This document shows positions 1-64,000 of a stretch of 64,000 nucleotides of DNA, piece by piece. The DNA is taken from NCBI RefSeq assembly GCF_052425735.1, contig NC_135765.1, positions 31,310,001 to 31,374,000 on the forward strand, in the 5' to 3' direction. Position 1 is the first letter of the stretch; the number at the start of each line of letters is the position of its first letter. The position numbers and the translations under genes were made by a program. The stretch comes from Oculina patagonica (lineage: Eukaryota). Under the pieces are notes generated by a model that saw only the letters and a list, made by a program, of their open reading frames with translations, ran no database searches and was not told where the DNA came from.

Positions 1-3000
1 TGTTACCAAGCTAATGGAAGAGGACCAGTGTACACAGTGCACAAAAGGTTACTATTGCCATAAGTCGGGTATCACACAGCCAACTGAGGAGTGTCATGCA
101 GGGTATTACTGCATTGAAGGTGCAAGTGTACCAACTCCCAATGATACTGTGACAGGAGCCCCTTGTCCATCAGGTTCGTTCTGCATCAGAGGGTCTCATA
201 AACCGGAACCTTGTCCTGTTGGCACATTTGGACCAAGTCAGAGACTGCAAAGCCGTTCAGGCTGTGTTGATTGTGAGGGAGGGAAGTACTGTAATTATGA
301 GGGATTAGCTGCTCCAAATGGTACCTGTGATCCTGGGTATTTCTGCACAATCCGAGCTGTCAGACCCAACCCTGTCAACGTATCTCAAGGTGGAGGAGTC
401 TGTCCAACGGGACACTACTGCCCTAGGGAAACAACCACTCCATTCAAGTGTCCGCCTGGCACATTTAACAACAAGACGCTTGCAACAGAGCCTTCAGACT
501 GCACTCCATGTACACCAGGGCAGTACTGTGAGGGCTATGCTAACACTTACCCTGATGGACCATGTGACGAAGGCTGGTTCTGTGAAAAAGCAGCATACTC
601 AAAGAGGCCTGTTCCAACAGTGAACACAACCTTCAACAACTCTCTTGACTTCACATGTCCCCTGTACTCAGTGAACTTTACTGGAGGTATTTGCCCTCTT
701 GGTCACTTTTGCCCAGAAGGCTCTTCTGCACCGAAACAATGTCTCAAAGGCAGGTATTGTGGTCAGGTGGGGCTTGCCAGTCCAGAAGGAAACTGTACTG
801 CTGGCTACTATTGCAGTGGCGGTAACATTATTTCAAATCCTAAAAACTGTACTGCAGGGTATTATTGTCCACAAGGAACAGAAATCGAAGTTCCCTGTCC
901 TGTGGGAACATACTCCCCATATGCAGGAAAATCAAAAGAACAAGACTGTTTGGACTGTAAAGCCGGGTTCTACTGTCCACTGCCTGGTGCAACAGAGGTG
1001 TTGTTTGAATGCTTGCAAGGCTATTACTGTCCGAGTGGATCCGAGCACAATGCCACTGTGATTTGTCCACGAGGAAGTAGTTGTCCAACTGGAAGTGGCC
1101 AGCCTGAGAACTGTGTCCCTGGGAAATATCAAGACCAAGAAGGACAATTCCAGTGTAATATTTGTCCAGCGGGGTCTTACTGTGATCCCTCCACAAATCT
1201 TACTGGTGTTATCCATCCAACTAAGTGCACAGCTGGAAATTACTGTCCCAGTGGAACAAAGACTGAAAAGCAATTTCCCTGTCCTGCTGGTACATACAGC
1301 AATGATACAGGCCTAGAAAGATCTTCAGATTGCAAGCTTTGTCCGCCTAAGTTGTTCTGTGGCTCCCCTGGCTTGATCAAACCTTCTGGACCTTGTGCAG
1401 CAGGTTTGTGATAACTTTGTTTTATTGAGAGGAAAGTATTTGCCTATGGGTCATAACCCATGTTCTATCACATTTCACTTCAGAGTCACCATGTGGTAGT
1501 TTACACTAGAATGCATTTAAAACAAGCTTGTACCCTATGGAGAATTTAAATCATGCTTTGTTGTTGGATATATACCTGATTGAAGAAACGTTGACCCATG
1601 AAAAGCTCAAACCAGAACGATAAGACGATGAGATATGGGAGACAGCATTGTTAAGCTTAGTAATATCCCATTTATTTATAATCAAGGCAATGTCTTTGAG
1701 AGTTTAGGAGCATGATTTATGCAACCTGTGTATGTAATTTCATTCTGTCATAGATGACGATTACTTTTCCGATTTCCCACATTTGGGTCGCATCCTTTAT
1801 CGTTTAGGCTCACGGTCACGTCTTCAATCAGGTATATGTAAAAATGATTTACAATAAGACGTAACAGCAAATGTTTGAAGTGGAAAGGGAAATTTATTAA
1901 ATTTGCATTGCATTATACTCTACCTTTGCGTAGATTATAATTAGTTGTGTTAATTTTTTATAGGTCACTACTGCGTGCTGAATGCTTCCACGTCAACACC
2001 AACTGATGGAGTGACAGGCAATGCATGCGAATTGGGCGAATATTGCCCAGAGGGGTCATCAGAAGGAATTGGATGTCCAGCTGGTAAGAATATCATTATC
2101 ATCCTCATTATCATTATTATAATCATTTTATACTAGTAATACGTGACTCGCAGGGCCTCGCGAAGCTCTGGGTTGTGGAGGGGGGGGGGGGTGTTATAAA
2201 TAAGGAGTGGATTATTTGAAGTTGAACATTAATTGAATTGTGATAACCGGTTTTAACCGGTGATTTGTTATTGTTGCCTAGTAACGGGCATGGCCGCAAC
2301 ACCCTCGTTCCCAGGGTCTACTCCGCTTTGAAGATGGCGGCTCTTTCTGGTTCGTAAAGAGGTATAAAGCGTTGGGAAGCTCAGGCTATTTTCAAAATCA
2401 TCCATAAATTATTGGATAGCCGCATTTTGGACTTTTATTTGAGGGCATTAAAAAAAAACCTAGCCGGATTCAAACCCCCGCCCTCAGTCCCGAAAATCTG
2501 ATTTCAAGTTCGACGCCTCACACCATTAGGCCACCAGCGCGCAGCCGTGTGACGTCATTTCCGCCACACACCAAGCTCACAGATATATATGACCGTAAAC
2601 TCCACACAAGATTTCATCCCGCCTGAGCCCTTTGAGGGACAAAATTATACACCCTGCTACGCTCGGCCTTCGGCCTTGCTTCGCGAGGAATAATGGAATA
2701 ATGTTTTGATTTTGTGTAAAGCATTAAATACGGTTAACTCTCTGAGTGCCTCTCTCCACACTAGTAGCATCCAGGGGGAGTAGAAATAGTCCTAGCCACT
2801 TGATGCTACAAAAGCCAGGATAAGCTTCGGCCTGAAGGGCCACTAGGCCCAAATGCAGACTTTACCAATTAAATTGTTGAAAACATTAACGTGGATAAGC
2901 AGGACATTTTAAGGAAACGTTTACAGTGCTTAAACAATTGGCATTTCGATCTTTCTTCCACAGGGACGTTTTACAACCGAACTGGGCTACAGAATGAGAC

Positions 3001-6000
3001 AGGATGCTTGCCCTGTTCAGCAGGCTACTACTGTGATGGAACAGGAAACATAGTTCCCAGCAAGAAGTGCCATGAGGGATTCTGGTGCAGGGGTGGCTCT
3101 TCAGAAGAACAGCCGCTGAATCAACCATATGGCACAGAGTGCCCAAATGGTAGTTACTGCCCCAGAGGCACCCCATCCCCAGTGCTGTGCCCTAAGGGAA
3201 CATATCAGCCAAGACAGCGCAACACTAGAGTCGAAGACTGCGTAGATTGTGATCCTGGAAAGTTCTGTAGTGAAACAGGCCTTAGTGCTGTGAGCGGTGA
3301 TTGCAAGGCAGGATACTTCTGCAAGAATAAGGCAGACAAGAGCAATCCAGAGGATGGGGTAACAGGCGATATTTGTCCTGTAGGCAGCTTCTGTGTTGAA
3401 GGCTCTATACAGCCGCATACATGCTACAATGGAACGTACATGAATCATACAGGTAACTCTTGCTGTTTGATGTGGCTCACAACAGTCTTAAACGTGAAAC
3501 TCCTTGTTGAGCTAGCATTACAAGTCTTCTTGCTGATTGTCCGTTTTGTTTTTGTTTTATATATTAGGCCTGGTTCACACTAGCGACATATCGACATAAC
3601 GGCAAGGCCTCACAAATGCTAAAAACACCTCACGTTGATGTTTTATGTCACCAGTGTGAACAACATGACATAACGTCATAGTTGGAACATAATGACATAA
3701 GCATAACGAAATAAGGAAAGAACTGAACTTTTCTTTATGTCATTATGTCCATGTCGTTATGTTGTTAGTGTGAACCAGGCCTTATTCAAATTGTCAAATT
3801 TAATTTTAATTTCATGGATTTGATGACAAGTTTAAACAGTGCTTTCTTGTTACAAATGCCCGTTATACACACCTTCCTTTTTGCCAGCATATATTGATGT
3901 AATGAAAAATTCAGGTACAAGATCATTCTGGGATATTTCAATTTACTAGAACCTTTTCCTTCCTTAAGGGTGTATTGATTTGCCTCGTTTAAATTATTAA
4001 GTGTGACCATTCCAAAGGAAGCTATTAAGCAGTATATTGTGTTTCTGTTGCTCTATGTTCACTCCTAATCAAGTTTTACTTTGTGTTCTAGGTGCTTCTT
4101 CCTGCTACGTCTGTCCTGCGGGATACCAGTGTATCAGAGCTGTCTTACCTGACCCATGCCCTGCAGGATTCTACTGTCCTGAAGGAACTGGATACGATAC
4201 ACAACCCTGTCCTGTTGGTACTATTGGTAACAGAACAGGTTTGGCCAATGAGAGTGAGTGTACGCAGTGTCCTGGTGGTTCATTCTGCGAGACGGCTGGT
4301 CGTAACACTGTCACTGGGCAATGTCAAGGAGGTAGGTCGAGATTATTGCCCAATAATTTTGAGCAGCGTTAGTAAGATGACTTGCACCATAGTTAATAGA
4401 GAGAAATTGTTATGAAGCCCGGCAAAGTTCTTTGTTGACCTATTTTGGGAGCTGACGGTCCCAAAACCTGACAAAATGCAATAGGTGGTTTGGTTTCTTC
4501 ATACAACTAACCAGTAAATAGTGTAAGGGTTTAAAACAAAAGATCTGCCCGGTCATGGACCTTCCAACTTAAATCTTGACGTCTTTTTTTGCTCCTTTGA
4601 TGTTTGCCGGGCTTCCTAACTATTTCCTCTATTAACTATGCTTGGTAGGTAGGTAGGCAGGTAGGCAATCTTTATTTCCACACGATTTAAACATCAGCTT
4701 TTTTAAAAATACTATATACAATCCTAAATCTCTGCCCTAAAGACAAGCACTGATGTGATAAAATAGAAGGGAGTTGTCAATTTACTTTTTGTAAGAATTG
4801 CATCGCTTTATTTGTACTGATAAATAGGATGATGTGAAAAGTTTAACTTATGCTTGTAAATGCTATTATCTTTTAAGGTTTCTACTGTACATCAGGTGTG
4901 AACGTCAGTGCTCCTGATCAGCATTTCACTGGCGCTGGAGGAAAGTGCCCTGTAGGTCATGAGTGCCCAGAAGGTAGCAGTACGTTCCATCCATGTGACC
5001 CTGGATATTATGCAGCTGTGGAAGGAATGTCAGCTTGTGATGTGTGTCCTGCAGGTCTGTAAACTACCATCTTACTTACGTAATCCTCTTTGTTTCTAGT
5101 GGAACATAGGTCCTCAACTAGTGCTGCCACCTGACCCTGTTTAATGCAGTACATTTTGCCTCATTCCATGTAAGGTGTTTCTCGTCCAGCTCTGCCATTC
5201 TCATTCATCACGAGTTGTGCTGAGGTCTCCATCTCTTTTGCTTCCCCTGTTTTTTCCACTCTAGTACCCTCTTGGCTACATGTCCAACTGGTCCCCTCAG
5301 CACGTGGCCAATCCAACCCCAAGTTCTTTGCCTCATCTCTTCCGCTATCGGTTGCTACCATGAACTATCATTATTATCATCATTGTACCAGTCATCGTTT
5401 ACATTTTATATTTCAAATTTCAGATTTATCTCATTTCTAGTTATGCTGATTTTTGTGATTCATGATAGCTTACCATAACCCGATCCAACTTTGATTTTTA
5501 GGCAAATACTGCAATGGTACCACAGTCACCCCAGCATCCTGCCCCAAAGGACATTTCTGTCCAAATGGCACAGAATTTGCCACTCAGCATCCATGCAGAC
5601 CAGGGACTTACAACAATGTCACAGACCAAACTTCAGAGTTTGCATGCAAGCTATGTGATCCAGGGAAGTACTGTGAGGGCTATGCACGTGTGTGGCCTAA
5701 TGACTACTGTGATGAAGGTTTCTTCTGCTCCGGTGGATCGTGGTCCAAGCGTCCAGGAGACATTGGTGTCGCCAATTATGATAATGCAACAAGCCCTGCT
5801 GACAGCTGTTACACAGTGTTCGAGTGTGTGTGCCCAGCATGGAACAAAACTACAGGTAGAAACTACAGGTTGAAAGCTAAAGACATAAGACTTTGTCAGC
5901 TTGTGATGTGTTTCCTGCAGGTCTTAATACTTAACACGCGACCCCACAAGCTATGTAGTTTTTTATCCCATCGTGTATAAATAAAGGTTTTGTTGTTGTT

Positions 6001-9000
6001 GTTGTTGTTGTAGAACAAAAACTTACACTGGTTGTAGAGATGGCAACTGTAGAAGCATATTAAGACGGAATCCATTGAGAAATCGAGTTATTTAAATTGT
6101 AGCTGGACAAAAAGCGAGTACCAGAATAATTTAAATCCTATTGCGTTATTTTCTAACATTTTTGAAAGCTAAAGACATAAGTAATTATCCGTGGTAACAC
6201 CAACAACAATTTTTATATCACAGCCTGAAAAAAGTTAATTTCAAAGTTCTTAAAAACCATGTAAACTAAAAGTAAAATCTTACGAATAGCTGCTTTGTAA
6301 AATCACCTATTAAGCGACTAAGTGAAATTCAGTGGAACTCCAAAATTTGTTTTCCATGTTTGGTGTTGTTAGAAACGATTTCTTTTGACAAGATATTTGA
6401 AACAGTAACACAGAAGTTTTCAATAAGATGTATATAATTTCCGTATATAATTCTGTCCAATTAATACTCAACGTCCTGGTAAAATCCGTCTTAAACACTT
6501 ATATCATTTTTGTTGCAGGTGACATTTGTCCAGCTGGCTACTATTGTCCCAGGGGTTCGTCTCGTCCAAGGCCTTGTAAACTTGGTCAGTACTGTCCTCG
6601 TGCGGCATTAGCTGAACCTGTTGGAAATTGTACTGCTGGATATTACTGTAATGACAGTTCAACTGTGCCTGATCAGTTTGATTGTCCAATTGGCCATTAT
6701 TGCCCAACAGGAACGGGAATTCCGGTCGCTTGCCCTGAAGGGAAATTCTCTAACACGCCAAGGAACACAGAACATGCAAACTGTGGAGACTGTACAGCTG
6801 GCTGGTACTGCGCTGGTACAGGAAATTTTGCACCAACAGACAAATGTGCTGCTAATTTTTACTGCCCCGGTGGCCAAAGCACTGCAACACCAGGAGAATA
6901 CCTGTGTACTCCAGGTCACTTCTGCAAAGTTGGAACAGCACAACCAGTCAGATGTGAAAATGGTACCTTCCAAAATGAGCCTGGCAAAAGTTCTTGCAAG
7001 ACATGTCCAGATGGTTATTACTGTGACGCTACCAATGCAGCTGTTGTTAATGCAACGTTGTGTCCTCGTGGTTATTATTGCCCAGCAGGCACTGGAAACT
7101 ATCGTGACTTCCCTTGCCCAGAACGTAAGTACTTTCTTATTCTTACATGAAGAGAGGACATCGTGGAAGGTCTATGATCCATTTCAGCTTAACAGTGATC
7201 AATCAGCATGTCTCATCTCATCAAAATGTTTCATAGCGTTCGTGTGAATACAAAACTGAAGGGGAGCGTACCTTTAAGCGATACTTCAAATTTCTTCCAC
7301 CTAGTATGATACGAAATGCAGACATCAGGCTGTAGATATTGTTGTTTAAAATGGAAAGCTACGCTTATTCAGGCTTCTAATCAGTTTGGGTATGCTCTGT
7401 GCTCGAAAGCTGTCATCTAACCCCTGCTTTCATAACCAGTATTTATTTTTTTAGATCTCTTATCAAAATGGGACACAGCAGATGAGAAAAGTTAATACTA
7501 GTAGTAAATAAAAAATTAATTTATAGAGCATCCTACGTGTAACCTTAAAAGGGGTTGACCAGGTGATTTTTTGCATTGGCATGTCCGAGAATTGAGACTG
7601 TCATCCTTGAACTCCAGCTGGTGGTCAGAGTGAAGTAGATGTCAAGTCATATACCCTGACGACACTGTCTCTACACATTCACATTTCATCTATTTATTAA
7701 CTGGGTTTTTATTCAACCCTTGACAACCAATTAGCAGTTAAATATAAGGTGCGACCCTTCAGCTACTTTCTCTTAAATTCCAGGTACTTACAATGACAGA
7801 TTAGGTTTGATGGCCATTGGAAACTGCACAGATTGTCCACGAGGAAAGTTCTGTGGAAGGGAGGGCTTGACTCAGCCATCTGGCGACTGTTACGGTGGCC
7901 ATTACTGCACAGAGCGATCAAAGTCTCAAGCGCCAGTGAATGACCTTCTAGCCACCAACTACCCAGACCATGTGGACTTTCCATTCCCTTTCTTGAATGA
8001 TGACTGCCCTCCTGGACATTTCTGCCCTAATGGGTCTGATCCTGAACCGTGTCCAGCTGGGACCTTCCATAACGATGGTGGCATTTCCAACAAGACGCAG
8101 TGTAACCCATGTCCTGTAGGAAGGTACTGCAATGGATCTGGTATATTAAGCGGCCCAGCTCCACCATGTGATGCTGGATATGTGTGCACTGGAGGGTCGA
8201 GTGAGCCAAAGCCTACTCATCCATCCATGGGGTACATCTGTCCTCGTGGCTTCCACTGCCCTGCTGGTAAGATGATAATAATATGTTTAAAAGATTTAGC
8301 CGAGCCTAAAAGCAAAGCTTCCCAGTTATTTACGTCGCCTTTATTTAAATCTGAATCTATTGACCATAGAGAGAAAAAATGTGACTTGGGCCCGCGATTC
8401 AATGAAAAATCATTACCTTGTCAGCGGTCAACTTCAGAAAACATGTGACCTCGATGAGCTTTGCAAACCATGCTGCTAGCCATGATGTCCATGAAAAAAA
8501 CAAATGCAGGATTCTCCTAGTTCTATGGCTATGGGGCTCTGCTCTGCAACCCTTCGGGCCGCTTGGGAGCTCTGCTACAACAGTAAAGACTTTATTTGTG
8601 GAGTTAAGGGCGTTTTTTGTAAAATGATACTGTTAGATCTTAAAACTGTCAGTATGTGCCCTGTGTATTGTAGTGTTGGCAATTTAGCCACCACCATCTA
8701 TCAGGTTATTGGCCACAAATCTACGACTATGTTTCCTTTGAAAGGCCCTGTTTTGTTTTCAAAATTGCTGTTTAGTGAATAAGGAGAAAACATATTAAGT
8801 GCCTGTTTGACTGTATTATTTTTGGCATCCTGATCAACATAACAACAGTGTACATAGTGAAAAATTACTAAATCCTTATCTTTATGTAATTAGGTACCAA
8901 TATAGAACTAAGCTGCCTGCCTGGCACTTATCAGCCTAATCTGGGACAAGGAGAGTGTATCCCGTGTGGTGCTGGGAACATGTGTCCATACCAGAACATG

Positions 9001-12000
9001 TCATCAGTCGAACCGTGTCAAGCTGGCTACTATTGTCCAAATGGAACACTGGTGCCGTGTCCTGCAGGAACGTATGGCAATCGTAGTGGACTGTCCTCTC
9101 TTGACATGTGCACTGACTGTCCTTCAGGAGTGTTCTGTCAGGTAATGATGAAATTGTACAACGTTGATAGGCTGAGTCCTAGAGCACTTACCATTAGTCA
9201 GAACTGACCAGCCAGACTGGTATATTCAAGACCAGAATTCCATTCCTAGTCAAAAATTTGTCCAGTCTGAATCAGACAATGCATAAATATTATACAATGT
9301 TGTGGTGGGTTTGTAGGAAAATCTCGTGGATAAGGCTCATTTCACATTCAAAACGACAGGACCAGCAAACCAGTTTGGACTAATGGAAAGTGCCCCAAGT
9401 TAAATAAGTACAATCATTTGCAAAAAGAGTGGAGACACTCTTGCTTAAGAATGTCATTTAAGACATTTCTACAATGATACGTTGTGGCTCGCCTATCCAC
9501 TTTATTAATGTTGTCTGCATTAAAGGATTACCGGTACATTCAAACGTACAAGAAACAACTTTGAATGGGGGACGAGGGGTCAACTGAAATTAATTGTTAA
9601 TGCAGGCAAGTAGTTGAAGCTCCCTCTAGCCTCCACATAGCACAGTAGTAGGGCATTAGATGTTCTAAAGGCAATAAACAAGAATGAGTCCTTTTGAGAG
9701 ATGGGATTTTTCTGAGGACAGAATGCTGGTGTTACTAATTGAGAAATGTATTTCTCAAGAACACGAGGCTTTCTAGAAACCTACAGTCACCTTGAAAGAA
9801 CTCACAAATTTGTAACTGGCAAATAAATAACGAGTGTCATATACTCACTGTTTAAATTGATTCTTTCAATCACAGGACTATGCACAAACGGTTCCTAAAG
9901 GCCCATGTACAGCAGGATGGTTCTGTCAGGGAAAAGCCAGCACCTCTACACCCTCATCAATACCAGAGTACCCTAGAAACGGTCCCTGTCCAACCGGTCA
10001 CTACTGTATCCGGGGCACTCAAGCACCTGCTGCATGTCCCCCAGGCACATTCCGTAATAGTACTGGTGCACGATCTGTAGATGAGTGCCTTGATTGCACT
10101 CCTGGGTTCTACTGTAAGGGGTATAACAACTCTTTCCCAACTGGGCCCTGTGCACCTGGCTATTATTGTCCACAAGGTTCTAGAGCTAACGTGTCTAAGC
10201 CCCATGGATATTTGTGCCCTACCGGCCATTTCTGTCCTGGACAAACTGCAGACCCAGAGGAGTGTGGCGCAGGTTTGTGAATGATGTCTTTAACAAATGA
10301 ATACAAGAAGGTTTTTAAATAGACTATTGTCCAATATTTTCTTCACTGCTATTACGTCCCGAGGAACCTTTTTTGTTTCAAAATGCTTTCTTTTTTAACT
10401 AACATCCTAGAATTATGATTTATGGTGCAAAACGACATTGTATGATGTAATTGAGTATGTTTTACCTATCCTTATAACAGGAAATTTTCGTGACATCTAA
10501 ATTCCACGATATTGAACTGACCCTGTTTCATGATACTAAGATTTTACGGTTTTGCATACTCAATTCTAAAGGATGAAATGTTGAATAAAGGAAACCAAAC
10601 AAGTTGTTTTTTAAGTTAAGCTTAAGAGTTCTTCAGCTGCGTCTAAAAAACCAACTCAGTGTTTGAAATTAAAAGGTATTATTAAAGTTTACTTAAATCT
10701 ATTGGCTTTAATTTTTGCACCGTTTTTTTTCCTTAATCGAATTCACGCAATTTAAAAAATACCACAAAACCGTGCCGAAAATGAAATGTCAGGAGAGTCG
10801 CTTAACTCACATTGTGCTGCACAGAACAAAACTTACGTAAATTGCCTTCATGTTGTAAATCCCCTGGGATGAGGTGATGATCTATGATTTGCTTTGACAG
10901 GTTCTAACCAGGAAAATACAGGCCAGGCTGAATGCGATCTTTGCCCTGCTGGCTACTATTGCCCGATCAAGACTACCATTGTCAATAAATGTCCTCCACG
11001 GCATTACTGTCCTGCCGGTACGGTCGTGCCTCTCACTTGTCTGAATGGAACTTTCACCCATGACAACATGACTGGTTTAGCAAATGCATCTCAGTGTCTG
11101 CCCTGTATCACCGGGTTTTACTGCCGCATTGGTCAGGTCGTTGCACCTTGTGACGGTGGGTATTATTGCAAGGCTGGCAGTCCTGATCCAAACCCGTCTG
11201 GCTACTGGTATCCTGTCGAGGCTGGTCCATGTGCCAAAGGATATTACTGCCCCAATGGTACACTGCTACCTATCCCATGTCCTGGTAACACAATGAAGAA
11301 CTACACTGGTGGCTATGGGACACTCAGCGACTGTACTCCTTGCCTAGCTGGAAGGTTCTGCTTAAATGGTAAGGATGATAATGGTTAATGGTTCTTTGTT
11401 GATTTTACCTACCGTAGAAAGTTCTATTAAGCCTGACACTTTTTAAGTCCTTTTGAGGGGTAAGAGGCTTATTTCGAGTTAGGTTTTCTATAAAAGAAGT
11501 AAAGCGGACCTTTTTATTGATTTATTGTTGTTTAATAAAATCTTATAAATTAGCAACACTAATAAGTAAATGTGGTAGATAAGGGTTAACCGTGGAAGTC
11601 CACAGTTGCCTTGTTACCTCGTTAATTAATTGTCATGACTTTCCATGTAGGCAAGGGGCAAACGTTAAGCTATTACTCTGGAATGGAACTAAAAAAATGT
11701 ATTTTTTGGTTAAAATCCTCATAAATTGGAATAAAAGAAGCACATCAAAGACGTTATAATTAACTTGATTTTGCTTGTTTTCATTAGGAACAGCAACTGG
11801 TGTGCTATGTCCTCGTGGAAAGTATTGTCCTCGCGGAGAGGCTCCAATAGACTGTCCCACACACAGATACCGTGACATCGTTGGCGGCAAAGACTTAGAT
11901 GACTGTTTCCCCTGTCCTGCTGGCTACTGGTGTAATCTTACAGGCATGGTCAATTACAACAACAGCTTCTGCCCTATTGGGAAATTTTGTCCGAGTCAAC

Positions 12001-13569
12001 TTGGGCCCACTCTCTGTGGGGCAGGACGTCGCCGTGAAACCCCTGGGGCTGGGAGTAGAGAGGAATGTGGTCTATGTCCTGGCGGTTTCTATTGTCCTAA
12101 TGATACCATCAATGTCCAGGGAATACCATGTGATGCCAGGTATTATTGTCCAGTGGGTTCGTCAGTGCAGAAGCTTTGCCCAGGAGGAGCATATTGCCCT
12201 GGTACAACAGCCACACCCATACCCTGCCCAGGTATGTGCTTATTGCTTTGTCGCAATTCGTATATTGGCCATTTCTCAGTGAGTTGTTCAAGGAACTGGG
12301 CGTTCTTTAAATATTTAACCAATCAATAAACTGACACTACTACATGGAAGAGGAAGATCATGGTGAAACTGGCCATTTGACCAAGATTGATCAATGCTTT
12401 TCGATTGAACAGAGACCAAATTATGGGATATCTTTTGAGCCGAAACGTTTGTCAAATTATGGACCTTGCAACATGGTTCAAAATCCAGACAAGTGTCTCT
12501 TATTTTGAGATTTTGATTTCTGTGATACTCTTAAAAAATGAGCAAACATAGTGTTTTTTTATCTCAGCTTCTTCCAGATGGTAGGTCCATGCAGGATTTT
12601 ATAGTTATCACAAAACTGGTAAAAAAGCATTTAAGGGTTGATATGGTTTTGGGGGACACTGTCTCAAAAATAGATACATTTGTATGGATTTTGCACTAAA
12701 TTTCAAGGTGCATAACTTGGTCTGTGTTCAACATAAAATCATCAAACTTGGTCAAATGACCAATCTCGACGTGATCTTTCGATTAGTTAAAGTTTGAAAC
12801 TCGCCCCAGTTCCCTTTGCAACTCCAAAATGGCCAATCAAGATGCTGTCCACCTTTTTGAACAAATTTACGCAGGGCCCCTGTTGATACCAGCCAAGTGC
12901 TGATTGGGCCACCCTGCCTTGCCTTGACTTGTGTACATAACAGTTTACAGTTCCTATTGTATTTGTTTTCAGGTGGTTCCTACTGTCCAAATGGATCATT
13001 GACGCACATTCCATGTCAGTACCCAAATTACTGTCCACCAAACAGCACTCAAGAACTAAAATGCAATCTCGGCTACCAGGCTTTAAATAGATCAGGAAAG
13101 CGAGACTATCACGAGAATGCAGTGTCAGATTTGTCCTGGAGGGACATATGGTAATGACCCTGGGCGTCTGGTATGTAAAACCTGTCCAGCAGGTTTCTTC
13201 TGCCCCAAAGGTACTAAAGGACCCTTTGACAATCTGTGCCCAGAAGGCGCCTATTGTCCTGAGGGGTCTGCAGTAGTACAACCCTGTGCTCCTGGTTCCT
13301 ATGGTAACCGTTCCCAAGCAACAGCACCTTCCGATTGTTACCCGTGCCCGCCAAAATCCTTCAACAATTTAGAGTATCAAACAGCTTGTCGTCCATGTGG
13401 AAGCAGCTCATTTTCAGAAGAAGGCCAAGCAGTGTGCACATGTTTTGGCAAGAACCGGTATTTCCAGGTGTCAGATGGTTCATGTGATTGCCTATCTGGA
13501 TATGTGTTTTATGGGACAGCAGATAAAAAGCAGGAAGATGGCAATAGTGACTTGGATTGCCAGCCTGAG
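1..13569 (+). CDS. Ectodomain exons 1-13 of the giant gene: tandem CPxGxYCPxG / CxxCxxGxYC cysteine repeats (GCC2/GCC3-like)
   Basis: Dozens of CP(A/K)G(Y/F/H)(Y/F)CPxG(S/T) units and many N-x-S/T sequons in ORFs 14..1411, 2891..3583, 6428..7150, 7807..8448, 10894..11388, 11775..12329 and 13117..13575; mostly phase-1 introns. Confidence 0.9.
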
Positions 13570-16500
13570 GTTTGAAAACGTTTATATTGCATATATATGC
13601 TTTGTCATTGTTATGCTCCAACGAGATCACTCTGCTAGTTTTTCACATAGTTAATAGAAAGAAATGGTTAGGAAACCAAGCAAACATGAAAGGAGCAAAC
13701 AAAGAGGCGGGATTTATGTTGGAAGGTCCACGACCCTGCAGATCTTTTGTTGTGGGCTCAAACGCTATGTACGAGTTACGTAATCGCAATGTTTATATTG
13801 GTTAGTGCATGAACAGACGTAACCAACTATTGATTTTTGTTAGCTTTTTTGCAGGGTTGACCCCCAAAATAGCAAACAAAATTTTAGAACATAACAAAGA
13901 ACGTTGCCAGGCTTCCTAACCATTTCCCTCTAATGGTTTACTAAAAACTTCAAATTATAGAGCAACAATGCTGTCCACATTTTGATGTTCCAAAAATCAT
14001 TGGCAAAGCAAAAACGACAGTAGACATTGTTCTTTTGTGGTCATGTGAACAGTTTCGTGCAGATAGAATCAGTTCAGTTTCCTTCACTGTGCTTGTGTTG
14101 TGTTCTCTCTTTCCCAGCACTTCTCTTGACTTAAAGTGCTAGTAATTTTTTTTTTTTTTGCTGTTTGAGAAACCTAGCAAAGGTGCTGTGATTCACGTCC
14201 ATTGTTCAGTTGAAGTAGCATTAATGCAAATGGAAGCAGTCAAGCTCTTAGGTTTTTTTGCTCTCAATAAGGCTTGCATCAAACCTTGTCACTTACTAGT
14301 TAATAAACATTGTTCATCCTTAGGAGGACCCAAGATGCAGCAATAACCAAGTTCGTAGGGCCTCAGATCGACAGTGTGTTGACCCGGGTGAAGAGAACCA
14401 GAAATGTATTGAACGGTGTGGCAGCGACAGTGCCCAATTTGCTAACGATACAGGCGTTTGCTATTGCCCTTACACCGTGGACTGTAACTCGACCTGTGAG
14501 AGTAACAGACCCAAGTGTTTAGTTCAAAGGCTCTTGGAAGGTACTCTTACAATAACATACACTGATGGCAATGGAGAATCACAGACCTTTAATATCACAC
14601 AGGAGCTAGGAGTAAATGACCATGACAATGGCAACCATGCTTGCGAATTTCTCTTTTTTGATGCTGAGCGACCAGTTTATGGGTTTGTGCCAAAGTCTCT
14701 TGATGAAGTGTCCAGTGCATTCCAACAGTCTCCTCAGCAATCGGCACGTAGACGGCGGAGGGCAGTTGATAACTCGACCAGTGCGCCACCTACTAACAAC
14801 GCAATCGCTAACCCGACATTGTGCCTGAACTACGGGCAAGCATTAACCTTTAAAATTGACATCAACCCGTTGAACCGCACCCAAAGTCATTATCCACGAT
14901 ACCGCAAGAATCATTTATTGAACAGAAATGATGCGTTCGACTATGGTAACTTTAGACAACTTCATTCTCTTGTGCGGGACTCAAACAAGACTCTGGACTT
15001 CTTTGTGCATGTGTTCACGCAGAATGGAACCTTCGTGTTTTATGACAATGCAGATCCTTTCCGTGAGACTATAGTAACTGTTGTCGAGCGAGGAACCAGT
15101 TGTCCAGTCGGCACCATTTCACCCACAACACAAAACATTTTGGTGACACTTGGAGTGAGTCGTCTTGAAGTAAGTATTTGTTGCTAGCAGGTAATAGGCT
15201 ACTTTCGACATATTAAAATTCAGCTTGATAACGAGGCCTAGAGGACACAAACAAAAGAAATGAATAAACATGCTTGTAAAATTCCTTTTGTTTGTGTCCT
15301 CTAGGCCTCGTTATTAAGCTGAATTTAAATACGTCTAAAGAATCCTTTTGGTTAACAAAAGGGAGGTTTTTTTAATGTCTTGAAAACATGGCTTAATGAG
15401 ATTGAAGTCATAAAAGGCTTATTGTGCACTATTAGCAGAGGTTTCACCTGCTGTTAGATCCTTTTAAACACGTTATTAAAGATTGTTCGTTCCTTCGTTC
15501 GTTCATTTATTTATTCATTCAACAACGATGGTTTGGCGATTTTAGAAAATGGCGTTACAGCAGAAAAGAATCGTTTGATTTCAGATTTTATTTCCCGTAC
15601 TATTTTGACCTCGTTATTCAAGTACCTATTTCTGGGCTTCTCTAAGGGCTAGACATAACTCACGTGTTAAACATGTTACAAAGTAGTAAATTGGCAAGGA
15701 ACATGCAGCTAATGTTATTTTCTTTTTGTTCTTCCAGCCGACTAACCTGTCCCCTGACTGGGCAGTAATCTGGGGCATGACCGTTTTCATGCTGGTCTGT
15801 ATTATTATGCTGGTGATTGCTGTCATCATATGGCGCCCAAGGAGCATTGGCAGATACCCTATCCGAACACTCAGGCCCAAATACAAAGCACTTGGGGCAC
15901 CCATCCCTGTTGTCCCTATCCCAGGTATGTATCTTTTAACCTGCAGTGTGTAACACAAGTTATTCCTGTTGTGGTGCATGAAATACGTAGGATATTACAC
16001 GTTGGCTCAAGGATATGAATTTTATGTTTGAGTAGCAAAAACAGTATCTCACCAGTGAGCGCAGCGAGCAAGAGAGATATTGTTTTTGCCACGAGAAATA
16101 AAATTCATATCTTTTAGCCAACGTGTAATGTTGTTTTATTATATAGACAGAAAATACCGAAGTGTCGAAAGCACAAACCTTTAATATGTGAACTCCTGTA
16201 CTTCTCCGTCTGGACTTTCTTAAATATCTCTTCTTTGGCCTCATTTGCAAGAAACTCCTTGAACTGTTTTGAAACATGTGAAGTTTTTCTTCTTTATGTC
16301 TGTATTTTCCTGCTTCTTGGTGAACAATTTTTAGTCGGCTTTAGTGAACATAACAGCGTTTGGCAAAGTTTGGCAGCCGTGCAATGGCGCGAAATGACGT
16401 CATCGATATCCTCACCAGTAGGGATATGGAAAATACGCCACTACGGTCACGGATGTAATTTTATATGATTTTTATCAGTGGCCTATATTCCAGTAAAACA

Positions 16501-19500
16501 CTCATTTATAAAATAAAGACGGTTAAAGCCAATATGTTTGATTGATCATTTATTATTATTTGTATATTAGGGATTGATGATCACGTGTACGACCTTGGCC
16601 CTCGTGGTTCACCAGAAGGGTCCTCGTTTGAGTCCCCCAGTGTAAGATTTGAGCTGGAAAACTTCAACGTTCGTACATTTTATGACAAATTAGAAGATCA
16701 AACGTTGCACGTATCATCGCAGCTGGCTCGTCACCAAGCAGACCTGAGAGCGTTCTACGACAGAATTAGCCAACAAGCGGAGAAGCTAAAAGGAATGTTA
16801 GACAGCATGGACGTATCGGCTCTTATCAAAGCCACGAAAGAGGCAGGAAGAGCCAGGGATGGCGAGGTGTGTAGTGAACCGTTGTCACTTAAAGGGGCTT
16901 TGTCACGGATTTTACCAGATTTTTGAACAGCCAAAATATGTATTTGTGTCGTAGGAAACCTTAAAATAATAGCCCATTTTTATTAAAAATTGCTATATTA
17001 GAGCACTGAAACTGTTAACTAGCGTCTTTGGCTCTGTTTTCTGTGGATGGCTAGGATAGAAATGGATTACAACTTGAAAATTTGAGGCTAAACTTTTCAA
17101 GTTGTTTCTGCCCATCTTCAAAAAATCAATATTTATGGCCGTAGTTTGATTTCTCCTCGCAAGTAAAGGTAATATCTTCCTTTAGATGTTCAAAAAATGT
17201 TTTCCATGGGTTAAGTTGCCTACTTCTAATTTCAGAAAAGTTTAGACCAATAATCCGCGAAATTCCCGTGACATAGCTTCTTTAATATTAATTTTAAGGC
17301 AAGCTTGTCTATACACGCGTGATCTTCGCATCTGTTAAAACTTATAATGTCCGTTTAAAATTGCAGGATGCCACTGAAGTGCTCCAGACAAGTGGTGTTG
17401 GTGAACCTAGCAAGCGATATGGGCTGACTGCAGGAGGCCAGGTTAGAGAGGAGGAGTTAATGGCGGCTCTTCAGATGCTGTTGGCAAAAGTTGAACAAGG
17501 ACAGTTTGCTATGCCAGGTTAGATAACTCATAATTAAGTGAATAAAGTTCGTATTGTTTTGGCACTTCTTTAGAATCTTAAAATTCTTCTCGATAAACCA
17601 ATAAAACCAACAATGCGGTGTTTATCATTTTAACTGTGATCTGTGTGAGGCAGATTACCTTATTAAAGGAAATTAACGCTTGTATAAATAAAGGTATTTG
17701 AAATTAACGTGACTTAAATTTTCGCGAATTGAAGGAAAATTTACTTCCCAATAAAGAAAATTTACGCGGAAGAACGGCGCGGAAATTAACGTTATCAAAC
17801 ATAAACGCGACGTAAATTAACGCGAATTTTTTAAATTCACGTTAATTTCATGAAGCGTTAATTTCCTGTAATAAGGTATATCGGGTATTCGTGTCGACAC
17901 TTGCACCAGCGCATCGAAGAACATAGAGGATCGGCTATTGGACGTCACATAAAAGAACAACATGGAAAGGAGCCAGATAACATCGAGAAGAATTCTAAGA
18001 TTCCAAAGAAGTGCCAAAACAAGCTTGAATGTTTGATTTTTCAAGTTCAAGTTCAGTTTAATTTTGTCTACATACCCATCTTACGCTGTGGGTCCAATTT
18101 GAACCAATTTAATCATCATCATTATTTTATTTCTTTTTGTTTTGTAGGCGTTGTATCAGGCACAAGTATTACTGTTCCAAGTTCTGGAATGGTTGTGATG
18201 GGAGGGGACGGTACTACAGCCACTACAACTTTCACTCAACAACCAGCTGGGTATCCTGTGGTCGAGGTACACGCAGGCGAGGCTGCTGGGGTACAGTGGC
18301 AGATCAAAGGAACAAGTGACGTCAGCGAGTTCTTGCGTAAAATGAACGCAGAGCGCATGCACCTTGAACAACAGATTGGAAGGGAAGAGGAGACCACTGT
18401 ACACAAGCTGCTTAAAGAACAGGTGATGGTTATAACCACTTAGCGGTCAAACGTTGCGCGCGTGCGCAGTTCCCGCCAAAATATCCACATACAAACTCCG
18501 CTTTTGAGTTAAAGTTAAGACAGTCACTAAAACGTTAAGCTTGGTACGCTGCTTATGCATAAGAAATTTTATAACTGTTATCCACCGTGTTTCCCCGCGA
18601 GTTATCTTGTTTCCTGGTGCTATTCCCGGGGGGACTCCCATATCAAAGAGACGGGGATGCTTGTCGTCTCGCTTAGGGGTGAAAATTTGGGATTTTGGTC
18701 TCTCTTAGGGTGTTCCGGGTAAAACACCAGTATTTTTAGCCGTCAAGGTCTCGTTTGGGGTTCCTCACAAAAAATATAGAAATATATCAGTTTTAAAATG
18801 TTCTAAAATGGTATCTTTTAGGGGTCAAAAAAGCGTGCGTAACGCATAGATTGGTCTCCTTTAGGGGTTTAATTCAAAATTCTCGATAAGCATCCCTATC
18901 TGTTTGATATGGGAGTCCCCCCGGGGGGTGCTATTTCATACCGTACGGTATTTTTTACCGTTTTTCTACAACAGTCTTGCACACTTTCGCATCAAATTCT
19001 TAGAAAAGGTCGGGGGGGGGGGGGGGTGGCGAAAACCGGAAGTGGCATTGGTTTTGTGCGTTTGACCGCTGTAAAATAACAAGCAAGCTGTCATTTTTAC
19101 TACAAAATGTGAATTCTGCTTGAATGTCGTGCAATCTCTTAAGCTTTCACACAAGCCTAGTAGCTTTCATTTCTTAACCTTCACACGAATCTGATGGCTT
19201 GCATTTTGTTTTACATGTAACTGAAAATTACTGTAGACTTATATTTATTTTCTGTTGATTTAGCTTAACACTGTACGAACGATATTGATATTTGGCACAA
19301 GTTGGAGACGAACATAACACAAACGAAATTATATTCTCGTTTATAAATCCATGAGAATCACCTTACTTGTGAATGTAGCACACATTTTCACTTAGAAAAA
19401 TTAATCACTATTTTAGCAATATTAATCAATCAATCAATCAATCAAACTTTATTTATAGAGTTACACGTGATAGTTTTACAACTAATAAATTTGTGGCCCT

Positions 19501-22500
19501 CTCTAATCTAATTTAAAATTTAGTTAAAAGCTAATTTAAAATCGAAATGTAAGTTAAAAATTTAAAAACTAATCTACAATATTGATCCAAAGGTAATTAT
19601 TACTAATATCACAATCTAAAAGTTATTATCGAAAAAAGGAGACTATTAAGACTATTAAATGTGAACCTTTTATCAGGCAATGAACTTTCTAAAATGATAC
19701 CTTTGTGGCTTGTAGTACAACAGTAAAATCCTTGTAATGTTATTACATATGTATAACTTTTTAACTTGAAGATGAAGTATTTAACATGACACGAGCATGG
19801 GACAAAGAAAAATTCTGAGTCCCCGACGGGGACCCATGCCCGTGTCATGTTGAATACTTCATCTTCATTATTTCTTACCGAGCTTAAAATTTACCACCTT
19901 TATTATTTACAACTTTTTAACTTTATTTAAATCAACAGGAAGAAAAGCGTTCAGAAGAGATGAAGAGATTAGCGGAGAACTTAGCGGACAAACTGTCAGG
20001 CGATCTGAGTGAAGATGAGATGAGAGCAGTCATGGAAGATCATGAAAGACAAGTTGCTCAGTTAGAGGGAGTGCTAGCATCCGAGAAAGAAAAGCAAATG
20101 GCAGCGCTGAGAGAAAAGCTGAGGCGAAGGAGAGAAGAAAAAGAAGCCGCCTTGTTAAAGAAACAGAAAGAAGAGGTACAATAATAATGGTGAAACTGAC
20201 CAACTGACAAAACCTAAACAACGAATTTCTTATTACAAAATCCACTCATTTTTCAACAGACACCTTATGAGAATAAAGAAAATCATCAACTAGAATTATT
20301 ATCTTAATGTTAATTACAAATTGACGTCAGTTTTTCTGTCCTCTTATTGATAAAAAAATGCGTCATAACTTTGTCAAAAGGCAAAAAGGTCAAATGCAAG
20401 GTTAAATGAAGAGAAAACACAAGTAAACTTGACAATTTCTAATTTTTTTTCAAACTGACCAATCAGGGCGCAACTATTGTCAATAACATTTCTCGCCTTC
20501 TCATTGGCTCCTGACAACACTAAAAAAAATATTTCATTGGCTAAAATACTGACAGTTTGACAGCACGCGTCAATCACGCCAATGTCTTGCATAAATTATA
20601 TGTGCCTGTACTCTTATTGATGATAAACATTAATCAATCAGCGTGTAAGAATTCGCTCAATTGTAAAAAACTAATTCTCTGAACAAACATAAAAAGAAAT
20701 TTATAAATTTCGGTAAAGAGAATTCTTATTTTAAACTGCTGATTTTGCTTAATTCTCCTTTAATTTTCAACAGGCCGGGAAGTCCAATATTCGTCTGGAC
20801 GATGTTCAACCGCTGGCCAGTATAGAGACCGTGCTGAAGACTCAAGAAAGTGTCCAAGACGTCATTGTTCAGGAAGAATCTATTGGGCATGCGCGTGCAG
20901 AGGAGCAGCAGTCCAATGAACAGGCGAACGTGTATCGTCGGCAGCTTGGTGACAAGTTCTGTGCTATGGTGGTAAGAATCATTACAAAACTCTAGTGCAC
21001 ATTAAATCAAAAACAGAAGGATGGGTGCCTGGGATATCCAGGGGGCTTCCACTGTGCCCCCCCCCCCCCCCGCCACACCCCCCGATGGAATACAGCTGGC
21101 TGGCAATCCCTGCAAAACAGCCATGAGCCCCCACCTCCAGCACCCGTCACACTGCACTGACAAGATCAGTGGAAAGGAGTCTCTGCAAAGCAGCCATTGG
21201 CCCCCACGGCAAGCCAAAGGGACCTCTGTGTTGACCACTAGGTCAGAACAGAGTTAGGTGCTCTAAAAAGAAACGTCCAAAAAGTCATTTAGCGCCTCAA
21301 CGGAGGTAGACGAGTCTTACATTTTTTTTAATGCAACGGCAGTAACAAAATATTACTGTTTAAAAAGTTTAAAGAGCGGATACAGGCATCCATGATGAAG
21401 AATAAGTAGGTTTTGCAGGAAAAAATTCCTGATTTTGTTGAGTTTTTTTCTAGGATGATCTTGTGGCATCCGGGTCTCTGTATGCTGATCAAGCGGAACA
21501 AATCAAACGAGAGCAAATGGAATTAGAGGAAAAGATGTCACGTGAGTTGGCTCAACAGCGTGCGCAACAGACAGCACTTATCAAGGAAAAGCTAGCTCAG
21601 AGAAAGAAAGAACGAATGAAGAAACTGAGAGAACAACAGGAGATTGAAAAAGCCAAGGTAAACTTGTTAATCTGATGCCCACACAACTGGCTTGTGTTAC
21701 TTTTGTTGTCGCGCAACCCTTCTTACCATGTTACGTAACTCTTCTTACCTTGTCACGCAACTCTTCTCGCCATGTCACGCAATCCTTCTCACCTTTTCAC
21801 GTAACTCTCGTTTCAGGTCATAAGTGAGGGCGGTGACGTGACAGCATTGCTGAAGCAGCACGAACAGGAAGTAGCAGCCCTGGAAGCAAGTTTTGAGGCG
21901 GAGGAGGCGCGTCACACTGCAGAGATTAACAAGAAGCTTAATGAGACACACATGGAGAACGTACAACAAGCTCACAGAGCACTGCTAGACAAGGTTAGCA
22001 TGAAATCCTTTGACTCCCAAATTTTTGTTTCTGATAGTCTTGAGGGGCTTTGTTATTCTGAAAAGCTAAAATTTATATTTGTGTTGTAGGAAACCTAAAA
22101 ATAATGGTTCATTTTTCATAAAAATTGCTACATTAAAGCACTGGAACTGTTGTTGTTGGTACTGTTGTTGTTGTTCTTGTACTGTTGTTGTTGGTACTGT
22201 TGTTGTTGTTCTTGTACTGTTGTTGTTGGTACTGTTGTTGCTGTTGTTGTTGTTGTTGGAACTGTTGCTGGAACTGTTGTTGTTGTTGTTGTTGCTGGAA
22301 CTGTTGTTGTTGTTGTTGTTGCTGCTGGAACTGTTGTTGTTCTTGTACTGTTGTTGTTGGTACTGTTTTGTTGTTCTTGTACTGTTGTTGTTGGAACTGT
22401 GCTGGACTGTTGTTGTTGTTGTTGTTGTTGTTGTTGGAACTGTGCTGGAACTGTTGTTGTTGTTGTTGTTGTTGTTGCTGGAACTGTTGTTGTTCTTGTA

Positions 22501-22564
22501 CTGTTGTTGTTGTAACGTTGTTGTTGGTACTTTTGTTGTTGTTGTATTTGTTGTTGGTTTTTTT

Positions 22565-22633
<69 letters not shown>

Positions 22634-25600
22634 TTGTTGCTGGAACTGTTATTGTTGTTGTTGGAACTGTTGTTGTTGTTTGTTACATCAACGTCTGCTT
22701 TAAATTTACGCTTTTTGCCGCCGTCATGAGTGACGTGAATTTCCTCTTGTGTTTTCTGCTGAAGGTTACAAAAGACAACTTAGACGCGGTTCTTCAACAG
22801 CAGATTATGGATCAGTTCAGGAAAGATAACGAGGCGCTGCTTGGACACCTTGAGCAACGAAAACAAAAATCTCTGGAGGACACAAAGGTAACAAAAAATC
22901 ATTTTTTTCAACAGTGCTGACAAATCGGTGAAAACTAAAATGGAGTCTTCTTTTGTACACAAGTTCTTGTATACACGCACTTAAAGGTGAAGTAAACTTT
23001 GCCAAATTTAAAGGAGAGGGGGGGGGTTTTTTTTTTGTTTTTTTGGGGTTTTTGAAAAAAAAAATGTTTTTTTTTTCTTCGTACAGGCGAAGCTTGCAGC
23101 CCGTCGTGCTCGTCGTCAAGAGGAGGCGCGCCGTCAGGCAGAGGAGGCTGCTGCTCAGCGGATCCTTGAAGAGCAGAGCCAGGCCATCGCGGCCAACAAA
23201 CCAGTCGACGCAGATCACGTGGTTGTACCTGAAGTCATTTTACCACGTGAAACGTCAGAAGAACAGGTTCGAAAAAAATAGTAGTTCACGTTTGATAACT
23301 ATTCAGACTACTTGGTTTTCTAAAAGCTGTGATAAAACTTAGTTTATAAAACCTGTAGCAGTCTTCATGAAGTTGTCATTTTGCAAAATGCTTTTGAAGA
23401 ATTTGCTACATTACAATTACTGGCATTCTCGTCACCATAGCCCTTTTCGTTTCTCTTAGCCGGCGGGGCCTGTGCACCAGTAAGGGCTTGAATTAATTCG
23501 ATAACAAAACTTGAACGAAAGTCAAATATGTCACGATTCTCCCACACACTATATTGAAACAACACGATTGCAGACTTGAAGACCGGAAGTCCAAGAATTT
23601 GGGACCTGAATCATTTGTCTCCAGAACCCTTCGTTTCTTATACCAAGGCCCTGCCGACTTATAGAAGCAAAGAGGGATATGGGGACGAGAATGAATCACT
23701 GGAAGTTAAGTTAAAGTTCGATCACGTGGGCAGATCAGGGTAGCAAACTGAAGCATCATTTAATTTCCAAACCATTGCTGCTTTCAGTATATTAAGATAT
23801 TTTTTTCTACCTACAGGCTTTACGAAACGAACAGGAACGAACATTAGCCGACATGCGCGAGAGGCACGAGCAAGATGCTCACAAAATAAACGAGAAACTC
23901 GAGCGAGAAGTGGCGACAGAGGAGGCTCAGGCGGTGGAACTGCTTGAAGCTGAGAAAGAACGAAGACTAAGAGAGCTGAAGGACAGACAAGCCGCGGAAT
24001 TAGCCGCTCGATCGAAAGACATGTCGCCTGAAGAAGTGCAACAGGTATTGAGAGAAGAGGGGCCTGAAAGAGTGAAATGCGAACTGGGATTTGGGCAAAT
24101 GTTCACTGGGAAAATGAGATTTGGGTCACTGGGACTGGGAATCACAAACAAAAAACAATGCAACTGGGAATGGGATTTAGGCAAAATTTGGGGTGGGAAA
24201 TGGGATTTATACCCCCCCCCCCCCCCCCCCCCCTTCAGAACCTCGAAGAACACTGCCTTTTTCAATGAGCAACAAAGTCTTGGAATTAAATAGGGACCTT
24301 TTTGGACTTTTCCCTTTACGTAGTGTTGTGGAAGACAATACCTAGACAACTTCTAGTCTGTATAAATATTTCCTCACGAATTCGCTTAGAGTTTATCGAG
24401 CCTACAAAGTCGATTTCCACGTAAGCGTGCAATGACATAGAATAGAGGATTAAAGGGACTATTTCACGGACTTAGCCAGATTTTTGAACAGCCAAAATTT
24501 ATATTTGTGTCGCAGGAAACCTACAAATATTATTACTATATTAGTAGAAACTCGGCGTGCATTGGAAATCCGCGAATCTGATTCTCTCCCACTGATTTCT
24601 ATTCGCCGATAGAAAACAGTCGCGCGCCGCGAGCTCAAGCGGTAATCTTGATTTGTCCAAAGTGCACAACATTGTAGGTTTTGGACTAAATCCTTAGAGT
24701 TTCACAAACAATTAGACTACTCGCTATTTGCTCATAGAAAACTCGGGCTTGTAGTCTAATTGTTAATTAGAGCACGGAAACTGTCAACGAGCATCCTTGG
24801 CCGCGGATGGCTCGGATAGAAATGGATTGGAACTTTTTCTAGTTGTTTCTGTGCATCATCATAAAATCAATATTTATAGCCGTAGGTTGATTTCTATCCG
24901 CAAATTGAGGTTATATTTTCCTTCAGATGTTCAAAGAAAATGTTTTTTATGGATTAAGTTGCCTACCACTAATTTCAGAACAGTTTAGACCAAAAATCCG
25001 CGAAATCCCCGTGTTGTAGCTCCTTTAAAGGCTTGCAGTTGTGCTATGCGTATTCAGTCAGCATCTTGGGGAAATATTATTGACAGCGTTTGTCCCGTTT
25101 TATTTTGTCTTCAGCTTTTGGCAGCCCATCAACAAGAACTTGAGGAAATCATGGAAAAGATGGATGTAGAGAAGCAACGTCAGCAAGCCAGTTTACACCA
25201 GAAGTTACTAGAAAGAAAGAAACGAAGGCAAGAGGCGCAACAACGTAAACAAGAACGAGAGATGGCGAAAGAACTATTAGAACAGAAGAAAGAACTTGCT
25301 GAAGTGCGCACACAACACGTGAGTAACATAACGATTGTTAATGAACGCGTGAAAACATTTCTCTACAATTTCTAAACTGATCATAATTTGAAGTTTTTCC
25401 TCATCTCTCATGGTAGGTATGGTATTGTAGCAGTTGAAAGGCTTTCTCACGGATTTTACCAGATTTGTGAACAACCCTTACTTATGTTTGTGTCGAAGGA
25501 AACCTTAAAATAATGGTCCATTTTTATTAAAAATTGCTATATTAGACCTCTGAAACTATTAACGAGCGTCTTAGGCTGCGGATGGAACGGATGGAAATGG

Positions 25601-28600
25601 ATTGCAACTTGATAATGGGTTAAGTTGCCTACCACTTCTTTCAAAACAGTTTAGACCAAAAATCTGCGAAATCCCCATGACGTAGCTACTTCAATTTACT
25701 TAGGACCCTCTAGGGTAGCGTGCCTTGACTGACCGGGAAACGCAATGTTTGAGTTACACTTCAAGTACAAACTTTCATCCTTTACGAAAGAATTGAAGTC
25801 AAACGAGTAGAAAGTATATATCTATATATTGTTATTTTGTTGACAGGTAAAGGAAGCCGAGAAGCAAGCAATGATTGAAGGTATTCGGGAAAATGGATCT
25901 GAAGCGGCAGAGTTTGTTATTCGAAAGGTAATAAATACACTCTATTCTTTCATTTGCGTTTTAGTGATACCCACAAATTAACTTTCGTTTCGTCTTCTAG
26001 AGTAAGGTTAGGGAAACACAGCGTGTCATTAGTATTTCTCCGTTTTATACAGTGGAAGCCCGCTCTACGGACACCTGCATGCTTAATACGGACAGTTTCG
26101 TTGGTCCCAACGAAAAGCTCATATATAACCCACTTATTACGGACACCCGTTAATACAGACAACAGACACTTAGTTTCATCGTCAACCCCGCTTTACGGAC
26201 AATTTTCATTGTCAAAGTAAAGTTACGAACGTTGTCGAGTTTTAAGAACAGTAAGGTAATTTTAGAAAGTAATATAACTATTACTGGCAAGGCCATCCTG
26301 ATACATTTGAGTTATTGCTTTGCACATTAAATTGACAGTTAATTCTGCGTTATTTGATAGGATCAGTGACCACAATAAAATGTTTTATTTTTTGGCCTCA
26401 GGTTCTCGAAAAACGACACAGCCAAGAGCTGAAAGACTTAGAGCGCATGTTCCAAGAAGAACGTAAAGTGGCAGTCGACGAAGCACTGGCTAAGATGGAG
26501 GAGCGACACGCTCAGGAAAGCGATGAATTGCGTGCTCAGAATGAAAAAGAGTTAAAAGAACTTGAGAAGCAACAGCTGAGTCCTGAAGAGCTACAGCAGA
26601 GACGAGCACAGTTATTAAATCAACAACAATTACGGCAGAGCGCGCTTGACAAAAAACACGCTGATCAGCGGAAACAGATCCAACATGGCGTGCAGTCTGA
26701 CTGGGAAGTACGCTTTGCACGCGCCAAGTTGGAACTCAAGGAGAAACATTATCAGGTTTGTTGCGGTTCTTTGATTATTAGAATTTCTTTTTCTCCATTC
26801 TTAGGTGTTAGTTCAGTAGCCTGCGTAGTTGGCGGTATGTTGGGGTAAACGCACGCGCGAGCAAGTGGCGAGGCCGCGAGAGACCTAGGAAGGTGGAAGC
26901 AAAAAGCCTTTCGCTTTTTCCCCCCTAGGCCCCTCGCAGCTTCGCCGCTTGTTCGTGTGTGTGTGCGTTAACCCCAACAAAACCGCCAGCTATGTGGGCT
27001 ATTAGTTCAGGTACAGCCGTAGTGAAGTAATTTTAGGTTGAAGGTTAAATTTGACAATAAAAGTTGACAGTTACTTGTGACAAATTACATAGTTCGGGCC
27101 TGTCTGCCGCAGCATTTCGTCCCTGCCAAGGGACTCTCTAGAGACCTGTCTGTTTAGCAAACTCGTCGAGCATCGCGCTCAAAGTCCCGTTCGCAAGCAA
27201 AATAATGACAGCAATCTCGCCTTATATCGCACAAGAATTCCCGACAGCACAAAATCCCGAGTTAAAATTGACAATAGAAGTTGACAGTTACTTGTAACAA
27301 AATACATAATTCGTGGCTAGTCTTTTTGGCAGTTACTGAATGGGGTGTTTCAAGTTTAGCTGTAGTCTTGAAACAATTTTTACACACGTCCACATTTAAC
27401 TCCTTCATTCTCCTCCTCCCCTTACCCTCCCCCAGGAATATGCAGATGCCTTGAATGAGCTGACCCCAGAGCAGGCAGAGGAACACAGGAAATCAGTCGA
27501 AAAGGCAATGGCAGCTGCGAGGGAACTGGAAATAGTCAAGCAGAAGTTAGATGAACAGCGGGCGGAGAACGAACAGAAGCTCAAACAAGAAAATGAAGGT
27601 TTGTTGGTTTCACCAATTCCCCCGCAACCACTGCACATAGCCAAAGCATAAACGACGACAATATTTATTTAACGTGAGGGTAAAAAGAACCTGAAACGGT
27701 GCAACAAGAACGAACCACAATACATCTAATTTAAAGGGGATTTGTCGCCGATTTTAAGAGATATTGGAAAAGCCAAAATTTACATTTGTAGAAAACCTAA
27801 AAATAACGGCCCATTTTTATTAGCAATTGCTTTATAAGAGCACTGAAACTGTTAACAAGCGTCTTTGGATGCAGGTGGCTCGGATGGAAATGGATTGAAA
27901 CTTGAGAATGGCGTCACTTTTCAAGTTTTTTCCGCGCGTCTTCAAAAAATCAATATTTACAGCCGAAGTTTGATTTCTATCCACAAATTGAGGTTATATC
28001 TTCCTTTAGACGTTCAAAGATAATGTTTTTACATGGGTTAAGTTGCCTACTACTTTTTCAGAGGCCGGCGACGTGACGAGCTCCAAGATCACGTATAAAG
28101 TCTTAAAATTTTAGAAGTGTCTTATAACACAGACAGTAGCAATGTTACTTAAAATAGGTAGCTTTAAAACTGTTCTTACGCATGTGTTCTTTTTCTCTGC
28201 AGCATTTGAAGCTGAACAACAACAAAAGTTGGAAGAGGAACTAAAGGCGTTTGACAAACAACTGGAACTAGAGGCAGAGGAAGAACAGAAAAAGAACGAG
28301 AAAGCAATCTTGGCTTTGAACGCTCGCAAAGAAACTCTGCTAAAAGAAAAGAAAGCTAAAGTCAAACAGGAAATGGACAAAATGAGCAAACAAGGGGCTT
28401 CTAAAGAAGATCAAGAAGCCATCTTAAAAGAGCACAGCAAAGACTTGGCTAAACTCATGAACAAGATGGATGCTGACAGAATGAGAATGCAGAGTTCACT
28501 AGAAGAGCGTTTGAAGAAGAGACGCGAGGCAAAACGGCAGGCCAAAGTGGAAGAGCTGACAAATCAAAATGAAGAAGAGAAAAGAGAGTTTGAAGAAAAG

Positions 28601-31600
28601 GTTCAATCGGAGCGCGACCGAGTTCAAGCCGAAGAGGTAATTGCTTTGAAAGAGAGCATCCACGTGGATAACCTCGTGTCGGCGACGATCGAATCCGAAG
28701 CTGCCCCTCCACCTGTACCCCAAGCCCGACTGATGCCGGACAGTTATCGATTAGCAGCGCCATTAAGCGAGGGTGAATTGGCGTCGTTGCTACTATCGTC
28801 ACCGCTGTACCAGAAGATCGAAGGCATCAAATCTTTGTTGAGTGGTGGCGCTGGCAAGGGAGGACAGTTCAGTGCCCCAGGTAAGGGTTGTGATTGGTGC
28901 TGGCTGTAGAACCCGTATGAAAATGTGGATCGCATAAATTAATAGGGATACGTGTGTGACGACAAATAAACCATTTGTATAACCATGCCATGCAAATGAA
29001 ACAGCCCTACATGGCTGCCACTTTACGGGTAATAGGCTGTGCGCATGTGTACAGGTGTTAGTCAAACCGCGGAGATGTATTCTGTGACGATTGCTGTTAA
29101 ATGGTTTAATTACTAAATCCGTTCATACACCTTATTTGAAAATGGCGGAAACTACATTCTTTTGTTTTCATGTTAATTATCCTCCGTTGCCTCGATCGCA
29201 TCTGCAGAATTCAAAAGAATCTTTGGCTTAAAACGAGGCAACGAAGGTCAATTAACATGTAGACAAAAGTAAAATGTATTCTCCGTCTCTTTGAAATAAG
29301 GTGTATGGGGGATGGTAGATTAGGAGATTTGAAGTAGTTGTTAAAACATCAACGTGGATACTTTTAGTAAGTCAAGATTTCGTATGAGCAATTTTACACA
29401 CAATGAAGAGCTGTTTACCGCTTTTTTATTATAAAATGTAAATTTGAGCAAGTGTCTTATTTAGTCATTTGAGGTGTCTAATAATTCATCCTTCTTTTGT
29501 CCCAGCACCTGGTGAAGGTTATATTGACATCAAGGATGACACGCTGTGGGGAGGGGACGATGAACTCGTCCCAGTTGACCTCAACACGCTGCCTGCGCGA
29601 GCGTTCGTCACATACAAGTTTGGTTCCTTCATTGTCGACTTACTATCCGTCCATTGTCATCATCTTCCAGTCACGCTGTTACTCGCCGATAAACTGCCAC
29701 CTAACGCACACCTACAGAGGAACGCTTATCGCAACTCCTTCTTCTACGACGCTAGCAACCGCATTTTGTACATACGCGCCGAGCGAATGGACAACGTTGG
29801 CGAGTTTGTTTTGGTTCTCGTTCACTGCCTGTCACACATCGCTTGTGGAGACTTGCGTGACGACTCACATCCGGGCTTCATGAAAGAGTTCCATCACGCC
29901 CTGGCTGTGATGTGTGACGACTTGTTCTTCGCGCGTTACAGGCGTTCTTCTGCGCTTGCGCGTACGCTGTCGTCACTTCCGGCTAATGATGATTTAGAGA
30001 GCGCCAGTCGAGTTTTATTGGAGTCTGTGTTTGGTGATGCTCACACAGAGGCGGACAAGTCAAACGTAGTTGAAGGACTCTTAGACGCCAAGCTTTTACG
30101 CGGCGCCAACAAAGATGGCGTGCATTTTACACACGAAGGCATCGTGGAGCGCTTGTCCAAGTACAGCAACTTTGCCGTGGAGTCGAAGCTTCGATCTTTC
30201 TTGGGTGACGTGGACGAAAAGGCTTCCCATGCTCGACTTCAAGGCACGGAAGAGTTTATTGATCAACGACTTGTTGAACTGCAAGGACCACAGGCTAAGG
30301 ACAGACCAGTGTCACGCTACGCTCAGTCACGCGGTAATATGATGTCGCGTGGTGTGTCACGGCAGATATCCCGTGCCCAGGCTTTGTCACGCACTGCCAC
30401 TAGTTTGCCTATCTCTGGAAAAGCCACTGGCAAACCTAAGGAAGACGAAGACCTTTACAAGACGTTCTTGCAGGTATGTTCATGTGATTTGGTTGAGTGT
30501 GTTATTGACAAAGGTAAACTAGCCCTCTAGAGTTGGCGATTCTGCAGTGGAATTGCCCCATTACGTATGCTAACTGTAAGACTTTATCAACAGAAGAGAG
30601 CGTTTGTTGCTTTTTTAATTGGAAAATAACTAACCATCAAAAAAGCATTCAACAAAAGGATTTGTTTCCTTCACGACGTTGTTCTTACTGGTGTTAAATG
30701 ATATTGGGTTACTCGACCAATCAAAAAGATAACAACTGTATTTGCAATGGTAGAAAACAAGAAATATGTGTAAATATTAAAGGGACCGTGTCACGGATTT
30801 TAGCCAAAATTAAGGCATAGGAAATGACCATCAAATTTGTTTAAATGTATAAAATAACCTCTTAAAACAGTGAAGGAATATTTAAATAACACACCAAATG
30901 CAAAAGAAGGTACGGATGGTCAAAAGTGTCGAAGATTGAAACGGATTGCAATGTGGGCTTTTGAAATATGGTCCGGCAGAACAGTTTTCAAAGATAATAT
31001 TGTCTGCTTGTAACTTTAATTTATGATGCCCGGGAGTCACATTTAGCTGCAAGGAAGCTATGCTTTTGTCATTTAGTATCAAAGAATTAATTTCTTTGCA
31101 AACATTTAGTTTCATAGCGAATATTTGGCAAAATTTAATAACATAAGATTAACTTAGCCGTGACATAGTCCCTTTAATAATTAATACGGAATCCGTCAGA
31201 ACATCTAGTATTAATTGGACAAAATTATGTGTTACTGTTTCAAATATCTTATCAAAAGAAATCATTTCTTACAACACCAAAAATCGAAAACAAATTTCGA
31301 AGTTCCGCTGTTAAAATACGATTTTAGTTTACATGGTTCTTGTGAACTTTGAAATTCATTTTCTCTGGCTCTGATAAGAAATTGTTGTTGGTATTAACAC
31401 GGATAATTACTTACATCTTTAGCTTTTAAAAATGGTTGCAATTAACGCGATACGATTTAAATTATACTGGTTCTCATTTTTTTTTTTTTTTTCAACTAAA
31501 ATATTACTCGTTTTCCTGATGGATTCCGTCTCAAAACTTTCATCGAGAGGCAAAGTTACAGGTCTTCAGTGGTATAATGCATAAATGTAATAATTGGTTT

Positions 31601-32031
31601 AACGATTTCTGTTTTAGGTTCAAGTGGACGACATGCAAGATACTGTTGACAGTTTGAATCAAGAATTCGCTCAGCTTTCCAGACAATCTTTGGACGTCAC
31701 AACAAACCTACGAGAACTAGAACAAGAACTGCTGGCTCAAACGGACCTCTTCAGGGAGTCAGCGGAGGGCAGCACGGAACATGCGCAGCACAAGAATGCC
31801 GTCCGACAAACCACCACCAAAATTACGACCGCAAAGGCTTCGCTGGAATCCATAAACTTACAGAAGAGCAACTGTTTAGAACGACTGAACTTGTTCAAGA
31901 AAAGGCTTGAAGAAAAACAAGCACAACTAGAACAGCATGTCAGCAAGCCGGAAGGCGAAAGGAAACAACAAGCAGAGAGAAAACTTCAATCTGCCATGGG
32001 AAAAACACAGAAGAAGAAACCAAAGAAGTGA
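1..32031 (+). CDS. Giant GCC2/GCC3 (ephrin-receptor-like) cysteine-repeat single-pass transmembrane protein with coiled-coil cytoplasmic tail; 5' end lies outside the window
   Basis: Hand-spliced GT-AG exons with consistent phases: <1-1403, 1964-2083, 2964-3452, 4092-4331, 4878-5054, 5502-5855, 6519-7124, 7784-8266, 8894-9141, 9876-10272, 10901-11368, 11788-12231, 12973-13569 (one extra nt), 14324-15169, 15738-15924, 16571-16866, 17367-17517, 18148-18422, 19939-20175, 20774-20971, 21454-21657, 21817-21993, 22765-22887, 23087-23266, 23817-24044, 25115-25318, 25847-25927, 26402-26755, 27436-27598, 28203-28880, 29506-30473, 31618-32031 (TGA). About 3,995 codons in total. Confidence 0.85.
2730..2866 (+). 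mobile_element. SINE 3' body fragment
   Basis: GTGCCTCTCTCCAC...CATCCAGGGGGAGTAGAAATA.TCCTAG...GCAGACTTTACC resembles a cnidarian SINE core as recalled. Confidence 0.5.
3567..3781. mobile_element. PIF/Harbinger-like MITE
   Basis: TIR GGCCTGGTTCACACTA with TTA target duplication on both sides. Confidence 0.8.
4388..4640. mobile_element. CATAG-ended MITE (related copy at about 13646-13935)
   Basis: About 38-bp imperfect TIR CATAGTTAATAGAG...GAAGCCCGGCAAA. Confidence 0.7.
5070..5365 (-). mobile_element. 3' fragment of an RTE-like LINE
   Basis: Minus strand encodes WIGHVLR...KRVLEW..GKQKR.RP, then ...LVEDLCSTRNKED and a TAAG-repeat tail. Confidence 0.6.
14324..15924 (+). CDS. Juxtamembrane and transmembrane exons of the giant gene (polybasic furin-type site, beta-rich domain, single TM helix)
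   Basis: Exon 14324-15169 contains QSARRRRRAVD. Exon 15738-15924 encodes WAVIWGMTVFMLVCIIMLVIAVIIW followed by basic RPRSIGR (positive-inside rule). Confidence 0.85.
15196..15346. repeat. About 150-bp foldback palindrome (MITE-like)
   Basis: AATTCAGCTT.ATAACGAGGCCTAGAGGACACAAACAAAAG followed by its reverse complement. Confidence 0.75.
16571..32031 (+). CDS. Cytoplasmic exons of the giant gene: long E/K/Q/R-rich coiled coil, globular zincin-like domain (exon 29506-30473) and terminal coiled coil
   Basis: Heptad-rich ORFs 19960..20184, 21463..21675, 23853..24293, 25046..25375, 26354..26848, 28142..28909 and 31624..32031 splice in frame; ORF 29469..30530 has globular composition. Confidence 0.85.
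16893..17281. mobile_element. TTAA-flanked non-autonomous DNA transposon (Kolobok-like)
   Basis: TTAA|AGGGGCTTTGTCACGG...CCGTGACATAGCTTCT|TTAA; homologous copies at 24454-25024, about 25438-25692, about 27735-28060 and about 22043-22145, with a related TIR pair at about 30781-31173. Confidence 0.75.
17555..18045 (+). mobile_element. Penelope-like GIY-YIG endonuclease relic, split by a MITE and preceded by an inverted copy of part of itself
   Basis: Joins across the MITE as VYHFNCDLCEADY|IGYSCRHLHQRIEEHRGSAIGRHIKEQHG...KKCQNKLECLIF; 17555-17595 is the reverse complement of about 17981-18021. Confidence 0.7.
17656..17878. mobile_element. MITE with TACCTTATTAxAGGAAATTAACGCTT terminal inverted repeats (TA at both ends)
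   Basis: The two ends are reverse complements; inserted inside the GIY-YIG relic. Confidence 0.75.
18625..18926. mobile_element. CCCGGG-ended MITE with 9-bp TSD
   Basis: TIR CCCGGGGGGACTCCCATATCAAA; TSD GGTGCTATT on both sides. Confidence 0.8.
21700..21812 (+). repeat. ~21-bp tandem minisatellite filling a short intron
   Basis: Units like CTTCTTACCTTGTCACGCAACT repeated 4-5 times up to the acceptor at 21816. Confidence 0.7.
22145..22686. repeat. Compound (GTT)n microsatellite with GGAACT/GTACT interruptions and a ~65-nt poly-T
   Basis: Directly visible; it generates the low-complexity L/C/V/F ORFs. Confidence 0.95.
23424..23693. mobile_element. Foldback MITE CATTCTCGTC...GACGAGAATG
   Basis: Long imperfect TIRs; 9-bp TSD AATTACTGG/AATCACTGG (1 mismatch). 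Confidence 0.7.
24454..25024. mobile_element. Second TTAA-flanked Kolobok-like copy, with a nested element at about 24541-24767
   Basis: Same TIRs and internal sequence as 16893-17281; the nested insert is homologous to about 60888-61152. Confidence 0.7.
26817..27001. mobile_element. TAGCC...GGCTA foldback MITE
   Basis: Near-complete hairpin; 9-bp TSD TTAGTTCAG. Confidence 0.78.
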
Positions 32032-33113
32032 ACATAGCGTAACACTTTCTACTTTTTGTACTTTCGTATTTTTTAACGTGTTATTTATTTGCATTGATTG
32101 CAAAAAAATATATTTAATTGTGTAGGCTGAATACGGAGAGATGACACATCACGCAATGTTAACTTGACGTCGAAGAGAACTATTTTTCTAATATTTTTGT
32201 ACGCCATTAATCCGTAGATGTAGTTAGTTTATAATTGTAGGTCAGATACATTTTTTGTGGCAATAATAGATTGCTCTTATTCAAAATGGTCATGTTTCGG
32301 ACATCGAGAAACATGGAGATATTTAATTCACCTAAAAACGTGGTACGTTTTTTCTTATTTAACACTTTGCCAACGAACTGTGTTCAACTTACAAATTAAG
32401 TTTTATTAAGTTGATTTATTTTTACCAATTGTATTATAGCCTACAGAAGAGTTAGCCTTTTCAACGTAGTATTTTGTATTGATTTTAGAAAAAGATCGGT
32501 TTTGTTTTTGAACTAAAGAAACTCAGTGTAATATAAATTATTAATTGCAAAGAGCTTGAATTAAAAGTAGTTTTGTAAAAAAAATTACCAATTTGCCTAT
32601 TTCTATCGGACTGAATAACACAACTGCTAAGTTTTTTAAAATAATTTTTATTTTAGTCCACATACGCGCGCAAACTTACTTGCCATTCGATTAGACTATT
32701 GTACATCTCTTAAAATAAAGGGAGGGCAGGTTTCTGTACAGGAAAAGAACTTGATCATTTGACCTTTGAAGTATAGTATTGATCTTTGAGCAATGATCTT
32801 GATTTTAACAAAATCGAAAACTGAAGGAGGTGGTTTTTTTTTTAAAATGGGGCAGAAAAAAACTGTGCTTGCTGGCCTCTTGTAGAAACACTGATCTTAT
32901 TTCAGTCCCGATGGCCGTTGAGAGCAAAATTCGTTGTTATGGGGATTCGCATATGAAGGCCTAAAAGGTGGGTCCTAGTCCCCCGACGGCGCGCAAAGCA
33001 AACACAGTATGAATTTCGAGTCAGGAAATGGCTGGAAGTAGGTAATTTGGTGGAAAAGTACAACACCACTGACCCAAATGAATACGGTCTCATTGTACTA
33101 TTCATGGTAGGAT

Positions 33114-36100
33114 TCAGTTTTGACCTCCCCAGCTGTGATAGCGCGCTTTGCGTCTCAAGTCTTCAATGCTTGTTTGTTGGTGAAACTGTCGAGTGTAGTC
33201 AGCCTGGCCGACATTGCCCATAAAACTGGCGTGGTTACACATGCACAGGTGCTCAACGCATCCAGCCCCGTATGAACCATGGGTAAACGGCGCTAATGAC
33301 GTTTCTTGTCGTAGCTGAGTCACGTGACTTGGAGGTTTGTAAGTTTGTGTTGGCGGAACAACAAAACCTCTCTGACTTGAGCCTTCTTGTCGACGGCACT
33401 TTGCGCGTCTGTTTTGAAACCAGATCTGCGAAGAAATTAACGATATTTTGAGTGGAAATTGACAGTGACATGCGCTTTACTGCAAAGATGGAAAAAATTC
33501 AGTCAAAAACTAAACTCACTTGAAATTTTGAACCAACACTTGCCTTACCGGAAAGAACAAAGTTAATATTAAATGCCAGAAAATGGATCTGACATCCATT
33601 CTGTAAAGAATTTTTCAAGTCGACTCCTTCGAGGTAGGAGTGGGGGTGTTACTTAAAATAACGCGTATTAAATTTGACCAAGACAAATTTTAGCCAGCAC
33701 TAAGTAAAGCGATCTTCGCCCAACTCGCTAAAATCGCTCAAGTAAGTAGCCGCTAATAAGAGTAACCTAAAGGTAACTCTTGGATCGTTTTATGCAAGAT
33801 GAAGCGTTCCATCAAAATAATATCAATCTGAAACCAGTGAATAATTGTTTCCACAAGAGAGGGCCCTCTTGATTTCCAGTTGTACTAACGAATTTTTCGA
33901 AATAAACCTGATCTACAATATTTTCTTATTCTACAACAAAACAGTTTGTTGGCGCCATTTTGAAGCATCCATTTTTACTAAACAAACCCAGAAGTCCTTG
34001 CGCAAGCGTCTTACCTGAACCCTTGCTTCTGATAGGCCCATTCTCTTGGCCAGTGTCTCGCGCGTCAAGGCATCTGGGTAATGCGTTTGATCAAAAAGTT
34101 TCTCCAACTCCCGTAATTGTTCTCTTGTGAAATTTTTCCTGTTTCTTGGAGGTTTGCATCGCTGTGAACGTTTAGGTAAATCATCTGAAAAATTAAACCG
34201 AGTATACACGGGTAATTATTACGTGACAATTTTTATATGACAAATATATTTGATCGTGTAGATGACAAAACAATTATTTGTCAGCAGTCCAAAGTTCAGT
34301 GCGCCAGTAATGAACTTTGGACAGCAGAGATACGCACAGAGATACGTGCGCACAGTGCCCAGTGGGAGTTTGGGAGATTGGGGACCACATATGCTGACGC
34401 AATATTTGCCACATTTTATGTGACGAGTCGATCTTCACGAGCAATATTTGTATGTGACAACTTTTATTTATCACATAAGAGCTAACACGCCAGCTTGTCA
34501 GCAAATATATTTGTCACATAAAGATTGGTCAATTTTTCTCAACTACACCTCGAGCAAATAAAAATTGTCACACAAAAATTGCTCGTGTAAACTAGATTTT
34601 AAGGAAACGAGCAAACAGAAATAAAATGTTTGAGAAGTCTAGCGAACATAACAATCTCTCAATTGAAATTCGACCTGTCAAGACAATCAGAGTTGCCCCT
34701 CTATTTTGCCAAGATTAGAATTCGGTCCACATTACATAAGTTTGTACGAAAAACGGAAAAGTTCGTCGTACACGGTCACCGCAGAGCAACGCGCAAAATA
34801 AACATCATACAGTGGTGGCGCATGCGAAATCTATTCAATTTTTCACAGCATACGATAAACCGGACTGATCTTGTTACGGCATAATCTTCGCGAAACTTCC
34901 GTTGTCGACTGTTATTAAACTCCGTTTTAAAATAACTCAACGAAAGAAACCTTTTCCCTAAAAAAATATACGCCGTTTTAAATTTGGCGAAACGAGCGAA
35001 ATTTGTCATAATTGAATACAGCAAAAAGAATCGGTGAAAATTTAGCGGGAAACAAAGACTTTATAAAGTGTTTCCTGAATTAAAAAAGAAATGATCCCAC
35101 TGAAAACTTCCATTTCCGTTAATTGCCCGTAATGTTGGTGTTGTATTGTACATGTAGTATTAACGAGCTTTCATCCCCCATGCTAAGTCTTTGAGACTAA
35201 GCGCCTTTTAACGTATTTTATAAAAAAGAAAATTGGCCTTTAACTGATCTTGGATGTGATTCATGTAAATGCAACCCATCATATCCCATATATCTTCGTA
35301 TCAGTCACATCAGCATTTTACCATAAAGTAAATTACAATTATCTGGTCTTTGTTGCAAATCAACCAAAATATAACAGTATTAAAGGATCAATTAGCCCTT
35401 TTAGCTGCATATGGAAATACGAATTCTCCTTTCACATTTGTCATACATTTCTGTCCATGTTAATTCTAAAGGCCTGGCAAAACAAGGAAACATGTTTCCA
35501 GAAACACTCGTAGCGCGCGCATGTTTCCCCAATGTTTCTCAGTTTTGCCATCCGGGAAGCATTGTTTTAAGGCGTCAATTTTTGTCTCCAAGAAGCAAAA
35601 TTTGCTTTGCTACACCGAAAAAACATTCCGTACTTCTGCGCAGCATGGAACCATGGCAAAACGGGGAAACAATTATGGAAACATGTTTTCTCGTTTTGGC
35701 AGGCCTTGAGATTTTTTGTTAAATTCAGTTGACATTTTCCCTATGGTCACATATCTGTTTGGCAATGTGTGGGAAATTTTAAATGCTGAACACTTGATCT
35801 TGTTAAATTGTGAAGAAAACAACCCCGACAGTATCTTTTATTTATGTTTTTTCATTTGTTACCCGAAAACGAGCAGCTTTGTCAGTTTTAACTTTATCTG
35901 TTTTCGACACCAGTAGAAAATCATCTGCCAAGAAATCAAGGCCAGTTTTATTACTAAAGAAACTTCTGTTTTCCTGATTGTGGTCAATTGTTGAAATCTT
36001 TGATAAACTTCTATGAAATCTTTGATTATTTCTATGACTGTTTTTACTGACAGCGATATCTTGGATCTCTTGATAAAGGAAAATTCATTAATAATTCGAG

Positions 36101-36903
36101 GCTTCAAACGTTTAAATTTTATGAAAATCGGATTGGTACATTTAAGGCATGCTTTGTGTCACTGCCACACTGATCAAATTTGAATGAACAGAAAACAGTA
36201 AAAGGTCCTGTTTTAAATTAAAGAGTTTTTACAAAGAAGAAGAAAATTAAGAAAAAAATTTAAGAAAGAAAATTAGTGAATAGAAACAAAACGATTAAGC
36301 TGCATATTACGTCTATTAACCTAATCAGGCATTTCATTTTATAAGTACCACGGAAGCGTGTCGAAAATAAATCCATTTTAAGGTGAAGCCTTTCTTTAAA
36401 GAGAAAAACGAAACTGCATGTAACCGAATTAATTATGGCATGAAAAAGACTGAACCTTCAGTTAAAAGGCAATGTATTTCAATTCTGTTTTCCTTTAGTC
36501 AGTTTGTTATATACAAACACAGTACAGTTTACCAACAATTTGTAATCTTAATAACTAGCTTGACCTTGAATGGCTTAACGAAGAGAGATAACGAACATTA
36601 AACCTTAAGGTGGCATACAATTCTAAAGGATCAATGAAGAGCTTTAGTGTTTCTTTAAACCTCCTTACCTTGAACTGTATAACTGGTCATTTCATTCCGC
36701 GTGTCTTCTTTTTCATTGCTTCGTGAGCCATTTCGTTTGTCGCTTAAAATCTCTGCAATGCTGAATGGCAGAGACACTAAATTCGAAGAAGCTGAAGGCC
36801 TATTGTCTTGGTTTCTCGGCTCAGGTTTAGAGTCAATCGGTGTTCTTCTGTTTTCTGGCTTTCCTTTGTCAAACCTCGAAACGAACGCTGTCAGACCCTC
36901 CAT
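33114..36903 (-). CDS. Shox: PRD-class Q50 homeobox gene, Shox-like, 238 aa, 3 exons (36669-36903, 34015-34184, 33114-33425)
   Basis: Spliced homeodomain [46 protein letters not shown]|[14 protein letters not shown] with the PRD-typical intron between codons 46 and 47. N-terminal eh1-like FSIAEIL, C-terminal OAR-like [16 protein letters not shown](E/Q)THYPDA and AKCR(K/R)QE match Shox as recalled. Splice phases sum to 717 nt. Confidence 0.8.
34193..34601. mobile_element. MITE in homeobox intron 1, adjacent to the exon 2 acceptor
   Basis: Imperfect TIRs (AAACCGAGTATACACGGGTAATT / AATTGCTCGTGTAAACTAGATTT) and internal (TG)TGACAA/TTGTCACA repeats. Confidence 0.6.
35471..35705. mobile_element. 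Harbinger-like MITE in homeobox intron 1
   Basis: TIR GGCCTGGCAAAACAAGGAAACATGTTTCCA / TGGAAACATGTTTTCTCGTTTTGGCAGGCC. Confidence 0.65.
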
Positions 36904-39847
36904 TTAATATCAGATGTTCACTTACGCAATTAACTGTCGCATTCTGGCCTTAAATGGTTCCGATTACAGTACAGTTTAGCAGCGGCTTTTGGCGAACATT
37001 TCGCTGTATCAACACAGTGGTCCGACATGCACTGATATTCACCCCAGCGGATTTTGACACGGTTAATAAAACACACAAGCAAAACAATGATATTAGTTCT
37101 TAAGGATTGTTAATTAAAAGCTCATCACTGATTAATCAACTTTATTATTTGCCTTATTAGTGACAGTTTATTAAGCTAAACTTTCGCCCCCTACTATTTA
37201 TTGCTTTGTGTTCTTATGGAGCCACACAGCGCGCAACAAAGAACGTCGGAAAATAATTTCAAACATTATTAAACTTAAATTTCAAGCTGCGATTTTGCAT
37301 AGTCAAGATGGAAATACCGTGTGCTTCCATTTTACTACAGGAAAAATCACTGTGACACTTTCCCGCTGCGAAATTATTTCCTTATTAATTAAGTTCTTTA
37401 CAGAGCTGTCAATGACTTTGATAAATGTCTCACGCCTTTGATGATAAAGATAGAAAAAACAACCGCTGGAATATTTTCTAATCCTGTTCAATCATGAAAG
37501 TAATTTATTTCAGTTAATTGGAGTCACTTTTTTCACGGTGTGAATTCGAGCGGTTTGGGTACAAAAACGCGTTTTCATAATTCTCGGAGCGGCATCTCGC
37601 GTTCCCGCAGAGCGTCTCCCGCTAAATTTCACCGGCTTGCTTCGTAACCAACTGTTTTATTGTCCAGCAAATTTTCTAAATTGTAAAGCCACTTAGGAGC
37701 TCCTGTAAACAGAATTTGTCTTAGAATAATAATAGTTTGAGTTCTTTCTTTATGCTGAAATCTGAAATGATGTTGAAATATGCCAGGGTAGATATTTATC
37801 TAGTTTTTGCCCCACCTTGTTTTTATGGTGGTGAAATAAGGCTTAAAATTAATCTCCACAACATTCAAACCACAAGCAATTAAAAAGCCGTTTGCTTGAC
37901 AGACATTCCAAAATCTATTTTGAACAAAATTTCAAACTGTGTGGCTTGAAATTCAACGAACTTTGAATAGCCAGGAATCAACAAAATTTTGATTTCAAAA
38001 CGGAGAATTTGCTAACTGTACTTAAGCTTTTCTAATCTTTGGCTAATACAAATATGATCGTTTCAACGTTGTTTTTCAAACTATAATAAGGTAATGATAC
38101 CCCCTGTTAGGTGACTTATTTGTGTCTCGTGCGGATTTTGTTTAATATATACGTTCTTTACAACGGAGACCTTTTTGAACTCTTAAATTGCCGCTATAAA
38201 TCACCACTGCGCAGTTTTTTTCTCTTTCAATACCGGCGACTTTTGGTGGAACCACACGAATCCAATCATGGCCTCTGTTTTGTTTGCATTATATTTCACC
38301 GGATCAAAATCTGTTTCGTTGATTTTTTATGACAAAATGCTTTAAGAACACCTTGTATATCCCTTAGAAAAAAATTCTCGTAATTAAGTTTTTGAGGTCG
38401 TCACAAAGATAACTTATCGAATAACTATTAGCCTTTTTAATCAGATAATTGAGATATTTTTCATGCCGTCAAAGTATAAGAAGCTATGTGTGACAGATGT
38501 TGTCAACGGAACTTTATTAATACTCGCCAACAAAAGCAACGAAATGGCAAAATGTGTTTTTAAAATGAAAAGAAGAACCTATAAGGCTTTTAACATGGCC
38601 AAGCTTTTTTTTTAATCAACGTGCACGTAATTTCCACAAGAAAATATCAACTGATCAACTGAGCTGTAAGGGCGGTAAAGTTCTCGAGAGAAAACAAGGC
38701 AAAACAGCCTTCGATTTTGTTCACACGGAAATTAAGTAGCATCCGACCTCACAGGAAGCAAGATTGTCAAGACTGCTAGCAAGATACCATTCCATAATCT
38801 TGATAAGTTTTTAATAGTTTTGCACGGGGATTATTTCGATCAGGGCACGATCAAACTTCAATAAAAAATCAAGAGCAAACACAAAACCGACGTAGCCACT
38901 TTTTTCACCGCATTATAATTTTCCAGTTATCAGATCTAGCTTTACTCTGCGAGACAGTGATTCCCTGCCGCCGTGTGAGAGAAGGGGAAAAGTTTATCTG
39001 CTATTCGATCTATTACAACTATCAGAAAGACGATTTCTTTCTGTGTTTATGATCGGATAACATTTAAGAAAAAGAAGGCTAGCTCGCGCGTGTTAAACTT
39101 TTTAAATATGAGAGAAAGGTTGGAAGAATTCAAATGTTTATCTAAATCAAAGTCAAGGATTAACAAAAGTATTTTCAATTTTTTTCCAAACATTTTGTGT
39201 TTTTTAACAAGCTACGCAAACAGAAAGCAGCAGTTTTCCATTTCTTTTCTGAAATAAAACAACAAAATGTAGTGGTGGTTCATATTAAGCTTCTTACTCA
39301 TAAAAACTGTTAAAACAAGGCTGTCATGAACCAGCAATCGACGTAATACACATGTGAGACAAATTCTACGCCGAAGGGACATATTTAACCCTTAAGAGGA
39401 ATACGATGGCGAAGAGTTTCGAATTCTTTTTCGATTTCGGGAGGACTCATTGACCGAAGGACAGACAGAGAAGAGGACACGCGACACGATGAGAGAGTGA
39501 GGAATGACAGAGATGAGCGGAATCGGTGAAGAAAGGAAAGTCACGGCCCGCTCAATGTGGAACTCTGATATGTCCCGCAAATGACTTCCTGTTCGGGCCA
39601 TTATCAAACTCTTGCTATAGCGTATTAACAGGCGCTGGTTTGACGTCTGCGACTGTTTTACACACATGACCCGGTGATGTAGGCGCCTTTCCGCCGCCTG
39701 TTTTTCTTGATTCATGGCGTTGCAAATCGTGTTAATTCTTACTTTGGAGTTTCATTCGCCTCCAGCATCCTTGGAGCTGACATGTCCCGATGATTCCGTT
39801 TAATTTTTTTTCAAAATTTGAAAATTTCGCCATATAATACCAACGGC

Positions 39848-50377: not shown

Positions 50378-52216
50378 TTTCAGTATTCCCTTTGCTTGAA
50401 ATTTTCACGGGTGATAATGTACTTCTAGAGAGACAGCTTAAAGGTATTGTAGTGAAGAATAAAGTCTTATAATAGCCAGAATCTGTCAAGTAAAGAGTTC
50501 CATTTTCTCTACCATCGAGCGACTAAGTGTTTGACTTGAGCAACAGAAAATAAACGGGGAGTACAACTGTCGACAGGTGCTACAATGCTGTTTGAGGCCT
50601 TACATCGGCACAACTTTGTTTTAATTATCATCTTTATTATTACCATAATTAATACTGTTTGTGGATTTATACAAAAAACGACAAAAGAGATTGACTGATA
50701 ATTTACAAATATAGTGTGACTGATCAAACGTATTTTATATTAAAAAAATAATAAAAGATTATATTTGGAAATTAAAACTCCTCAAAGTAATGTAAAACGT
50801 CTAGTTCTTCCGGATTAGAAAAAATCTTTGAACAGAAGTAAATTGTGTCGTTGCTAACATCTTTGGGGAAAGCCTAGGTGGCTTATCAGGCCATTGCTTT
50901 AACTCTGGTTTCCATGGCGACTAGGATTATCGTTACTTCCAAATGGCAACCCCCAGCACTTTTGTTACGCATCCCTGGAAAATTCCCCGGTACCTATTTT
51001 TAAGATTTTAACTGGAAACGTCAAAAGTCACATTCTGTAAGCTCAATGATTCGTTGCAGAAATTCGAAGACATGTTGATAAAATCATTCTTGTTTGTACC
51101 CTTGCTCAAGAATTTTTTGTCACATTTGACGATGTATTTACTAGTTAGCGGATATTACATGTACAGTAAAAGCTGGTCGTCTCCAAGTTGTTACCAACGC
51201 TGCAATGAACTTCTGCTCAAAGACCGCGAAAATTCTAAAGAACTGCCTGAACGATTCTAATACAAAAATGGAAAATAATTTAATTCAGTGGAAAGCAATT
51301 CTTTTCCAAGCAATTGAAATTGAGAAGTCATCGCTCAAGAAACTAAATGGTTTGTTTTGTCTGAAAGCGTTTTTAATTTCAGATGGAATCTTTTGTACTT
51401 TTAATGTCAAATAATGAAGTCATGAATTTTTAATCGCAAATTGCTTGTTAATATTTATATTACCCGTAACATCATATTACATCATATAATATACATCAGA
51501 TAAGGAAATTGAACTTGGTGCTCCTTTGGTGAAAGCTAAACATTACCACAAGGCCCTATTCTCCCAGAGGAGATTTAAGGATTCAGATGAAACATTACCA
51601 CAGAACCTGAAAAAAGTAATAAGAAAAGGTACAAAAGATTGCATCTGAAATTGAAAACCCCTTCAGACGAAAAAAAAAAACAAATTATCATTGAGTTTCT
51701 TGGGCGATGACTTCTTAATTTTAATTGCTTAGAAAATATTTTAGTTCCACTGAATGAAATTATTTTCCATTTGTGCATGAAAAGCGTTCAGACAGTTCTT
51801 CAGTTTTTCAGATAAAATATTCTATTATTTTTTTAATATAAAAAACGACTGATCAGTCACATTGTAATTGTAAATTATCAGTTAATTTCTTTGGTTGTTT
51901 TTTTATATAAACCCACAAACAATATTCAGTTTATGGTTATAATAAATATGATAATAAAAACACTTCATCCTGTGCGATATAAAGCCTCAAACAGCATTGT
52001 AGCACCTGTCGACAGTTGTACTTCCTTTGATTTCTCTTGCTCAAGTAAAAAACTTACCCGCTTGATGGCAGAACAAATGGAACTATATGCAGAGTTTCGT
52101 GTTACTTAACACATTTACGCTATTGTAAGACTTTATTCTTCATTGAAAGACCTTAAAGTTGTCTTTCTTGAAGTACATTATCACTTGTGAAAATTTCATG
52201 CAAAGGAAGACTGAGG

Positions 52217-53305
52217 ATGACGCCTTCTGTCAACACTTCAAACAATTTTAGCAACGACTCATCTGGCCTAAAGATGTACCTTGCGACCTTGACTTACATA
52301 ACTCATTCCTAGCTACAATCACTAAAATGATCCTTTACTCCATTATTTTGTTGTCTGGCTTGTTTGGAAACGCTCTTATAATCACTATTGTACATAAACG
52401 TGAAGAGTTAAGAAAAACGATAAATTATTTTATCGTCAACATGGCGGTGTCCGACTTTATATTTCCATTAACAACTATTCGATTAGAGTTGACACAGATA
52501 GCGAGCGGTTCTCAAGAATGGCCTATTGGTGGAACTAAAGGACTAATTTTCTGCAAGCTGAAGTGGTTTCTGCATTTTGTTTCGATTACTGTTTCAGTAC
52601 AAAGCCTTGTTTGGATCGCTTTAGATCGGTTTGTAGCGGTGGTGTTACCGATGAAAGTTCATCTTATCTCGTCAAGATTTCGCGTCTTTGCTATTGCTTC
52701 CACTTGGGTCGTGGCTATTTCAGCAAATTATTTTCTATTGTATGCGTTTCGTTTGGTGAACAAAGATGGGGATATTTTCTGTCACCCTGAGCTAAATAAT
52801 CTCTTTATAACTTATTTAAGGGTGCATAGTGCCCTTTTTCAGATTTTACCACTTCTTGCCATGACGATTTTATATTGCGTCATAGCGGTGACACTTCGAA
52901 GACAAGACAAAGCTCTTCAATGCAGAGCAGTGCATCACAAAGATCAAAGAAAACGGCGAGCGATTAAGATGAGCGTCTGTATTATGACTGCATTTTACAT
53001 CTGTGCTCTACCAATACTGCTCGTATTCCTCTTCACGGAATATGATGTTACATTATCTTGTTCGTTTTGGAAAGCTCTGTGGTTTCTTGCGAATCTTACA
53101 CTGTTCATATCTTCAGTAGTCAACCCAATAATTTGTATGACGTTTACTCAAAAACTATCGTCTTGGTTTGAAAGAAATTTTCCGTTCATGTTGGAGCAAA
53201 AGATCAACAACGAGTAACATGGTAACGAGCGAACAGGAGGGAATAACTCTCCAAGATATTAGAGTTATTCCATGGATTGGAGAGAATCGTGCATATATAG
53301 AATGA
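52217..53305 (+). pseudogene. Class A GPCR copy C with two frameshifts (-1 at about 52269, +1 at about 53150); TM1-TM7 ORF 52327..53217 still open
   Basis: ATG 52217 matches the MTPSVNTSNNFSND start of copy B; the C-tail RLGLKEIFRSCWS...ENRAYIE* lies in another frame ending at 53305. Confidence 0.75.
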
Positions 53306-55245
53306 TTGTTGTCAAGAGAATAAAACCTCTTCATATTTCCATTTTCCACATTACATTGACAGAATACAATTTGGATCCAAACATTATTATGAACTTATTA
53401 GAACAAAATACAATAAAAATCATAAAATATTAAAACACTTAGCAAAAAGAAAGGAAAACAATTAATGTGCACACTATTTTATTTTAGTAATAATGAACGT
53501 TTTGTAGATTATGTAATATTGACGACTTGAGGGGAAAACAAAAGTAAAATTAATTAAACTCAGATCAGTGCTTTATTTATTCATACTGTCATAAATTTTG
53601 CAAATATAATTCATTTCGTATTTCCGTGATCTGTTTGTAATAAAGAAAATGCAAAACAAAAGACTTTTGGTTTTCAAATTGTAACAAAACATAAAATAAA
53701 AGTTGATATTAGAATACCATTTTTGAACGTGGCCAAGATATAAGCATGTTTTAAGATGCATTGTCACATTATGTTAATATATTTTATTATTATATGATGT
53801 TAATTTCACGATCATTTTCCCCCCTGGGTCTTATAAGTCTTGTAGTACATATAGTGCGTGCTGCCAAACTTGGCTTTAAATTGAATTTTAAATATTAGAA
53901 CAGACGAAACGCCATTGTACTTAGAGCCCCACAAGTTCGATTGTCGCGTAGGTACGTTATGTACAGTTCTTGGTATGAGCGACTAAAATAAAGGAAATAC
54001 AATTGATCATACCGGCAGGTGATACAATGAAAGTTTTTTTAATACCTTTTTTCGGGATCCGTGGTAATAATGTTTAGCTTAAAACAAAGGAGCACCAAGT
54101 TCAGTTTCCTTATCCTGGCGGGTAATATAAATATTAACAAGCAATTTGTCATTAAAAATTCATGAGTTTATTATTTGACATCAAAAGTACAGAAGACTCC
54201 ATCTGAAATTAAAACGGCCTTTACACGAAATCAAAACATTAAGTTTCTTGAGCGATGACTTCTCAATTTCAATTGCTTAAAAAATATTTGAGTTCCACTG
54301 AATGAAATTGCTTTCCATTTTTGCATGAGAAACGCTTAAACAGTTCTTCAGGATTTTGGACATCTTTGAGCAGAAGTACATTGCAGGACTTGCAGCGTTG
54401 GTAACAACTTGGAGAACACCTGCTTTCACATGTTATATCCACTAACTAGTAAATACATCGTCAAATATAACAAAAAAATTTTCAAGCAAGGGTACAAACA
54501 ATAATGATTCTGCCAACATGTCTACAAATTTTTGCAACGAATCATTGAGTCTGCAGAATGTGACTTGTGACGTTTCCTAAAATAAGTCCTTTCCAGTTAA
54601 ATCTTAAAATTGGGTACCGGAAATTTTTCAGGGATGGTTCATAAAAGTGCTGGGGGTTCCCATTCAAGGAAGTCATAATACCCCTAGTCACCATTGCAAC
54701 AGGAGTTAGGCATTGGCCTAAAAAGCCACCAAGGCTTGCCCCAAAGATGTTGGCAAGGACACAATTTACTTTTGTTTGAAGATTTTTATTTATTTGGAAG
54801 AACTAGACGTTTTACATTATTTTGAGGAGTTTTAATTTTCAGATATAATCTTTTAGTAGTTTTTAATATATAATACGTCTGATCAGTAACTGTTAACTGT
54901 TAATTTACATTTCATCCCTTTGTCTCTTTAATAAATAAATCCACAAACAATGTTTTGTATGGTTATAATAAATATGATGATAAAAACAATTCATCCTGTG
55001 CCAATGTAAGGCCTCAAACAGCATTGTAGCACCTGTCGACAGTTGTACTTCCTTTATTTTCTGTTGCTCAAGTCAAAAACTTAGCCGCTTGATAGCAGAG
55101 CAAATGGAACGCTTAGCACAGTTTTGGTGTTACTTGACGGAAACTGGCTACTGAAAGAGTTTATTCTTCACTAAAATACCTTTAAACTGTTTCTCTTAAA
55201 GTACATTATCACTTGTGAAAATTTCAAGCAAGGCGAAAACTGAGA

Positions 55246-56340
55246 ATGGTGCCTCCTGACAACACTTCAAACAATTTTATCAACAACTCATTTGGCCTTA
55301 AAGATGTGCCTTGCGACCTTGACTTACATAACTCATTTCCAGCTACAATCACAAAAATGATTCTCTACTCCATTATTTTGTTGACTAGCTTGATTGGAAA
55401 CGCTCTTATAATCACTATTGTGCATAAACGTGAAGAGCTGAAAAAAACGATAAATTATTTTATCGTCGACATGGCGGTGTCCGACTTTATATTTTCATTA
55501 ACAACTATTCCGATAGAGTTGACACAGACAGCGGGCGAATCTCAAGAATGGCCTATTGGTGGAACTACTGGACTAGTATTTTGCAAGCTGAAATGGTTCC
55601 TGCATGGTGTTTCAATTACTGTTTCTATACAAAGCCTCGTTTGGATCGCTTTAGATCGGTTTGTTGCAGTGTTGTGACCAATGAAAGTTCATCTTATCTC
55701 GTCAAGATTTCGCGCCTTCGCTATCGCTTCCACTTGGGTCGTGGCAACCATAGTATGTTCTATAAATCTGTATACGTTCGGTTTGGTGGGAAAAAATGGA
55801 GAAACATTCTGCGCGGTTTTGTACAATCCTTTCTTTTCATATATTACTTTTTTAAGGGTGTATACTGCCCTTTTTCAGATTTTACCGTTGGTTGCCATGA
55901 CGATTTTATATTGTGTCATAGCAGCGACTTTACGAAGACAAGACAAAGCTCTTCAATGGAGAGCAGTGCATCAGAAAGATCAAAGAAAACGGCGAGCGAT
56001 TAAGATGAGCGTCTGTATTATGACTGCATTTTACATCTGTGCTTTTCCAATGCTGCTGAAATTCCTCTTCTTGGAATATGATGTTACATTATCTTGTTCG
56101 TTTTCTAAAGCTCTGGAGTTTCTTGCAAATCTTACACTGTTCTTATCTTCCGTAGTCAACCCAATAATTTGTGTGGCATTTACTAGGAACTATCGTCTTG
56201 GTTTGAAAGAAATTTTCCATTCATGTTGGAGCAAAAGATCAACAACTAGTAACATGGTAACGAGCGAACCGGAAGGAATAACTCTCCAAGATATCAGAGT
56301 TATTCCATGGATGGGAGAGAATCGCGCATATATCGAATGA
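55246..56340 (+). pseudogene. Class A GPCR copy D with a single in-frame TGA (55675-55677) after the DRF motif
   Basis: ORFs 55246..55677 and 55681..56340 are in the same frame; paralogues have TTA (Leu) at this codon. Confidence 0.82.
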
Positions 56341-56687
56341 TTTAAAACTTAATCTTAAGGGAAACTGCACTTCAAAATCCAATCTTTCAAAGAAAATTGA
56401 CAAATATACGATTCGGATTCCCAAAGAACTAATAAGAACCCAATACAACAAAAATAATAGCCTGGGAATATTAAAATACATCGAAAAAAGGGAAGGAAAA
56501 ACATTAGCCAACCATCTTCTCGTAGGTAGATCTAATCCGGAGGTCGTGGGTTCAATTCTCACCGTGGTCAAAATTTTCTGATTCCGTGGGAACCCTCCCA
56601 AAACTCCTTTTAAAGAGTGTAAACACAGGGGGCTTTGGCGTATCGGTAGTATTGCCTACTACTGGCACACCATAATCGACCATAATA

Positions 56688-57400
56688 CTTAACAATTATT
56701 CGCCGAAGGCGAAGTGATTTTTCAACAATAACCACTGAGCCTGAGGCGAATAATTGTTTTAGTATAATTTTCAGAGGTGAATATCAAAAACTGCAAAATA
56801 ACAATAGGAAACACGAAACAATGCTCGCTTGCATACGTGTAAACTAGTTTAATTCATCGATTGAAATCGTAATTTACACTCAAGTTTTAGCAATAAAACG
56901 GAACAAAAAACTGAACACTACGAAAAAGATAGATATCTGGTACCTTTGTTTAATCGTTGGTGACTTCTGAGCAATTGTGTGAATCCTCTCAAAATTACTA
57001 GCTCCAGTCATTGAGAAGAGAACTAAATAATGTTTTCACAGTCGATCTGAATGAGTGCATGGCCGTGTGCGATCTCCAAAACCCCCATGTTTACGATCAA
57101 TTCTAATGCCTTGAAAACCATCTCTTGAAAATATTTTCGGTCCAAAAGCCTTGGTAGTTAATTTGCAAAATTCCCAATGTTTTAAATATCCAGGACTTGG
57201 AGTGGTTTCTTTTAAATGAGAGAGATTTTCATTCAGCAAATGCTGCCATGTTCACTGGCCTGGATGGCAAATGTGGCATGGCTTGGTGGCCACGCCTTGA
57301 AATGCTATATTCACCGCCTAGCGCGGTGAATATTGCGCCATAGTCCGAGCTTCTCGACCAACCAGAATTGAATTCACCTCTGGAAATTATACAAATTATA
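56688..57400. repeat. Hairpin-headed interspersed repeat (AACAATTATTCGCC...GGCGAATAATTGTT) preceded by a tRNA-derived SINE fragment (about 56525-56600)
   Basis: Inverted repeat at 56691-56759; second palindrome ATATTCACCGC..GCGGTGAATAT at about 57307-57333; B-box-like GGTTCAATTC at about 56549. Confidence 0.5.
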
Positions 57401-57669
57401 ATTACAATGTTCACTTGAGTCAGTTATACTTACAAATAACACATTCACTTCTTACATTTACTTGTGGTACTTACATTACTTTTTTCAGAACCACGTTCTA
57501 CATAACCACACAAGTTTACAATACACACTTACACCAGTCTTTTTTCCATGTATCGAATGCAGTTCTAATTGTAGGCATATAGTGCGAGAAAACGGGAAGG
57601 TAGAAAAATTACACACTTACTAAGAGAAGAGTTAACAAAATGAGTACTTATGTAAATTAATATTAAATA

Positions 57670-58138
57670 GATTTAGCCAAGCCTAAAAGCGGAGCTCCCC
57701 CGGTTAATTACTTCGCCCTTTTCGTAAATCTGAGTTTACTGACAGAAAAAAAATATAGCACTTGAGCCGGCGATCCAATATAAAAACCATTACTTGGTCA
57801 GCGGTAAAGTAAAGAAAAACTTTCGACCTCGATGAGTTCTATATGTAAGCCCGCGATATGGTCATGTGATACTGGTCAGCGGATACCCTGTTTTGACAGC
57901 TGTCAATTGACCATGACATGGATGTCCAAATATCAAAGATGTAAGCTGACGTTAACCATAACCTTAAACCATTTCTGGAGTATGGCCGCCACGTTGGAGC
58001 GACGTCGGAGGGCGCATGCGTCCGCAAACCATGCCGCTAGCCATGATGACCATGAAAAACCAAAAGCGTGGTTATGTTAATTTTCTATGGGTATGGGGCT
58101 CTGCTCTGCGGTCCTTCGGGCCGCTGGGAGCTCCGCTA
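57670..58138 (-). mobile_element. Helentron/HINE-like non-autonomous element (second copy about 8292-8577, partial about 62890-63033)
   Basis: Subterminal inverted repeats AGCGGAGCTCCC/GGGAGCTCCGCT, terminal small hairpin TTTAGCCAAGCCTAAA, internal GCGG.CCTTCGGGCCGC hairpin, no TSD. Confidence 0.55.
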
Positions 58139-58606
58139 TTAGGCTTAACAACTACAGTTCTAAGCATCTAAAACCTCACGGATGTTCAAACGCTGGATGA
58201 TTCCCGTAGACAATTGAAACATTGACTGCATGATTTTTGTGGTCTGGCAAACAGACAATGTTTTGAAAATTTTTTCCTCGTTTCCTTGATAAGAAATAGG
58301 AAATATTTTCCATACTTATGTAAATTGATTTTTCTTTTTAATATTTTAGTTGTTGTAAATAGGCAAGAAGTCAATTTCAGTTATTTTATCCATCCGCACG
58401 TCCGTTCGTCCGTCTGTCTGTCTATGTGTCGGTTTGTCTGACTGTCCCTCTGTCTGTCTGTCTGTCTGTCTGTCTAGTTTTCTGTCAAAAAGTGTATATA
58501 AAGTGTATATATTCATCATGCCATCGACTATGTCAAAGATGGCTTAATTACTAACAAAAAGCTGTCTTTTAAGGTTCATTCAAAATAACTATTATTTACA
58601 TAAAAT

Positions 58607-60254
58607 GAAGGCGTGAGCGCAAGAAACGCACTTTGAGTTTTGGCCAAATTGAAAATTGTCACAAACAACTCCAAATTTCGCACGCAAGTTCGTTTACGTG
58701 TGCTTAACACTGATCTGTATTCAAATTCGCTGGGTCTAGCTTCGTTTTTTAGAAATTATGTATGCAAAAAAAGGCATTTTGCAAGCTTACGTAATCCCAG
58801 TCAGCTAGCAGTCTGAGTTTTCCAACGCATCGCGTGTACATCTTTCCCTGTAGGGTTTTCTAAGCGTCTACGGAAGGCGAGAATCCATTTTACAAACATG
58901 TCTTCGATTCGCTGCGCATGTTTTTCTTGTTGAGTTGAGTAGAGTAGGACTGGATACTGCATTGTGACGTAAGGTCACATGTTAGAGGCGGAAGAGTTTG
59001 AATTAAGCGAAATGGCGCCTGTGAAAGTAAAACGGAAAAGTTTATAGTTTTAGCTCGATTGCGGCTGCCAGGTGGTTGAAGGACATCATTAAGTCTGAAT
59101 ACCCGTAAGTTTGCAGCATCGCTCGAAGAACTGAGTGATGTTTCTGCCTTTGTTTTGTACAACAGCGCTGTTTAGCGCTTCGGAAAAAACGTTGCACAAA
59201 CCGAGGTAGTTTTGAGCCTGGCCGCATAGAGAGCCTAAAACAAGAGGTTTCTTGCCGGGAACTTCGTCAACGCGAGTTTTGCAGGATCTGCTTGGGTGCT
59301 GCCGCGACAAAGTTGCCGAGAAGTGACCTGGTTTTAGACTTTAAAAAATTCTTCATATGTTCCCCAGGGCACCTTCCCTTCGCCAAATTTTTTCTGTGTC
59401 TCATTAAATATTCATCAATCAATCTATCGATTCGTGCGAACGAAAACCTCATAAGTTTATCTTGTTTTCGCGGGATTTTGTAGATGTGTGATGATGTAAG
59501 GAGTGGAGATAGAAGTGAGAGCAAGCCGGCGGCACTTAACTGAAAGCAAAACTAGTATAATGTGACAACACGAGCAAACGTATTCAATCAACAAACAGTC
59601 TTTATTTCACTTTCACCTCGGCAAATTACAACAGCTAACGGTAACAGAGTAAAATAGTCTTGCCCGAAACAACAGAAACTAGCTAACCGCAAGCAGACTG
59701 CAGAAAAAGCTAGCTGCAAGCAAACTGGCGTGAAAGCTTACTGCATTAAAAGCGCGATCTAAAGGTTGAGGCTGACTCTGATCCTAAACTTAACTTGAAA
59801 CGGCTTAACCCTAATCCCTTGGGGTTAGTGTTAAGTTTTTTTTTGTTTTTTTTTTGTTTTGTTTTGTTTTGTTGCGTTAGGGCTAGGCTTTTGCGTTAGG
59901 GCTAAGTCTGTAACCCTAATCTGAAACTCTAACCCCGACCCTACGGCCTTGGGGTTACCTTTGGCGTTAGGGCTAGGACTGTAACCCTAAAAATTTAGCT
60001 GACTTCATCGTCTTGAGAAACAAAACGTTTCCTTTGTTTGTCGTTTGTAAAAGAAAAGTCAAAAGACACCGCGCCAGCAAAAACCTTGTCTTTTTGCATG
60101 TGTTATTTTTCGAAAACGAAGGAAAGACCAGCAAAATTAAATACAGGGCAGTGTTGAGCACACGTGAACGAACTTGCGTGCGAAATTTGGAGTTGTTTGT
60201 GACAATTTTCAATTTGGCCAAAACTCAAAGTGCGTTTCTTGCGCTCACGCCTTC
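58607..60254. mobile_element. 1.65-kb non-autonomous DNA transposon with about 170-bp TIRs and AAAT TSD (Sola1-like)
   Basis: GAAGGCGTGAGCGCAAGAAACGCACTTTGAG... is mirrored at about 60090-60254; AAAT at 58603-58606 and 60255-60258. Confidence 0.8.
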
Positions 60255-61492
60255 AAATATTCTTTTAAAGAGTCATGCTGACAATAAAAGTGTTGGCAAA
60301 AACAGCATTACTTACCTACTTGAAGTTTGATGTGAATAAATGAAAAAAGCAGCTGTTAATCTAAATATCAGTTGTCAGCATTTTTCCCAAAAATATTTTT
60401 CTCTTTTAAGCCATCAATCCCGTCATAGCATGATTTTGCTTTCGAACTCATCGAATTTAATATTTTCAAAAAAAACTTAGGCGAGACTGTAGAAAAGAAG
60501 TTACTCTGAAAAGCTATCTAATTGTTGTTGAAACAATCAATTCATAACAAATTGAAAACTATATTCTAGAAAGGTAGCGGAAATATTTTAAATCTATTGA
60601 TGCCTCAACATAAAACTGTACTCTTTGTACTTAGAAGAGACGTTTTTGAGATAAATACAATTCCAAATCCATCAGTTGCATGTATGAAACATGCGGGCTT
60701 TTTAAGAATGAAGTAAACAATGTCATTTTTAAATGACATTTGACACCGCTTTAAAATATATTGCTCTCACCGTCCATTGTGTTAAGTAAACGCTGTTAAT
60801 ACACAGTTTGAAACATTGAAAATATGGCCCTACTTCTTTAAATGGAAATATAAAAGCGTTTAATTGCCACTTGAATTCTATCGGAAATTAGTAGAAACTC
60901 AGAAGTGTTTTATTGGAAATCCGCGAATCTGATTGGTTCTCCCATTCTTTTCTTTTCGCGGATAGAAAACAATCGTGTGCGTGTTGCTTTTTAAAGGGTC
61001 AATTTTCTTGATTTTTAGCTTAAAGGTACATTAAATTGTAGTTTTTGGGCTGCAAATCTATCACCCTCGTTATCTATGAGCGATAGTCAACGAGGCCGTG
61101 CCACGTTGACTATACGCTCATAGAAAACTCAGGTTCATAGTTTCATTGTTAATTTAAAATGTCTTGAAAGGAATAGCTAAACAAATTTTATATTGTAATT
61201 TATTTCACCAAGGGATGGCTTTTTAACTCGCATTCTTAATTGCTTTGAGACAAAGCACTCAAGCTCTATCGAATGAGAGCATTTTCCAACTGTGCAAGCC
61301 TGATACATTAAGACATAGGTTCAGACGGTTTTTCGGAATTGTAGGAGTATTTGAACACGATTTCACTTTCATTAACAAGACGTCATACACGTTTTCAGAC
61401 GGTTTTTTCGGAATCTTGGGAGTATTCAAACAAAATTTCTCCGTGGACAAGTATTATCAACAAATTTTCAAGTAACGGAACGAACAAGAAGG

Positions 61493-62584
61493 ATGTCTTC
61501 TATCAACATGGCTGCAAATTTTAGCAACGAATCATCGATTACCAACTTTCAGAATGGGACTTGTATTGTTCACTTCTTTCACTCTTTCACTTTTAAAATT
61601 GTTAAAATTATTCTGTACTCCATTATTTTGTCTTCCAGCTTGATTGGAAACGCTCTTCTGATCAAAATCGTGCATAAACGTAAAGAGCTGAGAAATACGA
61701 TAAATTATTTTATCGTCAATATGGCGGTGTCCGACTTTGTTTACCCGTTAACTGACATCCCAGTAGAACTAATACAAACAGCCACCAGTTCTCAAGAATG
61801 GCTTATTGGAGGAACCATTGGACTAATATTTTGCAAGCTGAAATGGTTTCTGCAGAATGCTTCGAGTAATGTGTCAATTCAAAGCCTTCTTTGGATCGCT
61901 TTAGATCGGTTTGTAGCGGTGGTGTTACCGATGAAAGTTCATCTTATATCGTCAAGATTTCGCGTCTTTGCAATCACTTCTACCTGGGTGATAGCCACCA
62001 TAGGAAGTACTATATATCTGTATGCATCCCATTTGGTGGACAGAAATGGGAAAACTTTCTGCGTGCCTTTATACAACACTTTCTTTTCATATATGACTTA
62101 TTTAAGGGTGCATACTGCCCTTTTTCAAATTTTACCATTGGTTGTCATAACGATTTTATATTGCGTCATAGCAGTGACTCTACGAAGACGAGACAAAATT
62201 CTTCAATGCAGAGCAGTGCATCAGAAAGATCAAAAGAAAAGGCGAGCGATTAAAATGACCTTCTGTATAATGGCCTCATTTTACATCTGTTTTCTTCCAA
62301 TACTATTTAGACTTCTCGTTTTGGAATATAACATTGAATTGCCTTGTCTGTTTCCTGCAGTGTTATGGCATGTGGGTTTTTGTGGTGTTTACTTGTCGGC
62401 TGCAATCAATCCCATCATCTGCATCTCATTTGTTCAAAGCTATCGTCTCGGATTGAAGGAAATGCTAAATTGGTGTTGGAGAAAACGCCTAACAATCCAC
62501 AACATGGAAACGACTGAAGATGAGGAAATAACACTTCAGAGTATCAGGGCTATTAACGTTGAAGAGAATCGCACACAGTGTTGA
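61493..62584 (+). CDS. Intact intronless class A (rhodopsin-family, neuropeptide-receptor-like) GPCR copy E, 363 aa
   Basis: Seven hydrophobic segments; GN (TM1), NMAVSD (TM2), CK...LDRF (TM3), W (TM4), P (TM5), CFLP (TM6), NPIIC (TM7); glycosylated N-terminus. Confidence 0.92.
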   Translation: MSSINMAANFSNESSITNFQNGTCIVHFFHSFTFKIVKIILYSIILSSSLIGNALLIKIVHKRKELRNTINYFIVNMAVSDFVYPLTDIPVELIQTATSSQEWLIGGTIGLIFCKLKWFLQNASSNVSIQSLLWIALDRFVAVVLPMKVHLISSRFRVFAITSTWVIATIGSTIYLYASHLVDRNGKTFCVPLYNTFFSYMTYLRVHTALFQILPLVVITILYCVIAVTLRRRDKILQCRAVHQKDQKKRRAIKMTFCIMASFYICFLPILFRLLVLEYNIELPCLFPAVLWHVGFCGVYLSAAINPIICISFVQSYRLGLKEMLNWCWRKRLTIHNMETTEDEEITLQSIRAINVEENRTQC

Positions 62585-64000
62585 GTTACCTATTTTATGG
62601 CAGACTAAACCGTTTTTGAGTCTCGTTCCGTTTTTCAACTGAATTTGTCTTCAAGTACTCACAGCTTCACTATCAATTGCAGGGATCTCATCAGAGCATG
62701 GCTGTTCTTAATTAACAGCTTTTCCAGTGACAAACAAAATAGTCTAAATTATATATCTTAAGGACAGTTTATCTTTAGTGCAGAGGCAGTTAGAATTTTT
62801 TTCAAGGCATCAGATAAGGACTGCATGAAGAAATCTCTCCTTGGGATTTAGAAGCCCAGTGTGGTGACATTAGTTTTTTTTAAGGGTTGCTTTTTGACTC
62901 CCTTTCTTCTCCCCGAGAGTCTGTAAGCGCAGGCGTACGCTCACTCGATAACCAAACCTTTTCGGTTTGGGTTTACCAAATTTCCTTACCCATGGTGCTC
63001 CGCTGGCGCGCTACGCACGCTGGAGCTCCGCTATGAATCTGCATACTAGAAAATATCTCTCTTGCTGAGAACGGAATTGCAGAGGATGTAATGATAACAG
63101 AAATGATAGCTTTATTTTAACACTTTTTAGCCAAAAAGTGCATTATTTAGGACTTTTACCACAAAGACGATAAATTATTTGAAGCAGTAACAGTTGTTCC
63201 TTGCATTTTATTGTCACTTTGAGAGATAACAATGACGAACATGTAACATCTTAAAACACAATATACAAAGTTACGCAAGCGGGAAACTGTTTTAATATTA
63301 AAATTTACATCACTAATACTATAAGAAAGATACCAAAACTTGTGAGACGAATTTGTTTGCTGACTTATGTACACTAGTTGTCAACATCACTAGAAGAGCT
63401 GAAAATAACTTAGGATTTTAAGTAGGTTTTTCGGCTGGAGCCTTCTACTCCCTCTGAAAATTGACCAAGCACGTCATTTTCAGGCGAGATGTTGCTAAGT
63501 GACATGACGTGTCCATGGCAACAAGGTCATGTGACTACACTCCTACTGCTCCGGCTTTTTCTGATTGAAAATAAGGATAGACACTTCTTCCCTTTTAACA
63601 CGAGAATTTGCCAAAAACCAGCTCCTGTATCCTCTTTGGAACAATCTTTTATGTTTACACATGAAATTTAGAAAATGTACCTGGTAATTATTACGTCAAT
63701 AAATTACGTTGTTATACGGACGAACAGCATGGCTGCATTTTTCACTTAAATAGTATTTGTCTGGCAACGCGGATTATTGATTTTTCGCGTGAATATAAAT
63801 GCCTGACTATGGGTCGCAAACTCATTACAGAGCGCGCGCTTTAAGTGTACGTCTAAGATGTTAACATTCGTTGTTTATTACGCTGATAATTCTACATCTC
63901 ATATTATAAATACTTTTTGAGACGATTTTCTAGTTAACATGGCAGCTTACTTTTACTCTTCAGTTGTAAGTTCTCGTCTAAATGCTAACGAAATACGAAC

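Follow-up and report, generated by a model that had tools for sequence, protein, structure and literature searches.

Positions 1 to 32031 of the window, by which we mean the whole 64,000-nucleotide stretch of the Oculina patagonica genome analysed here, carry two seemingly unrelated kinds of reading frame, one built of cysteine repeats and one resembling a coiled coil. They thus raise the question of whether one gene or two is present and what the encoded protein might do. This region is the 3' 37% of a single protein-coding gene of ~86 kb and ~83 exons, the product of which is probably a type I membrane glycoprotein of ~8,670 aa.

Gene structure and the one-gene question

Codon-usage chaining combined with frame and splice-site reading gave a + strand model of 32 exons reaching from 2 to 32031. 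Their borders are all canonical (31/31 acceptors AG, 31/31 donors GT) and each junction is phase-compatible, and the 32 phase-compatible exons of the original prediction could thus be rebuilt. Apart from one break, in exon 13, the rebuilt frame is free of stops; the in-window model comprises 3,996 aa and ends with TGA at 32029–32031, followed by candidate poly(A) signals picked out purely by pattern scan (32560–32719; ATTAAA at 32560, AATAAA at 32714). Exon 1 of the window (2–1403, ~exon 52 of the gene) is an open frame of CPxGxYC Cys-rich repeats with a GT donor; it shares 72% identity with aa 4240–4717 of Acropora digitifera P0171 and begins upstream, reaching −1560. Within AG/GT borders there follow a Cys-rich repeat in exon 2 (1964–2083; 71% identity to P0171), the direct fusion of which to exon 1 re-creates GPCAAGHYC, and further such repeats in exons 3 (2964–3452; 69%), 4 (4092–4331; 84%), 5 (4878–5054; 87%), 6 (5502–5855; 88%), 8 (7784–8266; 70%), 9 (8894–9141; 67%) and 10 (9876–10272; 70%). 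Exon 7 (6519–7124), likewise of Cys-rich repeats, is the weakest-supported exon, called from its AG/GT borders, codon-usage chain and phase only; P0171 gives no match of at least 60% to it and its match to Pfam PF07699 is weak (20.6 bits).

From exon 11 onward the model can be compared with P0155, a 2,397-aa coral protein deduced from a contig of 9.2 kb that was assembled from public sequencing data of one run, which is collinear with the spliced exons and matches from 11203 to 32001. Cys-rich repeats continue in exon 11 (10901–11368; AG/GT, 3' part 80% identical to aa 4–59 of P0155, junction fitted) and exon 12 (11788–12231; 81%, junctions fitted) and end in exon 13 (12973–13569), over which RNA contigs run unbroken from 13000 to 13567. 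Exon 14 (14324–15169) encodes a membrane-proximal extracellular domain, exon 15 (15738–15924) is the sole TM exon, and exon 16 (16571–16866; 86% identity to P0155) is the first cytoplasmic exon, followed by exons 17 (17367–17517) and 18 (18148–18422; 66%). Hand checking of the phases showed that exon 14 ends at 15169 in phase 0, that the TM exon passes from phase 0 to phase 1, and that exon 16, starting at 16571, supplies the two bases then required. The charged helical rod begins in exon 19 (19939–20175), which, like exons 20 (20774–20971), 21 (21454–21657), 22 (21817–21993), 23 (22765–22887), 25 (23817–24044), 26 (25115–25318), 27 (25847–25927), 28 (26402–26755) and 29 (27436–27598), was placed by collinearity with P0155 and fitted junctions; for exon 24 (23087–23266) the acceptor at 23087 restores AKLAARRARRQE, found in P0155. 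Exon 30 (28203–28880; 87% identity to P0155) holds the rod end and a linker, exon 31 (29506–30473) a C-terminal globular domain, and exon 32 (31618–32031; 86%) a last helical segment and the basic end KKKPKK.

The joining of two gene types into one polypeptide via a single TM exon, as originally predicted, is borne out by transcripts and by more than 10 homologues of like layout. Spliced contigs of four runs from four studies, the RNA nature of which we infer from the absence of introns, contain the GT..AG joints 13569|14324, 15169|15738, 15924|16571, 16866|17367 and 17517|18148, and individual contigs span exon 13 through the TM exon to exon 18. The prediction had named transcripts dividing the locus into two genes at 15738 as its refutation; contigs from all four studies cross the TM exon. 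The other reading, a Cys-repeat protein ending at ~15.2–15.9 kb next to an independent coiled-coil gene, with the join an artefact of frame reading, finds its support in the NCBI annotation of A. digitifera, which divides the orthologue into XP_015772855.1 (7,254 aa) and the 'trichohyalin-like' XP_015772856.1 (822 aa). That split, however, lies after exon 17 and not at the TM exon, XP_015772855.1 being collinear with exons 1–6, 8–10 and 12–17, and in A. cervicornis one model, KAK2566603.1, covers the ectodomain, the TM and the entire tail. The transcript-derived P0155, P0177 and P0178 extend from ectodomain to C-terminus, and the same layout recurs in the homologues mentioned, which include one Trinity transcript as well as P0098, P0128, P0144 and P0147, called on single contigs of 14–30 kb. 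Because spliced contigs join exons 13 to 18 and P0155 is collinear, we read the locus as one gene; the two-gene reading is already largely refuted and we hold it to be extremely improbable.

The gene extends further than had been thought. Exon chaining places its start ~54 kb upstream of the window, with a signal-peptide exon at −54188 from which an unbroken chain of 5,142 aa leads to window position 1403; these upstream exons come from a simple exon-chaining script, with a partial orthologue check, and the A. digitifera model measures 7,254 aa as far as exon 17. The predicted size of at least 4,000 aa is a large underestimate for the whole protein, which with the 54 kb of gene upstream comes to ~8,670 aa. 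Neither this upstream half nor the exon 13 frame break had been noticed in the earlier reading.

As to that break, a single surplus base sits near 13119 (13118–13120) in exon 13 when the window is compared with the Acropora orthologue and with three RNA assemblies: the RNA contigs omit a base at 13118 (X12) or 13120 (X1 and X8), and P0155 changes frame between 13118 and 13120. Since the literal window sequence, read uncorrected, stops at aa 1869, the copy in the window could be defective, and a broken allele or pseudogene in this genome would also agree with the contig break between ~13089 and ~13122 in the run nearest to the window (X5, ~99.5% identical). We consider this unlikely, however: it is a lone 1-nt difference within an otherwise intact frame of 8,670 codons with all splice sites canonical, the three RNA assemblies stay in frame through exon 13, and the extra base is no less likely to stem from an error of assembly or haplotype.

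The ectodomain and its membrane-proximal module

Composition changes sharply at the membrane, cysteine making up 9.8% of residues before the TM helix versus 0.36% after it, with 61 N-x-S/T sequons before versus 2 after, a contrast as expected of an outer and an inner part. The stalk is probably a long, glycosylated array of ~6,700 aa of disulfide-rich repeats of GCC2/GCC3 type. The predicted GCC2/GCC3 ectodomain holds in part: the in-window repeats, a diverged CPxGxYC variant, reach at best 22.7 bits against PF07699, just below the gathering score of 23.1, whereas upstream exons of the gene exceed the threshold (38.0 and 25.8 bits) and homologues carry precomputed PF07699 matches.

The exon 14 module (~280 aa) is modelled as a Cys-rich subdomain with a cupredoxin-like beta-sandwich at its end. 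An alignment of 35 homologues of this domain (A2) contains 8 invariant residues (two Cys, P, Y, D, F, L and G), and its AF2 model has pLDDT 90.5 and pTM 0.88. Best fold matches are cupredoxins (plastocyanin, pseudoazurin and amicyanin, Z 6.9 to 5.3), which share the Greek-key sandwich over the last ~150 residues before the membrane, the top value of 6.9 being a middling one in a range where a match can be merely a common arrangement; ephrin-A1, an ephrin ectodomain, matches the same sandwich at Z 4.0–4.3, and the Atlas search agrees. In contrast to cupredoxins, the conserved columns do not include the His/Cys/His/Met pattern of the copper site, and a disordered basic loop is inserted. This loop, the only disordered one in the model, holds the polybasic RRRRR (14747–14761, aa 2151–2155 of the in-window model): pLDDT falls below 50 at residues 139–142 and 148–153 flanking RRRRR at 142–146, the means of 10-residue blocks over 131–160 being 68, 50 and 61. 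A basic motif (RRRLL or RRRRR) occupies one alignment column in most homologues, Fabomonas to animals; most phyla have RRRLL, which is tribasic and not the strict R-x-K/R-R furin consensus, and in several vertebrate short forms the motif is weak or absent. The predicted furin-type site is thus present as RRRRR, read directly in the sequence, polybasic and outside the membrane, with cleavage putative. The cupredoxin matches start at residue ~104–108, upstream of the loop, and a polybasic motif in the sole disordered loop with the first strand upstream of it would fit a force-sensitive, cleaved-but-held design, the relative packing of the parts being taken from AF2 alone.

The cytoplasmic tail and its putative zincin-fold domain

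The TM helix (15759–15833; aa ~2299 of the in-window model) comprises 25 residues with a W...W pattern followed by RPRS, and in each of the homologues the only hydrophobic segment lies at the corresponding position of the layout. The tail predicted at ~1,650 aa measures 1,672 aa after the TM in our model. It first carries the conserved membrane-proximal motif FELENF...KLKGML (16648–16800), which shows 59% identity over 54 aa with the Fabomonas protein P0038, and continues as what is probably a charged alpha-helical rod of ~900 aa. The long helical tail claimed earlier stands, but its coiled-coil nature is not established; because E, K, R and Q make up 48% of the rod and hydrophobic residues only 22%, it could partly be a charged single alpha-helix. 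A Pfam search of the tail gave no kinase, GTPase or other signalling domain.

Beyond the rod, the C-terminal domain, with 568 homologues and a core (~29565–29942) modelled by AF2 at pLDDT >90, matches Wss1 (5xbn; 107 aa, 3.0 Å) at Z 9.0, a middling score in the range where a match may reflect merely a common arrangement, followed by YbeY-like proteins (7.8), minigluzincins (~7; abylysin 7.3, selecase 7.0) and SPRTN (6.8). The 18 leading PDB matches comprise only metallohydrolases of zincin or related type and proteins with an aminopeptidase-like domain, and the Foldseek and Atlas lists agree on a zincin fold. Invariant in 38 sequences are G98, H106, H110 and D119, here in H106-x3-H110 ... D119 (HCLSH...D; 29823–29864), the residue after H106 being C, T, A, S or V and in none of the 38 Glu. 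We therefore assign the domain, on the strength of the model, to a putative zincin fold with invariant HxxxH...D and without the catalytic Glu. Like the minimal zincins Wss1, SprT-like SPRTN and the minigluzincins, it would run from a helix through a three-stranded sheet to the His-x3-His helix and a next helix; unlike Wss1 and SPRTN, with which it has no detectable sequence similarity, it lacks the HExxH Glu (38/38), has an invariant Asp nine residues past the second His at the third-ligand position and is tethered to a membrane protein.

That it might nevertheless be an active, atypical metallohydrolase, a protease or a YbeY-type nuclease with substrate access under control of the ectodomain, is suggested by the fold, the two invariant His and the invariant Asp, and by YbeY-type matches (1oz9, 1xm5 and 7y7o, Z 6.5–7.8), YbeY-type enzymes likewise having no Glu after the first His. 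We regard this as quite improbable, as an acidic residue at the HExxH or HxxEH position occurs in 0/38 sequences, the third His of YbeY is not conserved, and a sequence-level search gave no match to any solved enzyme or Pfam family.

An uncharacterized family and its possible function

The protein belongs to an unnamed, uncharacterized eukaryotic family reaching from protists to birds, the members of which are all labelled "uncharacterized" or misnamed. It occurs in ancyromonads, CRuMs, ichthyosporeans, cnidarians, echinoderms, hemichordates, amphioxus, annelids, molluscs, brachiopods, amphibians, reptiles and birds. The common arrangement, a Cys-rich region followed by a single TM, a stretch rich in E/K/R/Q and the C-terminal domain, recurs in P0038 (a Fabomonas transcript), P0040 and P0020 (Chromosphaera), P0008, P0151–P0154, P0159 and others. 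The invariant core is the membrane-proximal module, TM, cytoplasmic motif, rod and zincin-fold domain, while the repeat stalk varies from 0 to ~7,000 aa and is almost absent from vertebrate short forms that keep the core.

Among known systems, Notch shares the type I topology and the long row of small disulfide-rich repeats. Its S1 furin cleavage lies in the heterodimerisation domain of the negative regulatory region, a design suited to force sensing, and the polybasic site here is similarly predicted to lie exposed, on a loop of the compact membrane-proximal module, so that the cleaved halves could stay paired non-covalently. There is, in contrast, no sequence homology, no EGF, LNR or ankyrin domain, a cupredoxin-like fold in place of the alpha/beta HD domain, and a tail of ~900-aa charged rod and zincin-like domain; S2/S3 cleavage and nuclear signalling are features of Notch. 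SEA-domain mucins and GAIN-domain adhesion GPCRs and polycystin-1 share the giant glycosylated ectodomain and folded juxtamembrane cut site (putative here), and the strand of their N-terminal fragment kept in the sheet of the C-terminal fragment may be likened to the exon 14 module. Their cleavage is autocatalytic (GSVVV or HL/T motifs) versus a convertase-type basic cluster here, and their folds and membrane parts differ from the present single-TM protein. GCC2/GCC3 surface proteins of protists and animals (PF07699, Ephrin_rec_like; papers on GCC2/GCC3 proteins include PMC9843837 and PMC9815656), such as apicomplexan CRMPs, Babesia BboGDP, SVEP1, SCUBE and ELAPOR, have the same Cys-rich repeat, yet none combines it with a cupredoxin-like domain, TM, rod and Glu-less zincin, and CRMPs are multi-pass. 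Usherin and ADGRV1, giant single-pass link proteins of sensory cilia, resemble the present protein in size class, repeat-built extracellular filament and single TM; they have other repeats (laminin-EGF/FN3 and Calx-beta) and short tails with PDZ motifs, and no homology to them or to other giant cilia link proteins was found.

Two further readings bear on function. The protein might be passive, a giant glycocalyx or matrix anchor with a rigid stalk and no cleavage- or force-dependent signalling. The cytoplasmic rod and zincin-like domain would then merely tie it to the cortex. The huge and lineage-variable stalk, heavy N-glycosylation potential, missing catalytic Glu and lack of Pfam signalling domains in the tail all agree with this, and we rate it rather unlikely but the most serious competitor. 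Against it stand the near-stalkless vertebrate forms and the conservation over more than 1 billion years of the polybasic loop in a folded domain, of HxxxH...D and of the cytoplasmic motif between coral and Fabomonas, short features that argue for contacts with particular molecules in addition to an anchoring role. The setting favoured in the original prediction, a membrane protein of cilia or flagella, for example a tether or sensor of sperm or sensory cilia, would suit the flagellated or ciliated cells that every lineage recovered to date possesses, and protists are known to carry giant GCC2/GCC3-type proteins at their surface. Known ciliary families gave no match, fold-search rows to axonemal proteins cover a single long helix only (Z ~5), and an AlphaFold Swiss-Prot search listed no relative among reviewed human or mouse entries, where a core ciliary protein would usually be expected to have one; a ciliary role thus appears distinctly unlikely.

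As a whole, the protein is best explained, with confidence slightly better than even, as a convertase-processed adhesion or force-coupling receptor with the Glu-less zincin as docking module, a function that we infer rather than show. From outside to inside it would consist of signal peptide, stalk, membrane-proximal module, TM, cytoplasmic motif, rod, zincin-fold domain and basic C-terminus. A furin/kexin-type convertase would cut the polybasic loop within the secretory pathway, and because the sandwich takes its first strand from the part upstream of the cut, the two chains would remain paired non-covalently. The stalk would bind matrix or another surface, and a pull or ligand binding would be transmitted to, or would free, the membrane-bound chain, the rod of which would keep the zincin module ~100 nm deep in the cytoplasm. 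There the module, depending on metal, would serve for docking or for binding peptides and not as a protease.

Continuity and Size of the Gene

The window is eukaryotic DNA of ~40% G+C with no runs of N, and its forward strand carries, from 2 to 32031, two successive kinds of open frame. Those up to ~13.6 kb encode polypeptide with ~10% Cys and CPxGxYC-type repeats, those from ~16.5 kb on are Cys-free and rich in E/K/R/Q, and the two kinds are separated by a unique 282-codon exon (exon 14, 14324-15169) and a small exon (exon 15, 15738-15924) for one hydrophobic helix. An initial exon chain, obtained with a simple script scoring codon usage and splice sites, was corrected by transcripts and by orthologue alignment. 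The final model comprises 32 exons in the window, all bordered by AG and GT and compatible in phase, in agreement with the count and numbering of the original prediction, in which the transmembrane exon is exon 15. Its 3,996-aa product consists of a 2,298-aa ectodomain, a transmembrane helix of 25 residues (nt 15759-15833, + strand) and a 1,672-aa tail ending at the TGA stop codon at 32029-32031 (+), downstream of which candidate poly(A) signals are found at 32560 and 32714 on the same strand. Small exons proposed by the script at 1484-1495, 1754-1831, 12568-12580, 12875-13014, 13651-13666, 23441-23479 and 26812-26892 were contradicted by RNA joints or orthologue alignment, as was its split of exon 16 at 16641/16723; exon 19, missing from its first chain, was added later.

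The joining of both kinds of frame into one polypeptide through a single transmembrane exon, as originally proposed, is borne out by assembled contigs of four public sequencing runs (X1, X5, X8 and X12, from four studies with three species labels), which were compared with positions 13000-18900 and match the window at 97.7-99.7% identity. The joints 13569|14324, 15169|15738, 15924|16571, 16866|17367 and 17517|18148, each bounded by GT..AG, occur in all four runs. The RNA nature of these runs is a guess in the run data, and we infer here that the contigs are cDNA because five consecutive introns are missing from them. A 2,753-nt contig of X12 connects exon 13, with its Cys repeats, to exon 18 by way of the transmembrane exon, and a 3,823-nt contig of X8 extends from exon 14 to beyond exon 18. 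The C-terminal-domain search further retrieved P0155, a 2,397-aa coral product of a 9.2-kb contig assembled from a public sequencing run, which is collinear, exon by exon, with the spliced window exons over 11203-32001 and whose cluster at 90% identity includes Acropora proteins. The alternative of two separate genes calls for a transcript that ends before 15738 or another that starts after it; the transcript contigs cross the transmembrane exon without a break, and neither they nor P0155 give any sign of a stop or start there. Extra internal promoters may exist and would be compatible with the contig data. That one gene encodes a giant type I protein is, in our judgment, very likely.

Exon 13 contains one base that is missing from all three RNA assemblies covering the spot (13118 in X12, 13120 in X1 and X8). 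Likewise, tblastn with P0155 places a frame switch between 13118 and 13120 with the residues on either side consecutive, and the Acropora orthologue also lacks the extra base. Read literally, the window frame runs into a stop at aa 1869. The contig of X5, the run closest to the window, breaks at this very site (~13089-13122). The extra base may thus be an assembly or haplotype error or may belong to a real broken allele, and the position is written X in the protein model.

The window (contig coordinates G000:C8:31310001-31374000) holds the 3' part of the gene, and we examined 80 kb upstream of it (negative coordinates). Cys-rich exons extend to about -53.6 kb, and a candidate signal-peptide exon of 91 nt (-54188..-54098, +; MWILK...LVLLSYA, with a GTAAGA donor) joins in frame, giving an uninterrupted 5,142-aa chain to window position 1403. 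This upstream part, G000:C8:31255812-31310000 (-54188 to 0; upstream loci L002-L007), has ~51 exons beyond the signal-peptide exon, and since its chain joins the window exons, the whole protein measures about 8,670 aa, from ~83 exons spread over 86 kb. Most upstream exon borders were set by the script and so carry less certainty than the borders within the window. The size of at least 4,000 aa originally put forward was right as to a very large single-pass protein and far too low as to its length. The Acropora digitifera protein XP_015772855.1, with 7,254 aa and ending past the exon-17 equivalent, agrees with the large size. Toward the N terminus the gene contains tandemly duplicated, near-identical exons of 294-297 nt, each encoding one repeat unit (e.g. 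at -40926, -37131 and -35898). The introns between these exons harbor an 86-nt satellite, in up to 28 copies at 90% identity (L005:3221-3778 and L005:4475-7363, about -36.8 to -32.6 kb).

The introns within the window show features of their own. Intron 14 has at 15193-15349 a miniature-transposon-like inverted repeat (69-nt arms, 88% complementary, 19-nt loop) with high RNA-contig depth. At the intronic stretches 13591-13984, 16743-17333, 17531-17924 and 18516-18712 contig depth is 10-100 times that of exons in four of four runs, and many contigs there continue into unlike sequence; these stretches correspond to dispersed repeats that are expressed or occur at other genomic sites. An open frame in intron 17 (17862-18050) with YIGYS...RIEEH...H resembles a GIY-YIG endonuclease and may be what is left of a mobile element. 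Intron 22 is of low complexity over 22070-22730 (GTT/CTG-type repeats and a long T run), with long spurious open frames in all three forward frames.

Ectodomain Repeats and the Membrane-Proximal Module

The 2,298 ectodomain residues encoded in the window contain 225 Cys and 64 G-x-[YFWH]-C motifs. The original prediction had called this a GCC2/GCC3 ectodomain, an assignment that holds for the gene as a whole, since exons upstream of the window reach 38.0 bits (L005:2846-3166) and 25.8 bits (L002:727-2016) against PF07699 (Ephrin_rec_like, GCC2/GCC3; gathering score 23.1 bits), but not for the part in the window, where Pfam gives repeats below the cut-off (22.7, 20.6 and 16.1 bits) and no match in three further exons. 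Homologues bear precomputed PF07699 matches, and the repeats in the window are a diverged GCC2/GCC3 variant. The single hydrophobic 25-residue segment is followed by a positive flank (RPRS...R...R..RPKYK), and 61 N-glycosylation sequons lie outside versus 2 inside; together with the Cys asymmetry and the candidate signal peptide, this sequon distribution points to a type I topology.

Exon 14 encodes a membrane-proximal module, for which an alignment of 35 sequences (A2) was made. Eight residues are invariant (C167, P191, Y193, D206, F210, L213, G235 and C260), two of them Cys, with the signature HYPxY...FDYGxF...GxYVF. An AlphaFold2 model calculated with A2 has a pLDDT of 90.5 and a pTM of 0.88, its lowest-confidence stretch being residues 139-153 (pLDDT <50 at 139-142 and 148-153). 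This stretch contains RRRRR (residues 142-146; nt 14747-14761, +), an R-x-[K/R]-R type sequence on the extracellular side, 148 aa before the transmembrane helix. Acropora has RRRRRR at the polybasic site, and the same column is basic in most of the 35 sequences, including Fabomonas and Chromosphaera (RRRLL, RRRR, RKRR); cnidarians carry RRRRR or RRKRR, and echinoderms, hemichordates, annelid, mollusc and Fabomonas RRRLL. Many of these basic motifs are tribasic and are not strict furin sites.

In VIA-align comparisons the top structural matches of the module model are cupredoxins, namely plastocyanin (91 aa, 2.7 Å) and pseudoazurin, at Z 6.9 and 6.7, middling values below the ~8 regarded as clearly above background. 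An Atlas search is concordant, and a Foldseek search of the PDB found nothing at E <= 0.001. For both this model and that of the C-terminal domain discussed below, fold assignment depends on VIA-align together with the agreement among the match lists. No conserved His or Met corresponding to the type-1 copper ligands (His, Cys, His, Met) was found in the 35 sequences. The cupredoxin alignments begin at model residue ~104-108, so that the sandwich would have a helix and one or more of its strands N-terminal to the basic loop. After a convertase cut at this loop the fold would then keep the two chains associated, much as it does in the Notch S1, SEA and GAIN domains. Both convertase processing of the polybasic loop and noncovalent association of the cleaved halves are proposed here.

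Cytoplasmic Rod and C-Terminal Domain

On the cytoplasmic side, a motif encoded at nt 16648-16800 shows 59% identity over 54 aa between coral and Fabomonas. It is followed by a rod of 900 aa (tail residues ~236 to ~1135) with 48% E/K/R/Q, 2.3% Pro plus Gly and 22% hydrophobic residues. The rod has a moderate crude heptad score and many i/i+4 opposite-charge pairs, the latter suiting an ER/K single helix as well; by these scores it may be either a coiled coil or such a single helix. The motif L-x-x-[KRQ]-L-x-x-[KR]-[KR]-x-x-[KR] has four strict copies in the rod versus 0.055 expected from shuffling, and motifs of this LxxKLxxRRxxK type are found on the + strand in exons 19, 21, 24, 26 and 30, for instance at about 20100-20175, 21570-21657 and 23087-23140, with further sites at about 25200-25290 and 28560-28640. 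Animal homologues from other phyla have two to four copies, Fabomonas and Chromosphaera one or two. For the window and three homologues, Pfam returned nothing for the juxtamembrane module, the tail next to the transmembrane helix, the rod or the C-terminal domain.

The C-terminal domain, encoded by exon 31, was aligned over 38 sequences (A1), in which G98, H106, H110 and D119 are invariant within the motif VGEFxLVLVHxLAHIKxGDxxDD. With A1, AlphaFold2 yields a core (residues ~10-140) of pLDDT >90 and floppy helices downstream. A VIA-align search over 48,161 PDB chains returned, as its first 18 matches (Z 9.0-5.1), zincin-type or related metallohydrolases and proteins with aminopeptidase-like domains: Wss1 (Z 9.0 and 8.0), YbeY-type proteins (7.8, 6.6 and 6.5), abylysin, selecase and jannalysin (7.3-6.8), SPRTN (6.8), and also M1 aminopeptidase catalytic domains and relatives, BepA, lugdulysin and a M. 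tuberculosis regulator. The Foldseek list against the PDB, with no match at E <= 0.001, is weak and of the same kind (selecase, Wss1, IrrE, BlaR1, ZMPSTE24), as is the Atlas list (SprT-like, WLM, YgjP, M48). The zincin fold combines a mixed sheet with a two-His helix, and both invariant His residues lie on the helix equivalent to this active-site helix. The catalytic Glu of HExxH or HxxEH is absent from all 38 sequences, protist and vertebrate ones alike, the motif being H-[CTASV]-L-[AST]-H; D119, a possible third metal ligand nine residues past H110, is invariant throughout. Because the Glu is missing family-wide in the alignment and is not a loss of this one lineage, a pseudo-protease or an atypical metal site would be the ancestral state, and a docking rather than a catalytic role appears the likelier one.

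The profile of the A1 alignment matched only coiled-coil noise among PDB sequences, and the AlphaFold Swiss-Prot search contained no reviewed eukaryotic relative, human and mouse included. A feature-based ESM Atlas search returned phage hypothetical proteins. Three unnamed AlphaFold DB cluster entries (A0A7J8H1H5, A0A3Q7QV33 and A0A6J0WJF6) match the domain at E about 1e-13; their accessions are presumably mammalian, and some mammals may have kept the family. A second copy of the domain on the same contig, at G000:C8:31529741-31530121 (L011), is 52% identical over residues 2-130 and is accompanied by a second matching piece. It lies ~190 kb downstream of the C-terminal-domain exon, ~156 kb beyond the window end, and probably represents a paralogue belonging to this family.

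An Uncharacterized Family from Protists to Birds

A profile-free search with the C-terminal domain among 1.8 billion representatives yielded 568 proteins, and a third homologue search added nothing further. Many homologues are 3,800-7,500 aa long and share one order: a part thousands of residues long with ~10-12% Cys, then a single hydrophobic segment, then a stretch rich in E/K/R/Q and last the C-terminal domain. Protist members come from Fabomonas tropica (one Trinity transcript, 7,499 aa, with signal peptide), Chromosphaera perkinsii (two proteins) and Diphylleia rotans; invertebrate members from crinoids, a sea urchin, a starfish, two hemichordates, amphioxus, an annelid, molluscs and a brachiopod. 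Vertebrate members (lungfish, frogs, turtles, crocodilians, birds and squamates) are short, 1,200-2,400 aa, with the transmembrane segment near residue 130-360. Among the matches listed, none was seen from arthropods, nematodes, fungi, plants or mammals. BLAST of window segments and both alignments show that the conserved part is the exon-14 module, the transmembrane helix, the cytoplasmic motif and the C-terminal domain, not the repeats. We are highly confident of a family in which ancyromonads and birds share a conserved core: a cupredoxin-like module carrying a polybasic loop, transmembrane helix, cytoplasmic motif, rod and Glu-less zincin, the Cys repeats not included.

Homologue names are all "uncharacterized" or "hypothetical" save for automatic misnomers and fusions. 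Examination of orthologue annotations (P0171, P0170, P0169, P0187, P0189, P0197 and P0202) revealed that RefSeq cuts the A. digitifera orthologue past the exon-17 equivalent into models of 7,254 aa (P0171) and 822 aa, the latter called "trichohyalin-like", that an A. cervicornis model is labeled "Golgin subfamily A member 4", and that NFKBIZ, the neighboring gene, is fused into several models from turtles and birds. Literature searches by domain words and by accession and locus names returned no paper on the family. Known already, then, are the orthologue gene models, split or misnamed, and the principle of giant repeat-built single-pass surface proteins with a juxtamembrane cleavage site; new is the domain combination, the core being described by no family, domain or paper.

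As to function, a mechanism of processing plus coupling is a tentative proposal that we hold to be somewhat improbable as it stands, and mechanical or adhesive coupling, like any link to cilia, is speculative. A broader reading, that of an ancient pre-animal receptor class, possibly near the eukaryote root, in which a convertase cut in the cupredoxin-like domain arms a force or ligand switch and the Glu-less zincin on its charged helix is the output, a class that most marine invertebrates, sauropsids and amphibians would have kept, we consider unlikely. With a coral protein of ~8,700 aa, existing gene models are corrected, the split A. digitifera RefSeq models among them, and the domain logic of a very large and widely conserved membrane protein family is defined. 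Should the cleaved-and-held design prove real, the Notch/SEA/GAIN principle would gain another independent example, and were the ancient-receptor reading true, the family would embody a signaling or adhesion mechanism with no described counterpart.

Follow-up and report, generated by a model that had tools for sequence, protein, structure and literature searches.

The window, a stretch of 64,000 nucleotides from Oculina patagonica (contig NC_135765.1, 31,310,001 to 31,374,000, forward strand; coordinates below count from its first base), contains on its plus strand a gene that starts upstream of the window. Judging from its translation and colinearity with an orthologue, exon 29506–30473, which encodes a zincin-like domain, is part of this gene for a predicted giant type-I, single-pass membrane protein with Cys repeats. 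The following coding features were recognized:

2–15184, plus strand: ectodomain exons with ephrin-receptor-like (GCC2_GCC3-type) Cys repeats, together with the juxtamembrane exon (Pfam Ephrin_rec_like matches; tblastn colinearity)
14324–15184, plus strand: juxtamembrane exon (tblastn colinearity with the crinoid protein, aligned over 14327–15172)
15735–15902, plus strand: transmembrane (TM) exon (tblastn colinearity with the crinoid orthologue)
15759–15833, plus strand: single transmembrane helix, followed by RPRS...RPKYK, positive-inside (translation; alignment to the crinoid orthologue)
16594–28880, plus strand: cytoplasmic helical tail exons, eight or more (colinear tblastn matches of the crinoid orthologue)
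28201–28880, plus strand: exon preceding the zincin-like one, E/K-rich helical tail (joints 27596/28201 and 28880/29506 in RNA contigs; translation)
29506–30473, plus strand: coding exon with the zincin-like domain and a helical and disordered extension (open frame; spliced RNA contigs)
31618–32031, plus strand: last coding exon, 137 aa, helical, E/K/Q-rich, coiled-coil, ending in KKKPKK and a stop (open frame; joint 30473/31618)

The layout follows a predicted, 'uncharacterized' crinoid protein of 3,985 aa (XP_033122761), which is colinear in tblastn with the window from the Cys repeats through exon 29506–30473. In this comparison, the Cys-repeat exons extend from base 5 to ~13.6 kb, with weak to borderline Pfam Ephrin_rec_like matches to the repeats. 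The TM region aligns to crinoid residues 2352–2407, where the sole hydrophobic segment lies at 2358, and exon 29506–30473 aligns to residues 3553–3874. About 1,170–1,300 aa separate the TM segment from the domain in the crinoid orthologue, and the recovered pieces of the helical tail are composed of E (17%), A (11%), L (11%), K (10%), Q (10%) and R (8%). The colinearity along the window bears out the first-pass annotation, which had described a giant membrane protein with Cys repeats and a helical tail of ~1,200 aa. Its statement that the protein ends in the zincin-like domain was incorrect, as the core is followed by further helices, an S/R-rich stretch and the 137-aa exon 31618–32031.

Transcript data confirmed the exon itself. 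Its 322 codons are free of stops from 29508 in a plus-strand frame, the first two bases finish the codon opened at 28880 and the translation matches the one quoted previously; the codons of H106, C107, H110 and H121 start at 29823, 29826, 29835 and 29868. The borders carry AG and GT, and RNA-derived contigs from three public runs, each of a different study, show the exact joints 28880/29506 and 30473/31618. Over 27300–32300, the contigs skip 27597–28200, 28881–29505 and 30474–31617, all with GT..AG ends, and in the three runs the contig depth is zero in the intron bins flanking the exon. The contigs, therefore, stem from spliced RNA and confirm both borders. The exon is genuine and spliced at 29506 and 30473, and the earlier reading of the exon and of its three His codons (29823, 29835 and 29868) stands.

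Predicted fold and conserved residues

Within the exon and its translation, structure prediction and alignment delimited the features listed here. Conservation was assessed in two sets, a 47-sequence alignment of animals and protists and 198 fetched sequences carrying the motif.

29565–29942, plus strand: zincin-like core, exon residues ~20–145 (AlphaFold2 model)
29721–29738, plus strand: N72-A-Y-R-N-S77 motif before strand 2, family consensus NAFRNS (alignment; N72, A73 and S77 at least 90% conserved)
29823–29837, plus strand: H106-C-L-S-H110, counterpart of HExxH (both His invariant; hhalign against HtpX H-E-I-S-H)
29862–29864, plus strand: D119, in the loop that follows the Gly turn at the end of the active-site-type helix (D in 47/47 and 193/198)
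29868–29870, plus strand: H121, the third His of the first-pass annotation, not conserved (198 homologues)
29919–29921, plus strand: D138 on the next helix, acidic in most homologues (D 26/47, E 17/47)
29994–30281, plus strand: helical extension, exon residues ~163–258, ~110 aa of helices after the core (model; alignment)
30294–30440, plus strand: low-confidence, disordered S/R-rich linker, exon residues ~263–311 (pLDDT < 50)

AlphaFold2 modeling on the family alignment gave pLDDT > 94 for residues ~15–140. The modeled order is helix 30–50, strands 56–62, 78–81 and 86–90, a short helix 91–95, helix 97–113 and helix 122–156, with H106 and H110 both on the active-site-type helix 97–113. In the helical extension that follows, conservation among invertebrate and protist homologues is moderate.

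Foldseek searches against the PDB placed selecase (prob 0.99), Wss1 (prob 0.97), jannalysin, BlaR1, ZMPSTE24, IrrE and SPRTN in the top rows, with no PDB match reaching E ≤ 1e-3. Against AFDB Swiss-Prot, Mycoplasma pneumoniae MPN_634 and MPN_635 came first (E 1.8e-5 and 2.3e-4), ahead of dozens of HtpX entries and of a Wss1 homologue. In the AFDB clusters, eight uncharacterized family members preceded prokaryotic 'ATP-binding proteins', matched in their C-terminal domains (E 4e-6 to 2e-4), with IrrE, WLM, BlaR1 and M48 further down. Matches in the ESM Atlas comprised MPN635_N/HATPase_c_3 proteins, phage proteins and YgjP/SprT/WLM/M48 clusters, and those in the viral library BFVD were IrrE, SprT and M48 proteins. 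Since the leading matches are zincins across six structure libraries, the fold assignment is secure. In the model, the core has a zincin fold that is structurally nearest to the WLM/Wss1 and minigluzincin/M48 group and also to SprT; its topology and top matches place it among zincins in the structural sense (Peptidase MA-like superfamily). Structure prediction combined with Foldseek, named earlier as a check on the proposed zincin fold, thus supported it.

Sequence-based links were much fainter. With hhalign, the family aligned to E. coli HtpX alone at P = 0.0026 and to 77 gammaproteobacterial HtpX sequences at P = 0.0011 (probability 20%, 20 columns, 45% identity), pairing V-L-V-H-C-L-S-H-I-A-C-G-D with HtpX V-I-A-H-E-I-S-H-I-A-N-G-D. 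This register puts C107 at the Glu position. The distance from NAY/NAF to the first His is 34 residues in both the family and E. coli HtpX (ungapped, counted by eye). For the same helix, YgjP gave P = 0.024, mixed M48 P = 0.031 and SprT P = 0.2, while the YbeY profile left the motif unaligned (P = 0.55); these four profiles came from a crude extraction of central open reading frames, some in wrong frames, and their scores are lower bounds. The HtpX profile is clean and the one to trust. Outside the active-site helix, hhalign with low mact or in global mode yielded no reliable columns.

Pfam searches of the exon and of 47 alignment members returned no model for the domain, even at E ≤ 10, and in five full-length homologues Pfam placed nothing on the domain and found Ephrin_rec_like in ectodomains only. 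Nothing recurrent appeared in PHROGs for the 47 members. PDB sequence searches, whether started from the single protein or from the profile, yielded only noise matches to adenovirus IIIa within the helical extension, and a language-model atlas gave only unnamed phage clusters at 0.90–0.91, within the chance range. WLM (PF08325) was sought in the source genome with no match, and WLM was compared by structure only. Strict membership in WLM, SprT, DUF45 or M48 was rejected on the absence of any Pfam match in the 47 members at E ≤ 10. Given the weak hhalign scores (probability ≤ 20%) and the lack of Pfam, PHROG or PDB sequence matches, the domain is a separate family inside the zincin fold. Of the WLM/SprT/DUF45-type pattern proposed earlier, the fold and the alignment of the HExxH helix (HtpX, YgjP and SprT) held, whereas membership of these families in the strict sense did not.

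Five columns are invariant in the 47-sequence alignment (P64, G98, H106, H110 and D119), and nine more are at least 90% conserved (G39, A60, N72, A73, S77, R93, F124, F128 and F140). The family consensus reads NAFRNS ... R-x-E-R ... G-x-F-x-L-V-L-V-H-x-L-A-H-I ... D-D-x-x-P-x-F-x-x-x-F. The window protein carries every invariant column and the architecture shared by the family described below, and is a member of it. Because H106, H110 and D119 are invariant across animals and protists in a family of 564 homologues, the motif lies far beyond chance. A zincin metallopeptidase in the catalytic sense has Glu right after the first His; here, position 107 is Cys. Among the 198 homologues, none has Glu, Asp or Gln at this position, which is occupied by C (113), A (38), T (27), S (9), I (7) or V (4). 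Zincin fold and missing general-base Glu, taken together, can be asserted with high confidence.

These counts divide the earlier claims. The first-pass annotation held that three candidate His ligands are kept and that Cys replaces Glu: H106 and H110 are indeed invariant, but the H121 position is mostly N, D or S (N 85, D 43, H 24, S 18 and E 12 of 198), and the loss of Glu is general while Cys occurs in only part of the homologues. The suggested alignment of orthologues gives the same division, with HxxxH constant, the third His variable and no homologue retaining Glu.

In WLM and metzincins, the third metal ligand (His or Asp) follows a Gly turn. By analogy, D119 is the best candidate third ligand in the exon domain. 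D/E138 may be an alternative third ligand in gluzincin style, or possibly a general base; the position is acidic in 43 of the 47 sequences and Q, H or K in the remaining four. As a separate observation, an enzyme whose general base has moved elsewhere would likewise be compatible with the invariant ligands and this second conserved acidic site.

Family distribution and shared architecture

An exhaustive phmmer search with the window protein as query detected 564 proteins at E ≤ 1e-3, 314 of them at E ≤ 1e-10. All named homologues are 'uncharacterized', 'hypothetical' or 'trichohyalin-like'. They come from invertebrates (a crinoid, Saccoglossus and Mytilus), fishes (sharks, rays, a chimaera, bichir, carp (si:dkey-103g5.4) and lungfish), tetrapods (frogs, turtles, crocodilians, lizards, snakes and birds) and protists, namely Chromosphaera (Ichthyosporea), Diphylleia (CRuMs) and Fabomonas (Ancyromonadida). 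The family also occurs in cnidarians, echinoderms, hemichordates and molluscs. Relatives exist in zebrafish (si:dkey-103g5.4), Xenopus and chicken. A word-based search from a turtle homologue returned no mammal, and some AFDB cluster accessions look mammalian, with no organism given. Among the homologues listed, none had a precomputed Pfam domain on the domain region. Absence of the general base predates the opisthokont/CRuMs/ancyromonad divergence.

Approximately 30 long homologues share one hydrophobic segment, 900–3,600 E/K/Q/R-rich residues and a near-C-terminal domain located 100–400 aa from the C terminus. Their ectodomains range from ~4,700 aa of Cys repeats down to a few hundred residues without repeats. 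With variable ectodomains and the rest constant, the conserved unit is the TM segment, rod and head rather than the Cys-repeat array.

Literature searches covering the zebrafish gene, giant TM coiled-coil proteins of the GCC2_GCC3 type and pseudoproteases, zincins or HxxxH motifs found no paper on the family, nor did those on inactive zincin-like domains or on ephrin-receptor-like repeats in Nematostella. The earlier remark that no receptor with such an architecture has been described agrees with these empty searches and with the 'uncharacterized' label of the named homologues. The fold is known; what appears to be undescribed is the family, together with its Glu-less H-x3-H...D signature and its TM-rod-head architecture. 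No name, Pfam model or structure was found for this family, which has at least 564 detectable members. The constant module, in which a single TM helix leads to a very long charged helix that carries the head, lies beneath highly variable ectodomains and points to an unrecognized, widely conserved membrane-to-cytoplasm device, and its zebrafish, Xenopus and chicken relatives make this device testable by genetics.

Possible roles of the Glu-less head

We favor, at somewhat better than even probability, the reading that the exon domain is a metal-binding, non-proteolytic docking head. The two His of the HExxH helix and the invariant Asp nine residues later would probably still hold a metal ion, as suggested by the retention of H106, H110 and D119. 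Every member seen has a small or hydrophobic residue in place of the general-base Glu, Cys in the case of the exon domain, which would therefore most likely not act as a canonical peptidase. The former substrate groove and the metal site could instead form a non-catalytic head that binds a peptide or protein partner, and this docking head would sit at the far end of the long cytoplasmic rod.

A different outcome, which has an appreciable chance well below even, is that the domain is an active metallohydrolase of non-canonical type. The metal would be bound by H106, H110 and either D119 or D/E138, the other of these two acidic residues or a substrate group would serve as the base, and a peptide, a nucleic acid or a lipid head group at the tip of the rod might be the substrate. 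Such an enzyme has a precedent in YbeY, which is catalytic with HxxxH and no Glu, and the strict conservation of the ligands would be unusual for a dead enzyme. Yet the Glu position is small or hydrophobic in 198 of 198 homologues, D/E138 is not acidic in four of 47 and the YbeY profile leaves the motif unaligned (P = 0.55).

A broader proposition, doubtful as a whole, is that these proteins form an ancient single-pass class that predates the split of opisthokonts, CRuMs and ancyromonads, in which a Glu-less zincin head with bound metal, carried by a cytoplasmic helical rod of >1,000 residues, would act as a regulated catalytic or metal-dependent switch and not as a mere anchor. If true, very large and variable ectodomains would be coupled to a place deep inside the cytoplasm by a new principle of signaling or mechanotransduction.

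We consider it improbable that the domain is a metal-free structural relic in which the His and Asp residues stabilize the fold or an interface, forming a cap or oligomerization knob for the helical tail. Zincin sequence profiles barely recognize the domain, and the long helices after the core could, in the model, pack as coiled coils. However, across 47 deep-branching sequences no polar position is invariant other than H106, H110 and D119, which have the classic chemistry and spacing of zincin ligands, and structural roles seldom require a strict His-x3-His with Asp.

The first-pass annotation had offered a further alternative, in which Cys in place of Glu creates a redox- or Zn-sensing switch. 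Cys is the commonest residue at position 107 (113/198) and adjoins the putative metal site, but 85 of the 198 homologues (43%), many of them deep-branching, carry A, T, S, I or V. Cys is, therefore, not essential to the function of the family and would at most be a lineage-specific add-on; as a family property, sensing through Cys is dropped and, as an explanation of the domain, it is very improbable. Scarcely credible is the view that the match is spurious and that the structure predictor over-read an HxxxH which arose by chance among helices: HxxxH is a common short pattern and no PDB match reached E ≤ 1e-3, but 564 homologues, an invariant motif, a very confident model and leading zincin matches in six independent libraries effectively refute it.

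The zincin scaffold, in which the loss of the general base became fixed very early while ligand-type residues stayed invariant, offers a good system for studying the function of 'dead' metalloproteases.

Comparison with known systems

The WLM motif is HExxHxxxxxH, with the third His six residues past the second. Compared to the WLM/Wss1 metalloproteases of DNA–protein crosslinks (PF08325; PDB 5xbn and 5ln5), the exon domain is without Glu after the first His and has no His at +6 from the second (L116, variable), carrying instead the invariant D119 at +9. The contexts also differ, being cytoplasmic, membrane-tethered and at the end of a long rod here and nuclear DNA repair for WLM/Wss1. The M48, M56 and minigluzincin groups (HtpX, Ste24, BlaR1, selecase, jannalysin and abylysin) differ from the exon domain in that the domain has no Glu and no PF01435 match, it is not surrounded by membrane-embedded helices and its third ligand is probably D119 rather than a distant Glu. 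SprT/SPRTN (PF10263) and YgjP (DUF45, PF01863) gave non-significant scores; Glu is absent from the exon domain, which has no Pfam match.

YbeY endoribonuclease (PF02130) shares the absence of Glu in its HxxxHxxxxxH motif. At P = 0.55 and with no His at +6 in the exon domain, it differs in third-ligand spacing and in conserved residues. Outside the family, the strongest Foldseek E values (1.8e-5 and 2.3e-4; rmsd 2.7 over 125 aa) belong to the MPN_634/MPN_635-like proteins and the HATPase_c_3-linked C termini of bacteria and phages, which also provided top Atlas rows and language-model neighbors. They were compared by structure only and are prokaryotic or phage proteins without the TM-plus-rod architecture.

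Conserved, non-random substitutions in HExxH are reported from other zincin-like families, including some CLCA and ADAM members, with unknown roles (PMC3650047). In CLCA and ADAM, the substitution is sporadic among otherwise active members, whereas the family of the exon domain, spread over eukaryotic supergroups, is wholly Glu-less and keeps both His residues.

RNA coverage of the domain exon and surrounding introns

Reads from run X24 (raw poly(A) RNA) covered the E/K-rich exons and the last exon of the host gene at 5-31x (28135-28635 and 31642-31975), while none fell on the exon encoding the zincin-like domain (zero reads across 28636-30472). The same exon was covered by spliced contigs of X8, a public RNA run carrying the same species label. 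The gap in X24 likely arose from internal priming by oligo-dT where the coding sequence is A-rich; an isoform in which the exon is skipped is a possible alternative explanation for the missing reads. On the flanking introns (27801-28134 and 30640-31474), contig depth climbed to values between the hundreds and the ten thousands, and the contigs there showed numerous irregular joints and loose ends. Both segments look like repeat or transposable-element sequence that lies within introns and is abundant in RNA assemblies.

Other features of the window

The helical-tail region and the sequence downstream of the host gene contained the following further features:

22105-22917, inside an intron of the tail region: long low-complexity tract
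33114-36903, minus strand: homeobox gene
41533-46899, plus strand: Gypsy-like gag-pol open frame of 1,789 aa
52252-56337 and 61376-62581, plus strand: tandem cluster of rhodopsin-type GPCR-like open frames

Each of the three plus-strand frames of the low-complexity tract is free of stops and translates to stretches of V, C, L and F; the tract looks like a microsatellite-like expansion. The homeobox gene, the Gypsy-like element and the GPCR-like cluster are unrelated to the zincin-like domain finding.

A paralogue on the same contig and fused sauropsid gene models

A paralogue of the domain, locus L003 (31528241-31531621), was located on the same contig ~190 kb downstream of the window. It shares 52% identity with the window domain over residues 2-130 and retains an identical H-C-L-S-H and D-D motif. 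Its domain is interrupted by an intron directly after F-Y-K, with C-C-Q-D-M-F-F-A-R opening the next exon. Many ORF-derived database matches end in 'FYKV', and these look like the L003-like type of paralogue.

Among the family homologues, some turtle and bird gene models (P0244, P0246, P0255 and P0264) carry ankyrin repeats, with the annotation NF-kappa-B inhibitor zeta, in fusion with a family member, which suggests that the family gene adjoins NFKBIZ in these genomes. Such an adjacency would provide a synteny handle for seeking the family gene in mammals.

Structural neighbours in prokaryotes and phages

Outside the family, the closest structures were the C-terminal domains of Mycoplasma MPN_634/MPN_635 and of bacterial HATPase_c_3/MPN635_N 'ATP-binding proteins', together with those of small phage proteins, all of them uncharacterized. 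The domain seen in eukaryotes may have its sister group among them, in prokaryotes or phages.
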